A stretch of DNA of 64,000 nucleotides, taken from the NCBI GenBank assembly GCA_022827905.1, contig JAJEIQ010000050.1, forward strand, positions 1,385 through 65,384. Reading direction: 5' to 3'. Below, one piece after another: positions 1 through 64,000 of the stretch. The notes beneath the pieces were generated by a model that did no database searches, was not told the DNA's origin, and saw only the letters and a list, made by a program, of their open reading frames with translations. A program made the translations under genes and the position numbers. Within the stretch, counting starts at the first letter, position 1; every line of letters begins with the position of its first letter. Source of the DNA: Pseudomonadales bacterium. Lineage in GTDB: Bacteria > Pseudomonadota > Gammaproteobacteria > Pseudomonadales > Azotimanducaceae.

Positions 1-573
1 GAGGCTGGCCGCGTTCTCCAGGCGCGCTACCGGAACCGAAACGAGTCGTTCTGCGGCAGCCCCGCCGCCTCTCCGGGGCCTTGGTCTGACCTCGGCGAGG
101 CCACTGTCCCAGAACCGCCCGGGGACGGATCGACAGGTGGGTCCTGGGGAGCCTTGAGCGTCGACTTCTACGTGAGCGCGTCATGCCCTGGGCTCGCTGC
201 GGGCATCACCTTTGACCACGCCACGCAGGCGGCCGCCGCGAGCGCCGCACGCCAAGCCTGCCGACAGGACGGCGGCAGCACGGCTGAGTGCAACGAGGAA
301 ACCTACGTCTTCCAAGGCTGCTACGCCATGTCCTATGGAGTGGAGGGTCCATTCTGTGGGGTTTATGAGGGCAATCACCCGACAAGCCTATCCGCCGCCG
401 AGACGGATGCGCTGGCGGAATGCAGGGCGGACAACAACACAGGCTGCCGCATTTGGACGAACCGCAGCGGCAGGCGGATTTCCGGCTGCAATGCCGATTC
501 AAGCGGGACTGCGCCCCCGCTTTCCGAGCAAGCCAGCAAGAAGGCCATCATGACCACAAAGAAGGGGGCATGA
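1..573 (+). CDS. DUF4189-like Cys-rich secreted protein, 5' end outside window
   Basis: Frame 1 has no stop from nt 1 to TGA 571-573, so the TTG at 154 in the ORF track is probably internal. The translation (SWGALSVDF...AARQACRQDGGSTAEC...FQGCYAMS...AETDALAECRADNNTGCRIW) shows the duplicated WGA / A-x3-A-x2-C / C-x-I-W spacing I associate with DUF4189 (from memory). The stop overlaps the next start (ATGA 570-573). Confidence 0.55.
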   Translation, partial: EAGRVLQARYRNRNESFCGSPAASPGPWSDLGEATVPEPPGDGSTGGSWGALSVDFYVSASCPGLAAGITFDHATQAAAASAARQACRQDGGSTAECNEETYVFQGCYAMSYGVEGPFCGVYEGNHPTSLSAAETDALAECRADNNTGCRIWTNRSGRRISGCNADSSGTAPPLSEQASKKAIMTTKKGA

Positions 574-2069
574 AAATGACGGAAACGCTGCTTCTCAAGT
601 CTCTGCGAACACTGGCCGCCATCCTCGCGCTTGCGGCCGGCTCCGCGGTCGCCAGCCCATCCTCCGTCAGTGAATTGAGCGCACGGACCGCGCTTGCAAT
701 CACTTCCACGCAGGACGAAACGCGGCCGCTCGCCTTCCTCCGAGCAGCCGACACAGTCCGCGTCCCGCATGAGGCACAGGCCGACCGAACCGTCTGGCAC
801 ATTCCATACTTTCCGGCGGACAACAACGCCCGCGGCTGGCAGGGCTTCATCCGCGTGACAAGCCTCACGGATGATGTGGGGATCGACGTGGTGATCCGCG
901 CGTTCGACGAAAGCGGCCGCGACTTCGGCCCCGTGACGCTCGCCCTTGACCCACGGGAAACGGTGCATCTCAACTCCGCTGACCTGGAGGACGGCAACGC
1001 CGCCAAGGGCCTCACCGGCCGCATCGGCGCTCTCGGCCAAGGCGACTGGCGGCTGGAACTCAGGGCCGACTTCACTATGGAGCGGCCCAGCATGGCGGCG
1101 TTGGCCTACATCCGCACATCGGACGGGTTCGTGACCGCAATGCACGATGTTGCTCCCGCCGCAGAGGAAGGGACGAACAAGTACCGAATCGTCACCTTCA
1201 ACCCGGGCAGCAACTTCCGTCAGGAGAGCCTGCTGCGGTTGGTGAACCCGGGCGATGCTGAGGCTGCAGTGGCCATACGGGGCGTGGACGACCGGGGGCG
1301 CGCGGCGGGCCCGGTTCGCGTCGAATTAGCCGCACGGGCTTCGCGAACGGTCTCCGCCTTGGCGCTGGAGGAGGGCGCCAGCGGACTGGACGGACGCTTG
1401 GGCGACGGCGGCGGCAAGTGGCGGCTTGACGTTGAATCCAGCGTTCCGCTTTACGCCATGAGCTTGCTCGCCAGCCCCACCGGGCATCTGACGAATCTAT
1501 CGACGGCTCCGTCCCCGCCTCGTTCCGGCAGCAGCAACGCTGATGATGATCCAGCCTCATCCAAGCCAAGCTTCGCGGGTGCGCAAGGCCCGGGCGACAA
1601 GGCCTACACCGAAGGCACCCCCATTGCCGCCTTCACTCTGCCCGCGGCGAGCGGCGGCGACGGCACCCTGACCTACGGGCTCAGGCCAACCGTCCCGGGA
1701 TTGAGGTTCGACCTCAACACGCGCCGCCTCAGCGGCACCCCCACCAGTGTCGGCACCTACGACATGACCTACACGGCCACCGATGCCGATGGGGACAGCG
1801 ATTCACTGCTGTTCACCATCACCGTGGCCAAGCCCCCCGGCGGTGGCACGGGACGGGACGGCGACTGCTACGTCGGCTTGCTGGTGAATCCAAGCGAGAG
1901 CTGCGCCTATCCGGGCACGAACGACGAGTTCACGGTCACCGCCGACGGACGGGGCCGCTTCCTGTTCATCACCTCCGGCGGTGCGATAAACATCAACTCC
2001 GGCAACATTTCATTTGCGGCGTCGCACCAAGGCGGCGGAGTTTGGCGGATCGACCGGGTCGGCGGTTGA
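570..2069 (+). CDS. secreted modular protein: two duplicated unassigned modules + He_PIG Ig-like repeat + C-terminal GDCY module
   Basis: ATG 570 follows GAAGGGGG. Signal peptide MKMTETLLLKSLRTLAAILALAAGSAVA. Two internally duplicated ~110-aa modules lie at nt ~795-1150 and ~1182-1505, sharing F..N.R...R...D...IR..D..GR..GPV...L....LE.G...GL.GR.G..G.WRL. One He_PIG-type repeat lies at 1566-1826 (LSGTPTSVGTYDMTYTATDADGDSDSLLFTITV). A Cys module lies at 1860-2066. The ORF-track start at 420 is rejected. Confidence 0.8.
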   Translation: MKMTETLLLKSLRTLAAILALAAGSAVASPSSVSELSARTALAITSTQDETRPLAFLRAADTVRVPHEAQADRTVWHIPYFPADNNARGWQGFIRVTSLTDDVGIDVVIRAFDESGRDFGPVTLALDPRETVHLNSADLEDGNAAKGLTGRIGALGQGDWRLELRADFTMERPSMAALAYIRTSDGFVTAMHDVAPAAEEGTNKYRIVTFNPGSNFRQESLLRLVNPGDAEAAVAIRGVDDRGRAAGPVRVELAARASRTVSALALEEGASGLDGRLGDGGGKWRLDVESSVPLYAMSLLASPTGHLTNLSTAPSPPRSGSSNADDDPASSKPSFAGAQGPGDKAYTEGTPIAAFTLPAASGGDGTLTYGLRPTVPGLRFDLNTRRLSGTPTSVGTYDMTYTATDADGDSDSLLFTITVAKPPGGGTGRDGDCYVGLLVNPSESCAYPGTNDEFTVTADGRGRFLFITSGGAININSGNISFAASHQGGGVWRIDRVGG

Positions 2070-2082
2070 GCGCACTAGGGGA

Positions 2083-5000
2083 ATGCAGGTGATTGCGCGA
2101 AACCGGAACAACCCTCAGTTCGCCTACGGCGTGGGCCTCGCAGTCCTGTTGCTGCTATGTTGCGCGGGAAGCGTGCGGGGCGCGACCGATGACCCCCGAT
2201 ACCTGACGGACACCTTCACCGATTCCACGGGCCGAACGCTGCTCTACCGCCTGCAGTACGGCAGCAGTTGGGATTTGAGCCTTGCACGCGGCTTGGTGAT
2301 CTACTTTCACGGCAACAACACCGGCACCGAGCAGCAAATGCTGGATTGGTTCGGCCAGGATCGTGACGCGCTGGAAAGGGGCCTGCTTTACGCAGCCGTC
2401 GCCTCTCCGGGCACGGCCTTTTCCTATTCCAAGGAAGCCGTTTTTTTCGGCACTAGGCTCAATGCGGGCGGCGAACGGGCATGGTATCCGGCGCGGGATT
2501 CCCGCCTGATTCACGAACTGCTGCACAGCGACTTCGGGGGCAACGCCGCGATCGACCGCGACCGGATCGTTTTCCACGGCGCATCCCAAGGAACCTGCTT
2601 CCTCAACGAGTTCCTGGCGCGCTACGCCCATGTGTACGGCGGCGGCTTCCACGCCCATTGTGGCTGCATTTGGAGCCGGCATGGCGGCGAGCGGCCTCCG
2701 CGCCTAGCCAATCCGTGGATGCCTACGGTGCCGTGGACCGCCCATGTGTCCTCGGAGGCCGCCCAACGGGTGCGGGTGTTCGTGGAGGCGACCACTGAGG
2801 ACTTTCTGCACGCCGATGCCGTCGTGACCCGGGACTACTACCGGGATCTGATCGGGCTGCGCACCCGCTGGGATCTGGATGCGTCCGGCGGCCACTGCGC
2901 AAAAGGGGCGACGGCCCGAGCCTCCATCCGGGACTGGTTGTCGGCAGGCGCTCCGGTTCCGCGCCTTTTCGGGAGCATCGCGAACGACCACGACGGTGAC
3001 GGTCTCACGGACGTCGTCGATTCAGACGACGATGACGATGGGGCGCTCGACATCATCGATGCCCTGCCGATGGAGCACCGGGAGTGGCTCGACACCGACG
3101 GTGACGGCATCGGCAACTTCCTTGACCGGGACGCTGACGGCGACGGCGCTGACAATGCGGCCGATCCCTTTCCGCTGGATCCAAAGGAATGGGCCGATGC
3201 TGACGCGGACGGCATCGGCGACAACCTGGATGCGGACGACGACAACGACGGCACCCCAGACCTGTCTGACACCGACCCAGGGCAGGGGGTGCGCAATGGC
3301 CAGTTGTCCTTCAAGTTCATCGACGGCGGGGCGGACTTGCGTCCCCCATCCAAGCCAAAGATCGCTCAGAAGCACTCCGGACCGCCTTCGTCCGTCAGCT
3401 ACCCTGCGCCGGCCGGCGACATCCAGACCTATCACGCCATCCGCCTTGGAGACAGCGCCAATCCGGTCTTTGAAGTCATGATCAATTCCCACAAGCGGGA
3501 CCAAGCGTGCTCTGAACTGCTGCGCGCCGAGTTCTGCCAGCATCAGGTCTCGTCGTCCCGCTACACGGACTTTCACTACGAGCAGTGGCTGCACGAGCTG
3601 TACATCGACCGCAATCAGAACCGGAACCTGACGGACGACGGCCCCCCGCTGGTTTTCGCGCGCTCCGATGGCAGCGCCCGCGATGGCATACACCTAGGAA
3701 TGGCGCCCGGCGTGAACACCGTGCTCCACGTGAAGTACGCCACCGGCGAAGTGCTGCCGTACGCGCTGAGCTTGAATACCCATGAGAGCCCGGACGGGCC
3801 GGGGCAGAGGGCGGGAGTCGTGTCCAGCGCCGCCGACATCCTGCTTCGCTACGAAGGCTGGAGCGGCTGGTGGGGGCCGGTGCCGGGGGGACAACCGGTG
3901 CTGGTCGGCACGGTGGATGCGAACTGGGACGGCGTCTTCAACGGCGGCACTTGGGGGTTCGACGAATTGCAGGCCCAGCTCAAAGAGCTCTGGAACCTGA
4001 TAAGAGCCGGAGCTTGGGCGAACTTCGGGACGCTTGATGATCAATTCTCCAAGGACTACGAGAATTTTCGAGACTTTGCCTGCGTGGACACCGACCGCGA
4101 CGGCCGTTTGACGGAATGCGGCGATGCGCCCTACTACGAGGACGCATCGTTCACGCCCATCTATCCGGGTGAGCCTTTCATGCTGGACGGCGACAGTTGC
4201 ACGCTCGACATTTCGCCCGCCGGCCAAAGGGTGCAAATCGACTGCGATGGCGGCACGGACGATGCGCCCAGCTTCGCCGGCGCCCAAGCACCAAGCGACC
4301 GAACGTACACCGAAGGCACGCGCATTGCCGCGTTGACTCTGCCGAGGGCCAGCGGCGGCGACGGCACGTTGGCATACTCCCTCTCCCCCAGCGTGCCCGG
4401 CCTGACGTTCACTCCGGCAACGCGGCGACTCAGCGGCACGCCAACCCAAGCGGGCGCCTACGCCATGACCTACACCGCCACCGACACGGACGGCGACACG
4501 GACTCGCTCGGCTTCACCATCACGGTGAACGCCGACCGCGCACCCAGCTTCGCCAGTGCCGACGTCCCTCGCGATCAGACCTACACCGAGGGCAGCCCCA
4601 TAACGGCCTTCACATTGCCTGCGGCTAGCGGCGGCGACGGCCCGCTAACCTACTCTCTGACCCCCAGCGTACCCGGCCTGACGTTCACTCCGGCAACGCG
4701 TCGCCTCAGCGGCACGCCAACTCAAGCGGGCGCCTACGCCATGACCTACACCGCCACCGACGACGACGGCGACAGGGACTCGCTGGGCTTCGCCATCACC
4801 GTGAACGCCGACACTTCGGCGTTGGGTGACTGCTATGTCGGCTTGCTGGTGAATCCGGGCGAGAGCTGCACCCATCCGGACACGGGGCACGATTTCATGG
4901 TCACCGCTGAAGGACTGGGCGAGTTCCTGGACATCACCTCTTCAGGCGCAATATCCCTGACCCGCTTCAACAGCCCTTACGAGTTTGAGGCCGAGCATCA

Positions 5001-5979
5001 GGGCAACGGTGTTTGGCAGATCATCCGGATCGTCGCAAGGGACACTTCACCGAGCTTCGGTGATGCTCAACACCCCGGCGATCAGATGTACACGAAGGGC
5101 ACCGCCATAGCCGCCTTAACGCTGCCGGTGGCCAGCGGTGGGGAAGGCATCCTGACCTACTCGCTCACCCCCAGTGTGCCCGGCCTAACGTTCAATTCGG
5201 ATACGCGAAGCCTCAGCGGCACACCGACCGAGGCCAATTCCTACGACATGACCTACCAAGCCAGCGACGCCGACGGCGACACGGACTCGCTGAGCTTCGT
5301 CATTGCCGTAGCAGAGCCGCCTCCAACAGGTGGTGGGGAGGAGCCCATGGCCGGTTTCAATCTGGCGGATGGCAACGGCAGCCCCAATGGCATTGCGTTC
5401 GCTAACGGACGATTTCACGTCGTGGATAGCGACGTGAAGGTGTACGCATACACCGCATCGGGTGAGCGCGACCCTACGGCCGATTTCGATTTGGCTCGCG
5501 GCCAGAGCAGGCCCGAGGGCATCACCTTCGCCAATGGAAGGTTCTACATCGTTGACGTCAATAAGTGGGTTCACGCTTACGCGGCCTCTGGCCAGTACAA
5601 CTCTGCGGACGACCTCGAACTGCAGGACCGCAACCGCAGCCCCCGAGGGATCGCTTTCGCCAACGGCCGGTTCCACATAGTCGACCGTAGTGGCAAGGTC
5701 TTCGCGTACAGCCCTTCTGGCCAGCGCGACTCGGTAGCCGACTTTGACCTCAAGTACAGCAATCCCTATCCCGTGAGCATCGTCTTCGCGACCGGACGGT
5801 TCCACGTCGTGGACGGAAACGACAAAACAGTGTACGCCTACACAGCCTCAGGACAACGCGACCCCTCAGCCGACTTCGATCTGCCTGAGGGCCTTCGAGA
5901 ACCTGCGGGCATCACGTTCGCCAACGGTCGATTCCACATCGTTGACTGGGGCGATGACAGGGTTTATTCGCTGCCTTAG
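2083..5979 (+). CDS. large secreted multidomain protein (esterase-like domain, TSP3-like Ca repeats, 3 He_PIG repeats, GDCY module, 5 propeller-like repeats)
   Basis: ATG 2083 follows AGGGGAA. Signal peptide ends ...LLLLCCAGSVRGA. The HGASQGT nucleophile-elbow motif suggests an alpha/beta hydrolase. Asp-rich DxDxDGxxDxxD repeats lie at nt ~2986-3279. He_PIG repeats lie at 4264-4536, 4540-4812 and 5047-5320. The GDCYVGLLVNP module lies at 4825-5034. Five ~44-aa repeats (P.GI.FANGRFH(V/I)VD...VYAY..SG.R....DFDL) lie at 5347-5976. Confidence 0.85.
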   Translation: MQVIARNRNNPQFAYGVGLAVLLLLCCAGSVRGATDDPRYLTDTFTDSTGRTLLYRLQYGSSWDLSLARGLVIYFHGNNTGTEQQMLDWFGQDRDALERGLLYAAVASPGTAFSYSKEAVFFGTRLNAGGERAWYPARDSRLIHELLHSDFGGNAAIDRDRIVFHGASQGTCFLNEFLARYAHVYGGGFHAHCGCIWSRHGGERPPRLANPWMPTVPWTAHVSSEAAQRVRVFVEATTEDFLHADAVVTRDYYRDLIGLRTRWDLDASGGHCAKGATARASIRDWLSAGAPVPRLFGSIANDHDGDGLTDVVDSDDDDDGALDIIDALPMEHREWLDTDGDGIGNFLDRDADGDGADNAADPFPLDPKEWADADADGIGDNLDADDDNDGTPDLSDTDPGQGVRNGQLSFKFIDGGADLRPPSKPKIAQKHSGPPSSVSYPAPAGDIQTYHAIRLGDSANPVFEVMINSHKRDQACSELLRAEFCQHQVSSSRYTDFHYEQWLHELYIDRNQNRNLTDDGPPLVFARSDGSARDGIHLGMAPGVNTVLHVKYATGEVLPYALSLNTHESPDGPGQRAGVVSSAADILLRYEGWSGWWGPVPGGQPVLVGTVDANWDGVFNGGTWGFDELQAQLKELWNLIRAGAWANFGTLDDQFSKDYENFRDFACVDTDRDGRLTECGDAPYYEDASFTPIYPGEPFMLDGDSCTLDISPAGQRVQIDCDGGTDDAPSFAGAQAPSDRTYTEGTRIAALTLPRASGGDGTLAYSLSPSVPGLTFTPATRRLSGTPTQAGAYAMTYTATDTDGDTDSLGFTITVNADRAPSFASADVPRDQTYTEGSPITAFTLPAASGGDGPLTYSLTPSVPGLTFTPATRRLSGTPTQAGAYAMTYTATDDDGDRDSLGFAITVNADTSALGDCYVGLLVNPGESCTHPDTGHDFMVTAEGLGEFLDITSSGAISLTRFNSPYEFEAEHQGNGVWQIIRIVARDTSPSFGDAQHPGDQMYTKGTAIAALTLPVASGGEGILTYSLTPSVPGLTFNSDTRSLSGTPTEANSYDMTYQASDADGDTDSLSFVIAVAEPPPTGGGEEPMAGFNLADGNGSPNGIAFANGRFHVVDSDVKVYAYTASGERDPTADFDLARGQSRPEGITFANGRFYIVDVNKWVHAYAASGQYNSADDLELQDRNRSPRGIAFANGRFHIVDRSGKVFAYSPSGQRDSVADFDLKYSNPYPVSIVFATGRFHVVDGNDKTVYAYTASGQRDPSADFDLPEGLREPAGITFANGRFHIVDWGDDRVYSLP
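4264..4815 (+). repeat. 276-bp tandem duplication inside the large CDS (two He_PIG units)
   Basis: CCCAGCTTCGCC recurs at 4267 and 4543, a period of 276 bp (92 codons). The 3' halves of the two units are about 90 percent identical by eye, including identical runs of 39 nt (CAAGCGGGCGCCTACGCCATGACCTACACCGCCACCGAC) and 29 nt. Confidence 0.85.
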
Positions 5980-5982
5980 CCC

Positions 5983-6858
5983 ATGGGGGAAATGAAGTTG
6001 AACTCAACCACCCTCTCCGGACGGTCTTGGCCTGCTACGCATTGGGCTACCGCACTCCTCGTCGCATGGGCTAGTTGCGCATCGCCGGTGGGGGCGGCTG
6101 CGCAAACGGGCGATGCGACTCTGCATGCGCTCGAACTGTGGAATTCAACGCCTTCCCGCAGTCTGGCGGAAAGCGCGGCCACCGGGCACCTAGTCAACGG
6201 AGACATTCGACTGGTTCCCGGGTTTGCCGCCGACGTTGACCGCTACGCGGCCAAGACCGCCGGTTCCAGCGTCCTGCTCCGTGCGAAAGCGGCGCCTCTG
6301 TCGAAGGCGACGGCCACAATGGTCGGCACGGACGGCGCGCGCTACGGCCGATCGTCCTCCTTCAACCTCAATACCGACGACGGCCACTTCTACGGCGTGA
6401 CGCTGTCCGGCTTGAGGCGCGGCAACAATGCAATCGAGGTCATGGTGAACGCGGACGGTGGCAACCGGAAGAGGTATCGGCTGAACGTTGAACGGTTCGG
6501 TTCGGTGGCGGCCACGTTGCGGAGCCTTGAAGTCCAAGGCGGGGATGGGGAGGTGAGTATCGTGCCGAATTTCGATCCTGCGACCCTGGACTACATTGGA
6601 ATGATGAGCGGTTCGGAAGTGCGGCTTGAAACGGGGTCCGACCCCGAGGTGGAGGTTGAGGTCGCTGGCCAAAACGCATCGCGGAAAGAGCTTTCGGAGC
6701 GATCAAACCTTTTGGACGTCATCTTGGGAGGCATGGGGAACGCCAAACCGACCACGCTTGACGGTCTCGTGCCTGGACGCAACGTCGTCACCATCACCGT
6801 CTCTACAGGTGACTTCCGCGTGACCGTTTACACCTTGCACCTGCTGGTTGAAGAGTAG
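5983..6858 (+). CDS. secreted protein with two cadherin-like beta-sandwich domains
   Basis: The gene starts 4 nt after the previous stop. Signal peptide ...ASCASPVGAAA/QTG. Two copies of ATL..LE......(V/I)P.F......Y ... N.(I/V).(I/V).V...G....Y.L pattern are seen (PF12733-like, from memory). An alternative ATG lies at 5992. Confidence 0.7.
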   Translation: MGEMKLNSTTLSGRSWPATHWATALLVAWASCASPVGAAAQTGDATLHALELWNSTPSRSLAESAATGHLVNGDIRLVPGFAADVDRYAAKTAGSSVLLRAKAAPLSKATATMVGTDGARYGRSSSFNLNTDDGHFYGVTLSGLRRGNNAIEVMVNADGGNRKRYRLNVERFGSVAATLRSLEVQGGDGEVSIVPNFDPATLDYIGMMSGSEVRLETGSDPEVEVEVAGQNASRKELSERSNLLDVILGGMGNAKPTTLDGLVPGRNVVTITVSTGDFRVTVYTLHLLVEE

Positions 6859-6969
6859 ATGAAAGATGCGATGCATTGGATCGACTCGCCGCCGCCGACG
6901 GAACCCCGCGCCCCGCGCAGCCGGCCGGCAAAACGCTGCTCTGGCGCACGTCTTTAGAAGGAGCCGTCG

Positions 6970-7479
6970 ATGAAAGCCAAGAAGTCAATTGGAAAATCGG
7001 CGCTGCTGACGCTCATATTCAACTTTTTCGGCTTGCTCTATTCGAGCGTTCTGGCCTTTTTCGTTGTAGGCGGCCTTTGGGCCTTGGGTGAATTTGGGCT
7101 TTGGCGCAGCACCGATGGCCTCGCCCAGTCCGCTGGCTGCATCCGCCAACTTGCACGCGAAGACATTGAGGACCTTGCTTTGTGGCGGGATTGCTCGAAC
7201 GACCTTGAAAAGATCACGTTTTGGCGGGATTTCTCGGAAAGCGTCTATAGGCAGGACACCGTCAATGGCGCATCGGGGGAAAGAACGACGGAACACCTCC
7301 ACTGGACGACCTTCAAGCGGGTGGTCGAATCATTGATTTGGTCGTGCATCATATGGCTCATTGCCATTCTGGCGGGTGTTTTCACGACCAATCGACACAA
7401 CAGAAAAATTGCTCGGGAGGAAAGATGGCTGCGGAAATCTAATGCCCGCGGGACCGTCAGCGGACGCAGCTTTCCTTAG
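6970..7479 (+). CDS. hypothetical membrane protein (2 TM)
   Basis: AAGGAG lies upstream of the ATG. Hydrophobic helices LLTLIFNFFGLLYSSVLAFFVVGGLWALG and LIWSCIIWLIAILAGVF. No family was recognised. The region is locally lower in GC. Confidence 0.5.
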   Translation: MKAKKSIGKSALLTLIFNFFGLLYSSVLAFFVVGGLWALGEFGLWRSTDGLAQSAGCIRQLAREDIEDLALWRDCSNDLEKITFWRDFSESVYRQDTVNGASGERTTEHLHWTTFKRVVESLIWSCIIWLIAILAGVFTTNRHNRKIAREERWLRKSNARGTVSGRSFP

Positions 7480-7587
7480 GCGACCCTACGGAATTCGCCC
7501 TCGCCGAGAAACGCTCCACTCGGGCCAACGCTTTGACACCGGTGGCATCCGTTAGTCTAATGCCGCAAATGCAGCGAGGCGCAACCG

Positions 7588-8943
7588 ATGACCAATGAAG
7601 CGTGTGTGAAGCATCCGTTGGCGATGGATGGCAAGGATCCATCCCTTCTTCGAGGCGATCCGATTCCTCAGGATCGCTACTACTGCCCCGAGTTCATGGC
7701 GCGGGAATGGGAGTGCCTTTGGACCAAGATCTGGCACATCGCCGGCCGGGAAAAGCAGCTTGAGCAAGCCGGCGACTTCATCGTGCATGACTTTGTGCGC
7801 GAGTCCGTCATCATCGTCAAGCAGCGCGACGGATCGCTGAGAGGCTTCTACAACGCCTGCGGCCACCGGGCGCAGCGCTTGGCCTGGCAGGACGGCAGCC
7901 AAGCCTGCTTCACCTGCCCCTACCACGGCTGGCAGTGGGGGCTCGATGGCGTGCTGGAGGATTGCCCGGACCGGGACGATTTTCCCCAAGGCGACCCGGT
8001 GGGCAAGCTCAGGCTCACCGAAGTCCGCGTGGACACCTGGGCGGGCCTCGTCTGGTACACCATGGATGACGAAGCGCCGGACTTGATGAAGTACTTGGAA
8101 CCCACTCCGGAACTGTACAAAAACCACCAGTTCGAGAAGACCATTCGCGTCAACTGGCTGCGGGTGGCGCTCGATACCAACTGGAAGTTCTGGTCAGACA
8201 ACTTCAACGAGTCCTACCACACGCGAACCGTGCATCCCCAAGTGCCGCCGATCATCGATCAGGATCACTTCACGTCCCGCTACGAGATGTTCCCCATGGG
8301 CCACAACCGCATCGTGCAGATGGGCCGCCCTTCCTTGAGGGACCAGTTGCCGGACGGCGCGCCGCACCCGTTTGACGACATGCTGCGGGTCTGGGACATC
8401 GACCCCGATCAATACCCCGACTACGAGACCAAGGCCATGCAGGGCTGGCGGGACCTGAAAGCCGCCAAGAGGGCGCTTTGGCGGGAAAAAGGCCATCTGC
8501 ACTACGAACACCTCAACGATGAGGACCTGACCGAAAGCCCCTTCCAAGTGCTCTTCCCTAACGTCGCCATCGCGCCATCGGCGGATTCCTTCCTGGTCTG
8601 GCGTTGGGAACCGCACCCAACTGACCCGCAAAAGTGCTTTTTTGATCAGTGGACGATGGCCTATCCCATTGAAGGCATGGATGAATTCGTCAATCGCACG
8701 GCGGTGAACCCCATTGAGCTCACCGAAGCGGAGCTGGATTTTCGCGACTACGGCAATGGCGAAAGCGTTTTGGACTATTCCGACCAAGTGGTGTTTCAGG
8801 ACTGGCAGCTCACCCCAGGCCAAACCACCGGCTGGCACTCCAGAGGCTACCAGGAACCCTACATGGCGGCCCAGGAAACCCGGGTCAGGCGCTTTCACGA
8901 GGTGTTGAACGATTACATGGCGGGCAATCCGCCCGGCCGCTGA
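7588..8943 (+). CDS. Rieske (2Fe-2S) aromatic-ring-hydroxylating oxygenase alpha subunit
   Basis: Rieske motif CGHRAQRL ... CPYHGWQW. The non-haem iron region is NFNESYHTRTVHP. 451 aa. There is no adjacent beta subunit or reductase. Confidence 0.9.
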   Translation: MTNEACVKHPLAMDGKDPSLLRGDPIPQDRYYCPEFMAREWECLWTKIWHIAGREKQLEQAGDFIVHDFVRESVIIVKQRDGSLRGFYNACGHRAQRLAWQDGSQACFTCPYHGWQWGLDGVLEDCPDRDDFPQGDPVGKLRLTEVRVDTWAGLVWYTMDDEAPDLMKYLEPTPELYKNHQFEKTIRVNWLRVALDTNWKFWSDNFNESYHTRTVHPQVPPIIDQDHFTSRYEMFPMGHNRIVQMGRPSLRDQLPDGAPHPFDDMLRVWDIDPDQYPDYETKAMQGWRDLKAAKRALWREKGHLHYEHLNDEDLTESPFQVLFPNVAIAPSADSFLVWRWEPHPTDPQKCFFDQWTMAYPIEGMDEFVNRTAVNPIELTEAELDFRDYGNGESVLDYSDQVVFQDWQLTPGQTTGWHSRGYQEPYMAAQETRVRRFHEVLNDYMAGNPPGR

Positions 8944-8964
8944 GGATGTGCCGGGGGACCGGCC

Positions 8965-9747
8965 CTACAGGAAAGCGGAGCGCTGACAGCGCTGGCGAAT
9001 CTGAACGGCCCGCTCGACCGGATCGGGAAAGGCGTCGCGCAACGCCTTGGATCGTATCTCCAAACTGACATCTAGGCCGGAGCGACAGACCGCCTCGATA
9101 TCGGCCCTTCTTGCCTCGCCCTCCCCTAGTGGACAGCGTCCGTCCACGGCGGCTTCGATGTAATCCACACCCGCCATGGCGGCCGACGACTGAAGGAAGT
9201 CACAGGCCTGCACATAGGCAAATTGCTCAGAATCCAGCGACGGGAGGGCATCGCCAGCGCGGTTCAGGTGCATGAGATCGATCAGGATGCCCGCGGCCGG
9301 ACGATCGACGGCGGCGATGAACGCACGGGCGGCTGACAGCGACTTGATTTGCGTGAACTCACCAAACTCTAGGTTGATCCGAATGTCGCCGCCCACCAGC
9401 TCGCAGAGTTCCCGGAACTGAGACAAGGAAGCTTCGTAGTCGTCGTGGCGGGAAACCACCAGAACGTTTCTGGCGCCTAGCTTTAAGCCTGCATCGAGAA
9501 TCAGCTTCTGCGCATCCGTCGCCCGGTCGCCGTCGCCGAGCCAAAGCGCCTCGACGTCAACCAGCCTGATGCCCGTCTCAGCCAGCGCGGCGCGGGTGTT
9601 TGCCAATGCATCGCCATCCCAGGTCGTTGCCGGGTCAACCCACATGCCGCAGGTTTCGAAACCGGCCTTGTGCGCAATGCGAGGGATCTCCCAAGGCAGC
9701 GCATCCGGAACGCAGCCCGCTGCGAGTGCCCAATAGGGCTCAGCCAC
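8965..9747 (-). CDS. sugar phosphate isomerase/epimerase (xylose-isomerase-like TIM barrel)
   Basis: The GTG start overlaps the upstream TAG by 1 nt (9747). The translation resembles TIM-barrel AP-endonuclease-2/xylose-isomerase-like proteins (family call from memory). Confidence 0.75.
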   Translation of the reverse strand: MAEPYWALAAGCVPDALPWEIPRIAHKAGFETCGMWVDPATTWDGDALANTRAALAETGIRLVDVEALWLGDGDRATDAQKLILDAGLKLGARNVLVVSRHDDYEASLSQFRELCELVGGDIRINLEFGEFTQIKSLSAARAFIAAVDRPAAGILIDLMHLNRAGDALPSLDSEQFAYVQACDFLQSSAAMAGVDYIEAAVDGRCPLGEGEARRADIEAVCRSGLDVSLEIRSKALRDAFPDPVERAVQIRQRCQRSAFL

Positions 9748-11948
9748 TAGGCGAGCTTCAGGGGCAACGAGCGCAGGCGTTGGCCGGTTGCGGCAAAGAC
9801 CGCGTTGGCGACCGCGGGCGCGATTGGCGGCAAGCCGGGTTCACCCACCCCGGTTGGCTCTTCCGTGCTGTCGATGATCACCACGTCCACCGCCGGTGCC
9901 TCGTTCATGCGCAGGATGGGGTAGTCGTGGAAGTTGCTCTGCTTGATCGCGCCGTTCTCCAAGTCGAGTTCACCGTGCAGGGCCGCGGTCAGCCCGTACA
10001 TGACCGAGCCTTCCATCTGTGCCCGCACGATGTCCGGGTTCACGGCGACGCCGCAATCCACCACGCAGAGCACGCGGTGGACCTTGATCGCGCCGTTATC
10101 GACGGAAACCTCCGCCACCTCCGCCACATCGGTGCTGAACGAGCTATGCGCGGCGAACCCCAGATGGCGGCCTGGACGCCTTGGCCACTGGCGTAGGCGT
10201 TCGCCCGCGACCCGGATGACATTGTGCAGCCGGGGCTTGTCCTGGGTGTTGCGCAACCGGAATTCGACTGCATCCAAGCCCGCCTTGGCGGCGAGTTCGT
10301 CCATCATCGTTTCCTTGGCGAAGGCCGTGTAGGAGTGCCCAACCGACCGCCAGAAGGTGAGCGGCAGCCCGTGGTTGACGGTCACGTGTCGCACTTCGCG
10401 GTTCGGGGTGTCGTAGTCCTCGTACAGCCCCTCGATGCTGGAGTGATCCACCACCCAGCCGTCAAACGCGCCGTCGGCGAGGCCCACCATCCAATCGATG
10501 ACGCCGTCGCCCACCGCGCCCGGCAGCAGCGCCGGCATCATGTTGCCTAGCGTATCCGGCGTGATGTTGCCGCCGACGCGCTTGGCCTGCCAAGCGGTCA
10601 GGCGGCCCGCATCGTCGACGCCCGCCTTGATCCGCATGAGGGAGGCCGGGCGGTAGATGCCGCTTTGAATGTCGTCCTCGCGGCTCCACAGCACCTTGAT
10701 CGGCTTGCCGGTGGCCACGGCCAACTGGGTGGCTTCAATCACATGGGTCAACGTCGCCCGGCGGCCAAAGCCGCCGCCGAGATAGGTGTTGTGCGCCCGG
10801 ACCTTCGACTTCTCCAATCCGGAGTAGCGCGCCACCAGCCCTTGCGCCGCGACGATGCCTTGGCTGCCGGTCCAGACATCCGCCTCGCCGCCTTCGATGC
10901 GCACCACCGCATTCATGGGCTCCATGGGCGCATGGGCCAGATAGGGCGCCCAGTACTCGTTGTCCACGACTTGGCTGGCTTGCCGAAACCCGGCATCCAA
11001 GTCGCCCCGCTCGCCTGTCACATCACCGTCTCGATCCAGGCCGACCCGGTAGTCCGCCTGTAGCCGCTCGGTGTCGAGGCTAGCGAGCGGCGGCAGGCTC
11101 CATTCCACCTCGAGCGCCTGCGCCCCCTTCTTCGCCGCCCAATAGCGGTCCGCGACAACCGCCACCCCGCTGCCGATTTCGACCACGTCGGTGATGCCCG
11201 GGACCGAGCGCGCCTTATCGTCGCGAAAGGACTTCAGCGCGCCTCCGGCCACCGGGCAGCGCCGCACCACCCCGTGATGCAGGCCCGGAACATCGATGTC
11301 GATGCCGAACTCGGCGGTGCCCGTGGACTTCTCCAGCGCATCAATCCGCGCAAACTCCTTGCCGATGTACTTGAATTCGCTAGCGGGCTTCAGCGGTGCC
11401 TCGGCGGGCATTGCAAACGCCGCAGCGGCGGCCACGAAATGGCCGTAGGGATGCCGTTCGCCATCAACCAACACATGGCCGTCCTCGGTGGAGAGCGCCG
11501 CAACGGGCCGTCCCAACTGACCGGCTGCAGCCTCCAGCAGCACGGCGCGAACATTGGCGCCCACTTGGCGCAGCTGCCGGTAGTGGGCCTTGATCGACGT
11601 GCTGCCGCCGGTGCCCTGCACGCCGAACTCCGGGTTGGCGTAGTCGGAATGCACACCCGCCCAGAGCACCTCGATCTCCCAAGGGGCCACGTCGAGTTCC
11701 TCGGCAACCAGCGTGGTCAACCCGGTGTTGACGCCCTGCCCCATCTCATCGCGCGGGCAGTAGAAGCGGAAGTGGTTCTCCGGGGTGATCTGCAAGAAGG
11801 CATTGGGCACGAAGTCGCCTTCCAATCGGACCACGGGCGGCGCGCTGGAACTGCAGCCCGTGAGCGTGAAGCCGACCACCAACCCGCCGCCGGCGACGCC
11901 GGAGGCTTTGAGAAAGCGGCGTCTGGAGACGTTCACCAACCCGTCCAT
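9747..11948 (-). CDS. molybdopterin-binding subunit of xanthine dehydrogenase-family hydroxylase (IorB/aldehyde oxidase type), Tat-exported
   Basis: Twin-arginine signal [27 protein letters not shown]. 733 aa with aldehyde oxidase/xanthine dehydrogenase Mo-binding-like sequence. The ATG overlaps the upstream TGA at 11948. Confidence 0.9.
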
Positions 11949-12442
11949 CAGGAGACCTCCGTGGCCAAGTCATCAAGCGAGGGGCCGCTGGCCTGGCCGG
12001 CCACGGACAAAATGGCCTGCTTGATGCGCGGGTAGCAGCCGCAGCGGCAGATGTTGCCGGCCATGGCGCTCTCCACCTCGGCCTCATTGGCGTTCGGGTT
12101 TCGCGCCAAGAGCGCCGCCGCGGACATGATCTGGCCCGGCTGGCAATAGCCGCATTGCGGGACGCTGTGGGATACCCACGCCTCCTGCAGGGGGTGGAGC
12201 TGGTCGGGCTCCGCCAAGCCCTCGATGGTGGTGACCGCCTTGCCAGCCACGGCCGCAATGGGCAGTACACAGGTGCGCACCGCCTCGCCATCCACATGCA
12301 TGGTGCAGGAGCCGCAAAAGCCCGCTCCGCATCCGAACTTGGAACCCTTCAGCTTGAAGGTGTCCCGCACCGCCCAAAGCAGGGGCGTGTCGGGCGATTC
12401 ATCGGTCTGCACCCGGATGCCGTACAGGGTAAATTCAATCAT
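11948..12442 (-). CDS. (2Fe-2S)-binding small subunit of Mo-hydroxylase
   Basis: Two [2Fe-2S] Cys clusters: CGAGFCGSCTMHV and CGYCQPGQIM...CRCGCY. 164 aa. Confidence 0.9.
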   Translation of the reverse strand: MIEFTLYGIRVQTDESPDTPLLWAVRDTFKLKGSKFGCGAGFCGSCTMHVDGEAVRTCVLPIAAVAGKAVTTIEGLAEPDQLHPLQEAWVSHSVPQCGYCQPGQIMSAAALLARNPNANEAEVESAMAGNICRCGCYPRIKQAILSVAGQASGPSLDDLATEVS

Positions 12443-12508
12443 CAGTCACCTCGATGGGCTATTGAGGTCAGTTGCAAAAAAGGCTGGCTTGGTGTAGTGG
12501 GGCCGACT

Positions 12509-13588
12509 TCAGATCGGGCGCCGTCGCAGCATCTGCCAGAAGAACTTGGCGGCGGCGACGGGGCCGCTGAACTCCTTGACGTGGGGCGAGGGGCTGTAGG
12601 CGAAGGGCCACTCAATGACCGCGCGGCGGAAACTAGGCCGCGCAAAGGCACGCTCGGTGTACTCGGCGACGCGGCTCCGGTCCGAACGGCCTTCCCAAAG
12701 AGGCCCTAGGCCCAACCACTTGAGCCGATAAAGGCTGTTGGTCCACATGATGTCGGCCATCGTGTATCGACTCCCCAACGCCCACGGGCCACCGGTGTCT
12801 TCAAGCTGCGCCTCCAAGGCCTCCACGTGTTCCGCCATGCCTTTGTGGGCGGCGCGCATGCTCGGCGCGTCGTAAACGAACTGGCTGGCGCTTGACTCCT
12901 TGGTGATCTTTGCCCGGTAGGCCGCCAGGGTCTCCTCGGCACTCTGCTTCTCCGCCTCGCCCATCATGGCTTCCACGGCGGCGATCTTCTTCGCGTGGAT
13001 GTCCTTGATGTTGACGGCCAGTCCCTTGGGACGGTTGTCACCGTCCGGATGGGCACCGTAGAGCACAGCCACGTGGGGCGCCCGGTCCACCAAATCAACC
13101 TGCGCCCTGACCGCATTGGCCAACTCATCCGGCATGAGACGGTCGCCCTCGGCCCACTCGCGGTCCAAGTACTCGCAGATTCGAGCCGAGTCCACCACCG
13201 CCTGCTGCTTCTTGTGATCAACCAAGGTGGGCACCACGCACGGGTCGAATCCTTCGGTGGCCACCGAGGAGACGCCGGTGTAGCCATCCACCAGCTTGGC
13301 GTTCGGCGCACCGTGCAGGCGCAGGCCAACGTATTCGGGGCGGTAGTTTTCGGGAATGGAGCTGCCAGCCGGCATGATGTTCATGTCGTGGGAGCGAAAC
13401 GGGATGCCACGCTCGAACATAACCGTGCGCACCTTGAACGAGCACAGCGAGGGCGCGGAGTGATAGAGCTCGAATCTCGGCCCGCCCGTTGCGGAAGCGC
13501 CGTCCATCCTGACGACGGAATCGCGGCGCGGATGGGCCAAAACCCGGTTGGCGGACGCGACGATCTGCTCAAAGGCTGACTCGGCCAT
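12509..13588 (-). CDS. glutathione S-transferase-like protein (long form)
   Basis: Thioredoxin-like GST N-domain pattern: ELYHSAPSLCSFKVRTVMFERGIPF ... VVPTLVDHKKQQAVVDSARICEYLD. At 359 aa it is longer than canonical GSTs. Confidence 0.6.
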   Translation of the reverse strand: MAESAFEQIVASANRVLAHPRRDSVVRMDGASATGGPRFELYHSAPSLCSFKVRTVMFERGIPFRSHDMNIMPAGSSIPENYRPEYVGLRLHGAPNAKLVDGYTGVSSVATEGFDPCVVPTLVDHKKQQAVVDSARICEYLDREWAEGDRLMPDELANAVRAQVDLVDRAPHVAVLYGAHPDGDNRPKGLAVNIKDIHAKKIAAVEAMMGEAEKQSAEETLAAYRAKITKESSASQFVYDAPSMRAAHKGMAEHVEALEAQLEDTGGPWALGSRYTMADIMWTNSLYRLKWLGLGPLWEGRSDRSRVAEYTERAFARPSFRRAVIEWPFAYSPSPHVKEFSGPVAAAKFFWQMLRRRPI

Positions 13589-13737
13589 GGTGTGGGCTCC
13601 CCATAGCTATGTTCCCACTTTGCAGTCTATGGCAAACATTTGTTCGGGTACACATTACATCTCGCCAATTGCTGGCATACTGCCATGCAATCTCGTATGG
13701 CGAAGCTGAGACGCCTGTCTCCAAGGAGGTGCCGCCC

Positions 13738-15492
13738 ATGAACCGGATCCACAAGCTCGCCCTTTCCGCCGGATTGGTCTGGCTTGCGCTGCCCATGGGC
13801 CCGGCGGCGCAGACCGAATCGGAGCCGGCAGCGGATGATCCTGGCCCTCCCAATTTCCTGCTGGTGGTTGCCGATGACCTCGGCTGGTCCGACGTTGGCG
13901 CGCTGGGCGGCGAAATCCGCACGCCAACGCTCGATGCGCTGGCCACCGAAGGTACCGTCCTCACCGACTACTACGTGGCGCCCACTTGCTCGCCGACCCG
14001 CGCCATGCTCATGACCGGCGTGGACAACCACTTGGCCGGCGTCGGCACCATGATGCACATACGCGCCCCCAATCAAGCGAATCGCAACTACGACGCCCAA
14101 CTGCACGATGGGGTCGTGACCGTCTCCGAAGTCCTCAAGGCCCAAGGCTACGAGACCTTTATGTCCGGCAAGTGGCACCTCTCCATTGACCGGGACCAGG
14201 AGCCCCAGGCCCGGGGCTTTGACCGTTCATTCACGCTCATCCAAGGCGGCGCCAGCCACTTCGCCGACAGCACGCCGCTGGGTCCGTTGGAGATTCCGCG
14301 CTACCTGGAGGACGGCCGTGAAGTGACGCTGCCGAATGACTTCTATTCGAGCGTCTCCTACACCGACAAGATGCTCGAGTATCTGGCGCAGCGGAACCCG
14401 GAAGCGCCCTTCTTCGCCTATCTGGCCTACACCGCCCCCCACGACCCCCTCCAAGTGCCGGATGACTGGCTGAACCGCTATGCAGGGGCCTACGACGAGG
14501 GGCCAGACTCGGTACGGACGCGGCGAGCGGAACGGGTGCGCGAGCTCGGCCTCTTTCCGCAGGGCGCCCCGCTCTGGCAGCTACCGAATTTCCCCGCCTG
14601 GTTGCCGACCCACAGGGCGCCTTGGGCGGAGCGAACGCCCGAGGAGCGGGCACGCGACGCCCGTCCCATGGAAATCTACGCCGCCATGGTGGAACTGATG
14701 GATCAGCAGCTTGGCCGCGTGATCAAGGCACTGCAAGCCTCGGGCGATCTCGACAACACCTTGGTGCTGTTCTTTTCCGACAACGGCGCGAGCGCCGTGG
14801 CGCCGCTCATCTATCCGGGCAACACCACCGAATGGCTGGCCGAAAACTGGCGCGCGCCGCCCGAGGAGCCGGGGCGGATCGGCAACTTCACCATCATGGG
14901 GCCGGAATGGGCCACCGTGTCCAACACCCCTTGGCGGCTGGTCAAGGGCAGTCCCGGCGAAGGCGGCGTTCGCTCGCCTTTCATTGCCCGCGGCCCCGGC
15001 ATCGCCGCCGGACGCTATGAGAGTGGATTGGCCCATGTGATGGACTTAACGCCCACGCTGCTCGACTTCTCAGGCGCTGAGGCCGCGGTGACCGACCCGA
15101 TCTACGAAGGCAAGCTGCGTCCCCAAGGCCATTCCCTGCGTCCCTTGCTCGCCAGCACCGGTGAATCATCGCGGCAAACGGTGCTGATCGAACTCTTCGG
15201 TGCCCGGGCGCTGCGCCACGGCGACTGGAAGGTCAGCTGGATGGACCCACCCCGCGGCAAGGGCGATTGGCGCCTGTTCGACATGGCTAATGACCCCGGC
15301 GAAACCGAGGATCTGTCCGACCGGCACCCCGAAGTGCGCGATGACTTGGCATCGCGATACGCAGCCCTGCAAACGGACTACGGCATCATTCACCCCGAGC
15401 CGACGTTCAATCCGAGCCTGCGCCAAACCTACGGCGGCGAGTGCGACTGGTGGTGCGAGCTACGCTTCAGGGCGTTGGAGTGGTTGCAGTAG
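13738..15492 (+). CDS. arylsulfatase (Cys-type, secreted)
   Basis: AAGGAGG lies 9 nt upstream of ATG 13738. Signal peptide MNRIHKLALSAGLVWLALPMGPAAQ. Sulfatase signature CSPTRAMLMTG. The ORF-track start 13609 is rejected. Confidence 0.9.
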   Translation: MNRIHKLALSAGLVWLALPMGPAAQTESEPAADDPGPPNFLLVVADDLGWSDVGALGGEIRTPTLDALATEGTVLTDYYVAPTCSPTRAMLMTGVDNHLAGVGTMMHIRAPNQANRNYDAQLHDGVVTVSEVLKAQGYETFMSGKWHLSIDRDQEPQARGFDRSFTLIQGGASHFADSTPLGPLEIPRYLEDGREVTLPNDFYSSVSYTDKMLEYLAQRNPEAPFFAYLAYTAPHDPLQVPDDWLNRYAGAYDEGPDSVRTRRAERVRELGLFPQGAPLWQLPNFPAWLPTHRAPWAERTPEERARDARPMEIYAAMVELMDQQLGRVIKALQASGDLDNTLVLFFSDNGASAVAPLIYPGNTTEWLAENWRAPPEEPGRIGNFTIMGPEWATVSNTPWRLVKGSPGEGGVRSPFIARGPGIAAGRYESGLAHVMDLTPTLLDFSGAEAAVTDPIYEGKLRPQGHSLRPLLASTGESSRQTVLIELFGARALRHGDWKVSWMDPPRGKGDWRLFDMANDPGETEDLSDRHPEVRDDLASRYAALQTDYGIIHPEPTFNPSLRQTYGGECDWWCELRFRALEWLQ

Positions 15493-15559
15493 CTCTAACA
15501 GCCCTCCCGAGGATTGATTTCCAAGCCACTGAATCTAAAGAAAATTCGGGTGACCAGTT

Positions 15560-15736
15560 CGAGGGCGGGACGCCCTCGCTCCGACCTTCGTTCGAAGTGA
15601 TTCCCCCGGGAGCGAGGGCGGGGCACCCTCGCTTCGACCTTCGTTCGAAGTGATTCCCCCGGGAGCAAGGGCGGGGCACCCTCGCTTCGACCTTCGTTCG
15701 AAGTGATTCCCCCGGAGCGAGGGCGTCCCGCCCTCG
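15560..15736. repeat. 53-bp tandem repeat array (3.3 units) of GC-rich hairpins between convergent genes
   Basis: Units lie at 15560-15612, 15613-15665 and 15666-15717, with a partial unit at 15718-15736. Each unit carries a GAGGGCG-NNN-C(G/A)CCCTC hairpin, then CTTCGTTCGAAG and CCCGGG palindromes. The first hairpin (15561-15577, GAGGGCGGGACGCCCTC) and the last (15719-15735, GAGGGCGTCCCGCCCTC) are exact reverse complements. Confidence 0.9.
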
Positions 15737-15773
15737 ATGGGATTCCTCTGCTCAATGCGAGATCAAGATACCC

Positions 15774-16295
15774 TTATCCATCCATAATGAGCGGCTTGGT
15801 CAGGTCGACGCCTGCCCTTGCTGCCTTGTGCAATTCCGAAACCTGCATGCCCGGGCCCGGCTCGATCAGCTCGATGGTCTTGCCGTCGGGGTCACGCATC
15901 ACGCAAAACTTGGAGCCCGCCAATTGGCCTTCGTCCGCGGATAGCGGTTCGGTATGGAAATCGATTCCCGCAGCGGTCAACCGGGCGTACACATCATCGA
16001 GATCATCGACCGCAAAACAGATGTACACGTAACCGATGTCGTCCTGGCGCATTTCCATGGGTTTGCGCGTCGGCTCGAACTCCAACAGCTCAATCGCAAA
16101 GTTGCCCACCGGCAGCAGCGCCGCCCGGTGAACGTGCTTGGGCAACTGCAGCACCCGTTCTCCGCTGGGGCCGGAGACTTCCAGCGCGACACCCGGCGCA
16201 AGTCCAAAGACCTTTCCATACCACTTGATGGCCCGCTCAAGGTTAGTGACGGTAATGCCGACGTGATGAAAGGTTGCTGAAATGGGCAACGTCAA
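15774..16295 (-). CDS. VOC family protein (glyoxalase/bleomycin resistance/dioxygenase fold)
   Basis: N-terminus FHHVGITVTNLERAIKWYGKVFGL and C-terminal half VMRDPDGKTIELIE are typical VOC motifs. Confidence 0.85.
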   Translation of the reverse strand: MTLPISATFHHVGITVTNLERAIKWYGKVFGLAPGVALEVSGPSGERVLQLPKHVHRAALLPVGNFAIELLEFEPTRKPMEMRQDDIGYVYICFAVDDLDDVYARLTAAGIDFHTEPLSADEGQLAGSKFCVMRDPDGKTIELIEPGPGMQVSELHKAARAGVDLTKPLIMDG

Positions 16296-16400
16296 TGCGT
16301 AGTCCTTCTGTTGATTGGCGTCTGTTGGCCGATCTCACAAGTGTCCCAACAAGCTTCAAACAAATCAAACTGTGCGATCAAGGTACACATAGACGCCTGT

Positions 16401-16429
16401 TTGCCTCTCGGAAAAGACCGCGATATGGT
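16401..16429 (+). promoter_or_regulatory. possible sigma70 promoter of vapBC
   Basis: TTGCCT (16401-16406), a 17-nt spacer, then TATGGT (16424-16429), about 30 nt upstream of the vapB ATG. Confidence 0.3.
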
Positions 16430-16459
16430 TTAACAGTATCACTAGTACGGGTGACCCAT

Positions 16460-16705
16460 ATGAAAACCACCATTGAGCTTCCGGACGAGTTGCTCGATCA
16501 GCTTCGGCGCGTGGCTCGGCAGGAGGACTCCACTCTCCGGCGGCTGGTCGAGGAAGGTCTGCAGCGCTGTCTCAAGGCCCGCCGGACGGCGGCGCACCGG
16601 GAACTGGACTTTCCAAGCTATGGCGGCAGCGGGCTCACCCCGGAGTTTCAGGGCGCTCCGTGGAGCCAGCTCCGCGATGAGATCTATCGTGAGCGGGGCG
16701 CATGA
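16460..16705 (+). CDS. vapB: type II antitoxin (VapB-like)
   Basis: 81-aa protein MKTTIELPDELLDQLRRVARQEDSTLRRLVEEGL. Its stop overlaps the PIN toxin start (ATGA 16702-16705). The ORF-track start 16274 is rejected. Confidence 0.7.
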   Translation: MKTTIELPDELLDQLRRVARQEDSTLRRLVEEGLQRCLKARRTAAHRELDFPSYGGSGLTPEFQGAPWSQLRDEIYRERGA

Positions 16706-17139
16706 TCGCCATCGACACCAACTTGTTGGTTTATGCCCATCGTCCGGAAATGCCCTTCCATGGGCGCGCCCGGCAGGTGGTGGCCGACGCCGTTGGCGGC
16801 CCGGAACCGGTGGCGGTTCCCTGGCCATGCGTTCACGAATTTCTCGCGGTCGTCTCGAACCCGCGGATCTTCACGGACCCCACACCGATGGACTTGGCCC
16901 TGGATGCCATGGGACGGCTCCTCAACAGCCTCAGCGGCGGATTCCTAGCCGAAAGTGAAGGCTACTTGGACGCCTTTGAGCGAATCGCCCGGCCCGCGCA
17001 CCTGCAAGGCGGGGTCGTGCACGACGCCCGGATTGCCGCGCTCTGCCTGTATCACGGCGTCAGGGTGCTCTGGTCCGCTGATCGCGACTTTTCGCGCTTC
17101 CCGAAACTCGCTGTTGCCAATCCGCTTCCGGTGAGTTGA
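16702..17139 (+). CDS. vapC: PIN-domain toxin VapC
   Basis: MIAIDTNLLVYA... carries the N-terminal acidic Asp of a PIN domain. A further acidic residue lies in the ...WSADRDF motif. 145 aa, coupled to an upstream small antitoxin. Confidence 0.85.
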   Translation: MIAIDTNLLVYAHRPEMPFHGRARQVVADAVGGPEPVAVPWPCVHEFLAVVSNPRIFTDPTPMDLALDAMGRLLNSLSGGFLAESEGYLDAFERIARPAHLQGGVVHDARIAALCLYHGVRVLWSADRDFSRFPKLAVANPLPVS

Positions 17140-17290
17140 CGGGACTGGGTCAGAGGCACCTTAGGCGGGGTGCAGATAGCCGACGTAGGCATGTCGATAG
17201 TATCTTCACAGCCATCACGAAGTGTTGGAGGCGGAGGATCCGTAGCGGGAATGCTGTCTCGGTTTATGGAGATAGGTTTGAGGAGGCCAT

Positions 17291-18544
17291 TTGAGTAGCT
17301 GGCCGGTCCGTTACAACATCGTCGCGCTGGCCGCTGCGGCTGTTTTCATCTGTTACATAGACCGGGTGATAATATCGATCGCCATCATCCCCATGTCCGC
17401 GGATTACGGCTGGAACTCGGAACAGCAAGGTCTGGTGCTCTCGTCTTTTTTCCTCGGTTACCTGTTGACCCAGATCGCAGGTGGCTGGCTTGCCGAACGA
17501 TACGGCGGCAAAATCGTTCTCGCGGCTGGCGTCATCTTCTGGTCACTCTCGACAATCCTGACACCGATCGCCGCAGCCGGTGGGCTGACCGCGCTGTTGA
17601 TCACCAGGGTGCTGATGGGCGTGGGTGAAGGTGTCACCTTTCCCTCCATTTATGCGTTGTTCGGACGATGGATTCCAGAGTCAGCGCGCTCCCGCGCCAT
17701 CGGCATACTGTTCTCGATGATCCCACTCGGCAGTGTGTTTGCTCTGCTGGCAACCCCTTGGATCGTGACTCACTATGGCTGGAAGATGGGCTTTTACCTC
17801 TTTGGCGCCGTCGGTTTCGTCTGGTGGTTGTTCTGGCAACGCAACGCAACCGGCCGCCCAGAAACGCACCCCAGGATTTCTCGGGCAGAGGTCGAGTTTA
17901 TCCAGGACGGCATAGGTGGTGATGAAACCACGCCGCCAGCCATAAGGGCTCTGCTGACTACGCCTGCCGTCTGGGCAATCATCGTTGCCCACTTCTGCGC
18001 AAACTGGGGCGGTTACGTACTGCTGGCGTGGATGCCAACCTACCTCAACAAGGGGCTTGGCGTTGACTTCGCCGCGGTTGGCATCTACACCATGATTCCA
18101 GCGGTTTTTGCTTTTTTGGCGCTCAATGCGGGCGGCTGGCTGGCTGACAACTTCCTACGCCGGGGTTTCAACAAGACCCGCGTGCGCAAAACGATGCAGG
18201 CCGTTGGATTCGGCGGCTTCGCCATTGTCCTGTCCGTTGTTGGCTATGTCGAAAGTGTTCCCCTGGCCATCGCAATGATGTCAATCGGCAACATATTCAG
18301 TGGTGCGCTGGCCGGCGGGTTTGGAGTCAATCATCTGGACATCGCACCTCGGGGCGCAGGGGTCATCATGGGATTGTCGAACACAGCCGGGACAATACCC
18401 GGCGTCATTGGTGTCTATGTCAGTGGCTTGATCCTACAGGAGACCGGATCCTGGGCGCTGGTTTTTCAAACCGGGGCGGGCATCATGGTATTCGGCCTGC
18501 TGTTCTATCTGGTGTTCGCCAAATCAGACAAGCTGTTTGACTAG
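17291..18544 (+). CDS. MFS transporter (anion:cation symporter-like)
   Basis: 12-TM-like hydrophobic profile. MFS motif GGWLAERYGGK. 417 aa. Confidence 0.9.
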   Translation: MSSWPVRYNIVALAAAAVFICYIDRVIISIAIIPMSADYGWNSEQQGLVLSSFFLGYLLTQIAGGWLAERYGGKIVLAAGVIFWSLSTILTPIAAAGGLTALLITRVLMGVGEGVTFPSIYALFGRWIPESARSRAIGILFSMIPLGSVFALLATPWIVTHYGWKMGFYLFGAVGFVWWLFWQRNATGRPETHPRISRAEVEFIQDGIGGDETTPPAIRALLTTPAVWAIIVAHFCANWGGYVLLAWMPTYLNKGLGVDFAAVGIYTMIPAVFAFLALNAGGWLADNFLRRGFNKTRVRKTMQAVGFGGFAIVLSVVGYVESVPLAIAMMSIGNIFSGALAGGFGVNHLDIAPRGAGVIMGLSNTAGTIPGVIGVYVSGLILQETGSWALVFQTGAGIMVFGLLFYLVFAKSDKLFD

Positions 18545-19003
18545 GATCTACCGCCCCGTCGTGAAGTCGCTGAGCAGGTGCTGCACCAGGAGGAAAATTC
18601 GTTCACCTTCTTGCCCCTGCTGCGCCCCAGCATCATCGTGTCCAGCATGTGGGCCATTAGCGACTTCCGCGCCCACAACGGCGCCACCCTGCTGGTGCCG
18701 GGCAGCCACAAATGGCCTGCCGACCGAGAGGCGGCGAAGAGCGAAGTCGTGAACGCGGAGATGCCCGCTGGCGCGGTGCTGTTCTGGATGGGCGGCACCT
18801 TGCACGGCGCCGGGGCCAACACCTCACAGGACTGGCGCTACGGCGTGATCCTGACCTATTCCCTAGGCTGGGTGCGGCAGGAGGAAAACCAGTATCTCAA
18901 CGTGCCGCGGGAGCGCCTGGCGGAGCTGTCCCCGGAAGTGCGGCGCCTTGTTGGCTTCGATATGTACGCCGCCCTTGGATTTCACGACCGGACCGTTGCC
19001 TGA
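18545..19003 (+). pseudogene. 3' remnant of a phytanoyl-CoA dioxygenase (PhyH) family gene
   Basis: The translation covers only the C-terminal two thirds of a PhyH-type enzyme: ...QVLHQEE..., then ENGATLLVPGSHKW-like NGATLLVPGSHKWP, then GGTLHGAGAN. The roughly 100-130 N-terminal residues are absent. The reading frame starts directly after the MFS TAG (18542-18544) in the same frame. The first ATG is at 18578. Confidence 0.55.
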
Positions 19004-19027
19004 AAAATCCACCCGACTCAGCCCTCT

Positions 19028-19056
19028 GACTGGCGGAAAACCCGCCTTCAATCGTC
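19028..19056 (+). promoter_or_regulatory. ECF-type promoter-like motif upstream of the sigma gene
   Basis: GACTGGCGGAAAACCCGCCTTCAATCGTC matches 20756-20784 at 23 of 29 positions (13 identical, an 8-nt variable spacer, 8 identical). It ends 33 nt before the proposed sigma start. Confidence 0.5.
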
Positions 19057-19088
19057 GTTATACTGCCGAAGATGGCGTTGGAGGGCGT

Positions 19089-19637
19089 GTGGACGACATC
19101 CGCGAGGTTTTTCTTTCGATTCGGCTTGGCATCGCTCGCGCCGTGTCGAAGATTGTGCCGCCTCACGAGGTCGAGGACATCGTTCAGGAGACCTACGTTC
19201 GACTGTGCCAAGTTGGCGCACCTGAGCAGATCCACCACCCGAAATCCTATTTGTACAGAACGGCCCGCAACCTCGCGCTCGATAGCCTAAAGCGCGCCGA
19301 GAATCGCGTGACTGAACAGTGGAATGAGGAGGCGGAGAACAGCCTCAGCATGGCCGGGATGGAGGCAGACGAGACTTTTGAGCAAGCCGCGTCAAGCGAG
19401 GAGTTCGGCCATTTCTGCGAGGCCGTGCGACGGTTGCCGGTGCAGGCACGGCGCGTCTTTGTGCTGAAGAAGGTGTACGGATATTCCCAGCGGGAAATCG
19501 CCAGCGAATTGGGGCTCGCCGAGAGCACGGTAGAAAAGCACGTTGCCCTTGCGGTGCGGCGGTGCGCGGCTTTCATGAGGGCGCAGGCCGGGCGCGAAAC
19601 AACCCTATCCGACCAAGCGGAGGCCCGCAGTGAGTAA
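19089..19637 (+). CDS. ECF (FecI-like) RNA polymerase sigma factor
   Basis: Region 2: EDIVQETYVRL and YLYRTARNLALDSLKR. Region 4 HTH: YSQREIASELGLAESTVEKHVALAVRRC. The GTG at 19089 follows GGAGGG and lies downstream of the promoter-like motif. The start is uncertain; the ORF is open from 18948. Confidence 0.85.
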   Translation: MDDIREVFLSIRLGIARAVSKIVPPHEVEDIVQETYVRLCQVGAPEQIHHPKSYLYRTARNLALDSLKRAENRVTEQWNEEAENSLSMAGMEADETFEQAASSEEFGHFCEAVRRLPVQARRVFVLKKVYGYSQREIASELGLAESTVEKHVALAVRRCAAFMRAQAGRETTLSDQAEARSE

Positions 19638-20721
19638 CATCTACCCGCTCGACCAAGAGCGCAAACGCGCCGCGCAGCAAGCCGTGGAGGCGAGTGCCTG
19701 GATTGCGAAGATGGACAAGGGTTTGGCTGACGCCGACGTTCAGGCGCTGGTGGCTTGGATGCGGGCAGATCCTAGTAACGAGGCCGAGCTGCTTGAGATG
19801 GCTCGGATGTGGGACAAGATGGATGCGTTGGCGCGCTTGTCCGAGGTGTTTCCCCACGCATCGCAAGCCCGTTCCTCGCCCGTTCGCCGCATGGGCCGCC
19901 AGCTGGCCGTGGCTGCCTCCCTAGTTATAGTGATCGTCGGTGTGGTGATCACGGCGGCGACCCTGAACCGACACGAAGGCGAGTCCCCATTCAGTTTGGT
20001 TTCTGACGTTGCGGCCTACGAAACCGCCATTGGCGGCATGTCGACCATCAAGCTGCCTGATGGCTCCCTGATCACGCTGAACACCAACAGCCGTGCGGTC
20101 GTCAGTTTTGGTGAGCGGCAGCGCATCGTGAGGCTGGAGCGGGGAGAGATGCACATCGAAGTTGCGCACAATCCGGCAAGACCGCTCAGCGTCATTGCGC
20201 AAGGGCATATTGTGCAGGCCGTCGGTACTGCGTTCAACGTGAAGATTGATGCTTCTCAGCGTGTCGAGGTGTTGGTCGCTGATGGCCGAGTGCAAGTTGG
20301 GGTACACGAACAAGGTACAGCCGATGACTATCGGACTGAAGCCTTGGGCGGCTTCGACGGCCCATCACTACTCATCGCTCAGGGTGAGCGCGCGATTCTG
20401 AACGCTGGCAGCGAGATAGTGGAGTCACTTGAGCCGGAAGAGGTGGCAGTACATCTATCCTGGCGCAACGGCAACCTGATCTTCCGTGGCGAATCGTTGG
20501 CGGCCGCCGTTGCCGAAGTGGGCCGCTATACCCCCGTCGAGTTCGTCATAGAGGACGAAAACCTGCAGCGCCTTCGCGTGGCGGGCCTGTTCAAAGCGGG
20601 TGACGTGGCCGGGTTCCTGGCGTCGTTGGAGGCGAACTTCGACATCGTGTACCAGCGCGCTGGCACCGAGACCATTCTTCTTTCTGCCGCTAAGAGCCGC
20701 AGCACGGATGCGCCAAGGTAG
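19630..20721 (+). CDS. FecR-family anti-sigma factor / transmembrane sensor
   Basis: GTG 19630 overlaps the sigma stop. N-terminal anti-sigma helix region, a single TM (LAVAASLVIVIVGVVITAATL), and a periplasmic FecR domain (IKLPDGSLITLNTNSRAVV). Confidence 0.9.
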   Translation: MSNIYPLDQERKRAAQQAVEASAWIAKMDKGLADADVQALVAWMRADPSNEAELLEMARMWDKMDALARLSEVFPHASQARSSPVRRMGRQLAVAASLVIVIVGVVITAATLNRHEGESPFSLVSDVAAYETAIGGMSTIKLPDGSLITLNTNSRAVVSFGERQRIVRLERGEMHIEVAHNPARPLSVIAQGHIVQAVGTAFNVKIDASQRVEVLVADGRVQVGVHEQGTADDYRTEALGGFDGPSLLIAQGERAILNAGSEIVESLEPEEVAVHLSWRNGNLIFRGESLAAAVAEVGRYTPVEFVIEDENLQRLRVAGLFKAGDVAGFLASLEANFDIVYQRAGTETILLSAAKSRSTDAPR

Positions 20722-20755
20722 CCGACGGCGAAGCTTCTCCCCATCGGCGTCCATC

Positions 20756-20784
20756 GACTGGCGGAAAATCATCGGCCAATCGTC
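20756..20784 (+). promoter_or_regulatory. ECF-type promoter-like motif upstream of the STN-TonB receptor
   Basis: GACTGGCGGAAAATCATCGGCCAATCGTC is the second copy of the 19028-19056 motif. It lies after the FecR stop and about 68 nt before the proposed receptor start. Confidence 0.5.
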
Positions 20785-20851
20785 CTACCCAATAGTAGGT
20801 CGGAGGTTTGCCGGGCAGGCGTTTGGCGTTCTCCCGGTTGGAACTGCCGGG

Positions 20852-23464
20852 TTGAGGCTAGTGCAGCTCATCATAGGTTTGTGTGTCTCCCTACTTGCCC
20901 AAGCAAGCGACACACACACTTTTGACATACCCAAGCAACGCGCCGACCTCGCGCTCATCGAGTTTGCGGAGCAGGCGGATCGGACATTGCTGTTTTCGTA
21001 CGACGAAACCAGCAACAGGATGGCCAACCGGTTGAGCGGGCCATATGAAGTGGTGGAAGCGCTTAAGCTTCTGCTGGCCGGCACCGGGCTCTCCATCTCG
21101 ATGGGCAATGACGGGCAACTCAGCGTTGCCAGTAGTGACATTGAGAGTGAGGAGAGCAACGTGCGAATGGGAAAGTCCAAGGACCAACAGTCAGTCGTTG
21201 GCCGAATAGGCGCCGTGGTCACCAGCCTGCTTTTGGGCGCAGGTGCGGTAGCGGAAGACGCGGACCCTGGGTCGGCAAACGCCAACATCATTGAGGAAAT
21301 CGTGGTGACCGCGCAAAAGCGTGAGCAGACGGCTCAGGAAACTGCGCTGGCGCTCAGCGCGTACACATCCGATACGGTGCTGACGCGACAGATCGACGGC
21401 GTGCGTAGGATTTCCCAACTGGCGCCGAGTTTGGTGTTCAACCGCTCCGGCACCGCAGCGAACACCTACATGCGGGGCGTGGGGCAAGACATCGCAACCG
21501 TGCTCGGTGAGCCTGGCGTCGCTCTTTTCATTGATGGTGTCTACCAAGCGGCTAACTTTGCCCAAACGGCATCCTATAACGATCTGGAACGTATCGAGGT
21601 CCTTCGCGGCCCCCAGGGAACCCTTTATGGACGCAACACGACTGGTGGCAACATCAACCTCTACACCAAGCGCCCCGGATTCGAGCAAGGGTTCGAGGCG
21701 TCGCTGCTATACGGTGACTACGACCGCATAAAGGCGACCATTGCGGGTCAAACGACCTTGGTGAAAGACCGCGTCGCTGTCAGAGGTAGCTTTGTTACGG
21801 ACACGAATGACGGGTACCGCGACAATCCATTTGACGGAAGCGAGATTGAAGAACGCGACATCCAAGCTGGCGCCGTATCCCTTCTGGTTGCGCCGTCAGA
21901 CACCATTGAACTGCTTCTGCGTACAGACTGGAACGACCAAGACGACGACAACCCGGTATGGGACTATCTCGAGGCCGTACCTGGATCAGGCTTATCTCCA
22001 CAACTGTTTGGTGGAAATGCGGCACCGGGCGGAAATGAAGTCATTAGCGAACGGGACAGCCAAGTCCAAACCGAGCACTGGGGCGTCAGTGCAGACCTGA
22101 CGTGGGACATCAATGAGATTTCTGTTCGGTCCATCACCGCCTATCGCGAATCGAAGCAGGATGTGGACTACGACAATGACGGTACGGATCTGCCGTTCTT
22201 TGATACGAGCGGTGGCCAGTCCAGCGAGCAGTTCAGCCAAGAGATCAATGTGAGCGGACTAGCGCTTGATGGGAATCTTGAGTGGATTGCCGGCGTTTTC
22301 TACATGGAGCAAGACATCAATATTGTTTGGAACTTTGACCTCGAGGCTCTACAGGGATTCTTCGAGAGCGTTTTTCCAAACATTCAAAACAGCTTCATGC
22401 CACCCTTACCGCCTGGGGGGCTCGGTGACCCAACCCTTAACCCCTTGTATTCTGGACGCTTGCCATCCGGAATGGGCTCAGCAGTCCCATTCCTCGACTT
22501 TAGCAATCAGCTCGATGTAGACAGCAGCGCGGTTTTTGTGCAGGGAACCCTCTCGCTCACGGACGCTTGGAGAGTCACCGCCGGTGTACGTTATACGGAC
22601 GATGAGAAGACGACTCTCCAGAGCGTGACTTCAAATGTGTCACCGGCAGTGTGCCAAGACTTGCGGCTTAGCGAGGACTGGCAAGAAACGACTTGGAAGC
22701 TTGGCGTAGACTGGGATCTTGCCGACAATGTGCTGGTCTACGCCTTGGCTTCTCGAGGATTCAAGTCCGGCGGTTTCAATACCGGCAGGTGCAATAACTC
22801 CTACGATCCCGAGACAATCGACGCCTATGAAGTTGGGCTGAAGTCCACTCTAGCCGACGGTCGGGTGCGCATGAACTTGGCTGCATTCGCATACGATTAC
22901 CAAGACTTGCAAGCAACGCTATTTGTCAATAATGCTTCACTTCTGGACAACGCCACAGACACCGAGATGCAGGGCATCGAAGCCGAGATGCTGGTGCTTG
23001 CGGGGGCGGGTTTCGAGTTCGATGCTCAGGTGTCCTGGATGAACACTGAATACATCGACTTTGTCACAACCAACCCCATGACAGGGATGGTGCAGGACGC
23101 AAGCGGCAATCAAGTGCTGCGTGCGCCCGATTTCAGCTACAACCTTGGTGTCCAATACACGATGGATGTATCTGGTTCAGGTGCCTTGACCTTGCGCTAT
23201 GAAGCTTCGCACAAGGACGACTACTACACCACGGTGTTCAATGACGACTTCGCAAAGGTGGACGCTTACACGCTACAGAACGTACGCGTCATATGGAACA
23301 CCGGCGGTGCTTGGGAAATTCAAGGATTTGTGGAAAACCTCACAGACGAGGAATACATAGAGAACCAACTCGCCGTGGCGACAGTCGGAGGCGTGATTGG
23401 TAGCTGGGCACCTCCGCGTACCTGGGGTCTGCAGGTCCGTTACCGCACTGGCGCCTATCAGTGA
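20852..23464 (+). CDS. TonB-dependent receptor with N-terminal STN signalling domain
   Basis: The TTG at 20852 gives signal peptide MRLVQLIIGLCVSLLAQA (start uncertain). STN domain: FDIPKQRADLALIEFAEQADRTLLFSY...LLAGTGLSI. Plug: IEEIVVTAQKREQTAQE. Long beta-barrel. Confidence 0.9.
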   Translation: MRLVQLIIGLCVSLLAQASDTHTFDIPKQRADLALIEFAEQADRTLLFSYDETSNRMANRLSGPYEVVEALKLLLAGTGLSISMGNDGQLSVASSDIESEESNVRMGKSKDQQSVVGRIGAVVTSLLLGAGAVAEDADPGSANANIIEEIVVTAQKREQTAQETALALSAYTSDTVLTRQIDGVRRISQLAPSLVFNRSGTAANTYMRGVGQDIATVLGEPGVALFIDGVYQAANFAQTASYNDLERIEVLRGPQGTLYGRNTTGGNINLYTKRPGFEQGFEASLLYGDYDRIKATIAGQTTLVKDRVAVRGSFVTDTNDGYRDNPFDGSEIEERDIQAGAVSLLVAPSDTIELLLRTDWNDQDDDNPVWDYLEAVPGSGLSPQLFGGNAAPGGNEVISERDSQVQTEHWGVSADLTWDINEISVRSITAYRESKQDVDYDNDGTDLPFFDTSGGQSSEQFSQEINVSGLALDGNLEWIAGVFYMEQDINIVWNFDLEALQGFFESVFPNIQNSFMPPLPPGGLGDPTLNPLYSGRLPSGMGSAVPFLDFSNQLDVDSSAVFVQGTLSLTDAWRVTAGVRYTDDEKTTLQSVTSNVSPAVCQDLRLSEDWQETTWKLGVDWDLADNVLVYALASRGFKSGGFNTGRCNNSYDPETIDAYEVGLKSTLADGRVRMNLAAFAYDYQDLQATLFVNNASLLDNATDTEMQGIEAEMLVLAGAGFEFDAQVSWMNTEYIDFVTTNPMTGMVQDASGNQVLRAPDFSYNLGVQYTMDVSGSGALTLRYEASHKDDYYTTVFNDDFAKVDAYTLQNVRVIWNTGGAWEIQGFVENLTDEEYIENQLAVATVGGVIGSWAPPRTWGLQVRYRTGAYQ

Positions 23465-24756
23465 ATCGATTGTCTTTCATCACCTTACTGGTCCTGGCCG
23501 CTCCTCTTGAGGCCAGCGAGGTTGCGAATGGGCAGCCAGAGCAACATGGCATGTCTAGCGATCGCCTGGCCCACGTCGACTCTCTGAATCAGCGATTGAC
23601 GGCAACCGGGACAGTCGCCGGCATCGTGACAGTCGTTTCGCGAAACGGTGTGATCGTGCATCAGAGCACGTCGGGTGTAAGAGGTGTTGATGACCCTCGA
23701 CCAATCGCCTTGGACGACATTTTTCGCATCTATTCCATGTCAAAACCCATGACGGCCGTTGCAGCCATGCAGCTGTACGAACAAGGCAAGTTCCAGTTGA
23801 CTGACCCGGTTTCAAAGTACATTCCTGAACTGAAAGGCCTCAGTGTCTATGACGACGGCGTGATTCGGCCTGTAGAGCGTGAGATGACCATGCAACAGCT
23901 TCTGACTCACACAGCAGGCTTTAGCTATGGTTTCGATCCGAACAATCCAGTTGACAGGATGTACTTGGACGCAAAGTTGTGGGAGGCGAAGAATCTCGTC
24001 GAGTTCGTTGAGCGACTAGCCAAGTTGCCATTGATGTTTGACCCGGGCGACGACTGGCAGTACTCGGTTGCGGTGGATGTTACTGGACTTGTAATTCAAA
24101 GACTGAGCGGGCAACGGTTTGATGAGTATCTGCATCAGCACATTTTTGAGCCTCTCGATATGGTTGACACAGCCTTCATTGTTCCTCCCGAGAAGCTTGA
24201 CCGCCTTTTGCCCAACCACGTGTTCGATAGCAACTCGATGAAGTCTGTTTCCATTGAGCACATATTTGAGTTCTTTCCTGTCGCGGCGGATATGTTCTAC
24301 GAAAATTGCAGGGCCATGTGCGACCACGAAGATGTGTCGCTCTTTTCCGGCGGTTCGGGATTGGTTAGTACGGTGAGGGACTATCTACGGTTCGCACTCG
24401 CTATGCGCACCGGCGAATTCAACGGTGTGCGCATCTTGAGCCCCAAGACCGTCCAGTATATGCGGATGAATCACTTGCCAGATGGAATGACACCCGTCAC
24501 ACCCATAGACAGGATCAGCTTTCCAAGCGGTGGATGGGGCATAGGATTTTCGGTTGTGACCGATCCAGCGTCGCAAGGGGTCATGACGTCGCTTGGAGAA
24601 TACGCTTGGTCAGGCGGTGCGGGCACTGTCTTTTGGATTGACCCTTTAGAAGATCTAGTGGTTGTCAGCATGATGCAGCTTATGGGTACTTGGCCCTCAT
24701 ATCAGTGGGACCTCCGCGTTGCCGTCAATCAGGCGATATTGAGTAGCAACGAATAG
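23461..24756 (+). CDS. serine hydrolase (class C beta-lactamase/esterase family), secreted
   Basis: The GTG overlaps the receptor stop (GTGA). A signal peptide is present. S-x-x-K motif YSMSKPMTAVAAMQL. Confidence 0.85.
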   Translation: MNRLSFITLLVLAAPLEASEVANGQPEQHGMSSDRLAHVDSLNQRLTATGTVAGIVTVVSRNGVIVHQSTSGVRGVDDPRPIALDDIFRIYSMSKPMTAVAAMQLYEQGKFQLTDPVSKYIPELKGLSVYDDGVIRPVEREMTMQQLLTHTAGFSYGFDPNNPVDRMYLDAKLWEAKNLVEFVERLAKLPLMFDPGDDWQYSVAVDVTGLVIQRLSGQRFDEYLHQHIFEPLDMVDTAFIVPPEKLDRLLPNHVFDSNSMKSVSIEHIFEFFPVAADMFYENCRAMCDHEDVSLFSGGSGLVSTVRDYLRFALAMRTGEFNGVRILSPKTVQYMRMNHLPDGMTPVTPIDRISFPSGGWGIGFSVVTDPASQGVMTSLGEYAWSGGAGTVFWIDPLEDLVVVSMMQLMGTWPSYQWDLRVAVNQAILSSNE

Positions 24757-25053
24757 GCTGAATGGAGATCAGCCGCTAGCCGAAATCGGAGTTTCGACGC
24801 GTCAGGTCGCGCCAATGCACCGCCAATCCCCTCCCGCCTCTCGGTAAGCGCCTCCGCACCTCGACCGTCGGCATCCAGCCGGACAATCTGGATCGTGGCC
24901 TCCAAAATGGGGCAGTCAAGGGAGAACCAGCCGTGACTAAAGGGTTGCATTTCTGGCAACCTGCGACGTGGGTTCAGGTGGGAAACGCCGTTCGAAGCCG
25001 CTATCTGGTCCGTGTGCTCAACAGGAACGATCTCTAAACGAAGAGGGAATCGG

Positions 25054-27105
25054 ATGAAAGGCCCAATGAGAGCGTTGTGGGGTTCAGTATTGATTTCTGT
25101 GCTGGCGGCAACCATCGTCGCCTGTTCTGACGGCGATGGCGTTGCCAGCAGCCAAACAGCGTCCGAATCGAGAGAGCGGAATGAGCCTCCGGCGCAGCCT
25201 GTCTCTGAGGCTTCTGCGCCGGGACGCGAACGCCATGCCTACTTTGGCGACCTCCACGTCCACACCACCTATTCGATTGATGCCTACCAGTTCGGCACGC
25301 TGGCAACGCCTGACGACGCCTATCGCTACGCCAAGGGTGAGGCCATCAAGCATCCCGGCGGGTTCGATATGCAGCTCGACCGGCCCCTGGACTTCTACGC
25401 GGTGACGGACCACGGCTTTTATCTTGGGGTGGTCGGAGCGGGGGCGGACCCCGCAACCGAAATCTCCACCTACGCGGCCATGAAATCGATCCACAATCTC
25501 AATGCCCCGGAAAACCTTACCCTCGAGAGCATCCCTGGGCGAGACTTTCGCGCTTGGATCGGCGGGTTCACAAGAGCAATGGCCCGCTCCGAGTCGCTAA
25601 AGGCGGAGGTTGCGAGCATCATGCGCTCGACCTGGGCGGATGAGGTGCGCGCTGCCGACCGCCATTACCAACCCGGACAGTTCACCACCTTCGCCGCCTA
25701 TGAATACTCATCGAGCAAGGAGGACGGCGGCAGCATGCACCGGAACGTCGTCTTCCGCGGCACCGAGAATTTGCCAGCGGTGCCTTTCAATCGGCTCATG
25801 TCACTGGACCCAGAGGATTTATGGAACTGGATGGACGACCTGAGGAGAAGAGACGTTGAGAGCCTGGCGATCCCGCACAATTCCAACAAATCCAATGGAC
25901 AGATGTTCGAACTGGCCACCTGGGCAGGCGACCCGATGACGCTGGCGCACAACGAAAAGCGCCTGCGCAACGAACCGCTGGTTGAAATCACCCAGGTCAA
26001 GGGCACTTCGGAAACGCACCCGGCTCTGTCGATGAACGATGAGTGGGCAGGCTTTGAGATCGATCCCTACATAGCCGGCGGCGGACCTTTGACCATTGCC
26101 AAGACCGCAGGCGGCTACGTGCGTGACGCGATGAAAAAGGGACTGCTGCTGGAAGCGGAAGGGCTGGGCAATCCGTTCGAGTACGGCTTCATCGGCTCTT
26201 CTGACACCCACACCGGCGCGGGCTCCTACGATGAAACGAATTTCTTCTCCAAGGTGGGTCTCCTCGACTCAACCCCCGCCCTTCGCGGTTCGGTGCCGAT
26301 CAGTGACGAGGACCTGAATACCCTCCAGTTGAGCGATGCGGATGACTCGACGTTCTACGTCGCGTCGGATGGCAGACGCTATCTGTCGCGCAACGCATCG
26401 GTCTATGGCGCGTCGGGCTTGGCGGCTGTGTGGGCGGAGGAAAACACTAGGGAGTCCGTTTACGACGCCTTTCGCCGCAAGGAAACTTTCGCAACCTCAG
26501 GCCCGCGGATACGAGTGCGCTTTTTCGCGGGCTATGACCTCAACCCCTCCATGCTCGGGACTATGGGTGGAATGTCCCACGCTTATGCCGGCGGCGTATC
26601 CATGGGCGGAGACCTGACGGCGAAGCCCGGTGATGCGCCTTCCTTTATCGTCTGGGCGGCCCGGGATGCGCAATCGGCGCCGTTGCAACGCGTGCAGATC
26701 ATCAAGGGCTGGCTTGAAGACGGCGAAGCCCACGAGCGAGTGTTTGATGTTGCCTGCTCGGACGGACTGGCGGTTGACCCGACCACCCACCGCTGTCCGG
26801 ATAATGGCGCCAAAGTGAATCTGTCCGATTGCGCTGTTTCCGCAGACCGGGGCGCGGCAGAGTTGAAGGCGCTGTGGCAGGACCCGGAATTTGACGGAAA
26901 ACAAAAAGCGTTCTACTACGCTCGCGTCCTGGAAAATCCAACCTGTCGATGGTCCACTTGGGATGCCCTTCGCGCCGGTGTGGCCCCCCGCGACAATCTT
27001 GAACGGGTCATTCAGGAACGGGCCTGGTCCTCTCCAATTTGGGTGAGTCCGCATGGCACCAGCGCTTTCACTCCGCCGACAAGTCCACCGGACCGTGGTT
27101 CTTGA
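25054..27105 (+). CDS. DUF3604-like lipoprotein with PHP-type metal motif
   Basis: AAGAGGGA lies upstream of ATG 25054. Lipobox LAATIVAC. The motif YFGDLHVHTTYSIDAY matches what I recall for DUF3604/PHP-like phosphoesterases. The ORF-track start 25012 is rejected. Confidence 0.75.
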   Translation: MKGPMRALWGSVLISVLAATIVACSDGDGVASSQTASESRERNEPPAQPVSEASAPGRERHAYFGDLHVHTTYSIDAYQFGTLATPDDAYRYAKGEAIKHPGGFDMQLDRPLDFYAVTDHGFYLGVVGAGADPATEISTYAAMKSIHNLNAPENLTLESIPGRDFRAWIGGFTRAMARSESLKAEVASIMRSTWADEVRAADRHYQPGQFTTFAAYEYSSSKEDGGSMHRNVVFRGTENLPAVPFNRLMSLDPEDLWNWMDDLRRRDVESLAIPHNSNKSNGQMFELATWAGDPMTLAHNEKRLRNEPLVEITQVKGTSETHPALSMNDEWAGFEIDPYIAGGGPLTIAKTAGGYVRDAMKKGLLLEAEGLGNPFEYGFIGSSDTHTGAGSYDETNFFSKVGLLDSTPALRGSVPISDEDLNTLQLSDADDSTFYVASDGRRYLSRNASVYGASGLAAVWAEENTRESVYDAFRRKETFATSGPRIRVRFFAGYDLNPSMLGTMGGMSHAYAGGVSMGGDLTAKPGDAPSFIVWAARDAQSAPLQRVQIIKGWLEDGEAHERVFDVACSDGLAVDPTTHRCPDNGAKVNLSDCAVSADRGAAELKALWQDPEFDGKQKAFYYARVLENPTCRWSTWDALRAGVAPRDNLERVIQERAWSSPIWVSPHGTSAFTPPTSPPDRGS

Positions 27106-27643
27106 CGACCCGCTTGTCGACGACAGTCGGCTGTTCGCAGAACACGATCAGATTGCTCTGCGTCGAGTCGCATGCGTTTGGCACCCGCAACCCGTCAGCC
27201 CCAAGGAACGCACAGGCTTCGGCGACCTCCTGCGACCGCGGGTATTCCTGCTCGCGTTCCAAGTAGCTCAGCCGTCCGTATCCCGCCACCCGCAGGCCAA
27301 CATCTGCCAGCGCCTCAAGCCCCGCAAAACGCATGACCGCCCCGAGCGAGACCGACAGCTCGAACATTTCATAGCGCACCCGCGACGGCGGAAACGGCTG
27401 CCCCTGGAAGAGATGGAAACGGCGTTCCGCGATCGCGCCCTCCCGCGTCTCTGAGGTGTAAAGCACATCCAGTGTCCCATCGTCCCAGCGGCCACCCGGA
27501 CGCCCGCAGACGAGGGGGTCCCGTCCGGTGCGCACGGACCGCCACACCGTGCCTTCGAACGGCGCCATCCCCACGGCCTCGAGGGCATCCAACAGCGACT
27601 GATCACGGATCCCGCCGGAACCCCGCGTGTGATTCCGTGGCAT
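27068..27643 (-). CDS. RES-domain toxin
   Basis: 191 aa with the RES pattern (GRWDDG...LYTSETREGAIAE...). It starts 2 nt after the antitoxin stop. Its 3' end overlaps the convergent DUF3604 gene by 38 nt. Confidence 0.85.
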   Translation of the reverse strand: MPRNHTRGSGGIRDQSLLDALEAVGMAPFEGTVWRSVRTGRDPLVCGRPGGRWDDGTLDVLYTSETREGAIAERRFHLFQGQPFPPSRVRYEMFELSVSLGAVMRFAGLEALADVGLRVAGYGRLSYLEREQEYPRSQEVAEACAFLGADGLRVPNACDSTQSNLIVFCEQPTVVDKRVVKNHGPVDLSAE

Positions 27644-27645
27644 GA

Positions 27646-27999
27646 CTAGAGATACGCGTCAGCATCTAGACGATCGAGTATCGCGATCACCTCTTCCGTG
27701 CGCTCATCGTGGATCAGGTCGATCGCCCGCGCCCCGTCGAGCTGCGGGTGCCGCGCATACAGCCAAGCGCGCACTTCCTCGTGCCCATAGTACTCACCTA
27801 GCCGCATCACCACGTAGGACAGATCCGACATGATCAGCTGCGTCCGCGGATGCGGCGATTTCTGGCCGCTGCCCCAGCGCGAAACGGTCGCTTTCGACAC
27901 GCCGGTGAAGTTGGCGATGTCAGTGCCTTTCAACCCCCCGGTTTCCTGCAGCCGTGCCAGAAACTGCACGACTGGTTGCGCCCTTGCCGCTTGGCTCAT
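27646..27999 (-). CDS. Xre-family antitoxin with DUF2384-like C-terminal domain
   Basis: ATG 27999 is preceded by GGGAGGGGAG. HTH: LKGTDIANFTGVSKATVSRW. C-terminus: WLYARHPQLDGARAIDLI. The ORF-track start 28068 is rejected. Confidence 0.8.
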   Translation of the reverse strand: MSQAARAQPVVQFLARLQETGGLKGTDIANFTGVSKATVSRWGSGQKSPHPRTQLIMSDLSYVVMRLGEYYGHEEVRAWLYARHPQLDGARAIDLIHDERTEEVIAILDRLDADAYL

Positions 28000-28060
28000 G
28001 CTCCCCTCCCCTGTTTGGTCCACTGATTCACCGTTGTCGACACCACACTCTCTGCATATT

Positions 28061-28098
28061 TGTTTCACATACTATGAAAGATGAAACAGATAAGTCAA
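28061..28098 (-). promoter_or_regulatory. sigma70-like promoter with overlapping inverted repeat (candidate Xre operator)
   Basis: On the minus strand: TTGACT (28098-28093), an 18-nt spacer, then TAGTAT (28074-28069). The inverted repeat TGTTTCA (28061-28067) / TGAAACA (28082-28088) overlaps the -10 and spacer. It lies about 60 nt upstream of the antitoxin ATG. Confidence 0.4.
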
Positions 28099-28292
28099 CA
28101 AAGTTGGCTTGGCACGCAGCAGTAGCGTTTTGACGTTCACATCGTGCTCCCGGGACAATGAAGTCGAGGAAGCGCTGTGCGTGACAGCAAAAACGCAGAT
28201 TCCTCTACATCGTATTTTCGCCATCCGAAAATAAGCGGTCGCCAACGAACTGCAATACGAGGTACTTTACTCAACCGCAATCAAGGAAGCCC

Positions 28293-30209
28293 ATGAACAG
28301 CGTCATCAACAATCCGACTCACCCCCTCGACCCGTGCACCGCTGAGGAATTGACTCTCGCCGTATCGATACTGCGTGACGCAAACGAGCTGAGCGAGCAG
28401 GCTGCATTTGCCTGCGGCTTTCCTGCTGAACCGCCGAAGGACCTGGTTCTTCAGTTCGAGGCAGGCATGGACTTTGATCGCCTGATCCGCTTGATCGGCC
28501 ACGACCGCGCCCGCAAGCAGAGTTTTGATGCGCACGTTTCATTGACCAACCGGCAGCTGGTTGAACTGAATTGGATCGAAGATGGTCAGGCGCCTGTCTC
28601 GGCCGCCGACTACCTGCGCATGCTGGAATTGGTGAAGGCCGATGCCGAGTGGGTGGCCGCCGTGAGCAAGCGGGGCATTGAGGACGTGTCCAAGGTGCAT
28701 CTGGAGCCTTGGGTATGCGGCCAGCCGCTTCCGGACATGCATCCGCAGGCGCGCGCGATACGGGCAATTGCCTTCCTGAGCGAGCGGCCCCAGGACAACT
28801 ACTATGCGAAGCCGATCGAGGGCCTGATCGCCCATGTGGACCTTGATGAAGGCGTGGTCATTGTCGAGGACCACGGCGTGGTGCCGATCCCGCAAGACGG
28901 CTCGGAGTATGCGGCCGCGGCCATGGATGGGTTCCGCAAGGACTTAAAGCCCCTCGAGATCACGCAACCGGAGGGTCCGAGCTTCACCGTTGAAGGCCAG
29001 GTCATCCGCTGGCAGAAGTGGCGGATGCGCATCGCGGTCAATCCCGTTGAGGGCTTGGTGCTCTACGATGTGCGCTACAACGACAATGGCCGTGAGCGGC
29101 CGATCCTTTATCGCGCCTCGCTTTCCGACATGGTGGTGCCCTACGGCGACTCATCGCCCATGCACAATTGGAAGCACGCCTTCGACGCCGGCGAGACGCT
29201 GATGGGCCACGGCGGTAACTCGCTGAGGCTCGGCTGCGACTGCCTGGGCGAAATCCACTACTTCGACAACACCATCCTGCGCCCCGACGGCAAGCCCCTG
29301 TTGGTCGAGAACGCGGTGTGCCTGCATGAGGAGGACTTCGGCATCCTTTGGAAGCACACCAACGCCTTCAACCCCAAGCTGCCGCCGGAAGTCCGCCGCA
29401 AGCGCCGCTTGGTGGTCAGCATGATCCACACGGTCGGCAACTACGAGTACGGGTTCTTTTGGTATTTCTACCAAGACGGCACCATTCAGCTTGAGGTCAA
29501 GCTGACCGGCATCGTCGGCGTTTCCTTGGTGGCCGATGGCCAAGGCACGGAGTCGGCGCCACTGGTGGCGCCGGGCATCGCCTCCCCCGTGCACCAACAT
29601 CTGTTCTGCTTTCGGCTCGACTTCAATCTCGACGGCCAAGACAACTCGGTCTGCGAGGTTGATGTTGAGCCACAGCCCATTGGGCCACGGAATCCCAACG
29701 ACAACTACTTTAAGACGGTCTCTCGCCTGCTTCGTTCCGAGCAGGAGGCGCAGCGGGACAACGCGCCGGAGCGCAGCCGCGTTTGGAAGGTGATCAACCC
29801 CAACGTTACCAACAGCATGGGCAACCCCGTTGGATACAAGCTGCTCGCCCAGGCCAGCCCGCCGTTGCTGTCGGGCAAGGGTTCGCTCCATTACCAGCGC
29901 GCCGGGTTCGCCCGCCACAACCTGTGGGTCACGCCCTATGCCGATGAGGAACTCTACGCGGACGCCGGTCCGTTCACTAACCTGCATTCCGGCAACGCGG
30001 GCCTGCCCGTGTACACCGAGCAGGATAGAAACACCGAAAACGCCGACCTCGTGGTGTGGCACACCTTCGGCGTGACCCACGTGCCGCGGCCGGAGGATTG
30101 GCCGATCATGCCGGTGGAATACGCCGGCTTCATGCTGATGCCGGTCGGCTTTTTCGATGCGAATCCAGCGTTGGACGTGCCGCCGGCCAGTCACTGCGAC
30201 AGCATGTAA
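28293..30209 (+). CDS. copper-containing primary-amine oxidase (TPQ enzyme)
   Basis: TPQ precursor motif TVGNYEY. Cu-ligand histidines occur in SPVHQHLF and HTFGVTHVP. 638 aa with no signal peptide. Confidence 0.95.
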   Translation: MNSVINNPTHPLDPCTAEELTLAVSILRDANELSEQAAFACGFPAEPPKDLVLQFEAGMDFDRLIRLIGHDRARKQSFDAHVSLTNRQLVELNWIEDGQAPVSAADYLRMLELVKADAEWVAAVSKRGIEDVSKVHLEPWVCGQPLPDMHPQARAIRAIAFLSERPQDNYYAKPIEGLIAHVDLDEGVVIVEDHGVVPIPQDGSEYAAAAMDGFRKDLKPLEITQPEGPSFTVEGQVIRWQKWRMRIAVNPVEGLVLYDVRYNDNGRERPILYRASLSDMVVPYGDSSPMHNWKHAFDAGETLMGHGGNSLRLGCDCLGEIHYFDNTILRPDGKPLLVENAVCLHEEDFGILWKHTNAFNPKLPPEVRRKRRLVVSMIHTVGNYEYGFFWYFYQDGTIQLEVKLTGIVGVSLVADGQGTESAPLVAPGIASPVHQHLFCFRLDFNLDGQDNSVCEVDVEPQPIGPRNPNDNYFKTVSRLLRSEQEAQRDNAPERSRVWKVINPNVTNSMGNPVGYKLLAQASPPLLSGKGSLHYQRAGFARHNLWVTPYADEELYADAGPFTNLHSGNAGLPVYTEQDRNTENADLVVWHTFGVTHVPRPEDWPIMPVEYAGFMLMPVGFFDANPALDVPPASHCDSM

Positions 30210-31327
30210 TCGGCCAAGGCCGCAAGGGCCGCTTCGTTTTCCTGATCGAGTCCCACCGTCAGGCGAAGGCATTTGTCGCTTGCGCCCGCCGGTCGAGGAA
30301 TGATGCCTCGCCGCATCATGTGTGCCGCGGCTTCAGTGGCATTTTTATCCTGGTCAGGTGGGAAACAGACGAGATAGAAGTTCGCGACACTCGGCACCAT
30401 GCCCAGACCCATCCGAGGCAGGGCGTCGGCGATCCGTTGCAGCCATGCGATGTTGTGCTTGCGCACCTTCTCCAAATGAACGCGGTCGCGGATTGCTGCC
30501 GCTGCGGCGGCGAGTGCCGGGCCGTTGGCATTAAACGGGGTGCGGATGCGTTGCACCGCATCCACTACGTTCGGCGGGCAGTAGGCCCAGCCAATGCGCA
30601 GGGAAGCGAGACCGTGGATTTTGGAGAAGGTCCGCGTCATCACCACGTTGGAGCATTCATCGACCAAGGAGGCACCGTCATCATAGTCCGGCCGGTCCAC
30701 ATACTCGGCATAGGCCCCGTCGATTACCAGCAGGCAACCGGTCGGCAGCTCCGCCTGGAGACTGCGAAGTTCCCGGCCTGTGATGTAGGTGCCGGTGGGG
30801 TTGTTCGGATTGGCGACGATGCAGAGTTTCGACTTGGAGGTGACACAGCCGAGCAGCGCCCGCACATCGACCCGGTCGTCCCGCTCGGACGCAATGCGGA
30901 CATCCCCACCTTGGGCAATGGCGTGAATTTTGGCCATCTCGAAGTTGTTCTCGCTGAGAATGACTTGGTCTCCGGCCTTGAGATACGCCCGGATCATCAA
31001 CAGAATCATCTCATCAGAGCCGTTGCCGCAAATGATGCGATCCGGGTCGAGGCCGAGCGCCGCGCCAATGGCCTGCCGCAAATCCGACTGCGAGCCATCC
31101 GGATACCGGTGCAGTTGACCCGCCGCCGACCGATAGGCGGCAAGCGCTGCGGGACTGGGCCCATGCGCGGATTCGTTGGAGGACAGCTTGATGGGATGCG
31201 CCACGCCGGAGATGGCGTGCTTTCCCTGTTGGTAGGGAGCCAGCCTGGATATTCCGGGCACCTCGATGGGCGTGCTAATGCTGTTGCCTCCCCTGTCGTG
31301 GATTGGGATGTCAGGACGGCTGGTCAT
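30191..31327 (-). CDS. histidinol-phosphate/aromatic aminotransferase family (class II PLP)
   Basis: Motifs KLSSNESAHGPSP, NPNNPTG, and the PLP-lysine region TFSKIHGLASLRIGW. Confidence 0.9.
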   Translation of the reverse strand: MTSRPDIPIHDRGGNSISTPIEVPGISRLAPYQQGKHAISGVAHPIKLSSNESAHGPSPAALAAYRSAAGQLHRYPDGSQSDLRQAIGAALGLDPDRIICGNGSDEMILLMIRAYLKAGDQVILSENNFEMAKIHAIAQGGDVRIASERDDRVDVRALLGCVTSKSKLCIVANPNNPTGTYITGRELRSLQAELPTGCLLVIDGAYAEYVDRPDYDDGASLVDECSNVVMTRTFSKIHGLASLRIGWAYCPPNVVDAVQRIRTPFNANGPALAAAAAAIRDRVHLEKVRKHNIAWLQRIADALPRMGLGMVPSVANFYLVCFPPDQDKNATEAAAHMMRRGIIPRPAGASDKCLRLTVGLDQENEAALAALADYMLSQ

Positions 31328-31378
31328 GGACGAGTTGAGCCGCTACCGTAGGGCTTCTTATCTTACAGGTAATCCAGA

Positions 31379-33049
31379 GTGGCGAATGCCAAAGCTCCTG
31401 CCGTGAATGAGATGACCGGTGCGGATGCCCTGTTGACCCAACTTTTGGCCAATGGGGTCGACACCATCTACGGTCTGCCCGGCGGGCAACTCGATCACTT
31501 CTTCGATTCGATGCAGCGCGCCGGCCACCGCATTCGCTACATCGGCAGCCGGCACGAGCAGGGGGCGGCGTACATGGCGCTCGGTCACGCGCGCTCCACC
31601 GGCCGGCCGGGCGTGTACTGCGTGGTTCCCGGCCCGGGGGTGTTGAACACAACCGCCGCATTGTGTACCGCCTACGCAGCCAATACGCCGGTGTTGGGCT
31701 TGACCGGACAGATTCCGAGTGAAGGCCTCGGGCGCGGCATTGGCTATCTGCACGAATTGCCGGATCAGTTGGCGACGCTCAAGACGCTGACCCGCTGGTC
31801 GGGTCGGATCATGTCGCCTGAAGCCGCACCGGGCATGGTGAATCAGGCGTTTCGGCACATGCTGGCTGGGCGGCCCGGGCCAGTGACCTTGGAGATGCCG
31901 ATGGACATCATGGGGCGTGGTGGCCGTGTGGAGGCATTGCCGCCCGCGCCAATCGACCATGGGTTGGCGGTGAATGAGGATGATGCGGCCGCTGCCGCCC
32001 GGCTGATGGCGAGGTCGAAATCGCCGCTCATCATAGCGGGCGGTGGCGCGATTTCGGCGACGGCGGAGATCAACGAGCTGGCGGAACGGCTGCAGGCACC
32101 CGTAGCAAGTTTCCGCAACGGGCGGGGCGTGGTATCGGATCGCAGCCCGCTCTCGCAGATTCTGCCCGCTGGCTACGAACTCTGGCGCGGCGCCGATTTG
32201 GTGATCGGCATCGGCAGTCGCATGGAGCAGCAGTACCTGCACTGGGGCATGCCGCCGGCCAGAAAGGTGATCCGCATCGACATCGACGAAGCGGAGATGG
32301 CGCGTCACCGGTCCCCCACGGTTGGGCTGCATTGCGATGCCCGGGCGGCGGTTTCCGCCATTCTCAATGCCTTGGATGGGGTGTTGGGTCGGCGGCCGTC
32401 CCGGTTGGCCGAATTGACCGCGCTAAAGGGTCGCGTTCGTCAACAGATCGAGTCAGTGCAACCCCAGGTCGCCTATCTCGATGCGATTCGGGAAGCGCTG
32501 CCGGACGATGGATTTCTGGTCGATGAAATCACCCAGGTTGGCTATGCCTCCTGGTATGCCTTTCCCGTCTATGAACCCAGGCGATTGATAACCAGCGGCT
32601 ATCAGGGAACCCTGGGCTACGGCTACGCCACCGCTCTTGGCGTCAAGGCCGCCAACCTGGATGCTCCCGTGGTTAATCTCGCCGGCGACGGCGGCTTTCT
32701 GTACACCTCGAACGAAATGGCAACCGCCGCCCAATACAACTTGGACCTGGTCACGGTGCTGTTCAACAACAACAAGTTCCAAAACGTCCAGCGCCAGCAG
32801 AAGCAGTGGTTTGGGGGCCGGATCATCGGATCGGACTTGCGCAATCCGGACTTTGTCAAGTACGGCGAGAGTTTCGGCATCCGCAGTTCTCGCGTCGACT
32901 CGCCAGGGCGCCTGCGCGATGAAATCGAGCGCTGCCTAGCGCAGCGGGGCCCGGCGCTGATCGAGGTGCCCGTCGACGACATGGCGTCGCCCTGGCCATT
33001 CATCATCAGAGAGCCGCTGTTTTCTCCGGACGATGAACCGGGAACTTGA
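31379..33049 (+). CDS. thiamine-diphosphate enzyme (acetolactate synthase / 2-keto-acid decarboxylase family)
   Basis: N-terminus TGADALLTQLLANGVDTIYGLPGG. ThDP motif GDGGFLYTSNEMATAAQYNLDLVTVLFNNN. Confidence 0.9.
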   Translation: MANAKAPAVNEMTGADALLTQLLANGVDTIYGLPGGQLDHFFDSMQRAGHRIRYIGSRHEQGAAYMALGHARSTGRPGVYCVVPGPGVLNTTAALCTAYAANTPVLGLTGQIPSEGLGRGIGYLHELPDQLATLKTLTRWSGRIMSPEAAPGMVNQAFRHMLAGRPGPVTLEMPMDIMGRGGRVEALPPAPIDHGLAVNEDDAAAAARLMARSKSPLIIAGGGAISATAEINELAERLQAPVASFRNGRGVVSDRSPLSQILPAGYELWRGADLVIGIGSRMEQQYLHWGMPPARKVIRIDIDEAEMARHRSPTVGLHCDARAAVSAILNALDGVLGRRPSRLAELTALKGRVRQQIESVQPQVAYLDAIREALPDDGFLVDEITQVGYASWYAFPVYEPRRLITSGYQGTLGYGYATALGVKAANLDAPVVNLAGDGGFLYTSNEMATAAQYNLDLVTVLFNNNKFQNVQRQQKQWFGGRIIGSDLRNPDFVKYGESFGIRSSRVDSPGRLRDEIERCLAQRGPALIEVPVDDMASPWPFIIREPLFSPDDEPGT

Positions 33050-33051
33050 CT

Positions 33052-33342
33052 CTACCAAGGCTTGTTGAGGCCGGTTCGGAGACGACGTTCCCGCCACTGC
33101 CGGTCGGTTCTTCCCCCGCCATCGGCGCTCCGGCCAGGCGAGAACGGCAGGCGCAATAGAAAACCCCAAGCGGACCCGCTGAACAGGAGTCGCGCCAGAG
33201 TAGCCCGGGCATCGCGGGGGGAAACGACGATCCGGGCCGCCAAGGTGCTTTCCGGAGCGCTGTCGATGATCAGTTGCTCACCGTCGCGGCCGATGGCGCC
33301 CACCTGAAACTCAATGTCCGCAAGTTCACTGGTGACCTTCAT
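33052..33342 (-). CDS. hypothetical small protein (doubtful)
   Basis: The ATG overlaps the upstream stop (ATGA 33339-33342), which suggests coupling. The first ~55 aa look protein-like, but the C-terminal half is Arg/Gly-rich like non-coding GC-rich DNA. It ends 2 nt from the convergent ThDP gene. Confidence 0.3.
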   Translation of the reverse strand: MKVTSELADIEFQVGAIGRDGEQLIIDSAPESTLAARIVVSPRDARATLARLLFSGSAWGFLLRLPFSPGRSADGGGRTDRQWRERRLRTGLNKPW

Positions 33343-34505
33343 GCGGATTGATCCTCTCGCTTCAAAGCACCGATGTTCTGCGCGGCCTCGATCCTCTGCC
33401 GGTGACGCTTCGGCATGTCCTCCACGCTGAGGCCCGCCGGCGGCATGAATTGGCCGCGCCCATACAATTCTGCGAACACCTTTTCAACCGGGCGCATCTT
33501 ATCCGCCAGGGTGCGCGGCGGCTTGCCGCTCGGGAACTGATTCGGCGGATAGATTGAATTCTCGTACATCTGCCGGAAGCCCTCGGTGCGCAGGTCCACC
33601 CAGCAGTTGTGGTTGCAGCGGGAGCGGTGTTCGCGCAGTGCCTCGATGTCGATGGGCGCGGCGATCACCTGCTCCTCGGGATAGGGCGCCGTGCGCACCA
33701 TCATGCCGATGTAGTCGATGATGAAGGAGTTGCCGGAACAGAAGGCCCGGGGGTAGTAGTCGTAGTCCACCGTGCCCCAGTTTGAACCGAGCAGATAGCA
33801 CATGTTGTCGTGGGCGCGGGTACGCCGGGTGAAGGTCCAGAAATCCCAGGGTTCGGAGACACCCTCGGCCTCCTGCAGGGCAACCGGATGACAGATCACT
33901 TCGCAGCCGTTGTAGCCGAGCGCCCGCGACACTTCCGGCGTGCAACCGTCGTGGCAGGTCATGGTGCCGAGCTTGCCGATGGGCGTGTCGATCACCGGGA
34001 ATAGGTCGCGAATGTCGGCGCCGAACACTTCGCGGTATTCGTCAAGCAGATCGTGCGGGCTGGTGCCGAGGCCGATGGAGGCCGGGATGTGCCACTTGTG
34101 GTAGCGCAACTCCACGTCGCCGGAAGGGCCGATGATGAAGGCGGTGTTGAACCAGCGATCCGGGAACTCGGCAACCTGTTCGACGACCCCACCGCCAGCG
34201 ATGTAGAGGTTGTACTCCCTAGCCTTGTCGCCGAGCGCCTGCATTTCCGGCCCATCGATGGCGATGGCCTTCTTCATGAAGCTGTCGATGCCGTGTTCGC
34301 CCTTGCCGGGCGTGGTGACGCCCTGCAGGAAGTACTCCGGCAGCACAACCAGCCGCGACGGCAGTTCCCAAAAGTAGCCGACGCCGAAGTCGATCAGGTT
34401 GAGCACTCGGTCGAGGTTCTGCTTGATTTCCGACCTGTCGCTAGCCACCCGCACATGGGGCTGAACGACAAGGGCTGTGTACTTCTCAATGGGTGAGTGG
34501 GTCAT
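33339..34505 (-). CDS. carbon-nitrogen hydrolase (nitrilase/aliphatic amidase superfamily)
   Basis: ATG 34505 follows AAGGA. Glu in VLPEYFLQG, Lys in YHKWHIP and Cys in GTMTCHDG form the E-K-C triad pattern. Confidence 0.85.
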   Translation of the reverse strand: MTHSPIEKYTALVVQPHVRVASDRSEIKQNLDRVLNLIDFGVGYFWELPSRLVVLPEYFLQGVTTPGKGEHGIDSFMKKAIAIDGPEMQALGDKAREYNLYIAGGGVVEQVAEFPDRWFNTAFIIGPSGDVELRYHKWHIPASIGLGTSPHDLLDEYREVFGADIRDLFPVIDTPIGKLGTMTCHDGCTPEVSRALGYNGCEVICHPVALQEAEGVSEPWDFWTFTRRTRAHDNMCYLLGSNWGTVDYDYYPRAFCSGNSFIIDYIGMMVRTAPYPEEQVIAAPIDIEALREHRSRCNHNCWVDLRTEGFRQMYENSIYPPNQFPSGKPPRTLADKMRPVEKVFAELYGRGQFMPPAGLSVEDMPKRHRQRIEAAQNIGALKREDQSA

Positions 34506-34524
34506 GGGTGAGTCCTTGCAGGGT

Positions 34525-36102
34525 TTACCAGAAGCTTGCGGGCTTGATGCCCATGTCATCGAGCATCACGTTGGCGGTGATGGTGCCCATGGCCGAGATG
34601 CCGCCGCCGGGGTGGCAATGGGGGCCGGTCATGTACAGGTCGCGGATGGGCGACCGATAGTGGGCATAGCCCGGGAACGGTCGAAAGCAGCCGAGTTGGG
34701 ACTCGATGCGCTCGCCGCCGTTGGTGGTGCCTTCGACGAAACAGGGATTGGCGGCCTCGAGGCTTTCGCCGGTGTCCACCGCTAGGGCCAGAATGTTCTC
34801 GTCAGCGACGTTCGGCGCGTAGCGCTGCAGCTTGGCGAGCAGCACGCGCTTGGTGTAATCCTCGCCAATCTCCGCCCAGGTTTTGCCGTTGGCCAGCCAA
34901 TTGGAAACGAATGTGTCGAAAATCAGGGTGTGCTTGCCCTCGGGAGCCCGGGTTGGATCGAGCAGCGTCCAGCAGGCGCTCCACAAAAATGGATCCGACG
35001 GCGCGATGCCCATGGACAATTCGGCGTAGTAGCGGGTCATCTGCTCCATGGAATCGACGATGCGATGGAAGGCGCAGCGGCTCATGTCGCTGCCGTTGGT
35101 GAATTGGGGAGGTTCCTCAAGGGCCAGATGACCCCGGCAGACGGAAATCCTGCCGAAGCTGTAGCCGCGCACCATATCCAGAAAGTCATCCTCCAATTCA
35201 CCTTGGTCGATCAGCCTCAGGAAGGTCTGGCGCGGTTCCAAAGCGGAGACGAGGGCGCGGCTGGCGCCGATGCGGCCCTGCGCGCTGGTGACCACCGCAC
35301 TGGCCCTGCCCTTCTCCACCAGGATCCTCTCCGCCGCGCAACCAGTTAGCACGCGCCCCTGCCTCGCTTCGATGTAGCGCGCCATGGCGTTGGGCAGCAT
35401 TTGGCTGCCGCCTTCGGGGATGGCCTGTCCGTAGAGGTGAATCGCCGGGATCATGATGTAGAAGGATTGGCCGGCGCCCCCCTGGTCGGGCAGGATTTGC
35501 GGCGCCAATGCCCAATTCATCAACACGGCGCGCACAAAATCGTGTTCGAAGTAGGTTTCCACCCAAGCCCGCGCCGACATGGAAAAATCCCGCAGCCGAC
35601 GAATGCCGGCCTCGGTGTTTTCCAAGGCTTGGGGAAGTGCGCTCGGTGGCGAGGGCGGCGAGAAGAAGTTCTTGACGAAGCCTTCGCGAATCGCCTCGAA
35701 CTCCTCGAAAATCGAGCGATAGCGCTGCGCGTCCCGGCGCGAGTAGTTGGCGATGGAGTCGCAAGTGAGGTCGATGTCCTTGTGGATCACGATGCCCGGA
35801 CCACCGTTGCAGTCCGGATGCCCGGTGATCTGATCCTCGGGTTCGATGTACTTCAGCCCGTAGTGCTCGAGTTCCGGTTGAATGCTCTTGAAATCAGCAT
35901 TGCATTGAATCCAGACATGGGATGAGCCATAGAGGTCATGCTTGAATCCCGGCAACGTGACTTCCCGGGTGACGGCACCGCCGCCCACCCATTGGTTGCG
36001 CTCCAGCACACAGACGCGCAGGCCCTCGCGCGCCAGCACGGCACCGCAGGAAAGCCCATTGACACCACCGCCGATTACGACGACATCGAAGTCGGAATCC
36101 AC
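34525..36102 (-). CDS. FAD-dependent oxidoreductase (phytoene desaturase/CrtI-like family)
   Basis: Dinucleotide fold DVVVIGGGVNGLSCGAVLAREGLRVCVLE. 525 aa. Confidence 0.85.
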   Translation of the reverse strand: MDSDFDVVVIGGGVNGLSCGAVLAREGLRVCVLERNQWVGGGAVTREVTLPGFKHDLYGSSHVWIQCNADFKSIQPELEHYGLKYIEPEDQITGHPDCNGGPGIVIHKDIDLTCDSIANYSRRDAQRYRSIFEEFEAIREGFVKNFFSPPSPPSALPQALENTEAGIRRLRDFSMSARAWVETYFEHDFVRAVLMNWALAPQILPDQGGAGQSFYIMIPAIHLYGQAIPEGGSQMLPNAMARYIEARQGRVLTGCAAERILVEKGRASAVVTSAQGRIGASRALVSALEPRQTFLRLIDQGELEDDFLDMVRGYSFGRISVCRGHLALEEPPQFTNGSDMSRCAFHRIVDSMEQMTRYYAELSMGIAPSDPFLWSACWTLLDPTRAPEGKHTLIFDTFVSNWLANGKTWAEIGEDYTKRVLLAKLQRYAPNVADENILALAVDTGESLEAANPCFVEGTTNGGERIESQLGCFRPFPGYAHYRSPIRDLYMTGPHCHPGGGISAMGTITANVMLDDMGIKPASFW

Positions 36103-36124
36103 GAAAATATGGAATCAGTCCGGT

Positions 36125-38644
36125 CTACTCGCCGAAACGCGTCGTCCAACTGACCCTCACCCAGGCCGGATGCGGTTGCACCACCGTCCCGGTCTGCGAG
36201 AAGTCTTCCGCGGCAAGGGTGTAGTCCTCGTCGAACAGGTTGTCCACGCTCACGTTCAGGTTGTGGTTTTGCCAGTCGAACCCGGCCTGCAGGTTGACCA
36301 GCGTCACGTCGTCGGCGACATAGGGGAACTCAGGCCGATCCTGGTGATTGAACTGGGTTGTGAAGCTGTCGCGGTAAATCACTTCGGCGCGCAGATAGGC
36401 ATTGGCTGGGCCAATCTGCCAGTTGAACTGGCCGTTTGCCCCTGCGGTCCACTTCGGTGCGTTGGGCAACCGCTGGCCGCTGACATCGCCGAATGCGGAA
36501 TTCTTGAAATCCTTGAACTTGGCATCGGAATAGCCAGCGAATGCGCCGAGCTGCAGATTTTCGCCGACCAGGGTTTGCACGGAGAATTCAAACCCTTTCG
36601 ACTCGGCCTCTTCGGCGTTGTTGACGCGGCTGTCCGGCTGCGGGCCACCCACGCAATCCACGCCCTGCGGACTGTCGAACGGCACCAGTTCGCCACTGGC
36701 CAGAGGGCAGACGAACCGATCCAGCCGCACCTGCATGTCATCCCATTGGGTCAGGAACACCGCCAGTTCCGCATAGGTGCGGTCCTGGTTGAAGCTGCCT
36801 TTCCAGCCCCACTCGAAACTGCTGACCCGCTCCTTGTCGAAGAAGGAGCGGGAGTCAATGGCCAGCGCCTCTCCCACGACGGCGGCGCGTCCACCGGCAT
36901 CGGCGGCGACGCGTATACCCGCGGCGCGGTAGCCCCGGGACCAAGTGAAGTACAGGTTGTGGTCCTCCCAGCCGGCCCAGCTAATGCCCAGACGCGGCGA
37001 GAAATCGGTGCTGTCGTTTTTGCCGGCGTTGAATATGTTCTGGGGAAAACGACCACCGGATACGAACATGCCGCCGCCACCCGTCTGATAGATCGGCAGG
37101 GGGTGCTGGTCGGGCCTCAGTTCACAGCCGGGGAGCAGCGGCGCCGGTACGCCATCCACCACGGGTCGGGTGCCGCAATCGAAGGATGCGTAGGTGTTCT
37201 CCCACCATTGTTCGTCGTTGTCCTCGGAGTACCGGCCGCTGAACGACAGGGTCAGGTCGTCGATGACCTCGTAGGACAGGTCGAAGAACAGCGCCCAGCC
37301 GTCGCGTTCGACGTTTTGTTCGTTTTCATTGGGCCGGTCGCCGGGGACAGTCAGGAATCCAATGAAGCCCGGCACGACATCCTGACCGGCGATGATGCGG
37401 TTGTCGACATTGAACCGGTCGTTGTACACCAAGCCGCCCACCGTCCAGTTGAATTCTCGCCCGCCGATCTCCCAGTCGTCGGCGGAATTCAGGCGCACTT
37501 CCTGGCTGAAGGATTCGGCGTCGTAGCGGTTCAGTCGGTTGAAGATGTCCCAGCCGGAGTTGTCGAGGTCTTCGAACTGCTCGAAATCGGACCGCTGGTT
37601 GCCGGTGATGGAGGTGAATGTGAAGCGCTCCGCGTCATACTGGATGCGCAGCAGCACCAAGCTGTTTTCGACCTCCTGGTAGGTGTCCTGGTCTTCGCAG
37701 TTGTGGCGGTCGTTGCCGTTCTGGAAGAAGATGTCCTCGCCCAGTCCACAGGTGCTGACCGGGTCGGTGGTGCCGCTCGCGCCGGGCCCGAAACTCAAGA
37801 AGCCGGCAGGCCGTTGGCCTGTGGGGATCTTGCCGAGGTTGCCCTGGTCTTCGCGAACGATCTGTCCGGTCAGGTCGATGGTCCAGTTTTCCGGCTGCCA
37901 ACGTATCGCGAGGCGCGCGTTCAGGTCTTCGTGATCCGCATCGTTGCCCGTGTGGCTCAAGTTCTCCACAGCGCCGTTGCTCTGTTCGAAAGCGATGCCG
38001 CCGCGAACGAAGAGGTCGTCCATGACGGGTACGTTGCCGACCGCGCCGACGGTGTAGGTCTCGAAACTGCCGTAACCCACCCTGACCTTGGCCATGGCGT
38101 TCTCGTCGGGCTTTCGCGTGACGATGTTGATGGCGCCGCCGGTGGCGTTGCGGCCGAAGTAAGTGCCTTGGGGACCGCGCAGGATTTCGATGCGCTCGAT
38201 GTCGTCCAGCGGTGGGTTGGCGGAGCCGCTGGCCACGGAGCTCACGCTGAACTCATCGACGTTCATCCCGATTGCGGGCCGCGACTGGATGATCCGTTCA
38301 TTGCCGCCGGAAGTGAGATCGCTGATGCCGCGGACCGAAATGTCGCCGTTCTTGGTGCCCTGCTGGTCGTTCTCGTTGAAAACGACGTTGGCGAGCCGCT
38401 GCACATAGTCCCGCGCACCGCGCATGCCGGAGCGCTCGATTTGCTCGCCTTCGAATACGCTGATGCTGATCGGTACTTCCTGAAGGTTCTCCTCGCGCCG
38501 CTGGGCGGTGACGATGACTTCCTCAATGATGGTGGCGGAGGCATCCGATTGCGCCAATGACGCTGGTGCCCAGCACAAGGCAGCCACAGTTGCGAGAGAG
38601 GTTGCGAACGGTGTCCAACGATTCCGGAACAGGTGTCTGAACAT
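36125..38644 (-). CDS. TonB-dependent receptor
   Basis: ATG 38644 follows AAGGGGGA. Signal peptide MFRHLFRNRWTPFATSLATVAALCWAPASLAQ. Plug: IIEEVIVTAQRREENLQEVP. The ORF-track start 39016 is rejected. Confidence 0.9.
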   Translation of the reverse strand: MFRHLFRNRWTPFATSLATVAALCWAPASLAQSDASATIIEEVIVTAQRREENLQEVPISISVFEGEQIERSGMRGARDYVQRLANVVFNENDQQGTKNGDISVRGISDLTSGGNERIIQSRPAIGMNVDEFSVSSVASGSANPPLDDIERIEILRGPQGTYFGRNATGGAINIVTRKPDENAMAKVRVGYGSFETYTVGAVGNVPVMDDLFVRGGIAFEQSNGAVENLSHTGNDADHEDLNARLAIRWQPENWTIDLTGQIVREDQGNLGKIPTGQRPAGFLSFGPGASGTTDPVSTCGLGEDIFFQNGNDRHNCEDQDTYQEVENSLVLLRIQYDAERFTFTSITGNQRSDFEQFEDLDNSGWDIFNRLNRYDAESFSQEVRLNSADDWEIGGREFNWTVGGLVYNDRFNVDNRIIAGQDVVPGFIGFLTVPGDRPNENEQNVERDGWALFFDLSYEVIDDLTLSFSGRYSEDNDEQWWENTYASFDCGTRPVVDGVPAPLLPGCELRPDQHPLPIYQTGGGGMFVSGGRFPQNIFNAGKNDSTDFSPRLGISWAGWEDHNLYFTWSRGYRAAGIRVAADAGGRAAVVGEALAIDSRSFFDKERVSSFEWGWKGSFNQDRTYAELAVFLTQWDDMQVRLDRFVCPLASGELVPFDSPQGVDCVGGPQPDSRVNNAEEAESKGFEFSVQTLVGENLQLGAFAGYSDAKFKDFKNSAFGDVSGQRLPNAPKWTAGANGQFNWQIGPANAYLRAEVIYRDSFTTQFNHQDRPEFPYVADDVTLVNLQAGFDWQNHNLNVSVDNLFDEDYTLAAEDFSQTGTVVQPHPAWVRVSWTTRFGE

Positions 38645-38768
38645 GGTATCCCCCTTGAGTTCAATCCATTCGGAAGGCCGTATGTAAGCGCTTACACTAC
38701 TACTAGACTTTCTTCTCTTCAAGCGTTTGCGGGTCCAAATGAGCAATGCTGTCCAAGCTCGATACGCC

Positions 38769-38879
38769 GAGTGGGTGTGCGGTGCGGGCATGCGGCACGC
38801 CAGGCGGGGTTGCCCTCCCGGTCTGAAGGGCTTACGACGAGCCTTAACTGTGCCGCATGCCCGCACCGCACACCCACTC
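38769..38879. repeat. perfect 30-bp inverted repeat with 51-nt spacer in divergent intergenic region
   Basis: GAGTGGGTGTGCGGTGCGGGCATGCGGCAC (38769-38798) is the exact reverse complement of GTGCCGCATGCCCGCACCGCACACCCACTC (38850-38879). Confidence 0.9.
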
Positions 38880-38930
38880 TCATTCTTGATATCCGTGTTG
38901 ATGGGACGGTGCCGGAGTAAAATCAAAGCA

Positions 38931-40214
38931 ATGAACGCAATGCTCAAGACGCTGTTTTCCTGCCTCGCATTGGTGATGCTGGCCCGGGTGGCGATTGCCG
39001 AGCCACCCAACATCATACTGATCCTTGCCGATGACCTCGGTTATGGCGACATCGGCGCTTACGGCGCGGAACTGATCGAGACGCCCAGGCTTGACCGGCT
39101 GGCTCGGGAAGGCGTGCGGTTGACGGATTTCTATGCGAGCGGCAATGTCTGCACGCCTTCTCGCGCCGGGTTGCTGACCGGCCGTTATCCGATTCGCGAC
39201 GGTTTGGCGGCGGGCACCGTCACCGTGGACGACCAGCGCGGTTTACCTTCCGGCACGATGACCCTTGGCGAAGTGGCGCAACGCCAAGGGGTTCGGACCG
39301 CGTTGATCGGCAAGTGGCATCTGGGCCATCACCGGGAGGGACAGCGGCCCAATGCGAGGGGGTTCGATCTGTTCTATGGCCTGCTGCATCCAAACGATGT
39401 GGAGCAACCCGTCTATCGCAACGCGCAGGCACTGCCCGACCACTTTGAACAAGATGGGCTGACCCGCCGCTTCACCACCGAAGCGGTGCAATTCATCGAC
39501 CGCAACGCTGATCGGCCGTTTTTCCTGTACATGGCACATACCGCGCCGCACATTCCGCTGGCGGCGTCCGCCGAGTTCGCGGGTTCATCCCGGGCGGGCA
39601 CATACGGCGACGTGGTCCAGGAGCTCGACTGGAGCGTCGGGGAACTGCTCGACGCCGTCGCGCGCAACGGCATCGCGGAGAACACAGTCATCCTGTTCAC
39701 CAGCGACAACGGCCCGTTTCCGGAGGGCAGCAGCGGCGGATTGCGTGGCGGCAAGGCCACGGCCTGGGACGGCGGCTTCCGGGTTCCGTTCATCGCCCGT
39801 TGGCCAAGCCGAATGCCTGCGGGCCATGCGACAGGCGCCATGGCGATGAACATCGATCTGTTCCCGACCATTGCCGCCATCCTGGATATCCCGCCGATGG
39901 AGGCCCGGATGCTGGATGGGCGCAACATATTGCCCATTCTGACCGGCGCTTCGAACGATTCTCCCCACGAGGCGCTCTACTTCTTCAATCACGACCGCAT
40001 AGCGGGATTGCGAACCCAGGACTGGAAGATCGTTGTGCGGGCGGACTACCGCAACATCGAGCGCTGGCTGCCAGGCCGGGATATCCCACTGCTGTTCGAC
40101 ATGCGCGCGGATCCGATGGAACGATACAGCTTGGCTCGGCACCACCCCGCCAAGTGGCTGGAACTCGAAGCGCTGCTCAAGCGTGGTGAGCGGGAGTTCG
40201 CGACGGTCAATTAG
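38931..40214 (+). CDS. sulfatase (Cys-type, secreted)
   Basis: Signal peptide MNAMLKTLFSCLALVMLARVAIA. Motifs NIILILADDLGYGD and signature CTPSRAGLLTG. The ORF-track start 38727 is rejected. Confidence 0.9.
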   Translation: MNAMLKTLFSCLALVMLARVAIAEPPNIILILADDLGYGDIGAYGAELIETPRLDRLAREGVRLTDFYASGNVCTPSRAGLLTGRYPIRDGLAAGTVTVDDQRGLPSGTMTLGEVAQRQGVRTALIGKWHLGHHREGQRPNARGFDLFYGLLHPNDVEQPVYRNAQALPDHFEQDGLTRRFTTEAVQFIDRNADRPFFLYMAHTAPHIPLAASAEFAGSSRAGTYGDVVQELDWSVGELLDAVARNGIAENTVILFTSDNGPFPEGSSGGLRGGKATAWDGGFRVPFIARWPSRMPAGHATGAMAMNIDLFPTIAAILDIPPMEARMLDGRNILPILTGASNDSPHEALYFFNHDRIAGLRTQDWKIVVRADYRNIERWLPGRDIPLLFDMRADPMERYSLARHHPAKWLELEALLKRGEREFATVN

Positions 40215-40226
40215 GGCCTGTTGACA

Positions 40227-41300
40227 CTACGGCGGGGGGCCGGTGCTGCGGCGCAGCACGAATTCCGGCTCGACTTCGCGGCGGTACACCGGCGGGCCCC
40301 GGGACTGCAACGTGTCGACGACGCACTCCGCGGTGACCTCGCCCATTTCCCAGTCCGGGGTGCGCATGGTGGTTAGGGGCGGGTCAACCAGCGCGGCTAG
40401 TTCGATGTCGTCGAAGCCGACGATGGACACGTCCCGGGGAATGCGGATGCCCATGCTCGCCGCCTCGAAGATGGCGCCGATGGCGAGTTGGTCGTTCATG
40501 CAGACGAGGGCGGTGGGGCGCGTCGGCGCGGACATGATCTTGCGGAAACAGGATCTCCCCTTGCCGATGGAAAAGTACGTGTTGGTGATGTGGTCGGGCG
40601 AGATGGTGAGTCCGACTTCGTCGAGCGCTTCCACCACGCCCGCGTGGGCCTTGCGAACCCGGGCATCGGGCTCCAGAGTGTGCAGGTGCTCGATCTGCGG
40701 GGAGGCGATCATCATGAGGCCGAAGCGCCGGTGGCCGAGCGCCACGAGGTGGCGGGTCAGACGCCGAAAGGCAGCATAGCCGTCGTAGCCGATGGTTGTG
40801 TAGCCTTCGATGGGTTCGACCGCACGGGTGACGATGGTCGGCACCCCCACTGACTCGACCAGGTTCCAAATTTCCTTGCCGTGGGCGCTGCTGTGGTGGA
40901 GCACCAGCGCATCGACGCCACGTTCAAGTAAACGCTTGGCCTGCTCGATCTCGTTGGCCTCGTCGAGTCCGCTGCAGGCAAGCAACAGCACGTAGCCGGC
41001 ATCCATCAAGCGCCGTTGCAGAGCTTCCAGTTCAGTCGCGACATTGGCGTGCCCGAGGGTGGCGGTGATGGCGCCGATGGTGTGCGTCCTGCGCGAGGCA
41101 AGCGCCTTGGCGGCCCCGGACGGCACCCAATTGAGTTCCGCGACGGTCTTCAGCACCCGAGCCCGGGTGGCGTCGGATACCTTGTCCGGCGAATTCATCG
41201 TGCGGGAAACGCTGGCGGTGGAAACCCCGGCGTGGGCGGCGATGTCCGCCAAGGTCACGACGTTGCTCTTGCGTCTGGGTCTTTGTGCGTTTCCGCTCAT
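40227..41300 (-). CDS. LacI-family transcriptional regulator
   Basis: HTH VTLADIAAHAGVSTASVSRTMN plus a periplasmic-binding-fold effector domain. It starts immediately after the dctM stop. Confidence 0.9.
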   Translation of the reverse strand: MSGNAQRPRRKSNVVTLADIAAHAGVSTASVSRTMNSPDKVSDATRARVLKTVAELNWVPSGAAKALASRRTHTIGAITATLGHANVATELEALQRRLMDAGYVLLLACSGLDEANEIEQAKRLLERGVDALVLHHSSAHGKEIWNLVESVGVPTIVTRAVEPIEGYTTIGYDGYAAFRRLTRHLVALGHRRFGLMMIASPQIEHLHTLEPDARVRKAHAGVVEALDEVGLTISPDHITNTYFSIGKGRSCFRKIMSAPTRPTALVCMNDQLAIGAIFEAASMGIRIPRDVSIVGFDDIELAALVDPPLTTMRTPDWEMGEVTAECVVDTLQSRGPPVYRREVEPEFVLRRSTGPPP

Positions 41301-42590
41301 TTATCTCATCAGCTCCGGCAATAGCAGCGCGATGCCCGGGAACAGAATGATAAGCGCCAAGCGCAGCAGGTCGGCAATGCCGAAGGGCAACAGTCCAGCA
41401 AAGATTCTGGCCAATGGGATGTCCGTCACCAGGGACTTCACCACAAAGACGTTCATGCCGATGGGCGGCGTGATCAGGCCGATCTCCGCGACGATGAGGA
41501 TGAATATGCCGAGCCACACCGGGTCGAATCCAAGGCCGGTCAGTGCCGGAAAAAAGATTGGCAGCGTGAGCAGCAGCAGGGAACTGCTTTCCAGGATGCA
41601 GCCGAGCGCGACGTAGATGAGTATGGCGGCGGCGAGGACGGTCATGGCGCCCAGATTCGATGCGACAATCCAGTCGTCGATGGCGCTGGGCAATCCGGCC
41701 ACGGTGACGAAGTTGGCGAACAGCAGCGCGCCGAAGAAGACCACGAAGAGGTTGGCTGTGGTTCCGATGGTCTGCGCCAGAATCTCCCGCAGCGCCGCCA
41801 AGTCCAGCGAGTGGCGGGCAACCGCGATGGCGATGGCGCCAAAGGCGCCCACCCCTGCTGCCTCCATGGCGGTGAATGCCCCCGCATAGATGCCGCCGAG
41901 AACCAGCACAAACAGAAAGGCCACGGGCCAGACCGGCAGCAACAACGGCAGCCGCTCGCGCCAGGGGATCCGGTCGCTTGGCGGGCCGTAGTTTGGTTTG
42001 ATCCGTGCGATCACGCGCACCGCCAGCAAGTAAAGGAGCACGCTGAGCAGGCCGGGCAACACCCCCGCAACCATAAGTTGGCTCAGCGACACGCCGGTGA
42101 TAAGCGAATAGAACACCATGCCGATGCTGGGCGGAATCAACACGCCAAGGGTGCCGCCGGCGGCCACCGAGGCGGCGGCGAATCCAGGGTCGTAGCGGCG
42201 CTCGCGCATGGCCGGCACCGAAATGCCGGTCATCGTGGCCGCGCAGGCGTAGCTGGATCCGGAAACGGCGGCAAAACCGCCGCTGGCGGCGATGGTGGCC
42301 ATGGCGAGACCGCCCGGCCGGTGGCCGAGGAAGGCGTGGGCCGCGTTGTAGAGATCCGCCGCCATGCGCGTTCGCCCAAGGACGTTGCCCATGAGCACGA
42401 ACAGCGGCAGCACCGAAAAGTTGTAATTCAACGCCGCATCGATGCCCACCTGTCCGATCATGATGACGGCGGGGTCCAGACCGCGCAGCGTGGCGACGCC
42501 GAGCACACCCACCAGCGCCATGCTGAAACCGATCGGCACACCTGCAACCAACAGCAGCAGCAACAGCGCGAGGCCGATGGCGAACAGCAT
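41301..42590 (-). CDS. dctM: TRAP transporter large permease
   Basis: The internal ATG at 42590 (MLFAIGLALLLLLLVAGVPIGF) overlaps the dctQ stop by 1 nt. Polytopic, 429 aa. The ORF-track start 43043 is rejected. Confidence 0.9.
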   Translation of the reverse strand: MLFAIGLALLLLLLVAGVPIGFSMALVGVLGVATLRGLDPAVIMIGQVGIDAALNYNFSVLPLFVLMGNVLGRTRMAADLYNAAHAFLGHRPGGLAMATIAASGGFAAVSGSSYACAATMTGISVPAMRERRYDPGFAAASVAAGGTLGVLIPPSIGMVFYSLITGVSLSQLMVAGVLPGLLSVLLYLLAVRVIARIKPNYGPPSDRIPWRERLPLLLPVWPVAFLFVLVLGGIYAGAFTAMEAAGVGAFGAIAIAVARHSLDLAALREILAQTIGTTANLFVVFFGALLFANFVTVAGLPSAIDDWIVASNLGAMTVLAAAILIYVALGCILESSSLLLLTLPIFFPALTGLGFDPVWLGIFILIVAEIGLITPPIGMNVFVVKSLVTDIPLARIFAGLLPFGIADLLRLALIILFPGIALLLPELMR

Positions 42591-43087
42591 CAGGGCTCGC
42601 CCTCCCCCGCGTCGCGCTCCCCCAAGCGGGGCAACAGCCGGGCCACGGTCAGTAGCGCCGCCAGAAGGCTCAGCACCCCGCCTAGGTAGGCGAACCAGGC
42701 GAGGGGCAGCGCCAGCATCTCGATGAGTTCGCCCCGGTCGGCGTAGTACCGCCCCTGCCACATAAACTGCAAGCCGAATGCCGTCAGGCACAGTGCCGCG
42801 GCGATCTCCACCAATCGCTCGCGAAATCTCGCCAGCGGCGGCGGTAGCGCCGTTTTCAGCAACTCGACCTGCATATAAGCCCGATTCGACGACAGCAGCG
42901 GCAAGCCGAGAAAGACGACAATGAGCACCAGCGCCTGCACCAGGGCGTGGCCGCTGGTGACGGGCATGCCGAGGGCGTAGCGGCCGATCACGTCGATCAC
43001 GGTCACCAGCACCATTGCCAGCAGGGCCGCTCCCGCAATCCACGCTAGGTACTTGGCAGCCTTATGGACTACGCGGTCCGCGCTCAT
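42590..43087 (-). CDS. dctQ: TRAP transporter small permease
   Basis: 165 aa, 4-TM profile. ATGA overlap with the dctP stop. Confidence 0.8.
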   Translation of the reverse strand: MSADRVVHKAAKYLAWIAGAALLAMVLVTVIDVIGRYALGMPVTSGHALVQALVLIVVFLGLPLLSSNRAYMQVELLKTALPPPLARFRERLVEIAAALCLTAFGLQFMWQGRYYADRGELIEMLALPLAWFAYLGGVLSLLAALLTVARLLPRLGERDAGEGEP

Positions 43088-44154
43088 GGCGAAGGCCCGG
43101 ACAATCTGCCGAGGCGAGTGGCTTCGCTGCGCACCGCGTCCCGGAACGATGCCAGCACCGCGGCCCCGTCGATGCCGTTGGCATTGGCGTGTTCGACCCA
43201 GGCCCGGTCGATGAACGAAGCCGCGGCGCGAAAGCGGCGCTCAAAGTCCTCGCTCGGCGTGATGCGAACGATACCCGCGGACCGCAGTTCCCGATCGGCT
43301 TCCTCGGTCCGCGCGATGAAGACTCGGGCCGCACGGCGCGCAAAGGCCTCCCCGGAAAGTTCCAGAATGCGGCGGCGGTCCCCTGCCCCGATTCGCCGCC
43401 AGCTCTCGTTGTTGGCAACCAGATAGAATCCGCCCCAACTAAGCCCTGCCCCCATGGCGACCGGCGTTTCGTATTTTAGAAAGGGATAGAGCTGCAGGCG
43501 CGACGTTCCGGTCGGCCCCATGCTGACGCCGTCGATGATGCCCCGGGAGAGGCCGTCGTGGATCTCGGGGGCGGTCAGCAGCACCGGGATGGCGCCGAGC
43601 CGCGCGATCAATTCGGCACCCAACTCGCTGGGGGCGGCGATTTTCAGGCCTGCCAGATCGGCCATCTCGCGCACCGGTTGATCGGTGGTGTAGAGCTGCT
43701 GCAGGCTGCTGACGTGCAGGGCCAGCACCTTGGTGCCGGCGAATTCCCCGGCTGGCGCCAAATGTTGCGCATAGGTGCGCCACAGGGCGACGGAAATCGA
43801 TTCCGGGTCGCTGGTTCCGAGATACGGCGACTCATTGATCATGGCAAGCCGAAAGCGACCGGGATTGGAACTCTGGTTGCCGCCGGCAAGGTCCACTAGG
43901 CCGGACCAAGCCATGTCGAAATTGCGCCGGTAACTGCCCAGCGGGGCAATGCTGAAGCGCACCCTAACCCTTCCTTCCGTAGCCCGGGCCACATCCCGTG
44001 CCCAGGGCACGAGGATGTCCGAATGATAGAAGTGGGTGCGGGGCGCGACTTGGTTGATCAGCAAGACATGTTCGGGCGGGGCCGTGTGGGCCACGGTTGC
44101 GGCGATCAGCAGTGACGCGGCCACCGCCGCGGCAATCCGAGGCAGGAGGCTCAC
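43084..44154 (-). CDS. dctP: TRAP transporter substrate-binding protein
   Basis: Signal peptide MSLLPRIAAAVAASLLIAATVAHT. 356 aa. GTGA overlap with the upstream ADH stop. Its position is 5' of dctQM. Confidence 0.8.
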   Translation of the reverse strand: MSLLPRIAAAVAASLLIAATVAHTAPPEHVLLINQVAPRTHFYHSDILVPWARDVARATEGRVRVRFSIAPLGSYRRNFDMAWSGLVDLAGGNQSSNPGRFRLAMINESPYLGTSDPESISVALWRTYAQHLAPAGEFAGTKVLALHVSSLQQLYTTDQPVREMADLAGLKIAAPSELGAELIARLGAIPVLLTAPEIHDGLSRGIIDGVSMGPTGTSRLQLYPFLKYETPVAMGAGLSWGGFYLVANNESWRRIGAGDRRRILELSGEAFARRAARVFIARTEEADRELRSAGIVRITPSEDFERRFRAAASFIDRAWVEHANANGIDGAAVLASFRDAVRSEATRLGRLSGPSP

Positions 44155-45149
44155 AGGCCGTTTCGGGTCCAGTCGAACAGGATGCCCAAGGTATCCTGTC
44201 GATGCTCCACCGCCAGCTCGTAGGCCGCCGCGCAGTCCTCGGGTGAGAACTCGTGGGTGATCAGGCCATCGACATCGACCCGTCCGGCGATCAGGGAATC
44301 GAAGAACAACGCATCAATCCGGCGTTGCGTCCAGCCATCGCGGTCGTGGCTGTCGTGGGTGGCCTGAATGGTCAGTCCCTTGGTCATCACATCGGAGGTC
44401 AGGTGCTGGCGGTCGGGATAGCCGGTGTCGCCGAGCAGAATCACCTTGCCGAACCGGGGCGCGGCGGCGAGTGCGTGGGGAAACACGGCGGGGCTACCCG
44501 TGGCTTCCACCACCACATCGGGGCCTTTGCCGTGATTCATCGCGCCGATTTCAGCCAGCTGATCGGCGACGTCGCCACAGAGCGTCTGCGTGGCGCCGCC
44601 GCGCCGGGCGTGTTCAAGGCGCTGTTCCGCTAGGTCGGAAACCGCGACCAATCCGACATTGGCGCTCCGCGCCCATCGCACCGCCATCTGCCCAACCGGC
44701 CCAGCGCCGATGATCAACGCCTGCCCGCCGAGCCGGAATGGCGCCGCCCAGGCGGCCCGAAAGGCCGTCTTGGCGAGGCCGCACCAGCAGGCGGATTTGG
44801 AGTCCACCGCCGCGGGAACCGGGGACAGCAGCTTTTCCGGCATGACTTGGTGGGAACCATGCGCCATGCGCATGAAGATGCGCTCGCCGGGCGCGAAGTC
44901 CCGTACCGCGCGGCCCACGGCCTCCACCACGGCCACGGCCTGAACACCGGTTTTCAGTTGCGGAAACCCGAAGATGCGGTCGTAATGTGTGCCAGGGTCG
45001 TACTTTTGATGGAGGATGGCGGTTTCGGTGCCGATGCTCATCAAGCTGTACAGGGTACGGACCCGCACCGAGTCGTCGGCCATCTCCGGCAATTCGAAGT
45101 CCTGCAGCACCGCTTGGCCGCGTTTCGGGAAAATGATTCGCTGGGGCAT
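44151..45149 (-). CDS. medium-chain (zinc-type) alcohol dehydrogenase family oxidoreductase
   Basis: GroES-like N-domain and Rossmann motif IIGAGPVGQMAVRWAR. 332 aa. Confidence 0.8.
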   Translation of the reverse strand: MPQRIIFPKRGQAVLQDFELPEMADDSVRVRTLYSLMSIGTETAILHQKYDPGTHYDRIFGFPQLKTGVQAVAVVEAVGRAVRDFAPGERIFMRMAHGSHQVMPEKLLSPVPAAVDSKSACWCGLAKTAFRAAWAAPFRLGGQALIIGAGPVGQMAVRWARSANVGLVAVSDLAEQRLEHARRGGATQTLCGDVADQLAEIGAMNHGKGPDVVVEATGSPAVFPHALAAAPRFGKVILLGDTGYPDRQHLTSDVMTKGLTIQATHDSHDRDGWTQRRIDALFFDSLIAGRVDVDGLITHEFSPEDCAAAYELAVEHRQDTLGILFDWTRNGL

Positions 45150-45293
45150 GGTTCCCGCCTAGCGTCGCCTCGTTTGAGTCGCCTTGGGGCGAACTTGCTT
45201 TTACTATAGCGAAAACCAATGGCCCGGTTCAGTGGCGTGGCGGACCGGCCACAACACCTTGATTGCGACATAGGGGGCTGGCAAGGGAAGCCG

Positions 45294-46166
45294 ATGGCGG
45301 TCGTGTTGATTACCGGATGCAGCAGCGGTTTCGGCTTGGAGGCCGCGCTGGCGTTCGCCCGGCGCGGCGATGTCGTGATCGCCACCATGCGCAACTTGGC
45401 CGGGGGCGGGCGGCTGGCGCAGGCGGCGCGGGCGGAGTCGCTGGACATCGAGGTGGCGCGCCTGGACGTGACCGAATCGCACAGCCTAGGACCCGCGGTC
45501 GCGCGAGTGGTCGAAACGCACGGCCAGCTCGATGTGTTGGTCAACAACGCCGGCATCAATCGCATCGGTGCCTTTGAGGACACCTCGGAGGCAGCGCTGC
45601 GCGAGATCATGGAAGTCAACCTGTTCGGCCCGCTGTTGCTGGCCCGGGCGGTGCTGCCGGTCATGCGCAAACAGGGCGGCGGCTGCATCATCAACCTGAG
45701 TTCGCTGTCCGGGGTTGCCGGGCTGCCCGGCGACGTCTCCTACACGGCCAGCAAGTTTGCCTTGGAGGGCGCCGTCGAGGCCTTGCGCCACGAAGTGGAT
45801 CGCTGGGGGATACGGGTGGCGCTGGTCGAACCCGGACTGCACGCGACGGAGATCTTTGCGGAGGCGTTGTCGGGACCGCTGCCCATTGCGCCGGAATCCG
45901 CTTATCGTCCGCTAATCGAGCAACGGATGGCGAACCTCGGCAAGCGCATCGGCGATGCCCGCCACCCGCGCCTAGTGGGCGAGCTGTTGGTTCGGATAGC
46001 CCACTCGGCTGGCGACCAACTGCGCTGGCCCGCAGACGAACTGGCCGCGCGCGTCATGTCAACGATGCTCGCCCAGGACGATGCGGAGCGGGACACCTTC
46101 CTGCGCGGCGTTGCCAACAGCGACTGGTGGGGGCGGGGCGAACCGGGGCCGGAGGACGGCGAATGA
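45294..46166 (+). CDS. SDR-family oxidoreductase
   Basis: Cofactor motif VLITGCSSGFG and catalytic motif YTASKFALEG. The ATG at 45294 is preferred over the track start 45219. Confidence 0.9.
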   Translation: MAVVLITGCSSGFGLEAALAFARRGDVVIATMRNLAGGGRLAQAARAESLDIEVARLDVTESHSLGPAVARVVETHGQLDVLVNNAGINRIGAFEDTSEAALREIMEVNLFGPLLLARAVLPVMRKQGGGCIINLSSLSGVAGLPGDVSYTASKFALEGAVEALRHEVDRWGIRVALVEPGLHATEIFAEALSGPLPIAPESAYRPLIEQRMANLGKRIGDARHPRLVGELLVRIAHSAGDQLRWPADELAARVMSTMLAQDDAERDTFLRGVANSDWWGRGEPGPEDGE

Positions 46167-47299
46167 CCCTCATTGGCCCCCAGGACATTTTCGCCCTCGG
46201 CACGGTGCTGGTGGGGCTCGCCTGGTTCGGCTTCTGGGCCGACGGCAATCGTCTCGGCAAGACCACGTCCGGCGTGCTTTGGGTGATCCTGGGCGGGGTG
46301 GCCCTGTCCAATTTCGGCGTCGTGCCGTTTGAATCCCCAGCCTACGACTTCATCGGTGGGCACTTGGTGCCGCTGGCCATCCCCTTGCTGCTCTACAAGG
46401 CCGACATGCGCCGCATTCTGCGCGAAAGCGGCCCGGTCATCCTCACCTTCGGCATCGCCTGTGCGGGCACGGTCATCGGCGCGGTCGTCGGCTTCCACCT
46501 CATCGACATGGGAGCGATCGGCGCCAAGGCGGCCGGTGCCTACACCGGCGGCTGGACCGGCGGCGCAGTGAACTTTGTGGCAGTGGCCAGAGCGGTCGAG
46601 ATGACGCCGGATGAGGTTTCGGTGGCCATCAGCGCCAACAGCGTGGTCAGCATCATGGCGCTGATGTCGCTGATCACCCTGCCATCCATCGCCCTGGTGA
46701 GGCGCTTGGTGCCTTCGGCGATCATCGAGGATTCCGATCAACTGTCCGCCGGGGTCTCCATGGACGATCAAGCCGACGTCCTGCATCTGAGCCACATTGC
46801 CGGCGCCTTGGCGCTTAGCTTCGCCATCTGCGCCGTCGCCTACACCCTTGCCGGCTGGCTGGGAATTTCGAATTACGCCATCCTGTTCGTCACGGTTCTG
46901 GCCCTGGTGGTGGCCAACCTGTTTCCGCGCGCCCTGAATCGTCTGCGGGGCGACTTTGCGCTCGGCATGATCATCATGTATCTGTTCTTCGCCGCCGTGG
47001 GATGCGGCACCAATGCCCTCGCCTTCATCGACACCGCGCTCGATCTTTTCTTTTTCTCGGTGCTCATTCTGGTGGTCCACCTGTTGGTGGTGCTTGCGGC
47101 GGCGAAATTGCTGCGGATCGATCTCGCCGAGGCCATCGTCGCCGCCGGCGCCGCCCTGGTCGGCCCCGCGCCGACCGCCGCCATCGCCGCGGCCCGTGGC
47201 TGGAAGACGCTGGTGACGCCGGGGATCATGTGCGGAATCCTTGGCTACGCCATCGGCACATTCATTGGCGTTGCGGTGGCCAAGCTGCTCGGCGGCTAG
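46163..47299 (+). CDS. DUF819-like integral membrane protein
   Basis: ATGA overlap with the SDR stop. Polytopic membrane profile. The family call is from memory. Confidence 0.7.
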   Translation: MTLIGPQDIFALGTVLVGLAWFGFWADGNRLGKTTSGVLWVILGGVALSNFGVVPFESPAYDFIGGHLVPLAIPLLLYKADMRRILRESGPVILTFGIACAGTVIGAVVGFHLIDMGAIGAKAAGAYTGGWTGGAVNFVAVARAVEMTPDEVSVAISANSVVSIMALMSLITLPSIALVRRLVPSAIIEDSDQLSAGVSMDDQADVLHLSHIAGALALSFAICAVAYTLAGWLGISNYAILFVTVLALVVANLFPRALNRLRGDFALGMIIMYLFFAAVGCGTNALAFIDTALDLFFFSVLILVVHLLVVLAAAKLLRIDLAEAIVAAGAALVGPAPTAAIAAARGWKTLVTPGIMCGILGYAIGTFIGVAVAKLLGG

Positions 47300-47354
47300 A
47301 CCCTATGTTTGAACAGGTTGAGTTACGGTCTTTTCATGGGTACTACTGGTAGCC

Positions 47355-48698
47355 ATGAAAATCGAGCCTAGGGCCTCCAACGTCATCTCCACCATCGATG
47401 ACCACAGGATTTCGACGTATCAGCTATTGATTGTCGCGTTGTGCCTTGTCTTCAACATGATCGACGGATTTGACATTACCGCGATGGCCGTCACCGCCCA
47501 TCAAATCGACGAAGAGATGCAACTGGGTGCTGATCGACTGGGACTGGTCTTTAGTTTTTCATTGGCTGGCATGATGCTTGGCGCTGCGTTTCTCGCGAGC
47601 TTCTCCGACATCGTGGGTCGTCGCAGTATTGTGATTGCATCGCTGCTCCTGGTCGGCCTAACGGTTTTGCTAACGGCCAACGCGACATCGCTTACTGGCT
47701 TGCTCGCACTGCGGTTCCTATCCGGACTTGGCGCTGGCGCCATGTTGGCGAGCGTTGCCACACTGGCTGCGGAGTACAGCCCGGTGAAGTACAGAGCGCT
47801 GTGCGTTACCGCCGTTACGGCCGGTTATCCCCTCGGCGCCACAATGACCGGGCTAGTTGCGAACCAGCTGGTGCCTGAGTTTGGCTGGCGGATGATGTTT
47901 GTCTTTGGTGGCGCCACAACACTTGCACTGTGCGTGATCGCGTATCTGTTGGTACCCGAGTCAATTCACTTCCTCTGCCAGAAGCAACCTGCAAACGCAC
48001 TTGCAAGGGTAAACAAAACACTGAGGCGACTGTCACGTGATCAGATAGGGAAGCTTCCAGCACTCGAGAATTCGGATCCCAGTTCACCGGATCAGGCTCA
48101 GAATGTCCTTCAAAAGGCGAGGTTGCTGCTCACGCCGGACCTTAGGCGTTCAACACTCATCCTATGGGCATCGGTGTTCCTGTGCATCACGACGCTCTAC
48201 TTCCTTATGAGCTGGATTCCCAAAATGATCATCAACCTAGGTCATGATGAAGAAATTGCCAATCTCGCATTCACAACACATAACCTAGGCGGAGTGATTG
48301 GCATATTCTGTCTGGGCTATCTGGCAAGCCGCTGGCGCCTCTCAAGCCTCATCTCAGCCTTTACCGTTTCAGCCGCTCTGCTTATGCTCGTTTTCGCAGG
48401 CGCTGCGCTCGCATCGGCAGATCAGTTGCTGCTCATATCCATCATCTTCGTGATCGGATTCACCCTCGCGGGCGGCTATACAGGCCTCTACGCGGTCGCC
48501 GCCAAGGTCTATGCGGTAGAGGTTCGAAGCACGGGCGTTGGTTGGGCCATAGGACTTGGACGCTTCGGGGCAGTCATCGGACCCGGCGTGGCCGGACTGA
48601 TGATTGCGTCCGGCTACACGATCACCACCAATTTTCTACTGTTTGCATTCCCACTGTTTGTGGGTGGCGCACTCGCGTATCGGTTAAAGGTTGATTGA
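47355..48698 (+). CDS. MFS transporter (aromatic acid:H+ symporter-like)
   Basis: 12-TM profile with MFS loop motif DIVGRRSIVIASLLL. 447 aa. Confidence 0.9.
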   Translation: MKIEPRASNVISTIDDHRISTYQLLIVALCLVFNMIDGFDITAMAVTAHQIDEEMQLGADRLGLVFSFSLAGMMLGAAFLASFSDIVGRRSIVIASLLLVGLTVLLTANATSLTGLLALRFLSGLGAGAMLASVATLAAEYSPVKYRALCVTAVTAGYPLGATMTGLVANQLVPEFGWRMMFVFGGATTLALCVIAYLLVPESIHFLCQKQPANALARVNKTLRRLSRDQIGKLPALENSDPSSPDQAQNVLQKARLLLTPDLRRSTLILWASVFLCITTLYFLMSWIPKMIINLGHDEEIANLAFTTHNLGGVIGIFCLGYLASRWRLSSLISAFTVSAALLMLVFAGAALASADQLLLISIIFVIGFTLAGGYTGLYAVAAKVYAVEVRSTGVGWAIGLGRFGAVIGPGVAGLMIASGYTITTNFLLFAFPLFVGGALAYRLKVD

Positions 48699-48718
48699 GG
48701 AATTTGCGGAGAATACAC

Positions 48719-49144
48719 ATGCTAGTCTTTTATCGAGAAATCACCGTCGAATGGGGTGAGTCCGACCCCTTTGGCCTTGTTTACTTCCCACGCATGCTCG
48801 CCTGGTTCAATGATGCGGAGCATGAGCTCTTCTCTCAGGCTGGCTATTCAGTCAAGAAAATGGTCGAAAAGGACCGCACAGCATTTGTCATGGGACGAGT
48901 TAGTTTCGAATTCGTGGGTCCTGCGGCATACGGCGATGAAATCATCACCCGCCTTGAGCTTGATGAAATCACCAACTCAACAATCACGTGGAAATGCACC
49001 GCCAATCGGAAGAAAGACGCGATTCAGGTCACCAAGGGCACGGCGACGCGCGTCTATGCTGAAATACAGGAGGATGGGACACTAAAGGCCATCAGAATTC
49101 CGGATCACATTCGCGAGATTCTAGGCGTCAAACCGAATCAGTGA
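48719..49144 (+). CDS. 4HBT-type acyl-CoA thioesterase (hotdog fold)
   Basis: WGESDPFGLVYFPRMLAWFNDAEHELF is typical of the 4-hydroxybenzoyl-CoA thioesterase family. ATG 48719 follows GCGGAGAA. Confidence 0.8.
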   Translation: MLVFYREITVEWGESDPFGLVYFPRMLAWFNDAEHELFSQAGYSVKKMVEKDRTAFVMGRVSFEFVGPAAYGDEIITRLELDEITNSTITWKCTANRKKDAIQVTKGTATRVYAEIQEDGTLKAIRIPDHIREILGVKPNQ

Positions 49145-49167
49145 GCCTGTTGCCCGAGACGCCTATG

Positions 49168-49554
49168 TCAGATGACGGCAGTCGCCTCAATTTCAATCTT
49201 GGCCTGACTCTCGACGAGCTGAACGACCTGGACCACGCTCATTGGCGGATAGTGCCGCCCGATTACATCGCGATAGGCTGCACCCATCTCCTTCTGTGAC
49301 CCCAAGTAGGCATCGCGGTCGGTGATGAACCATGTCAGGCGCACCAGATGCTCAGGGCCTGCACCGGCTTCCTTGAGCAGTGTCTTTATGTTCTCCAAGG
49401 TTTGACGAAACTGATCAATATACTCTTCGCTTTCAAATTCCTGCTGGGCGTTCCATCCGATCTGACCACCAAGAACAACCAGCTTGCCTTCGGCTACGAC
49501 GCCATTCGCATAGCCCTTTGCTGGTGCCCAATTGTCTGGCTGCAAAAATTCCAT
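49168..49554 (-). CDS. RidA/YjgF-family enamine-imine deaminase
   Basis: ATG 49554 follows AGGAAGAGG. 128 aa: PAKGYANGVV...LVRLTWFITD...IEIEATAV. Confidence 0.85.
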   Translation of the reverse strand: MEFLQPDNWAPAKGYANGVVAEGKLVVLGGQIGWNAQQEFESEEYIDQFRQTLENIKTLLKEAGAGPEHLVRLTWFITDRDAYLGSQKEMGAAYRDVIGRHYPPMSVVQVVQLVESQAKIEIEATAVI

Positions 49555-49567
49555 CCTGTGCCTCTTC

Positions 49568-51037
49568 CTATTTTTGTATGTGAATCGGTCGCCAGTCAGG
49601 CGCGACAAGGCGGCGTTTTCCGTCTGACGTTCGACTTGGATCGCCATCTGAAAAGTCACGATCCCACAACTGGCAGGTCACTTGTTTGTGCTTCTGATCC
49701 AATCCTTCACAGTAGTTGGTGTACTCGCAGAGGTTTACGGCATCACCCTGCCCGGTCCTGACTTTGATGAACCAATCAGGGTCAGCCAGCGCTTGACGCG
49801 CCAATGCAACGACGTCACCAACCTCTTCTGCCAAAACCCCTTTGGCTTGGTCAAAGTTGTGAATTCCGCCGGCAACGACGACGGGTGTGAGCAAGCTATC
49901 GTTCCGCAACGCCGAGCGTATGTGCTTGGCAAGCGGAACATTGCGACCGAACGGCCCTTGCTCATCAGAGATGTAGCCCGGCATGCATTCGTAGCCACTC
50001 ATGCCGGTGTACGGATACACCGCCTCGCCAACCTTGGGCTGCTTCGCGTCATCAAACTTGCCGCCCCGACTTAAGCTTAGGAAGTCGAGCCCCGCTCCAC
50101 ACAACGCAACGGCGTGCGCTGTGGCGTCTGAGAGATCAGAGCCGCCATCGATGCACTCATCGGCCAATATGCGCACGCCGACGACGAAATCCCGCCCAAC
50201 CGCGCTAAGCACTGCCTCCATGACCTCCAACGCCAGGCGCTGGCGACCCTTTAGAGCCCCGCCATATCCATCGTCACGGGTATTCGTTCGTGACAGGAAC
50301 GACGCCATGGTGTAGGCATGCGCGTAGTGCAGCTCCACGCCATCGAACCCCGCTTTCTTGGCTCGCACCGCCGCTGCTGCAAAGAGCTCGGGAAGCTGTT
50401 TCGGCAGATCGCGAATGTGTTCAAGCTCCATATCCGTAACGCGCTCGCGATAGCCATACCTCAGGGACTCCAACTCCCTGGTCGTCAGCACCTCCTCTAG
50501 CTCATCGCCACCAAGCAACATCAAGTGGGCGCGTACCTTGGCTTCATCGGCTGCCTCATCAAGCCCAACTGCTTGCGCATGCTCAGGGCGAACTTTCAAA
50601 AACCGTCCGAAATAGGCCTCAGCTGCTGGTCGACGCTTGATTGACAGGAAATCGATCAGTTGAATGAAAAGCTTGGAATAGCCCTTACTCTCCTCACGTA
50701 CCCGTTGTACGATTTGCTCCAAACCGGGAACGTAGCGATCATGGCCGATGCGCAGTAGCGGACCACTGGGTATGTCCCTAATGCCCGTAGCTTCCACGAC
50801 GATTGCCCCCGGTTGGCCACGCGCAAACCTTCCGTACCAATCGAGATTGTCGGCGGTTACAGCGCCGTCATCCTCCGCCCGCCAAGGCACCATGGCAGGC
50901 ACCCAAGTTCGCTCGTTGAGCCGCAAGGCTTGGAAGGAAAGCGGCTCGAATAGCTGGGCGGACGACGCCTCCTGTCGAGATGGCCAGCTGCCGCCTGGCG
51001 AGGCCTTGTACTTAACTCTCTGAGGAGGCTTCCACAT
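49568..51037 (-). CDS. NADH:flavin oxidoreductase (Old Yellow Enzyme family)
   Basis: OYE barrel motifs GFDGVELHYAHAYTMASFLSRTNTRDDGYGG. 489 aa with a roughly 80-aa insertion and a Cys-containing C-terminus. Confidence 0.85.
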   Translation of the reverse strand: MWKPPQRVKYKASPGGSWPSRQEASSAQLFEPLSFQALRLNERTWVPAMVPWRAEDDGAVTADNLDWYGRFARGQPGAIVVEATGIRDIPSGPLLRIGHDRYVPGLEQIVQRVREESKGYSKLFIQLIDFLSIKRRPAAEAYFGRFLKVRPEHAQAVGLDEAADEAKVRAHLMLLGGDELEEVLTTRELESLRYGYRERVTDMELEHIRDLPKQLPELFAAAAVRAKKAGFDGVELHYAHAYTMASFLSRTNTRDDGYGGALKGRQRLALEVMEAVLSAVGRDFVVGVRILADECIDGGSDLSDATAHAVALCGAGLDFLSLSRGGKFDDAKQPKVGEAVYPYTGMSGYECMPGYISDEQGPFGRNVPLAKHIRSALRNDSLLTPVVVAGGIHNFDQAKGVLAEEVGDVVALARQALADPDWFIKVRTGQGDAVNLCEYTNYCEGLDQKHKQVTCQLWDRDFSDGDPSRTSDGKRRLVAPDWRPIHIQK

Positions 51038-51039
51038 GC

Positions 51040-51852
51040 CTAGTTGCCCTCAAACACTGGCGATTGCTTGGCGACAAACGCTCGATAGGCGCGCTCAAAG
51101 TCAGAAGTTTGCATGCAAATCGCCTGCGCTTGTGCTTCAGACTCAATGGCTTGCTCGAGACTCATGCACCATTCCTGATTGAGCATCGTTTTGGTCATAC
51201 CATGCGCAAACGTGGGGCCGGCTATGAGCTGGCGCGCTTTCTCCCTCGCACATCCTGGCGCATCGTCAGAAAGCTCGTTAAAGAACCCCCAACGTTCGCC
51301 CTCCTCAGCCGTCATGACTCGACCACTGAACAAGAGTTCGCTCGCGCGACCTTGGCCAATCAATCTCGGCAATATCGCACAGGCTCCCATGTCACACCCG
51401 GCGAGCCCTACACGGGTGAACAGGAACGCAGTTTTGCTATTGCTGGCGCCATAGCGTAGGTCGCTGGCCATGGCGATGATCGCACCAGCGCCAGCGCAAA
51501 CACCCTCCACAGCGGCAATGACCACCTGCGGGCACGCTCGCATGGCCTTGACCAGATCACCGGTCATGCGGGTAAAGCGCATGAGTTCAACCATGTCCAT
51601 GGCAACCAGCGGTCCGATGATTTCATGCACGTCTCCGCCGGATGAGAAATTCCCGCCGCTCCCCTCGATTACAACCGCATGCACGTCATCCGCATAACAC
51701 AGTTCCCGAAACAGATCCCTAAGCTCCGCATAGGAGTCAAAGGTGAGTGGGTTTTTTCGTTCCGGACGATTCAAAGTCACCGTCGCGACCCCGTCTTCCA
51801 AGGACCAAAGAAAGTGAGACGGCTGATAGTCGGCCATGGATTTGGTTTGCAT
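51040..51852 (-). CDS. enoyl-CoA hydratase/isomerase (crotonase)
   Basis: [16 protein letters not shown] and [22 protein letters not shown]. Confidence 0.9.
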
Positions 51853-51861
51853 CGCTATCCC

Positions 51862-52599
51862 CTACGTTGTTTCACCGCCAGAGATGGAGATGGCTTGGCC
51901 GGTCACAGATCCGGCGAGTTCGCTCACCAACCACACAGCCGTTGCGCCAATTTCCTCTGGCTCGATTAATCTCTGTTGCGGGTTGTTGGAGTACAGCGCC
52001 TTTCGCGCGTCGTTCTCCGATCGACCGGTTTTTTCCATGATGTTCTTCACGGAGATCTCCAACATCTCCGTGTTCGCAAAGCCCGGACAGACTGCGTTAA
52101 ACGTGACGGGGGATCGCGCAAATTCCGCTGCCAACGCACGCGTAAGCCCGAGCAGTGCATGCTTGGACGCACAGTAGGAGGCGACGTACCCGTAGCCTTT
52201 CTGCGCCGCAGTGCTGGCGATATTGATGACCCGTCCAAACTCGCGTTCCAACATGCCAGGCAGCACGGCCTGCGTGCAATGGAAGGCCCCGTCGACATTC
52301 ACCGCAAACGTATCCCGCCAAGTCACGCTATCCAGCTTCGCAAAGGGCATACTCGGTGCGATGCCTGCATTGTTCACAAGAACGTCCACGGCATCAAATT
52401 CCCGAAAAGCGCCAACCACCGCGCTGTTGTCGGTTATGTCCAAGACTTGACAGTCAGCATTCGACAGCGATTCGCAAACTTTCTCCAAAGCACTCTGCGT
52501 TCGACCAACGAGGGTCGTCCGAATGCCGTCCGCATCGAATGCCCGGGCAATCCCTGCCCCAATGCCAGTGCCTCCACCAGTTATGACGGCATGTTTCAA
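51862..52599 (-). CDS. SDR-family dehydrogenase
   Basis: TTG 52599 overlaps the upstream TGA (TTGA). Cofactor motif [11 protein letters not shown] and catalytic motif [10 protein letters not shown]. The longer track ORF from 52677 would overlap the upstream gene by 80 nt. Confidence 0.8.
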
Positions 52600-54905
52600 G
52601 CACTTGCTCCCATGGCGCGCGCTCGCTCCGCGTTGCGCATCAATTGCTCCTTCCCAGGCAGGTACTGCACTGGCCACGCTTGCTCGACACCCGCTTCAGC
52701 CGCAGCCCTGAGCGTCCAAAATGGATCCGTAAGGTGGGGTCGCCCGAGGCAGCACAGGTCCGCACGACCTGACACAAGAATCGAATTCACGTGATCCGTC
52801 TCATAAATGTTGCCAACCGCCATCGTCGGAATGCCCGCGCTGTTGCGAATGAGGTCCGCAAACGGCGTCTGGAACATTCGACCATAGACGGGTTCCGCAT
52901 CAGGTGATGTTTGCCCGGCTGAGACGTCTATGATGTCTGCACCGGCGTCATGGAACGCCCGGGCGATCTCGACGGATTCTTGGCCATCCACGCCTTGAGG
53001 ATGCCAATCCGTCGAAGAGATTCGAACACTCATCGGCTTTTCCCCAGGCCAAACTCGCCGTACCGCACGGAAGACTTCCAATGGGAAGCGAAGCCTGTTC
53101 GCCAGCGAGCCGCCATATTCATCGGTTCTATGGTTGAGCAGTGGGGTAATGAACGCGGACAACAGGTAGCCGTGCGCGCAGTGCAGTTCGAGCCAATCGA
53201 AACCGGCTTCATGGGCCCTCCTCGCCGCCCGCACGAACTGCACCCTCACTGCATTCATGTCAACTCGCGTCATCGCTTTCGGCACCTGGTTTTCTGGCCC
53301 GTACGGCACATCCGACGCGCTCATGATCGGCCAATTTCCTTCATCGAGTGGTGCGTCGCTTCCTTCCCAGCCCACCTTAGTGGAACCTTTGGGCCCGGAA
53401 TGGCCCAATTGCATCGCAAATTTGCACGGCGTTTGACGATGCACAAAATCGACGATTCGTTTCCATGCCGCCTGCTGCCGGCCGTTCCATAGGCCAGCAC
53501 ACCCAAGTGAGATGCGTCCCTCACGTGAGACGTCCGTCATCTCAGTGAACAGCAAACCAGCCCCGCCCTTCGCCAACGCGCCGTAGTGCACCAAATGAAA
53601 ATCCTCTGGAATTCCCTCTTCAGCGCTGTACATGGACATCGGCGAGACAACGATTCGATTGCGCAAAACAAGGTCACGAACACGAAAAGGCACAAACATC
53701 GGTCGCGTCGGCCTTGGTGGGGGCGCGTTCGAGGTTGATGCAAACCATGACTCCATCTCACCCAGCCATTCACCATCCCGCAGCCTGAGGTTTTCGTGGC
53801 TGACACGCTGCGATCGTGTCAACAGGCTATAGGTGAACTGCCTCGGAGCCAGATGCATGTAGTGTTCTACATTTTCAAACCATTCCGTGCTGTTTCGAGC
53901 CGCATTCGTGATCTTGATCACTTCCAGCGCCCGCTCCTCCTGATAGGAAGCCAGCGCATCTTCAAGCGATGCGGCATCACTATGGATGTGATCAGCGAGG
54001 CAGGTGGCATCTTCCAACGCCAGTTTGGTGCCAGAGCCAATGGAAAAGTGTGCCGTGTGGGCTGCATCGCCCAACAACACAACGTTCTCGTTGTACCACC
54101 GTTCACAGGTCACTCGCGGGAAGTTGATCCATATCGCCGAGCCGCGAAGATGAGCCGCATTGTCCATCAGGGGCGCGCCGTCCAGATGCTCCTTGAAAAT
54201 CTCCTCGCAGAGCCTTACGCCCTTCTCCTTCCCCATGCGCTCAAACCCGGCTCGAGCCCAGGTTTCAGGGCCGCACTCAACGATGAACGTTGAGGTGTCT
54301 TCATTGAATTGGTAAGCATGGGCCCAAAACCAACCCCATTCCGTTTTTTCGAAGATGAAGTTGAAGGCATCAAAGCGCTTCTTAACCCCCAGCCAAACAA
54401 ATCGGTTCTTTCGCGCATCCACATTTGGCCTAAACACATCCTTGTACAGCGATCTAACACGGCTGTTTAGTCCATCGCAGGCAACGACTAAATCGTACTC
54501 TGCGCGATAGGCTTCCATATGTTGGATTTCAGTCTCCGTCTCGTACTCGATCTCAACTCCGAGTTCCACACAACGTGCTGACAAAATCTCCAACAGTCGC
54601 AGCCGACCAATACCGCAAAACCCGTGGCCGCCCGACCGATGCGTTTCTCCGCCAAAGTGGACTTCCACATCATCCCAGTGCGCAAAGCTGCTCGCGACAA
54701 GCGCGGCTGTCTGAGGATCATTGCTTCTCATGTGTTCCATCGTTTCATCTGATAGAACCACACCCCAGCCAAAAGTGGAGTCCGCCCGATTTCGTTCCAA
54801 TACCCGCACTTGATGGTTTGGATTCCTCAGTTTCATGGAAAGCGCAAAGTAAAGACCCGCAGGGCCTCCGCCTAAGCAAATGACATTCATCGATTGACCA
54901 TTCAT
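52596..54905 (-). CDS. bifunctional FAD monooxygenase / OYE reductase (2-aminobenzoyl-CoA monooxygenase-reductase, salicylyl-CoA 5-hydroxylase type)
   Basis: N-terminal half: [14 protein letters not shown] and [25 protein letters not shown]-terminal half: [36 protein letters not shown] 54905 overlaps the upstream stop (ATGA). 769 aa. Confidence 0.85.
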
Positions 54906-55690
54906 TGCCGAACCCCGGGAATGAGCGCAAGAACCCGCAATGGACTGCCGGATCCGTTCTGAATCTTCAAGGGAGCGCAAAACAACAGGCTCCCCGTGGG
55001 TGGCAGGTGTTCAAGGTTCGCCAAGCACTGCAATCCATATTTGCCAGAACCGTGCATGAAGTAGTGGCAAGGGTACGGAGGGTTTAGATGCTGGGCTTGG
55101 CCTGCATCCGTACCGATCGACTCAGTCCCAAATCCGAGAACATTGCGTTCCACCAGATACTGCACTGCCCCGGCATCCGGCCCTGGCGTGTGCTGCCCCT
55201 CTTCGTCGTAGTTTTGATACTCAATCGGATCTGTTCGTTTTGACCAATCGGTGCGCATGATCACCCATGCCCCTTCTGGAATCTCACCGTGTTCCTGTTC
55301 CCACTGAACAATATGGTCTTTAGTCAAGAGGAAGTCGGCGTTCTGCCCTGAGTGCTTGCTGTAATCGAGCACAACCGCCGGGGCAATCATATGCTCGGGC
55401 GGAATGGTATCCACTGTGTTGTTCGGCAAGTTGCGGCCGGACACCCAGTGAATGGGTGCATCAAAGTGGGTGCCGGTGTGTTCGCCACATGAGAAGTTGT
55501 TCCAATACCAACTGGGACCTCGATCGTCGTACTTGGAAACCTCCTCAATCCGAAACGGCTGAACTTGACCAAACTCCGGCGGGAGGGTCAGTTGGGGAAA
55601 ATCGGGTGAGAGCGTCTGCGTTAGATCAACAACGCGAACCCCGCCGCTGGTGATGGCCCGGCTCAATCCAGTGAGCAATTCAGCACCCAT
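54902..55690 (-). CDS. cyclase-family metal hydrolase (kynurenine formamidase / isatin hydrolase family)
   Basis: Motif [13 protein letters not shown] (HxGTHxDxPxH). GGAG lies 6 nt upstream of the ATG. Confidence 0.85.
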
Positions 55691-55700
55691 GTTCAGCTCC

Positions 55701-56432
55701 TTAGGTAAAGCTCATGTTGCCCACGGAACTGCCGCCACAGACAAAGAGCGTTTGGCCGGTCACAAACCCGGCGTCATCGGAAAGAAAGAAATCCACTGCC
55801 CGCGCAACATCGCTTGGCCGCCCAATCCGACCCACCGGAATTCGCTCTGCCACACGCGCTTCCAACTCGCTGCCCTTTTCGACGACGTCGTGAAACATTT
55901 CCGTGTCCTCAATCGCGCCTGGCGCCACAACATTCACCGTCACGCCATGCTCGGCGAGTTCAAGCGCCCAGGTACGCGCCATGCCGATCATGCCCGCTTT
56001 GGTCGCCGAGTAAACGGTTCGTTTCTCGAGCCCCACAACCGCACGAGTGCTCATAAGAACAACCCGCCCATGACGTTCGCAACGCATCCTCGGCAAAGCC
56101 GCTTGCAGCATCGATATGGCGCAGCCCAAGTGCAGCTGACTGAGGGCGGTCAGATCTTCGTTCACAACCTCTTCGACTGGTTTTTCGATTATGGCCCCAG
56201 CGTTGTGAATAATGCGCGAACTCGGCCACTGCTCGGCCGCTTGCTGAAAGGCGCTTCGCGTAGCCACCGGATCAGACAGATCCGCCTTGATCGATACCAA
56301 CGAGTCATGACTTCCGGCGACACTTCGGCGGGCAATGCTAACGACCTGATAGCCTTGCCGCACGAGATGGTCCGCAAGGTGGGCTCCAATGCCAGAGCTC
56401 CCACCGGTCACCCAAACGTTGGGTTTACTCAC
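55701..56432 (-). CDS. SDR-family dehydrogenase
   Basis: The GTG start overlaps the upstream gene by 8 nt. Cofactor motif VWVTGGSSGIG and catalytic motif YSATKAGMIG. Confidence 0.9.
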   Translation of the reverse strand: MSKPNVWVTGGSSGIGAHLADHLVRQGYQVVSIARRSVAGSHDSLVSIKADLSDPVATRSAFQQAAEQWPSSRIIHNAGAIIEKPVEEVVNEDLTALSQLHLGCAISMLQAALPRMRCERHGRVVLMSTRAVVGLEKRTVYSATKAGMIGMARTWALELAEHGVTVNVVAPGAIEDTEMFHDVVEKGSELEARVAERIPVGRIGRPSDVARAVDFFLSDDAGFVTGQTLFVCGGSSVGNMSFT

Positions 56433-57672
56433 TGATCAGCTCCTTCTCCAAGACCTTTGGCTCCTCTCGAAATCGACTATAGAACTCCTTCGCAACATCT
56501 CCCACGTAGATGTCTTCAACGCCGCTCCTCAGCCCCTCGACGACATCGCGCGCTAGGCGCTCCGGTGCGACCTTAGGTGGCGGCACCATCTGGCTCCAAG
56601 GCTCATCAATGGGGCCGGAAAACGCATTCAGCACCCGAATGGCCGCGGGGTGAAACTCCGCTCGTTGACACTGGCTCAGGCTCAAGGCCGCAGCCTGGGA
56701 TGCCGAGTAGGTCCCTTCGGGTGGATAGTTGCTCAAGGCAAAGACGGACAGGAGATTCACCCAAGCCACCGCACTGTTTTGGCCATCCGCGCCACGTGAC
56801 TTCATCGCGGGACCAAACTCCTGAATGAGCCGGAGCAAGCCAAAGTAGTTAACTTCCATCTCAAGCTTGGCAACATCTGTCCCATAACGAGACGCAATAC
56901 CCTGGGTGCGATGCACGGTGGCGGTGTTAATCAAGATATCCACACGACCGCCTAACGCACTGCCTTGTTCCTGTACGCTTCGCGAATCAGTCAGATCAAG
57001 AGGCACGAATTCAACTTCCCGAATCTCCCCCAAATCGGCAAACCCATCCGGTCGTTTCCAAGGTTCGGTTTCCCCCACCCAGATGAGACTCGCGCCCGCA
57101 TCCGCGATAGCCCGCACCATGGCTTGACCTACCTCGCTCTTGCCATCGGTGACCAGCACCTTTCTGAATTTCGGGTCGCAAGTCATCTCGCGAAGCTGTT
57201 GGTCATCAGCCATATTGGGCACCTCATCAATTGGGGTAGCGATGAGTACGCCGCGCCCCGCTCTATCTAGCCGTGCACTTACCGACACCTGCTCCGATGG
57301 AGAGCCGATGTCGCCATGCAGGTGTGCGACCACCGATGGGCCGCAGTCGAGACGAATCAGGCCCAATCGCCATGGCATCCGCTCCCGGAAATACAGATCA
57401 TGGCTGTGGTGCAGGTTGGTTTCGGCCAACAATTGACCGCCCCCATCAAGCTCCACCCACTCAAGATCTTGTGATACGCAGGCGCCGCACATTTCTCGCG
57501 GCGGGTACTGCACCATTTGGCACTCGCTGCATTGTTGCAGTTCCAGCACCCCCCGGGCCGCCGCTGCGGTCAGCCTCAGGCCAATCCGGCTGCGCGCCCA
57601 TGGCGGCAGGATTGGCGCTCGCGTGCGCAGTATTGGGTTTTTGCGCTTCGGACGCTGCAGCGGTTCCGTCAC
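56425..57672 (-). CDS. DUF35 (Zn-ribbon + OB fold) fused to a degenerate SDR-like domain
   Basis: GTG 57672 overlaps the thiolase stop (GTGA). Zn ribbon: CSECQMVQYPPREMCGAC. The OB region follows, then an SDR-like domain with TDGKSEVG in place of TGxxxGxG and YSASQ in place of YxxxK. Confidence 0.8.
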   Translation of the reverse strand: MTEPLQRPKRKNPILRTRAPILPPWARSRIGLRLTAAAARGVLELQQCSECQMVQYPPREMCGACVSQDLEWVELDGGGQLLAETNLHHSHDLYFRERMPWRLGLIRLDCGPSVVAHLHGDIGSPSEQVSVSARLDRAGRGVLIATPIDEVPNMADDQQLREMTCDPKFRKVLVTDGKSEVGQAMVRAIADAGASLIWVGETEPWKRPDGFADLGEIREVEFVPLDLTDSRSVQEQGSALGGRVDILINTATVHRTQGIASRYGTDVAKLEMEVNYFGLLRLIQEFGPAMKSRGADGQNSAVAWVNLLSVFALSNYPPEGTYSASQAAALSLSQCQRAEFHPAAIRVLNAFSGPIDEPWSQMVPPPKVAPERLARDVVEGLRSGVEDIYVGDVAKEFYSRFREEPKVLEKELISE

Positions 57673-58850
57673 GCCACTGCCCCAATGCCTAGAAGAGCCG
57701 CGGCCGTACACACCCCGCGATCGTAGTTAATCATGCCAAACCCGCTCACCAACCCGATCTTGGCATCGGGCACTTGATGACCCGCTGGCTGGCCCGTCAA
57801 TTGCCTGACCGCTTCGACCATGCCAAGGTAACCACCAGCGGCGCCGGCCTGACCAACGGACAACTGGCCGCCCGATGGGTTGATCGGAAAGGTTCCATCC
57901 CAGGCAAACTCATTGGCTTGAATGAATGCGGGCGCCTCGCCCTTCTCACAGAACCCAAGATCTTCAAATTGAAGCGCATTGATAATGGGATAGTCGTCGT
58001 ACGTACACATGAAGTCGACGTCATTGGGCGAGCAGTCCGCACGTTCGTACAGCGCATCCTTGTCCATGGCCCAGCCGCCGCGCATTTGAATCGGATCTTC
58101 AGAAAACGCATTGTGACGCTCGATCGTGGAGAGGATTCGAGCGTGGGGCAGGCCCAACTGCGATGCACTCTCTCGCGACATGACCAAGAACCCTTCCGCG
58201 CCTGCGCAGGGCATCACGCAATCGAACAAATGCAACGGCTCGGCGATGACGCGAGCCGACATGTATTCCTCCAAGGTGAGCGGCCTTTTGAACAGCGCAT
58301 TCGGATTGGCCAAGGCATTGGTTCGTTGCGCTACGCAAAGCTTGCCGAACTGCTCACGGGTCGCGCCGTATTCCCGCATGTAGTAATCCGTTAGGAACGC
58401 AAAACTCGCGTTGGGTCCGCCGGAACCGTAGGGATAGACCGCATCCTGCGCGTATTGGCTGAAACTGCCCAGGAGATTGCGGAAGGTATCCACATGATTG
58501 GTGTCCGCACCAATGCAAGCAACGATGGAAGCATCCCCACACTGCACCGCCCGAGCCGCGCGACGCAAGCCAACCACCCCACAGGCGCCACCCATCGGGA
58601 TGTGATCGAGCCATCTGGGCGACATGCCGAGGTGCTGGGTCAGCCCCACTGCGGTATCGGGAACCAACTGGAAGCTCGATATGCAGAGCCCATCGATGTC
58701 GTGCTTTTCCAATCCCGAGTCGTCGATCAACGTTCTGAGAGCCTTCGCCGCAAACCAATGCGTGCTGCGATTGGTGTACCGGACATAGTCAACCGTCACC
58801 GGCGCAACGACGGCAATCTCCTCATAGGGCAACTGAAGACGGCTAGCCAC
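57669..58850 (-). CDS. thiolase-like protein (SCP-x / DUF35-partner type)
   Basis: The GTG at 58850 overlaps the ligase 3' end by 8 nt. Thiolase-like sequence with CISSF, CAGAEG and a GG-rich C-terminus. 393 aa. Confidence 0.85.
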   Translation of the reverse strand: MASRLQLPYEEIAVVAPVTVDYVRYTNRSTHWFAAKALRTLIDDSGLEKHDIDGLCISSFQLVPDTAVGLTQHLGMSPRWLDHIPMGGACGVVGLRRAARAVQCGDASIVACIGADTNHVDTFRNLLGSFSQYAQDAVYPYGSGGPNASFAFLTDYYMREYGATREQFGKLCVAQRTNALANPNALFKRPLTLEEYMSARVIAEPLHLFDCVMPCAGAEGFLVMSRESASQLGLPHARILSTIERHNAFSEDPIQMRGGWAMDKDALYERADCSPNDVDFMCTYDDYPIINALQFEDLGFCEKGEAPAFIQANEFAWDGTFPINPSGGQLSVGQAGAAGGYLGMVEAVRQLTGQPAGHQVPDAKIGLVSGFGMINYDRGVCTAAALLGIGAVA

Positions 58851-60456
58851 GGCGTTTCTTCTTCCCGCGCAGGTCCACGCATTGCCGCCCCCCCACAAGC
58901 TCGCAGGCCAAGGTCTTCAGCTCACTGCGTTGAACCTTTTCCGTTGCCGTAAGCGGTAGTTTGCCCACAAACGCGATGTACCCTGGGGCCTTGTAATATG
59001 CGAGCCGACCAAGACAGTGATCGGTGATGGCTTGGGCAAAGGCATCGCTCGCATCAGTTGCCACAATGCAAGCAAACACCTCCTCGCCCCGAATTTCGTC
59101 AGCAATGGATGTGATCCCCACAGCCTGGACGCCGCCGACCTCCATGATGACTTCCTCGACTTCCACGGCCGAGATGTTCTCCCCGCTTCGGCGAATCACG
59201 TTTTTTTTGCGATCCACGAAGTGCATGAGCCCATCATCGTCAACATAAACGAGATCGCCCGTGTGGAAGTAACCGCCCTCCCACGCCGCTTGAGTCGCCT
59301 GTTCGTCTTTCAGGTATCCAGAAAAAAAACCGTATCGAGGCGAAGGCGAGGCGCGCCGCACGAGTAACTCACCCGGACATCCTTGCGCCACGTCTCGGCC
59401 AGCATCATCAACCAAGCGAAAGTCCAGGTGATCGGGCGGGCGGCCAAAACAGGCCGTGCCCACCTTGCGAGGCTCCTCACTGGCGATGATCGCCACCGTG
59501 CATCCCGTCTCGGTCATCGCCCAGGCCTCGATTAAGCGCACGTTGAACCTGGACTCAAAAGCGGTGTGGAGCTCGCCCGACAGACCAGCGCCAAAGCCAA
59601 ATCGCAGGTTGTGCCGTTGATCTCTCGGGCTTTTGTCGAGACTCATCAGCATGGCGGGCATGACCCCTAGGTAGTGCATGATCGTCGCGTCGCACTCGGC
59701 AACCGAATCCCACCAGCTGGCCGGGTGAAACCGATCAATTGGCACAATGCAGCTCCCCGTTAGAATCATCGCCATCGTTGAGGCCGCCATTGCATTCATG
59801 TGGTACATCGGCAGCGGCGAAATCAACCGGTCCTCCCCAGGCTGCAACTGGCAATATCCGCCAACGTTTTGGTACCACTCGCCCGTTGCGAGGAAGTACT
59901 CGTTGGACAGCATGCACCCCTTGGGTTTTCCGGTGGTGCCCGAGGTGTAAAGGAGCGCGCACTCAGTCTCCATTCTGCCGACGGAATTAAGCGCCACCCG
60001 ATTGTCGGTTTTGCCTTTGTCCCCGTTGGTGTCGAAATCCGTCACGGACACCACAGGACAGGTCGCAATGCTCGCCAAAGCTGCTTGCGCCGTTGAATCT
60101 AAAACAACCACCAACGACGCTTCACTATGGCTTAGCACGTACTCCAGCTCGGCGGATTGCCATTGCGGGTTGAGCGGAACCACGCTCACGCCAAGCGCAT
60201 TCAATGCCAGCCAGTGGTAGAAAAACTCAGGCCTGTTGTCGAGGCCCACCGCAACGCGCGTGACGACTCCGGGCTTGAGCTCCAACCGTTCTTCATAGTG
60301 CTGAACTGCCCTCGAGATCGTCGAAAGCGCGTCCGCATAACTCACTGTGGACGCCGCAACGCCATACCGACTTGCGGTGTCGCTAACCATCTGCATAAAC
60401 GGCCGAGACCCGTACTTTTCCGATGTATTAACAAAGGCTTGCGCGACACTACTCAT
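58843..60456 (-). CDS. AMP-dependent acyl/aryl-CoA ligase
   Basis: AMP-binding motif LLYTSGTTGKPKG. Later motifs YFHTGDLVYVDDDG and RRSGENI. Confidence 0.9.
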   Translation of the reverse strand: MSSVAQAFVNTSEKYGSRPFMQMVSDTASRYGVAASTVSYADALSTISRAVQHYEERLELKPGVVTRVAVGLDNRPEFFYHWLALNALGVSVVPLNPQWQSAELEYVLSHSEASLVVVLDSTAQAALASIATCPVVSVTDFDTNGDKGKTDNRVALNSVGRMETECALLYTSGTTGKPKGCMLSNEYFLATGEWYQNVGGYCQLQPGEDRLISPLPMYHMNAMAASTMAMILTGSCIVPIDRFHPASWWDSVAECDATIMHYLGVMPAMLMSLDKSPRDQRHNLRFGFGAGLSGELHTAFESRFNVRLIEAWAMTETGCTVAIIASEEPRKVGTACFGRPPDHLDFRLVDDAGRDVAQGCPGELLVRRASPSPRYGFFSGYLKDEQATQAAWEGGYFHTGDLVYVDDDGLMHFVDRKKNVIRRSGENISAVEVEEVIMEVGGVQAVGITSIADEIRGEEVFACIVATDASDAFAQAITDHCLGRLAYYKAPGYIAFVGKLPLTATEKVQRSELKTLACELVGGRQCVDLRGKKKRRG

Positions 60457-60459
60457 ACT

Positions 60460-60930
60460 TCAAATCAACATCTGTATTGAAGGAAGCGCCGCATCGCGAT
60501 TGAGCAGCTCAATACGTTTACGCCTTATTTTGTAAGTTTCTTCAACGGCCACGATCTGATGATGAACACTGCCGCCTAGAACAATTTGTTGATCAAGCTG
60601 TGTTTCGAGATAAACAAATGGCGTTCTCGTCTCAAACGTCCCTCCCACACTGGACACCAGTTCAGGCTTCTGCAGCACATGTTGGCAGTAACTGGGCGGC
60701 TGCTGAGAAAAAACGTGAGGCGAGTTAAGACGCTCGATCCTAATGCGAAGCACCAATCGATCCTCAAAAAACAGGCTGTTGTGGATTTCGTCCTCAGTCT
60801 GCCCTCTTTTCAAAGGCGCCCAATACAGAACATCGTCAGTCAGTAACGCCAGCCAATCTTCGAATGCCTTCTCGTCGAGCAGCCGCGCCTCTTCATAAAT
60901 CAACGACTCAATGGCGGCGCAGTCATCCAT
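60460..60930 (-). CDS. aromatic-ring-hydroxylating dioxygenase beta subunit
   Basis: ATG 60930 overlaps the alpha-subunit stop by 8 nt. NTF2-like sequence: IESLIYEEARLLDEKAFEDWLALLTDDVLYW. 156 aa. Confidence 0.85.
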   Translation of the reverse strand: MDDCAAIESLIYEEARLLDEKAFEDWLALLTDDVLYWAPLKRGQTEDEIHNSLFFEDRLVLRIRIERLNSPHVFSQQPPSYCQHVLQKPELVSSVGGTFETRTPFVYLETQLDQQIVLGGSVHHQIVAVEETYKIRRKRIELLNRDAALPSIQMLI

Positions 60931-62257
60931 GAGCGGCTTCCATCGAAGACAGAATCTGATCTCGCCATGCCCGGTATTGACCGCGCATGGACACTTCGTT
61001 GGTGCCGTTGTAGTCCCCTGCGATGCCATTGGATTCGTTTTGGGAGTGCCCTCGATGCAGGCTGATCCAATCCCTGCCCGAACTAGCCAATCCTTCCTGA
61101 ATCGCGCGATAGCATTGCAGGTCATCATGCCCCACGACGCTCGTGGGTGCGTTGATGATGCGGCTATAGGTCAATGTTCGCTTCAAATGTTCATCCGATG
61201 CGCCAACCAACCGAAACGTCCAGCTTTCGATCAGCGTTTTGTCATGCGCTATCGGACGTGCAACTCGAATGGCCTGTATGGCCCCTTTGATCGTCAAGCT
61301 CGGGTAGTAGACGGTGTTGTGGCGGTTGGTCCCCAGCACTTCCCTCGCCTTCTCCTCACCGAGGGAATCACAAAGCGATTCAAAGTACCCGGGCACAGCC
61401 GAGTAGTTGGAGTGAATCGAAAAATGCACGCCTGAATAGCTGTGACCGTGATCAAAAGTGCGGATGCCCATGTCATCGAAGAACTCATAGCTGCTTACGA
61501 ACGGCTCAAACTGCTCAACCACCATCGGCTTTGGTTCATCCTTGCCATGTTCGGCATACCACAGAGACTTCGCAGTCCCCGCCGAGGATTGGTGCGCGAC
61601 CATGGGATGCATCGTGTCATTCAGGTTTTCCACGAACATCTTCCAGTTGCAGTTGTGCATGTAGCGCAACACCCCCCCTGCAATCTCCAAACGTCCCTCA
61701 GGGGCACGGCCCACCATGTTGTCGATCGAGGTCAAGGACTCACCAAAGTAGTCTTCGAAGCTGAGCCCATGATCGGATAGGCGGACGAAGACAAAGCCGC
61801 GGTAGTTCGCCAAGTTATCCACCCGTGTTAGACCCAATGCGCCACGTGTCTCGTCTTTGAGTTCGATGCGAGTGCCCTCATATCCCTTGGGCAGCGGAAA
61901 AGCCCGGAACGAACCATCGTATCCATAAGTCCAACCGTGGTACGGACAGCGAATCGCCGCGCCGAGCTTGCCCGAAGGCGCAGTGACGAGCTTGGTCCCT
62001 TTGTGGGCACAACGGTTCTTCATCGCACACACAGACCCGTCACGATCCCGAACCATGATCAGGGGCTCTCGTGCAATATCGACGCTCACGTAGTCGCCAG
62101 GTTCAGGCACTTGGGAATCATGGCCCAAATAGACCCAACTCGATGGCCACAAGTGCTCCATTTCCAACTCAAAGACCGTTGGGCTGATGTATAGGTCCCG
62201 GTGAACCTCATCCTCTCTAACCAGGCTACGTACCTCATCAGCGGTTAGGATCGTCAC
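60923..62257 (-). CDS. Rieske aromatic-ring-hydroxylating dioxygenase alpha subunit
   Basis: Rieske motif CAHKGTKL ... CPYHGWTY. The GTG start overlaps the iorB-like stop by 1 nt. Confidence 0.9.
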   Translation of the reverse strand: MTILTADEVRSLVREDEVHRDLYISPTVFELEMEHLWPSSWVYLGHDSQVPEPGDYVSVDIAREPLIMVRDRDGSVCAMKNRCAHKGTKLVTAPSGKLGAAIRCPYHGWTYGYDGSFRAFPLPKGYEGTRIELKDETRGALGLTRVDNLANYRGFVFVRLSDHGLSFEDYFGESLTSIDNMVGRAPEGRLEIAGGVLRYMHNCNWKMFVENLNDTMHPMVAHQSSAGTAKSLWYAEHGKDEPKPMVVEQFEPFVSSYEFFDDMGIRTFDHGHSYSGVHFSIHSNYSAVPGYFESLCDSLGEEKAREVLGTNRHNTVYYPSLTIKGAIQAIRVARPIAHDKTLIESWTFRLVGASDEHLKRTLTYSRIINAPTSVVGHDDLQCYRAIQEGLASSGRDWISLHRGHSQNESNGIAGDYNGTNEVSMRGQYRAWRDQILSSMEAAHG

Positions 62258-63729
62258 TATGCCGCCCCCGTCGCTAGTTCCCTTTCGCCCTTGATGATCG
62301 CCGCATCAAGTACATCACCCGTTTCGTCGGCTAATGCCGCCTCTCGCACTTTTCTAATCACAGCATCCGCGCCGGAATTTTGCTTGTGATCCAGTGCGAA
62401 TGACATGATGCGCTTGAGGTTTGCAGACCCTCGTTCATGGGTGTCGCCGTAGCCGGCGACCAGGTCCTGACTCCGTGCAACCTCAAGGGCCAGGTCATAG
62501 TCGGTCTTCGCCAGCGCCGCGACACAATCCAGCCATTCACGCATGGCAGCCATTTCTTCGTGATGGCGCAGGAGTCGACGACGCAACGCGCGCATGCGAG
62601 CCACCATGCGAAGCGCGAGATATCCCCAGAGGCTCGACGACTGGATGGTGAGCCCGCGAGTGAACAACCCCAACAGGGCACGGGCGGCATCGGACCTTCT
62701 GGCCCAGCACCCTAAACCGACAGGCATGGAACCCGCGATTTCCTCAATTCTCGGCTTCATGTACTCCGTCACCTGCACAATCTCGGCGTTTTCGCCAGAC
62801 CCCAACAGCCGCATCAACCGTTCCGGCTTCGTCTTGAGGTCCGCAACCCGGATGGTGTCTTCGTAAGTCATCCATAGCGCCAAGCCCTTGGCAGCTTCCG
62901 CCGTCAACGCGAAAGGCGCGCAGTCCATCTCAAGCAGATCGTCAACCAGCGCTCGATACTCACTGACGTAGGCTTGGTCCTGGTAGTCAATCAATCTCGG
63001 GACCGCATGCGAGACCACTTCACGAACGTCGTTGGGAAGCTGCAAGACCCAGTCATCGGCTACCGACGCCGGTTGGCCTTGCTGAGCATCTTGTTCGCAA
63101 GCCGCTTCCGGAAGCCCCCCTGCCCGCGCGGCCTCAAGCGCATCGTTGAACGCCGCTAGGTTGGCTGCGACACTCAGCCCGCTTCGCTCAATCGCATTGG
63201 CATAGAGTGCGACTGCAAAGGGAAGCACACCCGATCCGGCAATCGCTCCGAGAATCGCCGCACTGATGACGCTGGCATTTCTAGCCGCGATGGCTTCCAT
63301 GTCAAACGCCACCATGCGCTGCGCGTTGCTTTCCAAAACCCTCAGCAATTCGTCTGAGTCGGCACGCCCATCGCCCAAGTGAGATTTCTCGTCGATCGTG
63401 TACGCCCGATGCGTGCTCGTAATCAGTGTTGTCACATTCGGCTGCACCAGCTGGCGTTGCACCATGCGTGCGGCTTCCACCAACTCCGAAGCCACCACGA
63501 GGTCACCGGTTCCTCTCGCAGGCATCAAGGCCATCACGGGGCGGTCATCGGATTTCGGATAAAACTCCAAATAGTAAATCGTGGCACCCGTTCTCTGTGC
63601 AACCCCGGGCACTGAGGTGGCTTGCACGACATAGCCAGATTGTTCGGCAACGTCTATCATCCAGTTTTGCACCACCCCCCCGCCTTGACCTCCGAGCGCT
63701 GCAATCGTCAGTGTGATTGGGCGCTCCAT
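62257..63729 (-). CDS. indolepyruvate/arylpyruvate ferredoxin oxidoreductase beta subunit family
   Basis: ATG 63729 (MERPITLTIAALGGQGGGVV) overlaps the upstream TGA by 1 nt. 490 aa. The track start 63894 is rejected. Confidence 0.8.
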   Translation of the reverse strand: MERPITLTIAALGGQGGGVVQNWMIDVAEQSGYVVQATSVPGVAQRTGATIYYLEFYPKSDDRPVMALMPARGTGDLVVASELVEAARMVQRQLVQPNVTTLITSTHRAYTIDEKSHLGDGRADSDELLRVLESNAQRMVAFDMEAIAARNASVISAAILGAIAGSGVLPFAVALYANAIERSGLSVAANLAAFNDALEAARAGGLPEAACEQDAQQGQPASVADDWVLQLPNDVREVVSHAVPRLIDYQDQAYVSEYRALVDDLLEMDCAPFALTAEAAKGLALWMTYEDTIRVADLKTKPERLMRLLGSGENAEIVQVTEYMKPRIEEIAGSMPVGLGCWARRSDAARALLGLFTRGLTIQSSSLWGYLALRMVARMRALRRRLLRHHEEMAAMREWLDCVAALAKTDYDLALEVARSQDLVAGYGDTHERGSANLKRIMSFALDHKQNSGADAVIRKVREAALADETGDVLDAAIIKGERELATGAA

Positions 63730-64000
63730 CAGGCTTGCACCCTCCGTGCCAAGAGCCGATCCATCATCCAGCGATTCACGTTTGCGACAAAGCGCTCCCA
63801 CTTGGTTGGATTCTGAATGCGCGTGACCTTGTAAAAGGATGGGCAGAGCACTGCAGCCTGCGCCACTGAACCGCAAACCCCGCACCCCACGCAACTGGCA
63901 TCAACATGGGCAACAGGTTTGGCGCGCAGCGGATCTTGCGATGGCTTTATTGTCAATGATGGGCAGCCCGACAGCCGAATGCATGAATGGTCGCCAGTGC
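63729..64000 (-). CDS. indolepyruvate ferredoxin oxidoreductase alpha subunit family, C-terminal part (5' end outside window)
   Basis: The frame stays open to nt 64000 (...TGDHSCIRLSGCPSLTIKP...). 4Fe-4S-like motif CVGCGVCG...CPS. Confidence 0.7.
   Translation of the reverse strand, partial: TGDHSCIRLSGCPSLTIKPSQDPLRAKPVAHVDASCVGCGVCGSVAQAAVLCPSFYKVTRIQNPTKWERFVANVNRWMMDRLLARRVQA

Follow-up and report, generated by a model that had tools for sequence, protein, structure and literature searches.

A probable union of an iad-type auxin-degradation operon with an anthraniloyl-CoA pathway in a Pseudomonadales bacterium

Fourteen co-directional genes occupy the minus strand from position 49168 to the edge of a 64,000-nt window, the whole stretch of Pseudomonadales DNA analysed here, and raise the question of whether they encode one catabolic route and, if so, for which substrate. 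Judged by orthology, genes 1–9 are an iad-type IAA-degradation locus (iadA, B, D, E, F, G, H, J, I) and genes 10–14 are orthologous to the widespread stand-alone anthraniloyl-CoA monooxygenase/reductase module; the whole is likely an iad auxin operon joined to an anthraniloyl-CoA pathway (Table 1). The same 14 genes emerge from the ORF listing with its translations and from gene calls made independently on the public contig (ENA ERZ23491403; KELL22-1 scaffold_282, 85.9 kb), as a preliminary description of this DNA had it. The start/stop overlaps listed there were all reproduced, the remaining gaps are indeed 13 nt or less, and Pfam and NCBIfam confirmed every one of its domain calls. Inside the block we found three promoter-like sites against 7.0 expected and five terminator-like sites against 15.8 expected, no excess of either; these counts are compatible with a single transcript, short of proof.

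Table 1. Genes of the operon, in order of transcription, and two flanking genes (positions in the window).
Gene	Coordinates	Strand	Product and domains	Length (aa)	Junction with next gene
iadA	63729..64000	-	3' end only; alpha subunit, TPP-dependent 2-oxoacid:ferredoxin oxidoreductase, IOR family		overlap 1 nt (63729)
iadB	62257..63729	-	beta subunit; Pfam POR + DUF6537	490	overlap 1 nt (62257)
iadD	60923..62257	-	Rieske oxygenase alpha subunit on IAA (function by orthology)	444	overlap 8 nt (60923-60930)
iadE	60460..60930	-	Rieske oxygenase beta subunit; Pfam Ring_hydroxyl_B	156	gap 3 nt
iadF	58843..60456	-	AMP-forming acyl-CoA ligase; Pfam AMP-binding domains	537	overlap 8 nt (58843-58850)
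iadG	57669..58850	-	thiolase-fold protein, SCP2/Ltp2 type	393	overlap 4 nt (57669-57672)
iadH	56425..57672	-	DUF35 (zinc ribbon + OB fold) fused to degenerate SDR-like domain; Pfam zf-ChsH2, OB_ChsH2_C, adh_short	415	overlap 8 nt (56425-56432)
iadJ	55701..56432	-	classical SDR dehydrogenase; Pfam adh_short_C2	243	gap 10 nt
iadI	54902..55690	-	predicted isatin hydrolase (cyclase family)	262	overlap 4 nt (54902-54905)
FAD monooxygenase::OYE fusion	52596..54905	-	2-aminobenzoyl-CoA monooxygenase/reductase / salicylyl-CoA 5-hydroxylase family	769	overlap 4 nt (52596-52599)
SDR	51862..52599	-	lower-module SDR; Pfam adh_short	245	gap 9 nt
crotonase	51040..51852	-	crotonase-family enzyme, lower module	270	gap 2 nt
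OYE	49568..51037	-	divergent OYE/FadH-N-terminal-like flavoprotein	489	gap 13 nt
RidA	49168..49554	-	RidA/YjgF family, start Met 49554; Pfam Ribonuc_L-PSP	128	
thioesterase	48719..49144	+	4HBT_2 acyl-CoA thioesterase, convergent with operon; Pfam 4HBT_2	141	
MFS transporter	47355..48698	+	aromatic-acid/H+ symporter family (gene call)	447	

IadA, B, E, F, G, H, J and I are 43–69% identical to, and collinear with, their counterparts in Variovorax loci L073, L076 and L078. IadD is 62% identical to that of Variovorax sp. MHTC-1 and matches the Variovorax IadD structures in the PDB (9o71_A, E = 6e-183; 7yls_B, E = 8e-182; next best 3e-43). All 14 cofactor and IAA-pocket residues listed in PMC10374108 are kept (C85, H87, C106, H109, N210, L211, H216, H221, F251, H311, K322, R329, Y362 and D377). 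IadE is 43–60% identical to the gene adjoining IadD across 80 loci.

The preliminary description had seen an Ipf-like acyl-CoA dioxygenase in this Rieske pair. The ipfABDEF genes of strain Ibu-2 reportedly comprise Rieske alpha and beta subunits, a CoA ligase, an SCP2-type thiolase and a DUF35 protein, an architecture matched by the gene set of our operon; in such a route IorAB would form indoleacetyl-CoA from indole-3-pyruvate, or the ligase would form it from IAA, the Rieske enzyme would dioxygenate the thioester, and thiolase and DUF35 would cut the side chain. The membership of IadAB in the IOR family and the thioesterase adjoining the operon would also fit this CoA-first order, but free IAA is the substrate of purified Variovorax IadD/E with IadC (PMC10374108), the IadD/E pair binding it with a Kd of ~17 uM and IadF to IadJ showing no IAA binding. 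In Variovorax, moreover, CoA ligation follows the oxidation steps (PMC12633357), and genetics places IadF after IadDE and IadJ. The IAA pocket is intact here, and IadA and IadB, scoring far under the IOR equivalog cut-offs, lie beside isatin-hydrolase-like and fusion genes even without a Rieske oxygenase and ligase. We regard the CoA-first route as already disfavoured and improbable; as an IadD orthologue, the alpha subunit groups with free-acid oxygenases, an outcome that the preliminary description had itself set against its proposal.

Following the Variovorax experiments by orthology, IadDE would oxidise free IAA at C2/C3, and IadJ (47–64% identical to IadJ of iad loci) would convert the hydrated product to dioxindole-3-acetate, which is the IadJ product in Variovorax (PMC12633357) and the substrate of IadF there. 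IadF (48–62% identical to IadF of iad loci) would then form the CoA thioester, from which IadG and the DUF35 part of IadH would take off the side chain as acetyl-CoA, giving isatin or dioxindole, and IadI would convert isatin to isatinate (2-aminophenylglyoxylate). The PDB matches of IadG include the steroid side-chain aldolase Ltp2 (6ok1_A, 5e-42). Both thiolase histidines are replaced (HDxF by YDDY and GHP by GQA, in 15/15 orthologues), and the nucleophile position, Cys here and Ser in Variovorax, is not conserved as Cys. On account of these active-site motifs we infer that the side chain leaves by retro-aldol cleavage, as with Ltp2-ChsH2(DUF35), and IadG is probably a retro-aldolase, not a thiolase. 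The N-terminal part of IadH matches ChsH2(DUF35) (6ok1_B, 3e-7); in its SDR-like domain, Phe replaces the catalytic Tyr in several orthologues, and Gln replaces the Lys in the present protein only. IadI, 61–72% identical to IadI of iad loci, matches isatin hydrolase A (5nna/5nnb/5nmp, E = 1e-108) and isatin hydrolase B (4j0n, 3e-82) and keeps the HxGTHxDxPxH metal motif.

Purified IadDE requires a reductase in vitro, and iadC, the known iad gene for it, is absent from this operon, so IadDE would depend on an electron donor from outside it. A search of the whole 64 kb gave no IadC-like sequence, and no reductase was found beyond nt 64000 on the public contig. The earlier remark that neither a regulator nor a ferredoxin or reductase can be seen holds for the window; past its edge, the public contig carries the rest of IadA and then a divergent MarR regulator. 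This protein, which probably controls the operon, finds its best PDB matches in the auxin-binding MarRs that Conway et al. described (7KUA, 7L19, 7L1I and 7KFO).

How isatinate would enter the lower pathway turns on the role of IadAB. Complete IadA (706 aa on the public contig) has a TPP_enzyme_C domain, and its frame-2 translation in the window ends in a CxxCxxC...CP 4Fe-4S motif; IadA and IadB are 57–69% and 40–50% identical, respectively, to those of other iad loci. The proposal that they are IorAB, making arylacetyl-CoA from arylpyruvate, is not borne out by their scores: IadA reaches 301 bits on IOR_alpha (TIGR03336; cut-off 651), and IadB 41 bits on the IOR_beta equivalog (cut-off 206), with 547 bits on NF006179, 'indolepyruvate oxidoreductase subunit beta family' (cut-off 348). 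Gene neighbourhoods weaken it further. Among 17 IadD-free IadAB loci with a length of 15 kb or more, an isatin-hydrolase-like gene is present in 12, the fusion gene in 10, a module-type ligase in only two and IadF in none. Directly upstream of IadA lies an isatin-hydrolase-like gene in 15 loci, and directly downstream of IadB the fusion gene in 12; in metagenomes, IadAB-type genes often stand between the two with neither Rieske oxygenase nor ligase, as in the ligase-free operon L157 (cyclase-IadA-IadB-fusion-SDR-crotonase-ACAD-thioesterase-RidA). These neighbourhoods suggest, at roughly even chances in our estimate, that IadAB is a TPP/FeS 2-oxoacid:acceptor oxidoreductase that would convert isatinate directly to 2-aminobenzoyl-CoA by oxidative decarboxylation, which, if true, would explain an operon without an aryl-CoA ligase. 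A result from Variovorax points the same way: isatinate (C8H7NO3) and C7H7NO accumulate there solely on over-expression of iadC-K2 with iadAB left out.

The same upper and lower pathways could instead meet through free anthranilate, formed from isatinate and activated to 2-aminobenzoyl-CoA by an anthranilate-CoA ligase encoded elsewhere or by IadF acting promiscuously, and IadAB would then, for example, bring in indole-3-pyruvate or supply reducing power. In Variovorax, the nine genes iadC-K2, with no iadAB, are enough for anthranilate formation, so IAA can be removed without IadAB, and free anthranilate can arise. Two loci that pair iad genes with the fusion gene (L085/L004 and L044) have no IadAB within 10 kb, and the module-type ligase also occurs in IadAB loci L121, L143, L145 and L166. 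Some IadAB loci sit beside aminotransferases and a permease (in L100 an amino-acid permease, class-V aminotransferases and a CDGSH/cupin protein), company which suggests that the substrate of the family is perhaps not always isatinate. Set against this, neither the present operon nor any sampled locus with iad and fusion genes holds a module-type aryl-CoA ligase, IadF and the stand-alone module's ligase share just 25% identity, ligase-free cyclase-IadAB-fusion operons exist, and IadAB is translationally coupled to the operon by 1-nt overlaps. Passage through free anthranilate is possible, though we lean towards doubting it.

By whichever way 2-aminobenzoyl-CoA is formed, the families of these proteins and the precedent of Azoarcus evansii suggest that the fusion enzyme would hydroxylate and reduce it to 2-amino-5-oxocyclohex-1-ene-1-carboxyl-CoA, that RidA would hydrolyse the enamine with release of ammonia, and that the SDR, crotonase and OYE-like enzymes would account for ring opening and beta-oxidation-like steps. 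The fusion protein scores 1274 bits over its full length on NF006101 (cut-off 1078) and is 62% identical to that of stand-alone modules. The SDR is 49–52% identical to the SDR after the fusion gene in L086 and L087, the crotonase (480 bits on NF006107; cut-off 330) 69–74% identical to those of the same loci, and RidA 52–54% identical to RidA of L085, L086 and L087. The OYE matches Pfam Oxidored_FMN in three pieces and aligns to solved OYEs only at about residues 200–330; its orthologue has the same position in L084, and relatives with 60–62% identity adjoin the fusion gene in metagenome loci.

Beside the operon, the thioesterase is a conserved neighbour, with orthologues (74% and 70%) adjoining L085/L004 and L005, two loci that join iad genes to the fusion gene; thioesterases likewise occur in L087 and L157 as well as in the Roseibium cluster. 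The one here is probably a CoA-recycling safety valve, liberating CoA when intermediates accumulate. The PcaK/MhpT-like MFS transporter (333 bits on TIGR00895; cut-off 418) is, by association only, a candidate uptake system. Other neighbours are sulfatases, TonB receptors and TRAP transporters, and the sample itself is an environmental metagenome for which no link to plants is given.

Homologues of the fusion protein are named 'anthraniloyl-CoA monooxygenase' or 'salicylyl-CoA 5-hydroxylase/oxidoreductase' according to source (NCBI vs JGI), and the two enzymes are indistinguishable by sequence alone. The latter, NCBI's name for the family, together with the environmental setting and gene company just described, would suit degradation of another aryl-alkanoate, or of salicylate through salicylyl-CoA 5-hydroxylase, instead of auxin. 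That reading is highly improbable: the IadD pocket for IAA is fully kept and its Variovorax counterpart does not accept IBA or IPA, an isatin hydrolase orthologue is sensible only with an indole-derived substrate, RidA suits a ring bearing an amino group, the MarR is similar to auxin-binding MarRs, and marine Roseibium has the same iad core.

The 14-gene order recurs in other Gammaproteobacteria (L084, a 6.1 Mb contig with IadD 79% identical, and L005), and iad genes adjoin the fusion gene, in several arrangements, in about nine of 80 sampled IadD loci. Since the order repeats and the adjacency recurs, the pairing of an auxin locus with the fusion gene is conserved, not accidental. The novelty claimed in the preliminary description was overstated, as genes 1–9 are the iad locus already described in Variovorax, Achromobacter and Bradyrhizobium (biochemistry of the orthologues in PMC10374108, PMC9613470 and PMC12633357) and genes 10–14 a common stand-alone module. 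Its outline in essence combines the published iad pathway with the known 2-aminobenzoyl-CoA pathway: the IAA-type substrate, oxygenation, CoA-dependent C2 loss, isatin hydrolysis, dearomatisation, beta-oxidation-like steps and RidA stand, and the CoA-first Ipf-like Rieske enzyme, IorAB as an indolepyruvate enzyme and the novelty are left unsupported. What is new is the union of the iad locus and the anthraniloyl-CoA module in one operon, with its implications; this fusion points to a testable role for iadAB, iad genes without an assigned function so far. In Porticoccaceae LTM1 and Roseiterribacter, stand-alone modules have the order MarR-fusion-SDR-crotonase-ACAD-(ligase)-thioesterase-RidA; the module here, unlike that form, has no CoA ligase of its own, and the place of the acyl-CoA dehydrogenase is taken by an unusual OYE.

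The operon consists of two known systems joined together, an indole-3-acetic acid (IAA) degradation (iad) locus in genes 1–9 and an anthraniloyl-CoA module in genes 10–14, and what is new is their joining. The preliminary description had called the combination unknown, which holds for this junction only, as the iad locus and the module are each known in their own right. Its account of 14 minus-strand genes was confirmed, with the ORF list, translations and independent public gene calls (ENA assembly ERZ23491403, scaffold KELL22-1_282, 85.9 kb, which contains the window) agreeing on starts and stops, eight start/stop overlaps (1, 1, 8, 8, 4, 8, 4 and 4 nt) and five gaps of 2–13 nt reproduced, and each of its domain calls upheld by Pfam and NCBIfam. 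Fewer promoter-like and terminator-like sites were found inside the block by consensus scan than in shuffled sequence, which fits a single transcription unit, short of proof. Past nt 64000, the public contig supplies the remainder of gene 1 (full product 706 aa, TPP-binding), a divergent MarR gene (186 aa) directly upstream of iadA at 4045–4605 of L001 (the locus that holds this operon) and, beyond it, a TPR/sulfotransferase gene followed by a TonB-dependent receptor. The earlier remark that no regulator, ferredoxin or reductase was visible is thus superseded for the regulator and stands for the Rieske reductase and ferredoxin, which are absent from the extension too; the Variovorax IadC reductase, used as a tblastn query, had no match in the 64 kb window or the extended contig.

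In NGUY21-1 scaffold_1091, from a second metagenome, the whole neighbourhood recurs almost unchanged. Against plasmids, megablast with the 14.8 kb block returned four short matches only (coverage 0–4%), and the block is no known plasmid. Scans for tRNAs and Rfam families across the whole window found nothing. The G+C content of the operon (48000–64000) is 0.54–0.59, below that of the adjacent 8 kb (40000–48000; 0.62–0.66), and its GC skew is strongly negative, a composition compatible with acquisition by transfer. Neighbouring features are collected in the table below. The cluster between the toxin–antitoxin pair and the TonB-dependent receptor may be an amine or amino-acid catabolic set; its reading as an auxin-biosynthesis set was dropped, as the family assignments (HisC-like, PRK08266, CrtO-like) do not back it.

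Coordinates of the operon and of neighbouring features in the window
Feature	Position	Strand	Content and remarks
iad + anthraniloyl-CoA operon	49168-64000	-	14 genes
Four-gene unit	45294-49144	+	SDR (290 aa), DUF819 membrane protein, MFS, 4HBT_2 thioesterase; convergent with the operon
MFS transporter of the convergent unit	within 45294-49144	+	aromatic-acid/H+ symporter family
4HBT_2 thioesterase	48719-49144	+	convergent with the operon; orthologues of 70-74% identity adjoin related iad + fusion loci
RES-domain toxin and Xre-type antitoxin pair	27068-27999	-	gene pair
Gene cluster	28293-36102	mixed	copper primary-amine oxidase (+), HisC-like aminotransferase (-), PRK08266-type TPP decarboxylase-like enzyme (+)
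Same cluster, further members	28293-36102		96-aa ORF; CN-hydrolase (-); CrtO-like FAD oxidoreductase (-)
TonB-dependent receptor	36125-38644		after the 28293-36102 cluster

The published iad locus runs iadR (MarR)-iadA (iorA-like)-iadB (iorB-like)-iadC (reductase)-iadD-iadE-iadF (ligase)-iadG (thiolase)-iadH (SDR)-iadI (cyclase)-iadJ (SDR)-iadK, and iadA and iadB are its marker genes (PMC9613470). All 15 proteins were searched by tblastn against 80 genomic loci anchored on IadD. IadA, IadB, IadE, the ligase, the thiolase-fold protein, the DUF35-SDR fusion, the SDR and the cyclase proved collinear with Variovorax loci at 43–69% identity; iadF, G, H, I and J are contiguous and 50–69% identical to Variovorax loci L073, L076 and L078, in the order F-G-H-J-I here versus F-G-H-I-J there. 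Within the same set, IadA is 57–69% and IadB 40–50% identical to other loci. Genes 1–9 can therefore be named, in order, iadA, B, D, E, F, G, H, J and I. The IadD alpha subunit matched three PDB entries at E 6e-183 to 8e-182, with the next family (3-phenylpropionate dioxygenase) at 3e-43; these chains hardly differ from the IadD encoded in Variovorax loci and are therefore Variovorax IadD structures. At 62% identity to Variovorax IadD in global alignment, IadD here keeps 14/14 cofactor and pocket residues, with the four Rieske ligands, the three iron ligands and the IAA-pocket set of Ma et al. (Asn210, Leu211, His216, His221, Phe251, His311, Lys322, Arg329 and Tyr362) all conserved, and iadE adjoins iadD. 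The suggestion that the cyclase-family gene encodes an isatin hydrolase was borne out by full-length matches of IadI to the characterised isatin hydrolase A (PDB 5nna, 5nnb and 5nmp; E 1e-108), followed by isatin hydrolase B (3e-82), and by an intact 13-residue metal motif that aligned with the equivalent motif of the solved enzymes.

Among PDB structures, the MarR protein has its best relatives in the auxin-binding MarRs of Conway et al., nearest being P. putida IacR (7KUA, 5e-32), with Variovorax IadR (7KFO, 9e-9) much farther off despite the iad-type catabolic genes beside it. Among the loci compared, tblastn with Variovorax IadC found the reductase only in those of Burkholderiales and in no gammaproteobacterial-type locus. 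According to the literature, iadC is dispensable for IAA degradation in vivo, so its absence is no argument against function, though a host reductase would be needed. A number of loci from Paraburkholderia and relatives (L009, L010, L012–L016, L018, L019, L021, L023, L027 and L030) carry IadC-IadD-IadE-IadF-IadJ without IadG, IadH or IadI orthologues and with only a 36–39% identical thiolase on the opposite strand; these look like a truncated or different iad-like pathway.

Purified Variovorax IadD/E with IadC converts free IAA, and 4-Cl-IAA less efficiently, but not IBA or IPA, and IAA is bound by IadD/E and not by IadF to IadJ (PMC10374108). Genetics, metabolomics and isotope tracing in Variovorax assign to IadCDE a mono-oxygenation, probably via a 2,3-epoxide that is then hydrated, and to IadJ the dehydrogenation of the product to dioxindole-3-acetate (PMC12633357); the C2 side chain is then removed by IadF, G and H through a CoA ester, IadI acts afterwards, and the downstream compounds are isatinate (2-aminophenylglyoxylate, C8H7NO3), C7H7NO and anthranilate. 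The preliminary description had instead placed an Ipf-like dioxygenase on an aryl-alkanoyl-CoA. The architecture is indeed shared, but the order of events was wrong: the Rieske alpha subunit groups with free-acid oxygenases, the IadD orthologue uses free IAA, and IadF follows IadDE and IadJ. Orthology and the conserved IAA pocket argue that the oxygenase encoded here would likewise not act on a CoA thioester formed by a ligase working first. The overall route proposed at the outset was right in outline and wrong on the substrate of the oxygenase.

For side-chain removal, IadG matched Ltp2, an aldolase of steroid side chains (6OK1_A, 5e-42), as well as thiolases of the SCP2 type, and the N terminus of IadH matched ChsH2(DUF35) of the same structure (PDB 6OK1). 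In an alignment of 15 orthologues, the first thiolase His motif, HDAF in true thiolases and YDHF in Ltp2, reads YDDY in IadG, and the second reads GQA versus GHP of thiolases, with Tyr and Gln replacing His in 15/15 IadG orthologues. The nucleophile position (MGGACGVV here) is Cys only in a Pseudomonadales-like group (this operon, L004, L005 and L028), and Ser in Variovorax and most others; IadG lacks the full set of a Cys nucleophile plus two catalytic His/Cys motifs that canonical degradative thiolases have. Because the thiolase motifs are replaced and the Cys is not conserved, we infer a retro-aldol cleavage, in which dioxindole-3-acetyl-CoA, being a tertiary beta-hydroxyacyl-CoA, would be split by IadG and IadH into isatin and acetyl-CoA. 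True thiolysis to anthraniloyl-CoA by way of 2-formamidobenzoylacetate was rejected as the main model, as IadG lacks the thiolase catalytic residues and the Variovorax isotope data favour dioxindole-3-acetate. In the SDR-like half of IadH the nucleotide motif is degenerate, Phe takes the place of the catalytic Tyr in Variovorax and others, and the Lys of YxxxK, present in 14/14 aligned orthologues, is Gln in this IadH (GTYSASQ), so that this domain may be no working dehydrogenase. The best solved match to IadG, PDB 9myr_A (3.7e-46), is titled only 'Nonspecific lipid-transfer protein' and has the YDxY and GQ(A/S)G substitutions too, so this structure may represent the non-thiolase subgroup to which IadG belongs.

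Gene 10 encodes a fusion protein (769 aa) with the Pfam domains FAD_binding_3 and Oxidored_FMN, and scored 1274 bits against a cut-off of 1078 (residues 31–791 of the long ORF) with NF006101, the curated NCBIfam model of the salicylyl-CoA 5-hydroxylase/2-aminobenzoyl-CoA monooxygenase-reductase family. Its initial placement in this family is thereby upheld over its full length, and the gene 12 crotonase scored above the NF006107 cut-off. The family is very large, one model spans both names, and the JGI name 'anthraniloyl-CoA monooxygenase' stands beside the NCBI name 'salicylyl-CoA 5-hydroxylase/oxidoreductase'; it is by context only, that of isatin hydrolase and RidA, that an amino substrate (2-aminobenzoyl-CoA) is favoured over salicylyl-CoA. 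The abm gene content of A. evansii provides a comparison for this module. By analogy with Azoarcus evansii and Arthrobacter, and with what is generally known of these enzymes, the fusion enzyme would convert 2-aminobenzoyl-CoA to 2-amino-5-oxocyclohex-1-ene-1-carboxyl-CoA. Since this product is an enamine, a RidA-family enamine/imine hydrolase would be a sensible deaminating step after it, and family membership suggests that ring opening and beta-oxidation-like reactions by the SDR, crotonase and OYE-like (or ACAD) enzymes could follow.

The module also stands alone in two genomic contexts of 62%-identical fusion homologues. In Roseiterribacter, it comprises MarR, fusion, SDR, crotonase, acyl-CoA dehydrogenase, an AMP-forming ligase, a 4HBT thioesterase and RidA, and in Porticoccaceae LTM1 the same set minus ligase and thioesterase. 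Identity to the genes of these two loci (L086 and L087) is 49–52% for the SDR, 69–74% for the crotonase and 52–54% for RidA, and from the orthology of fusion, SDR, crotonase and RidA, genes 10–14 are therefore the stand-alone module with two changes. First, the module-type aryl-CoA ligase had no homologue in L001, L005, L084 or other iad + fusion loci sampled, and IadF is only 25% identical to it. Second, the acyl-CoA dehydrogenase is replaced by a divergent 489-aa OYE/FadH-N-terminal-like protein, which found partial PDB matches only.

The joining of the iad genes and the module is not accidental, and is conserved in a gammaproteobacterial lineage. Identical order from MarR to the OYE-like gene was found in L084, on a contig of 6.1 Mb that encodes an IadD of 79% identity, and in L005, a Pseudomonadales MAG; fusion genes adjoin iad genes in other arrangements in L004/L085, L025, L028, L033, L044, L062 and L069. 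The loci with these other arrangements all come from Gammaproteobacteria-type MAGs (Pseudomonadales, Steroidobacteraceae and others), and the fusion gene was in none of the Variovorax, Paraburkholderia or Massilia loci of the IadD-anchored set. One betaproteobacterial-type iad locus (L036) is followed at 18.4–20.5 kb by a module-type SDR, thioesterase and RidA with no fusion gene in range, and two Massilia iad loci (L066 and L072) have a module-type CoA ligase (53% identical) at the locus edge, so the link between iad genes and the anthraniloyl-CoA module may be wider than 10-kb flanks show.

The fusion enzyme requires an aryl-CoA, and IadF is the sole ligase of the operon. The preliminary description had taken IadAB for IorAB, an indolepyruvate:ferredoxin oxidoreductase, a role that is unproven: both subunits fell below the curated IOR equivalog cut-offs (alpha 301 vs 650.9 bits, beta 41 vs 205.8 bits), IadB passing only a broader 'beta family protein' model, and full-length IadA had no match in a PDB sequence search at E 1e-5. 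IadAB is of the TPP/FeS 2-oxoacid:ferredoxin oxidoreductase family, whose members turn 2-oxoacids into acyl-CoA. We therefore propose, at odds that we put at even or a shade below, that IadAB is an isatinate:acceptor oxidoreductase giving 2-aminobenzoyl-CoA directly: isatinate, the aryl-glyoxylate product of isatin hydrolase, would be oxidatively decarboxylated by IadAB to the thioester.

Among IadD loci, the presence of IadAB as a tracker of the fusion gene was set aside as not discriminating, since IadAB occurs in about half of complete iad loci, fusion gene or not. For a reverse test by association, metagenomes were scanned with an anchor on the IadB alignment, and the 80 listed loci were annotated. 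Fourteen of the 80 have IadD, which makes them ordinary iad loci, and most of these also have iadC; IadD is missing from all the others. In the 17 IadD-less loci of at least 15 kb, an isatin-hydrolase-like cyclase (51–62% identical to IadI) was present in 12, the fusion gene in 10 and one or the other in 14, with a module-type ligase in only two and IadF in none. The cyclase lies directly upstream of IadA in 15 loci of the scan and the fusion gene directly downstream of IadB in 12; L157, for one, reads cyclase-IadA-IadB-fusion-SDR-crotonase-ACAD-thioesterase-RidA with no ligase. These neighbourhoods support the order hydrolase, then IadAB, then fusion enzyme. In Variovorax, isatinate and C7H7NO accumulate strongly only with iadC-K2 over-expressed without iadAB, which fits IadAB acting on isatinate. 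Against this link, Variovorax makes anthranilate without iadAB, and two iad + fusion loci have no IadAB within 10 kb. In at least one IadB-anchored locus (L100, 11412–16502), cyclase-IadA-IadB is followed instead by genes for a fused CDGSH iron-sulfur/cupin protein and an amino-acid permease, together with two class-V aminotransferase/kynureninase-like genes, a context possibly linked to tryptophan or kynurenine; because of this gene set, some members of the IadAB family may use other 2-oxoacids. As a weaker extension of the isatinate reading, the two electrons from IadAB might, in lineages lacking iadC, go to the Rieske oxygenase, the first step then being paid for by a late one.

Bacteria that degrade auxin influence how roots develop, and efforts to engineer the iad locus into inoculants are under way. 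The published pathway stops at anthranilate and gives no role to the marker genes iadA and iadB; in the open-access literature searched, iad loci end in anthranilate, and neither an extension by the lower module nor a role of IadAB is mentioned. Some Gammaproteobacteria have their iad genes firmly tied to a dearomatising pathway that depends on CoA and is without its ligase. The finding extends iad-type auxin catabolism to uncultured, non-rhizosphere Gammaproteobacteria and suggests that one transferable operon can encode the full mineralisation of IAA and isatin and the release of their nitrogen. If the proposal for IadAB is true, iad-type breakdown of auxin and isatin would in many bacteria yield a CoA thioester and not free anthranilate, the marker genes would have a function, the missing aryl-CoA ligase would be explained, and a ligase-free route from isatin hydrolase through IadAB to the monooxygenase/reductase would be widespread. 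The main value of the operon is that it points to such a testable IadAB function and to a possible path from isatin to anthraniloyl-CoA that needs no ligase. Taken with the cyclase-IadAB-fusion operons of soil metagenomes, which are likewise ligase-free, the operon and its relatives make a concrete and quickly testable biochemical prediction.

Set against the Variovorax iad locus, the operon shares orthologues of iadA, B, D, E, F, G, H, I and J in near-identical order, a divergent MarR, the IAA pocket of IadD and the expected chemistry from IAA through dioxindole-3-acetate and its CoA ester to isatin and isatinate. It differs in having neither the iadC reductase nor iadK-type ABC binding proteins, in the swap of iadJ and iadI, and in running straight into five lower-pathway genes, whereas the published end product is free anthranilate; the host here is an uncultured metagenomic gammaproteobacterium, that of the published locus a root-associated betaproteobacterium. 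A plasmid of Roseibium (Labrenzia) aggregatum (L089; NZ_CP045628.1, 12465–27687), the marine species named in the PDB entries of the isatin hydrolases that IadI matches, carries a complete cluster of MarR, IadC-D-E-F-G-H-I-J and a thioesterase, with the IadC counterpart annotated as a PDR/VanB oxidoreductase and with a TRAP transporter and a cytochrome P450/oxidoreductase fusion near the cluster. The iad core is thus present in marine bacteria too; the plasmid has iadC but neither iadAB nor the monooxygenase/reductase module, and its IadD is only 54% identical. With the stand-alone module, the operon has in common an orthologous fusion gene (62% identical), SDR, crotonase and RidA, as well as a 4HBT thioesterase close by. 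Here, however, there is no AMP-forming aryl-CoA ligase, an OYE-like protein stands in for the acyl-CoA dehydrogenase, and the module lacks a separate MarR and shows translational coupling to the isatin hydrolase gene.

The ipfABDEF genes of Sphingomonas sp. Ibu-2, for which no plasmid was singled out in our plasmid search, likewise combine a Rieske alpha/beta pair, an acyl-CoA ligase, an SCP2-type thiolase-fold protein and DUF35, and share the logic of ring oxygenation with an acyl side chain lost in a CoA-dependent way. Ipf forms the CoA ester first, as the substrate on which the oxygenase then acts, whereas the iad oxygenase takes the free acid and the ligase comes later. Like Ltp2-ChsH2(DUF35) in PDB 6OK1, IadG/H pairs a thiolase-fold protein with DUF35 and has Tyr in place of the first thiolase His, and the substrate type proposed for it, a tertiary beta-hydroxyacyl-CoA, is that which Ltp2-ChsH2(DUF35) splits into a ketone and a short acyl-CoA. 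IadG, however, has no Tyr in the place aligned with Tyr344, the second catalytic Tyr of Ltp2, the overall similarity is modest (E 5e-42), and the DUF35 of IadH is fused to the SDR-like domain. IadAB, finally, belongs with the CoA-benzoylating phenylglyoxylate:acceptor oxidoreductase of Azoarcus evansii and IorAB among the 2-oxoacid:acceptor oxidoreductases. Phenylglyoxylate oxidoreductase has five subunits, and IadAB is a two-subunit IOR-family enzyme that, unlike IorAB, lies below the IOR equivalog thresholds; the conversion of aryl 2-oxoacids to aryl(acetyl)-CoA by the A. evansii enzyme and IorAB offers a precedent for the proposed conversion of isatinate to 2-aminobenzoyl-CoA.

Follow-up and report, generated by a model that had tools for sequence, protein, structure and literature searches.

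A conserved fusion of a DUF35 module to a degenerate SDR-like domain in the iad locus, and its probable part in a redox-neutral retro-aldol step

Background

What can a dehydrogenase-like protein contribute to a pathway when its cofactor and catalytic motifs are degenerate? This question is raised by a gene in a 64,000-nucleotide stretch of DNA from a Pseudomonadales bacterium (contig JAJEIQ010000050.1), which is called the window here. The gene encodes a DUF35 module joined to an SDR-like domain, lies next to a thiolase-like gene, and belongs to a locus for indole-3-acetic acid degradation (iad). The iad pathway, which reportedly enables Variovorax and other root bacteria to clear auxin and to safeguard root growth, is said to be already in the course of being engineered into commensals. 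Its least understood step is the conversion of dioxindole-3-acetic acid to C8 ring products. This step is currently drawn from annotations, as reductive side-chain removal by a CoA ligase, a ketothiolase, and an alcohol dehydrogenase. The evidence described below points instead to a redox-neutral retro-aldol cleavage to isatin, in which the "dehydrogenase" IadH would not be one.

The fusion gene and its locus

The features of the locus are listed in Table 1. The fusion gene encodes 415 amino acids plus a stop codon at 56427-56425. Its start codon, GTG at 57672-57670, and the stop codon of the thiolase-like gene upstream of it, TGA at 57671-57669, overlap and together form the GTGA noted in the initial annotation. 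The orthologues begin with the same MTxPLxRPKRKNP, and the true start is therefore placed at 57672; a longer open reading frame to 57711 was rejected as the extent of the gene for the same reason. At its 3' end the gene overlaps by 8 nt, GTGAGTAA, the following SDR gene, which is IadJ-like and starts with GTG.

Table 1. Features of the iad locus in the window, with the evidence for each
Feature	Position	Strand	Evidence
DUF35::SDR-like fusion protein, IadH orthologue	56425..57672	(-)	ORF; Pfam; >120 full-length orthologues; 61% identity and gene order vs Variovorax iad loci
Basic Pro-rich N-terminal arm (RPKRKNP...PPWxRSR), residues 1-35	57568..57672	(-)	Conservation; low pLDDT
DUF35 module (zinc ribbon and OB fold), residues 36-147	57232..57567	(-)	Pfam; structure-chain matches; Cys conservation; AlphaFold2 strands
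Met154 ATG in interdomain linker, possible internal start or fusion relic	57211..57213	(-)	GAGGTG upstream at 57225-57220
SDR-fold domain with non-canonical cofactor and catalytic motifs, residues 170-415	56428..57165	(-)	Pfam; NCBIfam; solved-SDR alignments; Foldseek; family motif statistics
IadG orthologue, SCP-x/thiolase-fold protein	57669..58850	(-)	Pfam Thiolase_C_1; aldolase-type motifs GGACG, YDDY, GGQLSVGQAG
IadF orthologue, AMP-forming acyl-CoA ligase	58843..60456	(-)	Pfam AMP-binding; gene order
IadJ orthologue, canonical SDR (GGSSGIG, YSATK)	55701..56432	(-)	ORF; Pfam
IadI orthologue, isatin hydrolase (cyclase family PF04199)	54902..55690	(-)	Match to 5nna_A

The same fusion was sought in other genomes, and at least 120 full-length orthologues (413-416 amino acids, 63-99% identity) were found in isolates and metagenomes. 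All four Pfam domains are present in every one of them. Could the fusion of a DUF35 gene with an SDR gene be the product of a frameshift or an assembly error? The linker contains an invariant Met154 with an upstream Shine-Dalgarno-like motif, which resembles a former gene start. Against an artefact stand more than 120 independent full-length fusion proteins, 80 genome loci that include complete Variovorax chromosomes, and a linker reading frame that is unbroken in all full-length orthologues; the chance that the fusion is artefactual is negligible. In databases the fusion protein is labelled either "SDR family oxidoreductase" or "uncharacterized OB-fold protein".

The protein is 61% identical, over residues 1-414, to a Variovorax homologue whose gene sits between thiolase and cyclase genes. 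The conserved order is IorB, Rieske alpha/beta, CoA ligase, thiolase, fusion gene, isatin hydrolase (cyclase), and SDR. It agrees with the published arrangement, iadF (ligase), iadG (thiolase), iadH (SDR), iadI (cyclase), and iadJ (SDR) (PMC12852158). Judged by identity, gene order, and this match, the fusion gene is the iadH orthologue of an iad operon. Homologues of only 43-55% identity are still found within iad-like clusters, and in most loci, these included, the isatin hydrolase gene directly follows the fusion gene. The window IadI is closely related to characterised isatin hydrolases, with a match to "isatin hydrolase A" (5nna_A) over its whole length (E 2e-108), and the window IadJ is 52-58% identical to the SDR encoded after the cyclase gene in Variovorax loci.

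The architecture had at first been proposed as new, but it belongs to a published locus and is widespread. The published labels are alcohol dehydrogenase for IadH and ketothiolase for IadG (PMC12633357). For IadG and IadH, the searchable literature yielded no mention of a DUF35 domain, of degenerate motifs in the SDR part, or of a mechanism of the aldolase type, and these observations are apparently new. The genetics come from V. paradoxus CL014 only, in which deletion of iadH blocks the pathway (PMC12633357). Deletion of iadF, iadG, iadH, or iadI lowers anthranilate, and C10H9NO4 (dioxindole-3-acetic acid) builds up (PMC12633357).

The N-terminal third

The N-terminal part is a DUF35 module by direct domain assignment. 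zf-ChsH2 (PF12172) matches residues 36-71 (E 5e-8, 33.1 bits vs cut-off 23.2) and OB_ChsH2_C (PF01796) matches residues 72-121 (E 2e-9, 37.7 bits vs cut-off 27.1). The zinc ribbon reads C48-x2-C51-x10-C62-x2-C65, with the four Cys expected of DUF35, and these are invariant in the orthologues except for two N-terminally truncated sequences and one C51W. The expected OB fold is seen as beta strands at residues 70-147 of the AlphaFold2 model (pLDDT about 85-92). Among solved chains, the module matches 6ok1_B (the DUF35 of ChsH2), 6esq_E, and 9skh_E (PhlB).

DUF35 chains have been solved in complex with thiolase-fold proteins (PMC12329534). The thiolase-like gene is directly upstream of the fusion gene in 76 of 82 loci, and in a few of the other six it is cut by the contig end. 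The natural reading is that the DUF35 module pairs with the adjoining IadG, and the two proteins would then form a physical complex. The basic arm that precedes the module may be an interface peptide for the partner enzyme: R10, K11, N12, P13, P23, P24, R27, S28, and R29 do not vary among 60 sequences, and residues 1-26 are predicted to be disordered (pLDDT <50) when the chain is modelled alone.

Met154 is invariant among 60 orthologues, with its codon being GTG in two loci. A Shine-Dalgarno-like motif lies 5' of it in 91% of orthologues, compared with 21% at control positions and with 74% expected from the amino-acid composition. An internal start, or a relic of gene fusion, is a weak lead suggested by these figures.

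The SDR-like domain

The C-terminal domain matches adh_short (Pfam) at residues 171-357 with E 6e-19 and 68.8 bits, while the three neighbouring SDRs reach 122-180 bits. The best NCBIfam model, PRK08264.1-4, gives 163 bits, under its cut-off of 279. The fold itself is that of a Rossmann-type SDR. The AlphaFold2 model of the fusion protein has pLDDT 80.6 and pTM 0.77, and its top Foldseek matches are all SDRs, with 5u4s the best (TM 0.89, normalised to the target). The SDR likeness that had been proposed by eye is thereby supported by the predicted structure.

The initial annotation also described the motifs as degenerate, and the register it assumed holds in three independent HMMER alignments, to the solved SDRs 5u4s, 5t2u, and 3awd. 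TDGKSEVG (residues 175-182, 57150-57127) occupies the place of the Gly-rich TGxxxGxG, so that the first Gly is Asp, the second is Glu, and the third is kept. NTAT (residues 249-252) stands in the register of NNAG, and YSASQ (residues 322-326, 56709-56695) in that of YxxxK; in the Asn-Ser-Tyr-Lys tetrad, Asn275, Ser309, and Tyr322 are present and the Lys at 326 is Gln. The PGxxxT region reads GPIDEP in the window protein and lacks the Thr. No alternative Lys is found near YSASQ in the three alignments. The three neighbouring SDRs have canonical motifs, as quoted at first (GGSSGIG/YSATK, GGGTGIG/YCASK, and GCSSGFG/YTASK).

Motif variation across the IadH family

Is this degeneracy a peculiarity of one protein? 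In the family, position 176 (the first Gly) is Asp in 118 of 118 sequences, A, E, P, or R takes the place of the second Gly, and Gly182 is retained. The NNAG position reads N[TN]A[EQTD], with Glu, Gln, or Thr for Gly. The PGxxxT region reads PGPIDDE, with Asp or Glu for Thr, where 5u4s, P0253, and P0153 have PGxxDT. At position 322, 65 of the 118 sequences carry Phe and 53 carry Tyr, with at least 17 switches between the two on a neighbour-joining tree; at position 326, 101 carry Lys and 17 carry Gln. In deeper homologues from iad-like contexts the Lys is replaced by Glu or Gln, and in a further homologue, P0124, taken by its sequence alone, the Lys position is His and the Tyr position Ala. 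Variovorax IadH, which is genetically essential, reads TDGK/NNAE/FSASK. Since canonical TGxxGGxG, NNAG, YCASK, and PGxxDT are kept in the stand-alone P0253 and in the non-iad fusions P0153 and P0157, the changes in IadH are derived. Non-iad DUF35::SDR fusions with canonical motifs are rare.

The family supports the loss of SDR chemistry better than a single sequence does, because Asp176 is invariant, Tyr and Phe toggle, and Lys has been lost repeatedly. It is very probable from these patterns that the domain cannot carry out SDR chemistry. Mean column identity is about 75% over the whole fusion protein, and Ser309, Asn275, and the pocket residues D176, K178, H254, R255, W205, and K206 are invariant in the SDR-like domain. 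With such strong conservation the domain clearly has some specific role, conceivably a non-canonical catalytic or ligand-binding one. Nucleotide binding can survive degenerate Gly motifs, as in FabI-type SDRs.

A non-canonical NAD(P)H-dependent reductase, acting on isatin released by IadG to give dioxindole, or on another carbonyl, has to be considered here. Strong conservation with Ser309 and Asn275 invariant would fit such an enzyme, and 5u4s, the closest solved relative, binds NADP despite Leu at the Tyr position. Distant DUF35::SDR fusions beside the same YDDY-type partner keep intact SDR motifs, so that aldol cleavage and a redox step were probably linked in the ancestor of the module. 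In addition, C8H7NO2 (dioxindole, reduced isatin) accumulates with IadCDEFGHJ when IadI is missing, and Jiang et al. term the side-chain loss "reductive removal" (PMC12633357). Both would fit an active reductase domain and count against a reaction with no redox step. The family data speak the other way. More than half of the orthologues, those of Variovorax included, lack the Tyr hydroxyl; Gln, Glu, or His replaces Lys in several lineages; an invariant Asp occupies the place of a Gly that contacts the pyrophosphate, and acidic residues occupy those of the NNAG Gly and the PGxxxT Thr. The next enzyme is isatin hydrolase, so that reduction of isatin would be a detour, and dioxindole could come from unspecific cellular reduction of the isatin that piles up without IadI. 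An active reductase domain is hence improbable, though it is a stronger contender than the others weighed below except for a variant of the preferred reading.

The thiolase-fold partner IadG

The start of IadG is uncertain, and its longest open reading frame begins at TTG 58898. Its best solved matches are 9myr_A, CtSal (E 4e-46), and 6ok1_A, Ltp2 (E 5e-42). The motif YDDYP is invariant in 76 of 76 IadG orthologues. The first Tyr of YDDY aligns with the catalytic base of the two retro-aldolases, Tyr294 of Ltp2 (Y294DHF) and Tyr302 of Sal (Y302DCY), and it stands in place of the His of the thiolase HDxF. In GGACG, Gly is found at the position aligned with the nucleophilic Cys of thiolases; the residue beside it is Ser in 65 of the 76 orthologues and Cys in the other 11. 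Where thiolases carry GHP, IadG has GQAG, with Gln for His as at Gln352 of Sal. IadG thus has neither the nucleophilic Cys nor the GHP His of a thiolase, as is the case for retro-aldolases of the Ltp2/Sal type.

Although the initial annotation called this partner a thiolase, it is probably, going by its residues, an Ltp2/Sal-type retro-aldolase and not a thiolase in the chemical sense. Neither known general acid is conserved in it: the position of Sal Cys304 is Asp, and that of Ltp2 Tyr344 is Gly. The Asp of YDDY lies where Sal has its essential Cys and Ltp2 has His. A different general acid would be needed, and this invariant Asp286 (the third residue of YDDY, numbered from GTG 58850) is possibly it.

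These residues bear on whether the module is an ordinary one of the beta-oxidation type, in which a 3-hydroxyacyl-CoA dehydrogenase is tethered through DUF35 to a true thiolase. The domain content alone (thiolase fold, DUF35, and SDR), the names given in databases ("acetyl-CoA acetyltransferase" for the one protein, "SDR family oxidoreductase" for the other), and the literature labels ketothiolase and alcohol dehydrogenase (PMC12633357) would suggest it. It is very unlikely in view of YDDY and GQAG in place of the thiolase Cys and His residues, the degenerate SDR motifs, and the tertiary beta-hydroxyl of the proposed substrate, which cannot be dehydrogenated.

A proposed redox-neutral cleavage

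The reading preferred here, with a probability of roughly 0.68, is that IadG and IadH form a complex in which dioxindole-3-acetyl-CoA is cleaved to isatin and acetyl-CoA in a reaction that involves no redox step, and that the SDR-like domain is a conserved non-dehydrogenase. The CoA ligase IadF would make dioxindole-3-acetyl-CoA, the substrate of IadG. The DUF35 module of IadH would bind IadG and complete its substrate cleft, as the DUF35 modules of ChsH2 and Shy do for Ltp2 and Sal. IadG would then cleave this substrate by a retro-aldol reaction, because the beta-hydroxyl is tertiary and is not oxidisable to a ketone, and the isatin formed would be opened by the isatin hydrolase IadI.

The C-terminal two-thirds of IadH would descend from a canonical PRK08264-type SDR that shed its cofactor contacts and came to do without the catalytic Tyr and Lys, and IadH would not bind NAD(P). 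Its SDR-like domain would most likely serve as a structural or oligomerisation platform, or as a remodelled binding pocket, in an assembly comprising IadF, IadG, IadH, and IadI.

Alternatively, the dead domain may dock the real SDR IadJ in a mixed SDR oligomer and so tie the dehydrogenase that makes dioxindole-3-acetate to the ligase and aldolase steps. This takes up the suggestion of the initial annotation that the domain might recruit a real dehydrogenase, which was offered there beside possible substrate binding without turnover. The two genes are translationally coupled in the window through their 8-nt overlap, the SDR interface helices alpha-E (264-296) and alpha-F (324-343) are among the best conserved parts, and the heterotetrameric SDR 4cql is third in the Foldseek search. 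Channelling among IadFGHI has also been inferred in the literature (PMC12633357). Yet in Variovorax, as in most loci, iadH and iadJ are separated by the isatin hydrolase gene, an IadJ-like gene is missing within 10 kb in several loci, the CoA ligase step falls between the reactions of IadJ and IadG, and alpha-E and alpha-F are active-site helices as well, which makes their conservation ambiguous. Docking of IadJ is somewhat less probable than an active reductase domain.

A more specific form of the redox-neutral proposal is put forward tentatively. IadG and IadH may represent a third and hitherto undescribed class of thiolase-fold retro-aldolase complex, with YDDY and a non-steroid substrate, in which the SDR pocket has been rebuilt for a non-redox purpose; the domain may even be made free from Met154. 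D176, K178, W205, K206, H254, and R255 would form the new binding site, which might hold the CoA nucleotide or the oxindole, or dock the ligase or the isatin hydrolase.

If the cleavage is redox-neutral, experimenters would have to co-express IadG with IadH, and would know which cofactors can be left out and which product to seek. DUF35-assisted aldolases of the thiolase fold would extend past steroid catabolism, with a new active-site variant. IadH would offer a clean natural case of an enzyme domain retained and conserved as a pseudoenzyme once the chemistry of its pathway had ruled its reaction out.

Comparison with known systems

IadH of Variovorax (Conway 2022; Ma 2023; Jiang et al. 2025/2026 preprint) shares with the window protein the TDGK and NxA[E/T] motifs. 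At the YxxxK positions, the window protein has Tyr and Gln while Variovorax IadH has Phe and Lys. The gene order is H-J-I in the window and H-I-J in Variovorax. In the window locus, iadC is missing from between IorB and the Rieske gene, and unlike that of Variovorax the locus runs on into aryl-CoA hydroxylase/reductase genes.

Close parallels are ChsH2(DUF35)-Ltp2 (6OK1) and Shy(DUF35)-Sal (9MYR), which act on steroid side chains. These too have DUF35 fused to a second domain, and the partner, a retro-aldolase with the thiolase fold, splits a beta-hydroxyacyl-CoA. The window IadG keeps the catalytic-base Tyr of YDxF/Y and the Gln pair of Sal, but its motif is YDDY instead of YDHF (Ltp2) or YDCY (Sal). 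The second domain is a MaoC hydratase in the steroid aldolase complexes and an apparently inert SDR-like domain in the window. The substrate is a steroid for the Ltp2 and Sal complexes, whereas an oxindole acetyl-CoA is proposed for IadG-IadH. The zinc site has four Cys in the window protein and ChsH2, and Cys3His in Shy.

The DUF35 proteins of BbsA/BbsB, IpfE/IpfD, PhlB/PhlC, and the archaeal thiolase/HMG-CoA synthase system (7PXP, 5M3K, 6ESQ) are also encoded beside an SCP-x-type thiolase-fold gene. They are stand-alone partners of about 130-145 amino acids with no extra domain, whereas the window DUF35 is fused to an SDR-like domain. BbsB, unlike the window IadG, keeps the nucleophilic Cys (SACSAG) and HDAF. 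The layout of the cluster (Rieske oxygenase alpha/beta, CoA ligase, thiolase, and DUF35) presumably resembles that of ipfABDEF.

The window domain has the fold of 5U4S (Burkholderia cenocepacia, NADP complex), a PRK08264-type SDR, at 30% identity, and shares the signatures MEVNYFG, SASxAAAL, and VPPPK with SDRs of this type. 5U4S and P0253 retain TGxxxGxG, NNAG, and Lys, while the window domain does not.

A physical link between a thiolase-fold enzyme and an SDR through DUF35 is reported for Sulfolobus acidocaldarius, where DUF35 mediates the assembly of a ketothiolase, a ketoacyl-CoA reductase (SDR), and a dehydratase (bioRxiv 10.1101/2024.07.05.601840). In that system the SDR works as an NADPH-dependent reductase and is held in the complex without a covalent bond; in the window the SDR fold is covalently fused to DUF35 and degenerate.

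The fusion gene and its product

The gene encoding the DUF35::SDR-like fusion starts with a GTG at 57672 (-). This codon and the TGA that ends the thiolase-like gene before it share bases in GTGA, as the initial annotation described, and the stop codon of the fusion gene at 56427-56425 gives a product of 415 aa. Its 3' codons overlap the GTG start of the following gene by 8 nt. Pfam identifies four domains (see table). Its adh_short score is 68.8 bits, compared with 122-180 bits for the three neighbouring SDRs, whose canonical motifs are present as quoted before. In HMMER alignments to the solved SDRs 5u4s, 5t2u, and 3awd, TDGKSEVG falls on TGxxxGxG, NTAT on NNAG, and YSASQ on YxxxK, and no substitute Lys is found within reach of YSASQ. 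Motifs lying out of register can be rejected, since these three independent alignments and the family alignment agree on the register. The AlphaFold2 model (pLDDT 80.6, pTM 0.77; alignment of 60 sequences) has a beta-rich N-terminal module and a C-terminal domain of alternating beta/alpha elements. Foldseek with this model retrieves SDRs exclusively, 5u4s being the top match (TM 0.89), so the C-terminal part is predicted to have the SDR fold. The proposed DUF35::SDR-like fusion with degenerate motifs thus holds in every detail.

Distribution and identification as iadH

At least 120 full-length homologues (413-416 aa, 63-99% identity) are found among 5.8 billion proteins, and all of them have all four Pfam domains. 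They are named in databases 'SDR family NAD(P)-dependent oxidoreductase' or 'NAD(P)-dependent dehydrogenase/uncharacterized OB-fold protein'. Full-length relatives reach down to ~34% identity among 1.84 billion cluster representatives. A scan of one genome per species confirmed 471 stretches with relatives; among the best 80 of these are Variovorax, Xenophilus, Pseudacidovorax, Ramlibacter, and Rhodoferax stretches from complete or isolate genomes, together with many from MAGs of Burkholderiales, Xanthobacteraceae, Steroidobacteraceae, and Pseudomonadales. The same fusion is therefore present in other genomes. Hundreds of intact fusions exclude a frameshift or assembly error as its source.

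The core of the window operon (see table) is found almost everywhere when its proteins are compared by tblastn with 82 fetched loci. The Variovorax genes run IorB, Rieske alpha, Rieske beta, ligase, thiolase, fusion, cyclase, and SDR, and the fusion protein is 61% identical to that of the window over the full length. This order and homologue match the published iad locus for indole-3-acetic acid degradation, which contains iadA/B (iorA/B), iadC, iadD/E (Rieske), iadF (AMP ligase), iadG (thiolase), iadH (SDR), iadI (cyclase), and iadJ (SDR) (PMC12852158). The fusion gene is therefore an orthologue of iadH. More distant relatives, P0122 and P0129 (43-55% identity), are also encoded in clusters of ligase, thiolase, fusion, and cyclase genes that are accompanied by Rieske and IorAB genes. 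The architecture had been proposed as new. The fusion and its motif loss stand, and no description of a DUF35::SDR fusion was found in the searchable literature, beyond which one may exist; the gene itself is already known as iadH and is widespread.

Features of the fusion gene, its operon, and neighbouring genes (window coordinates unless residues are given; residue states from the family alignment of 118-121 orthologues above 62% identity)
Feature	Position	Order, state, or source
IorB-like oxidoreductase subunit		minus-strand operon, first
Rieske oxygenase alpha and beta		after IorB-like gene
AMP-forming CoA ligase		after Rieske genes
Thiolase-fold partner (IadG orthologue)	57669-58850 (-)	after CoA ligase
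DUF35::SDR-like fusion (IadH orthologue)	56425-57672 (-)	after thiolase-fold gene
Canonical SDR		after fusion gene
PF04199 'cyclase'		after canonical SDR
FAD-monooxygenase::OYE fusion, 771-794 aa		after 'cyclase'
SDR, enoyl-CoA hydratase, OYE, RidA-like protein		last genes, in this order
Five intervals upstream of the iad locus	28293-30209 (+), 33339-34559 (-), 34525-36102 (-), 36125-39016 (-), 41301-44154 (-)	copper amine oxidase, carbon-nitrogen hydrolase, FAD amine-oxidase-like protein, TonB-dependent receptor, TRAP transporter genes
zf-ChsH2	residues 36-71	Pfam
OB_ChsH2_C	residues 72-121	Pfam
Met154 in interdomain linker, with the GAGGTG before it	57211-57225 (-)	Met154 invariant among close orthologues; two loci have GTG
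adh_short + adh_short_C2	residues 171-364	Pfam
First Gly of TGxxxGxG	residue 176	Asp in every sequence
Second Gly of TGxxxGxG		Ala, Glu, Pro, or Arg
Third Gly of TGxxxGxG	residue 182	invariant Gly
Gly of NNAG		Glu, Gln, Asp, or Thr
Thr of PGxxxT		Asp or Glu
Asn275, Ser309	residues 275, 309	invariant
Catalytic Tyr	residue 322	Phe 65, Tyr 53
Flanks of residue 322	residues 321, 323-325	never change
Catalytic Lys	residue 326	Lys 101, Gln 17

Loss of SDR motifs across the family

The pseudo-SDR character suspected from one sequence extends to the whole family: the Gly motif is lost in every orthologue through Asp176, and the Lys in 17 of 118. The retained third Gly of TGxxxGxG is the one that packs the helix. 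Residue 322 switches between Tyr and Phe at least 17 times on a neighbour-joining tree, and all four combinations of Tyr/Phe with Lys/Gln at 322/326 are present. Tyr-to-Phe changes disable SDRs. Because the hydroxyl of residue 322 is present in some close orthologues and absent from others while their operon is conserved, it cannot serve as acid/base catalyst in the function they share. The IadH of Variovorax, which is genetically required, reads VTDGKTEVGQ / NNAEVHRT / HGTFSASK. In deeper relatives the Lys is replaced by Glu, Gln, or His, and in one of them the Tyr is replaced by Ala. In P0253, a stand-alone relative, and in P0153 and P0157, rare DUF35::SDR fusions outside iad clusters, TGAxGGxG, NNAG, YCASK, and PGAxDT are intact. 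Since these three proteins, which share the PPPK family signature, retain the canonical motifs, the degenerate states of the iad family are derived.

We infer that cofactor binding has been lost in the SDR-like domain. Note that the nearest solved SDR, 5u4s, was crystallised with NADP despite Leu at the catalytic Tyr position (LSASK), so that in that clade the loss of Tyr alone does not prove the loss of cofactor binding.

The partner as a probable aldolase-type enzyme

The partner was initially taken as a thiolase, and this reading probably does not hold. Its best solved matches are 9myr_A (E 4e-46), 4u4e, and 6ok1_A (Ltp2, E 5e-42), BbsB (7pxp_C) being more distant; the matches to 9MYR and 6OK1 are unambiguous at the sequence level. 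[quoted passage not shown] In the alignment, the partner has YDDY at the base motif opposite HDAF of 7yvy and BbsB, which are true thiolases, GGACG opposite thiolase xxCASG with Gly at the thiolase Cys position, and GGQLSVGQAG opposite thiolase GHP. YDDYP and GGQLSxGQAG are invariant in 76/76 partner orthologues, 65 of which carry Ser instead of the Cys of GGACG. With the Cys and GHP missing and the Tyr of the YDx motif kept, the partner lacks the thiolase machinery and retains the aldolase base.

It is reported that Ltp2 uses Tyr294, in YDHF, as its base and Tyr344 as its acid, and that Sal uses Tyr302 as base and Cys304 as acid, both in YDCY, with Gln352 replacing Tyr344 (PMC12329534). GGQLSFGQSG of Sal matches GGQLSVGQAG of the partner. 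The general acid of the partner differs from those of both known aldolases. Opposite the Asp of YDDY, Sal has an essential Cys and Ltp2 a His. This invariant Asp, residue 286 when counted from the GTG at 58850, is a candidate general acid, and the partner would be a third active-site variant of the thiolase-fold retro-aldolases. Pairs of a DUF35 fusion and a thiolase-fold aldolase are already known as a kind.

Proposed pathway step

In V. paradoxus CL014, deletion of iadF, iadG, iadH, or iadI leads to less anthranilate and to the build-up of C10H9NO4 (dioxindole-3-acetic acid); IadF was called an acyl-CoA synthetase and IadG a ketothiolase from annotation (PMC12633357). Within the searchable literature, the iad papers do not mention DUF35, an aldolase, or motif loss, and no aldolase mechanism for iadG/iadH was found there, although one may be described beyond it.

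The 'cyclase', the gene of which directly follows the fusion gene in most loci, matches crystallised isatin hydrolases over its full length (5nna, 5nnb, 5nmp, E ~1e-108; 4j0n, E 3e-82). The hydroxyl of dioxindole-3-acetyl-CoA sits beta to the thioester and is tertiary, so that this substrate cannot be dehydrogenated. Its retro-aldol cleavage would give exactly isatin and acetyl-CoA. The enzymes needed for such a route would be a CoA ligase, an aldolase together with the DUF35 protein, and isatin hydrolase, but no dehydrogenase, and the absence of a redox step would explain why the ancestral SDR domain lost its chemistry. The route would also explain why dioxindole-3-acetate backs up when IadI is lost, since removal of the product pulls the aldol equilibrium forward. 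An SDR-like domain that is still an active reductase could yet prove right, mainly because dioxindole is reported in strains without IadI; this dioxindole would most simply come from isatin reduced by unspecific cell reductases. If the partner is an aldolase and the SDR domain dead, the published step of the auxin pathway has to be read anew, which is relevant to auxin-degrading plant commensals.

Role of the SDR-like domain

With 75% mean column identity over the whole protein, the SDR-like domain is under strong purifying selection. The former cofactor site is lined by many invariant residues with charged or aromatic side chains (D176, K178, Q183, W198, E203-P-W-K206, H254, and R255). The N-terminal arm (residues 1-35) is as conserved as the SDR-like domain and is disordered in the AlphaFold2 model, as would be expected of an interface peptide. 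The role of the domain is most likely structural or in oligomerisation, or else in docking or a remodelled ligand-binding site. It possibly recruits IadJ, a true SDR whose gene is translationally coupled to the fusion gene in the window, but gene order in most genomes lends this no support.

A Shine-Dalgarno-like GAGGTG precedes Met154. Such motifs occur upstream of Met154 in 91% of the orthologues, which are not independent, versus 21% at other in-frame positions. Synonymous-codon resampling of the Glu/Lys/Asp-rich linker gives 74%, so that most of the enrichment is due to amino-acid composition. As a weak lead, translation may start internally at Met154 and yield the SDR-like part as a free protein of 262 aa, or Met154 may be left over from the fusion of the two genes.

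Neighbouring genes

In window 49168-54980 (-) and in fetched locus L001 (12768-18521), the iad genes run directly into the FAD-monooxygenase::OYE gene, whose product exceeds the cut-off of the NCBIfam model 'bifunctional salicylyl-CoA 5-hydroxylase/oxidoreductase'; SDR, enoyl-CoA hydratase, second OYE, and RidA-like genes follow. This contiguity suggests that the IorAB-like enzyme converts isatinate, a 2-oxoacid, to 2-aminobenzoyl-CoA, which is then dearomatised, whereas Variovorax stops at anthranilate. In the Variovorax locus iadC sits between the IorB-like and Rieske alpha genes, but no iadC-type ferredoxin/reductase gene is present at this junction in the window (62257) or L001 (5444). The electron donor of the oxygenase must be encoded elsewhere. 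The Variovorax-type loci of Variovorax and relatives (L015-L041) have another Rieske alpha/beta pair after iadH-I-J, downstream of the IadJ-like SDR; it shares ~50% identity with the first pair and is missing from the window. Judging from Pfam names, the amine oxidase, hydrolase, and transport genes upstream of the iad locus might, speculatively, feed tryptamine, indole-acetamide, or nitrile-type precursors into IAA.

Origin of the two-gene module

The canonical-motif fusions P0157 and P0153 directly follow a thiolase-fold gene of the YDDY/GQxG type with start/stop overlap. Their clusters contain a family III CoA-transferase with a TctABC transporter, or another AMP ligase, and have no cyclase gene. 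Since canonical fusions outside iad clusters are also paired with a YDDY-type gene, the YDDY aldolase and DUF35::SDR pair is an older two-gene module. Pairs of this kind lie at L083 2949-6557, L084 1279-4938, and in L002; they form a related module, the substrate of which is probably a carboxylic acid. The SDR of the ancestral module presumably acted on either the carbonyl product or a precursor, and the iad lineage would have retained the fusion and given up its redox function. A similar association, held together non-covalently, is found in Sulfolobus, where a DUF35 protein joins a ketothiolase, an SDR reductase, and a dehydratase into one assembly (bioRxiv 10.1101/2024.07.05.601840).
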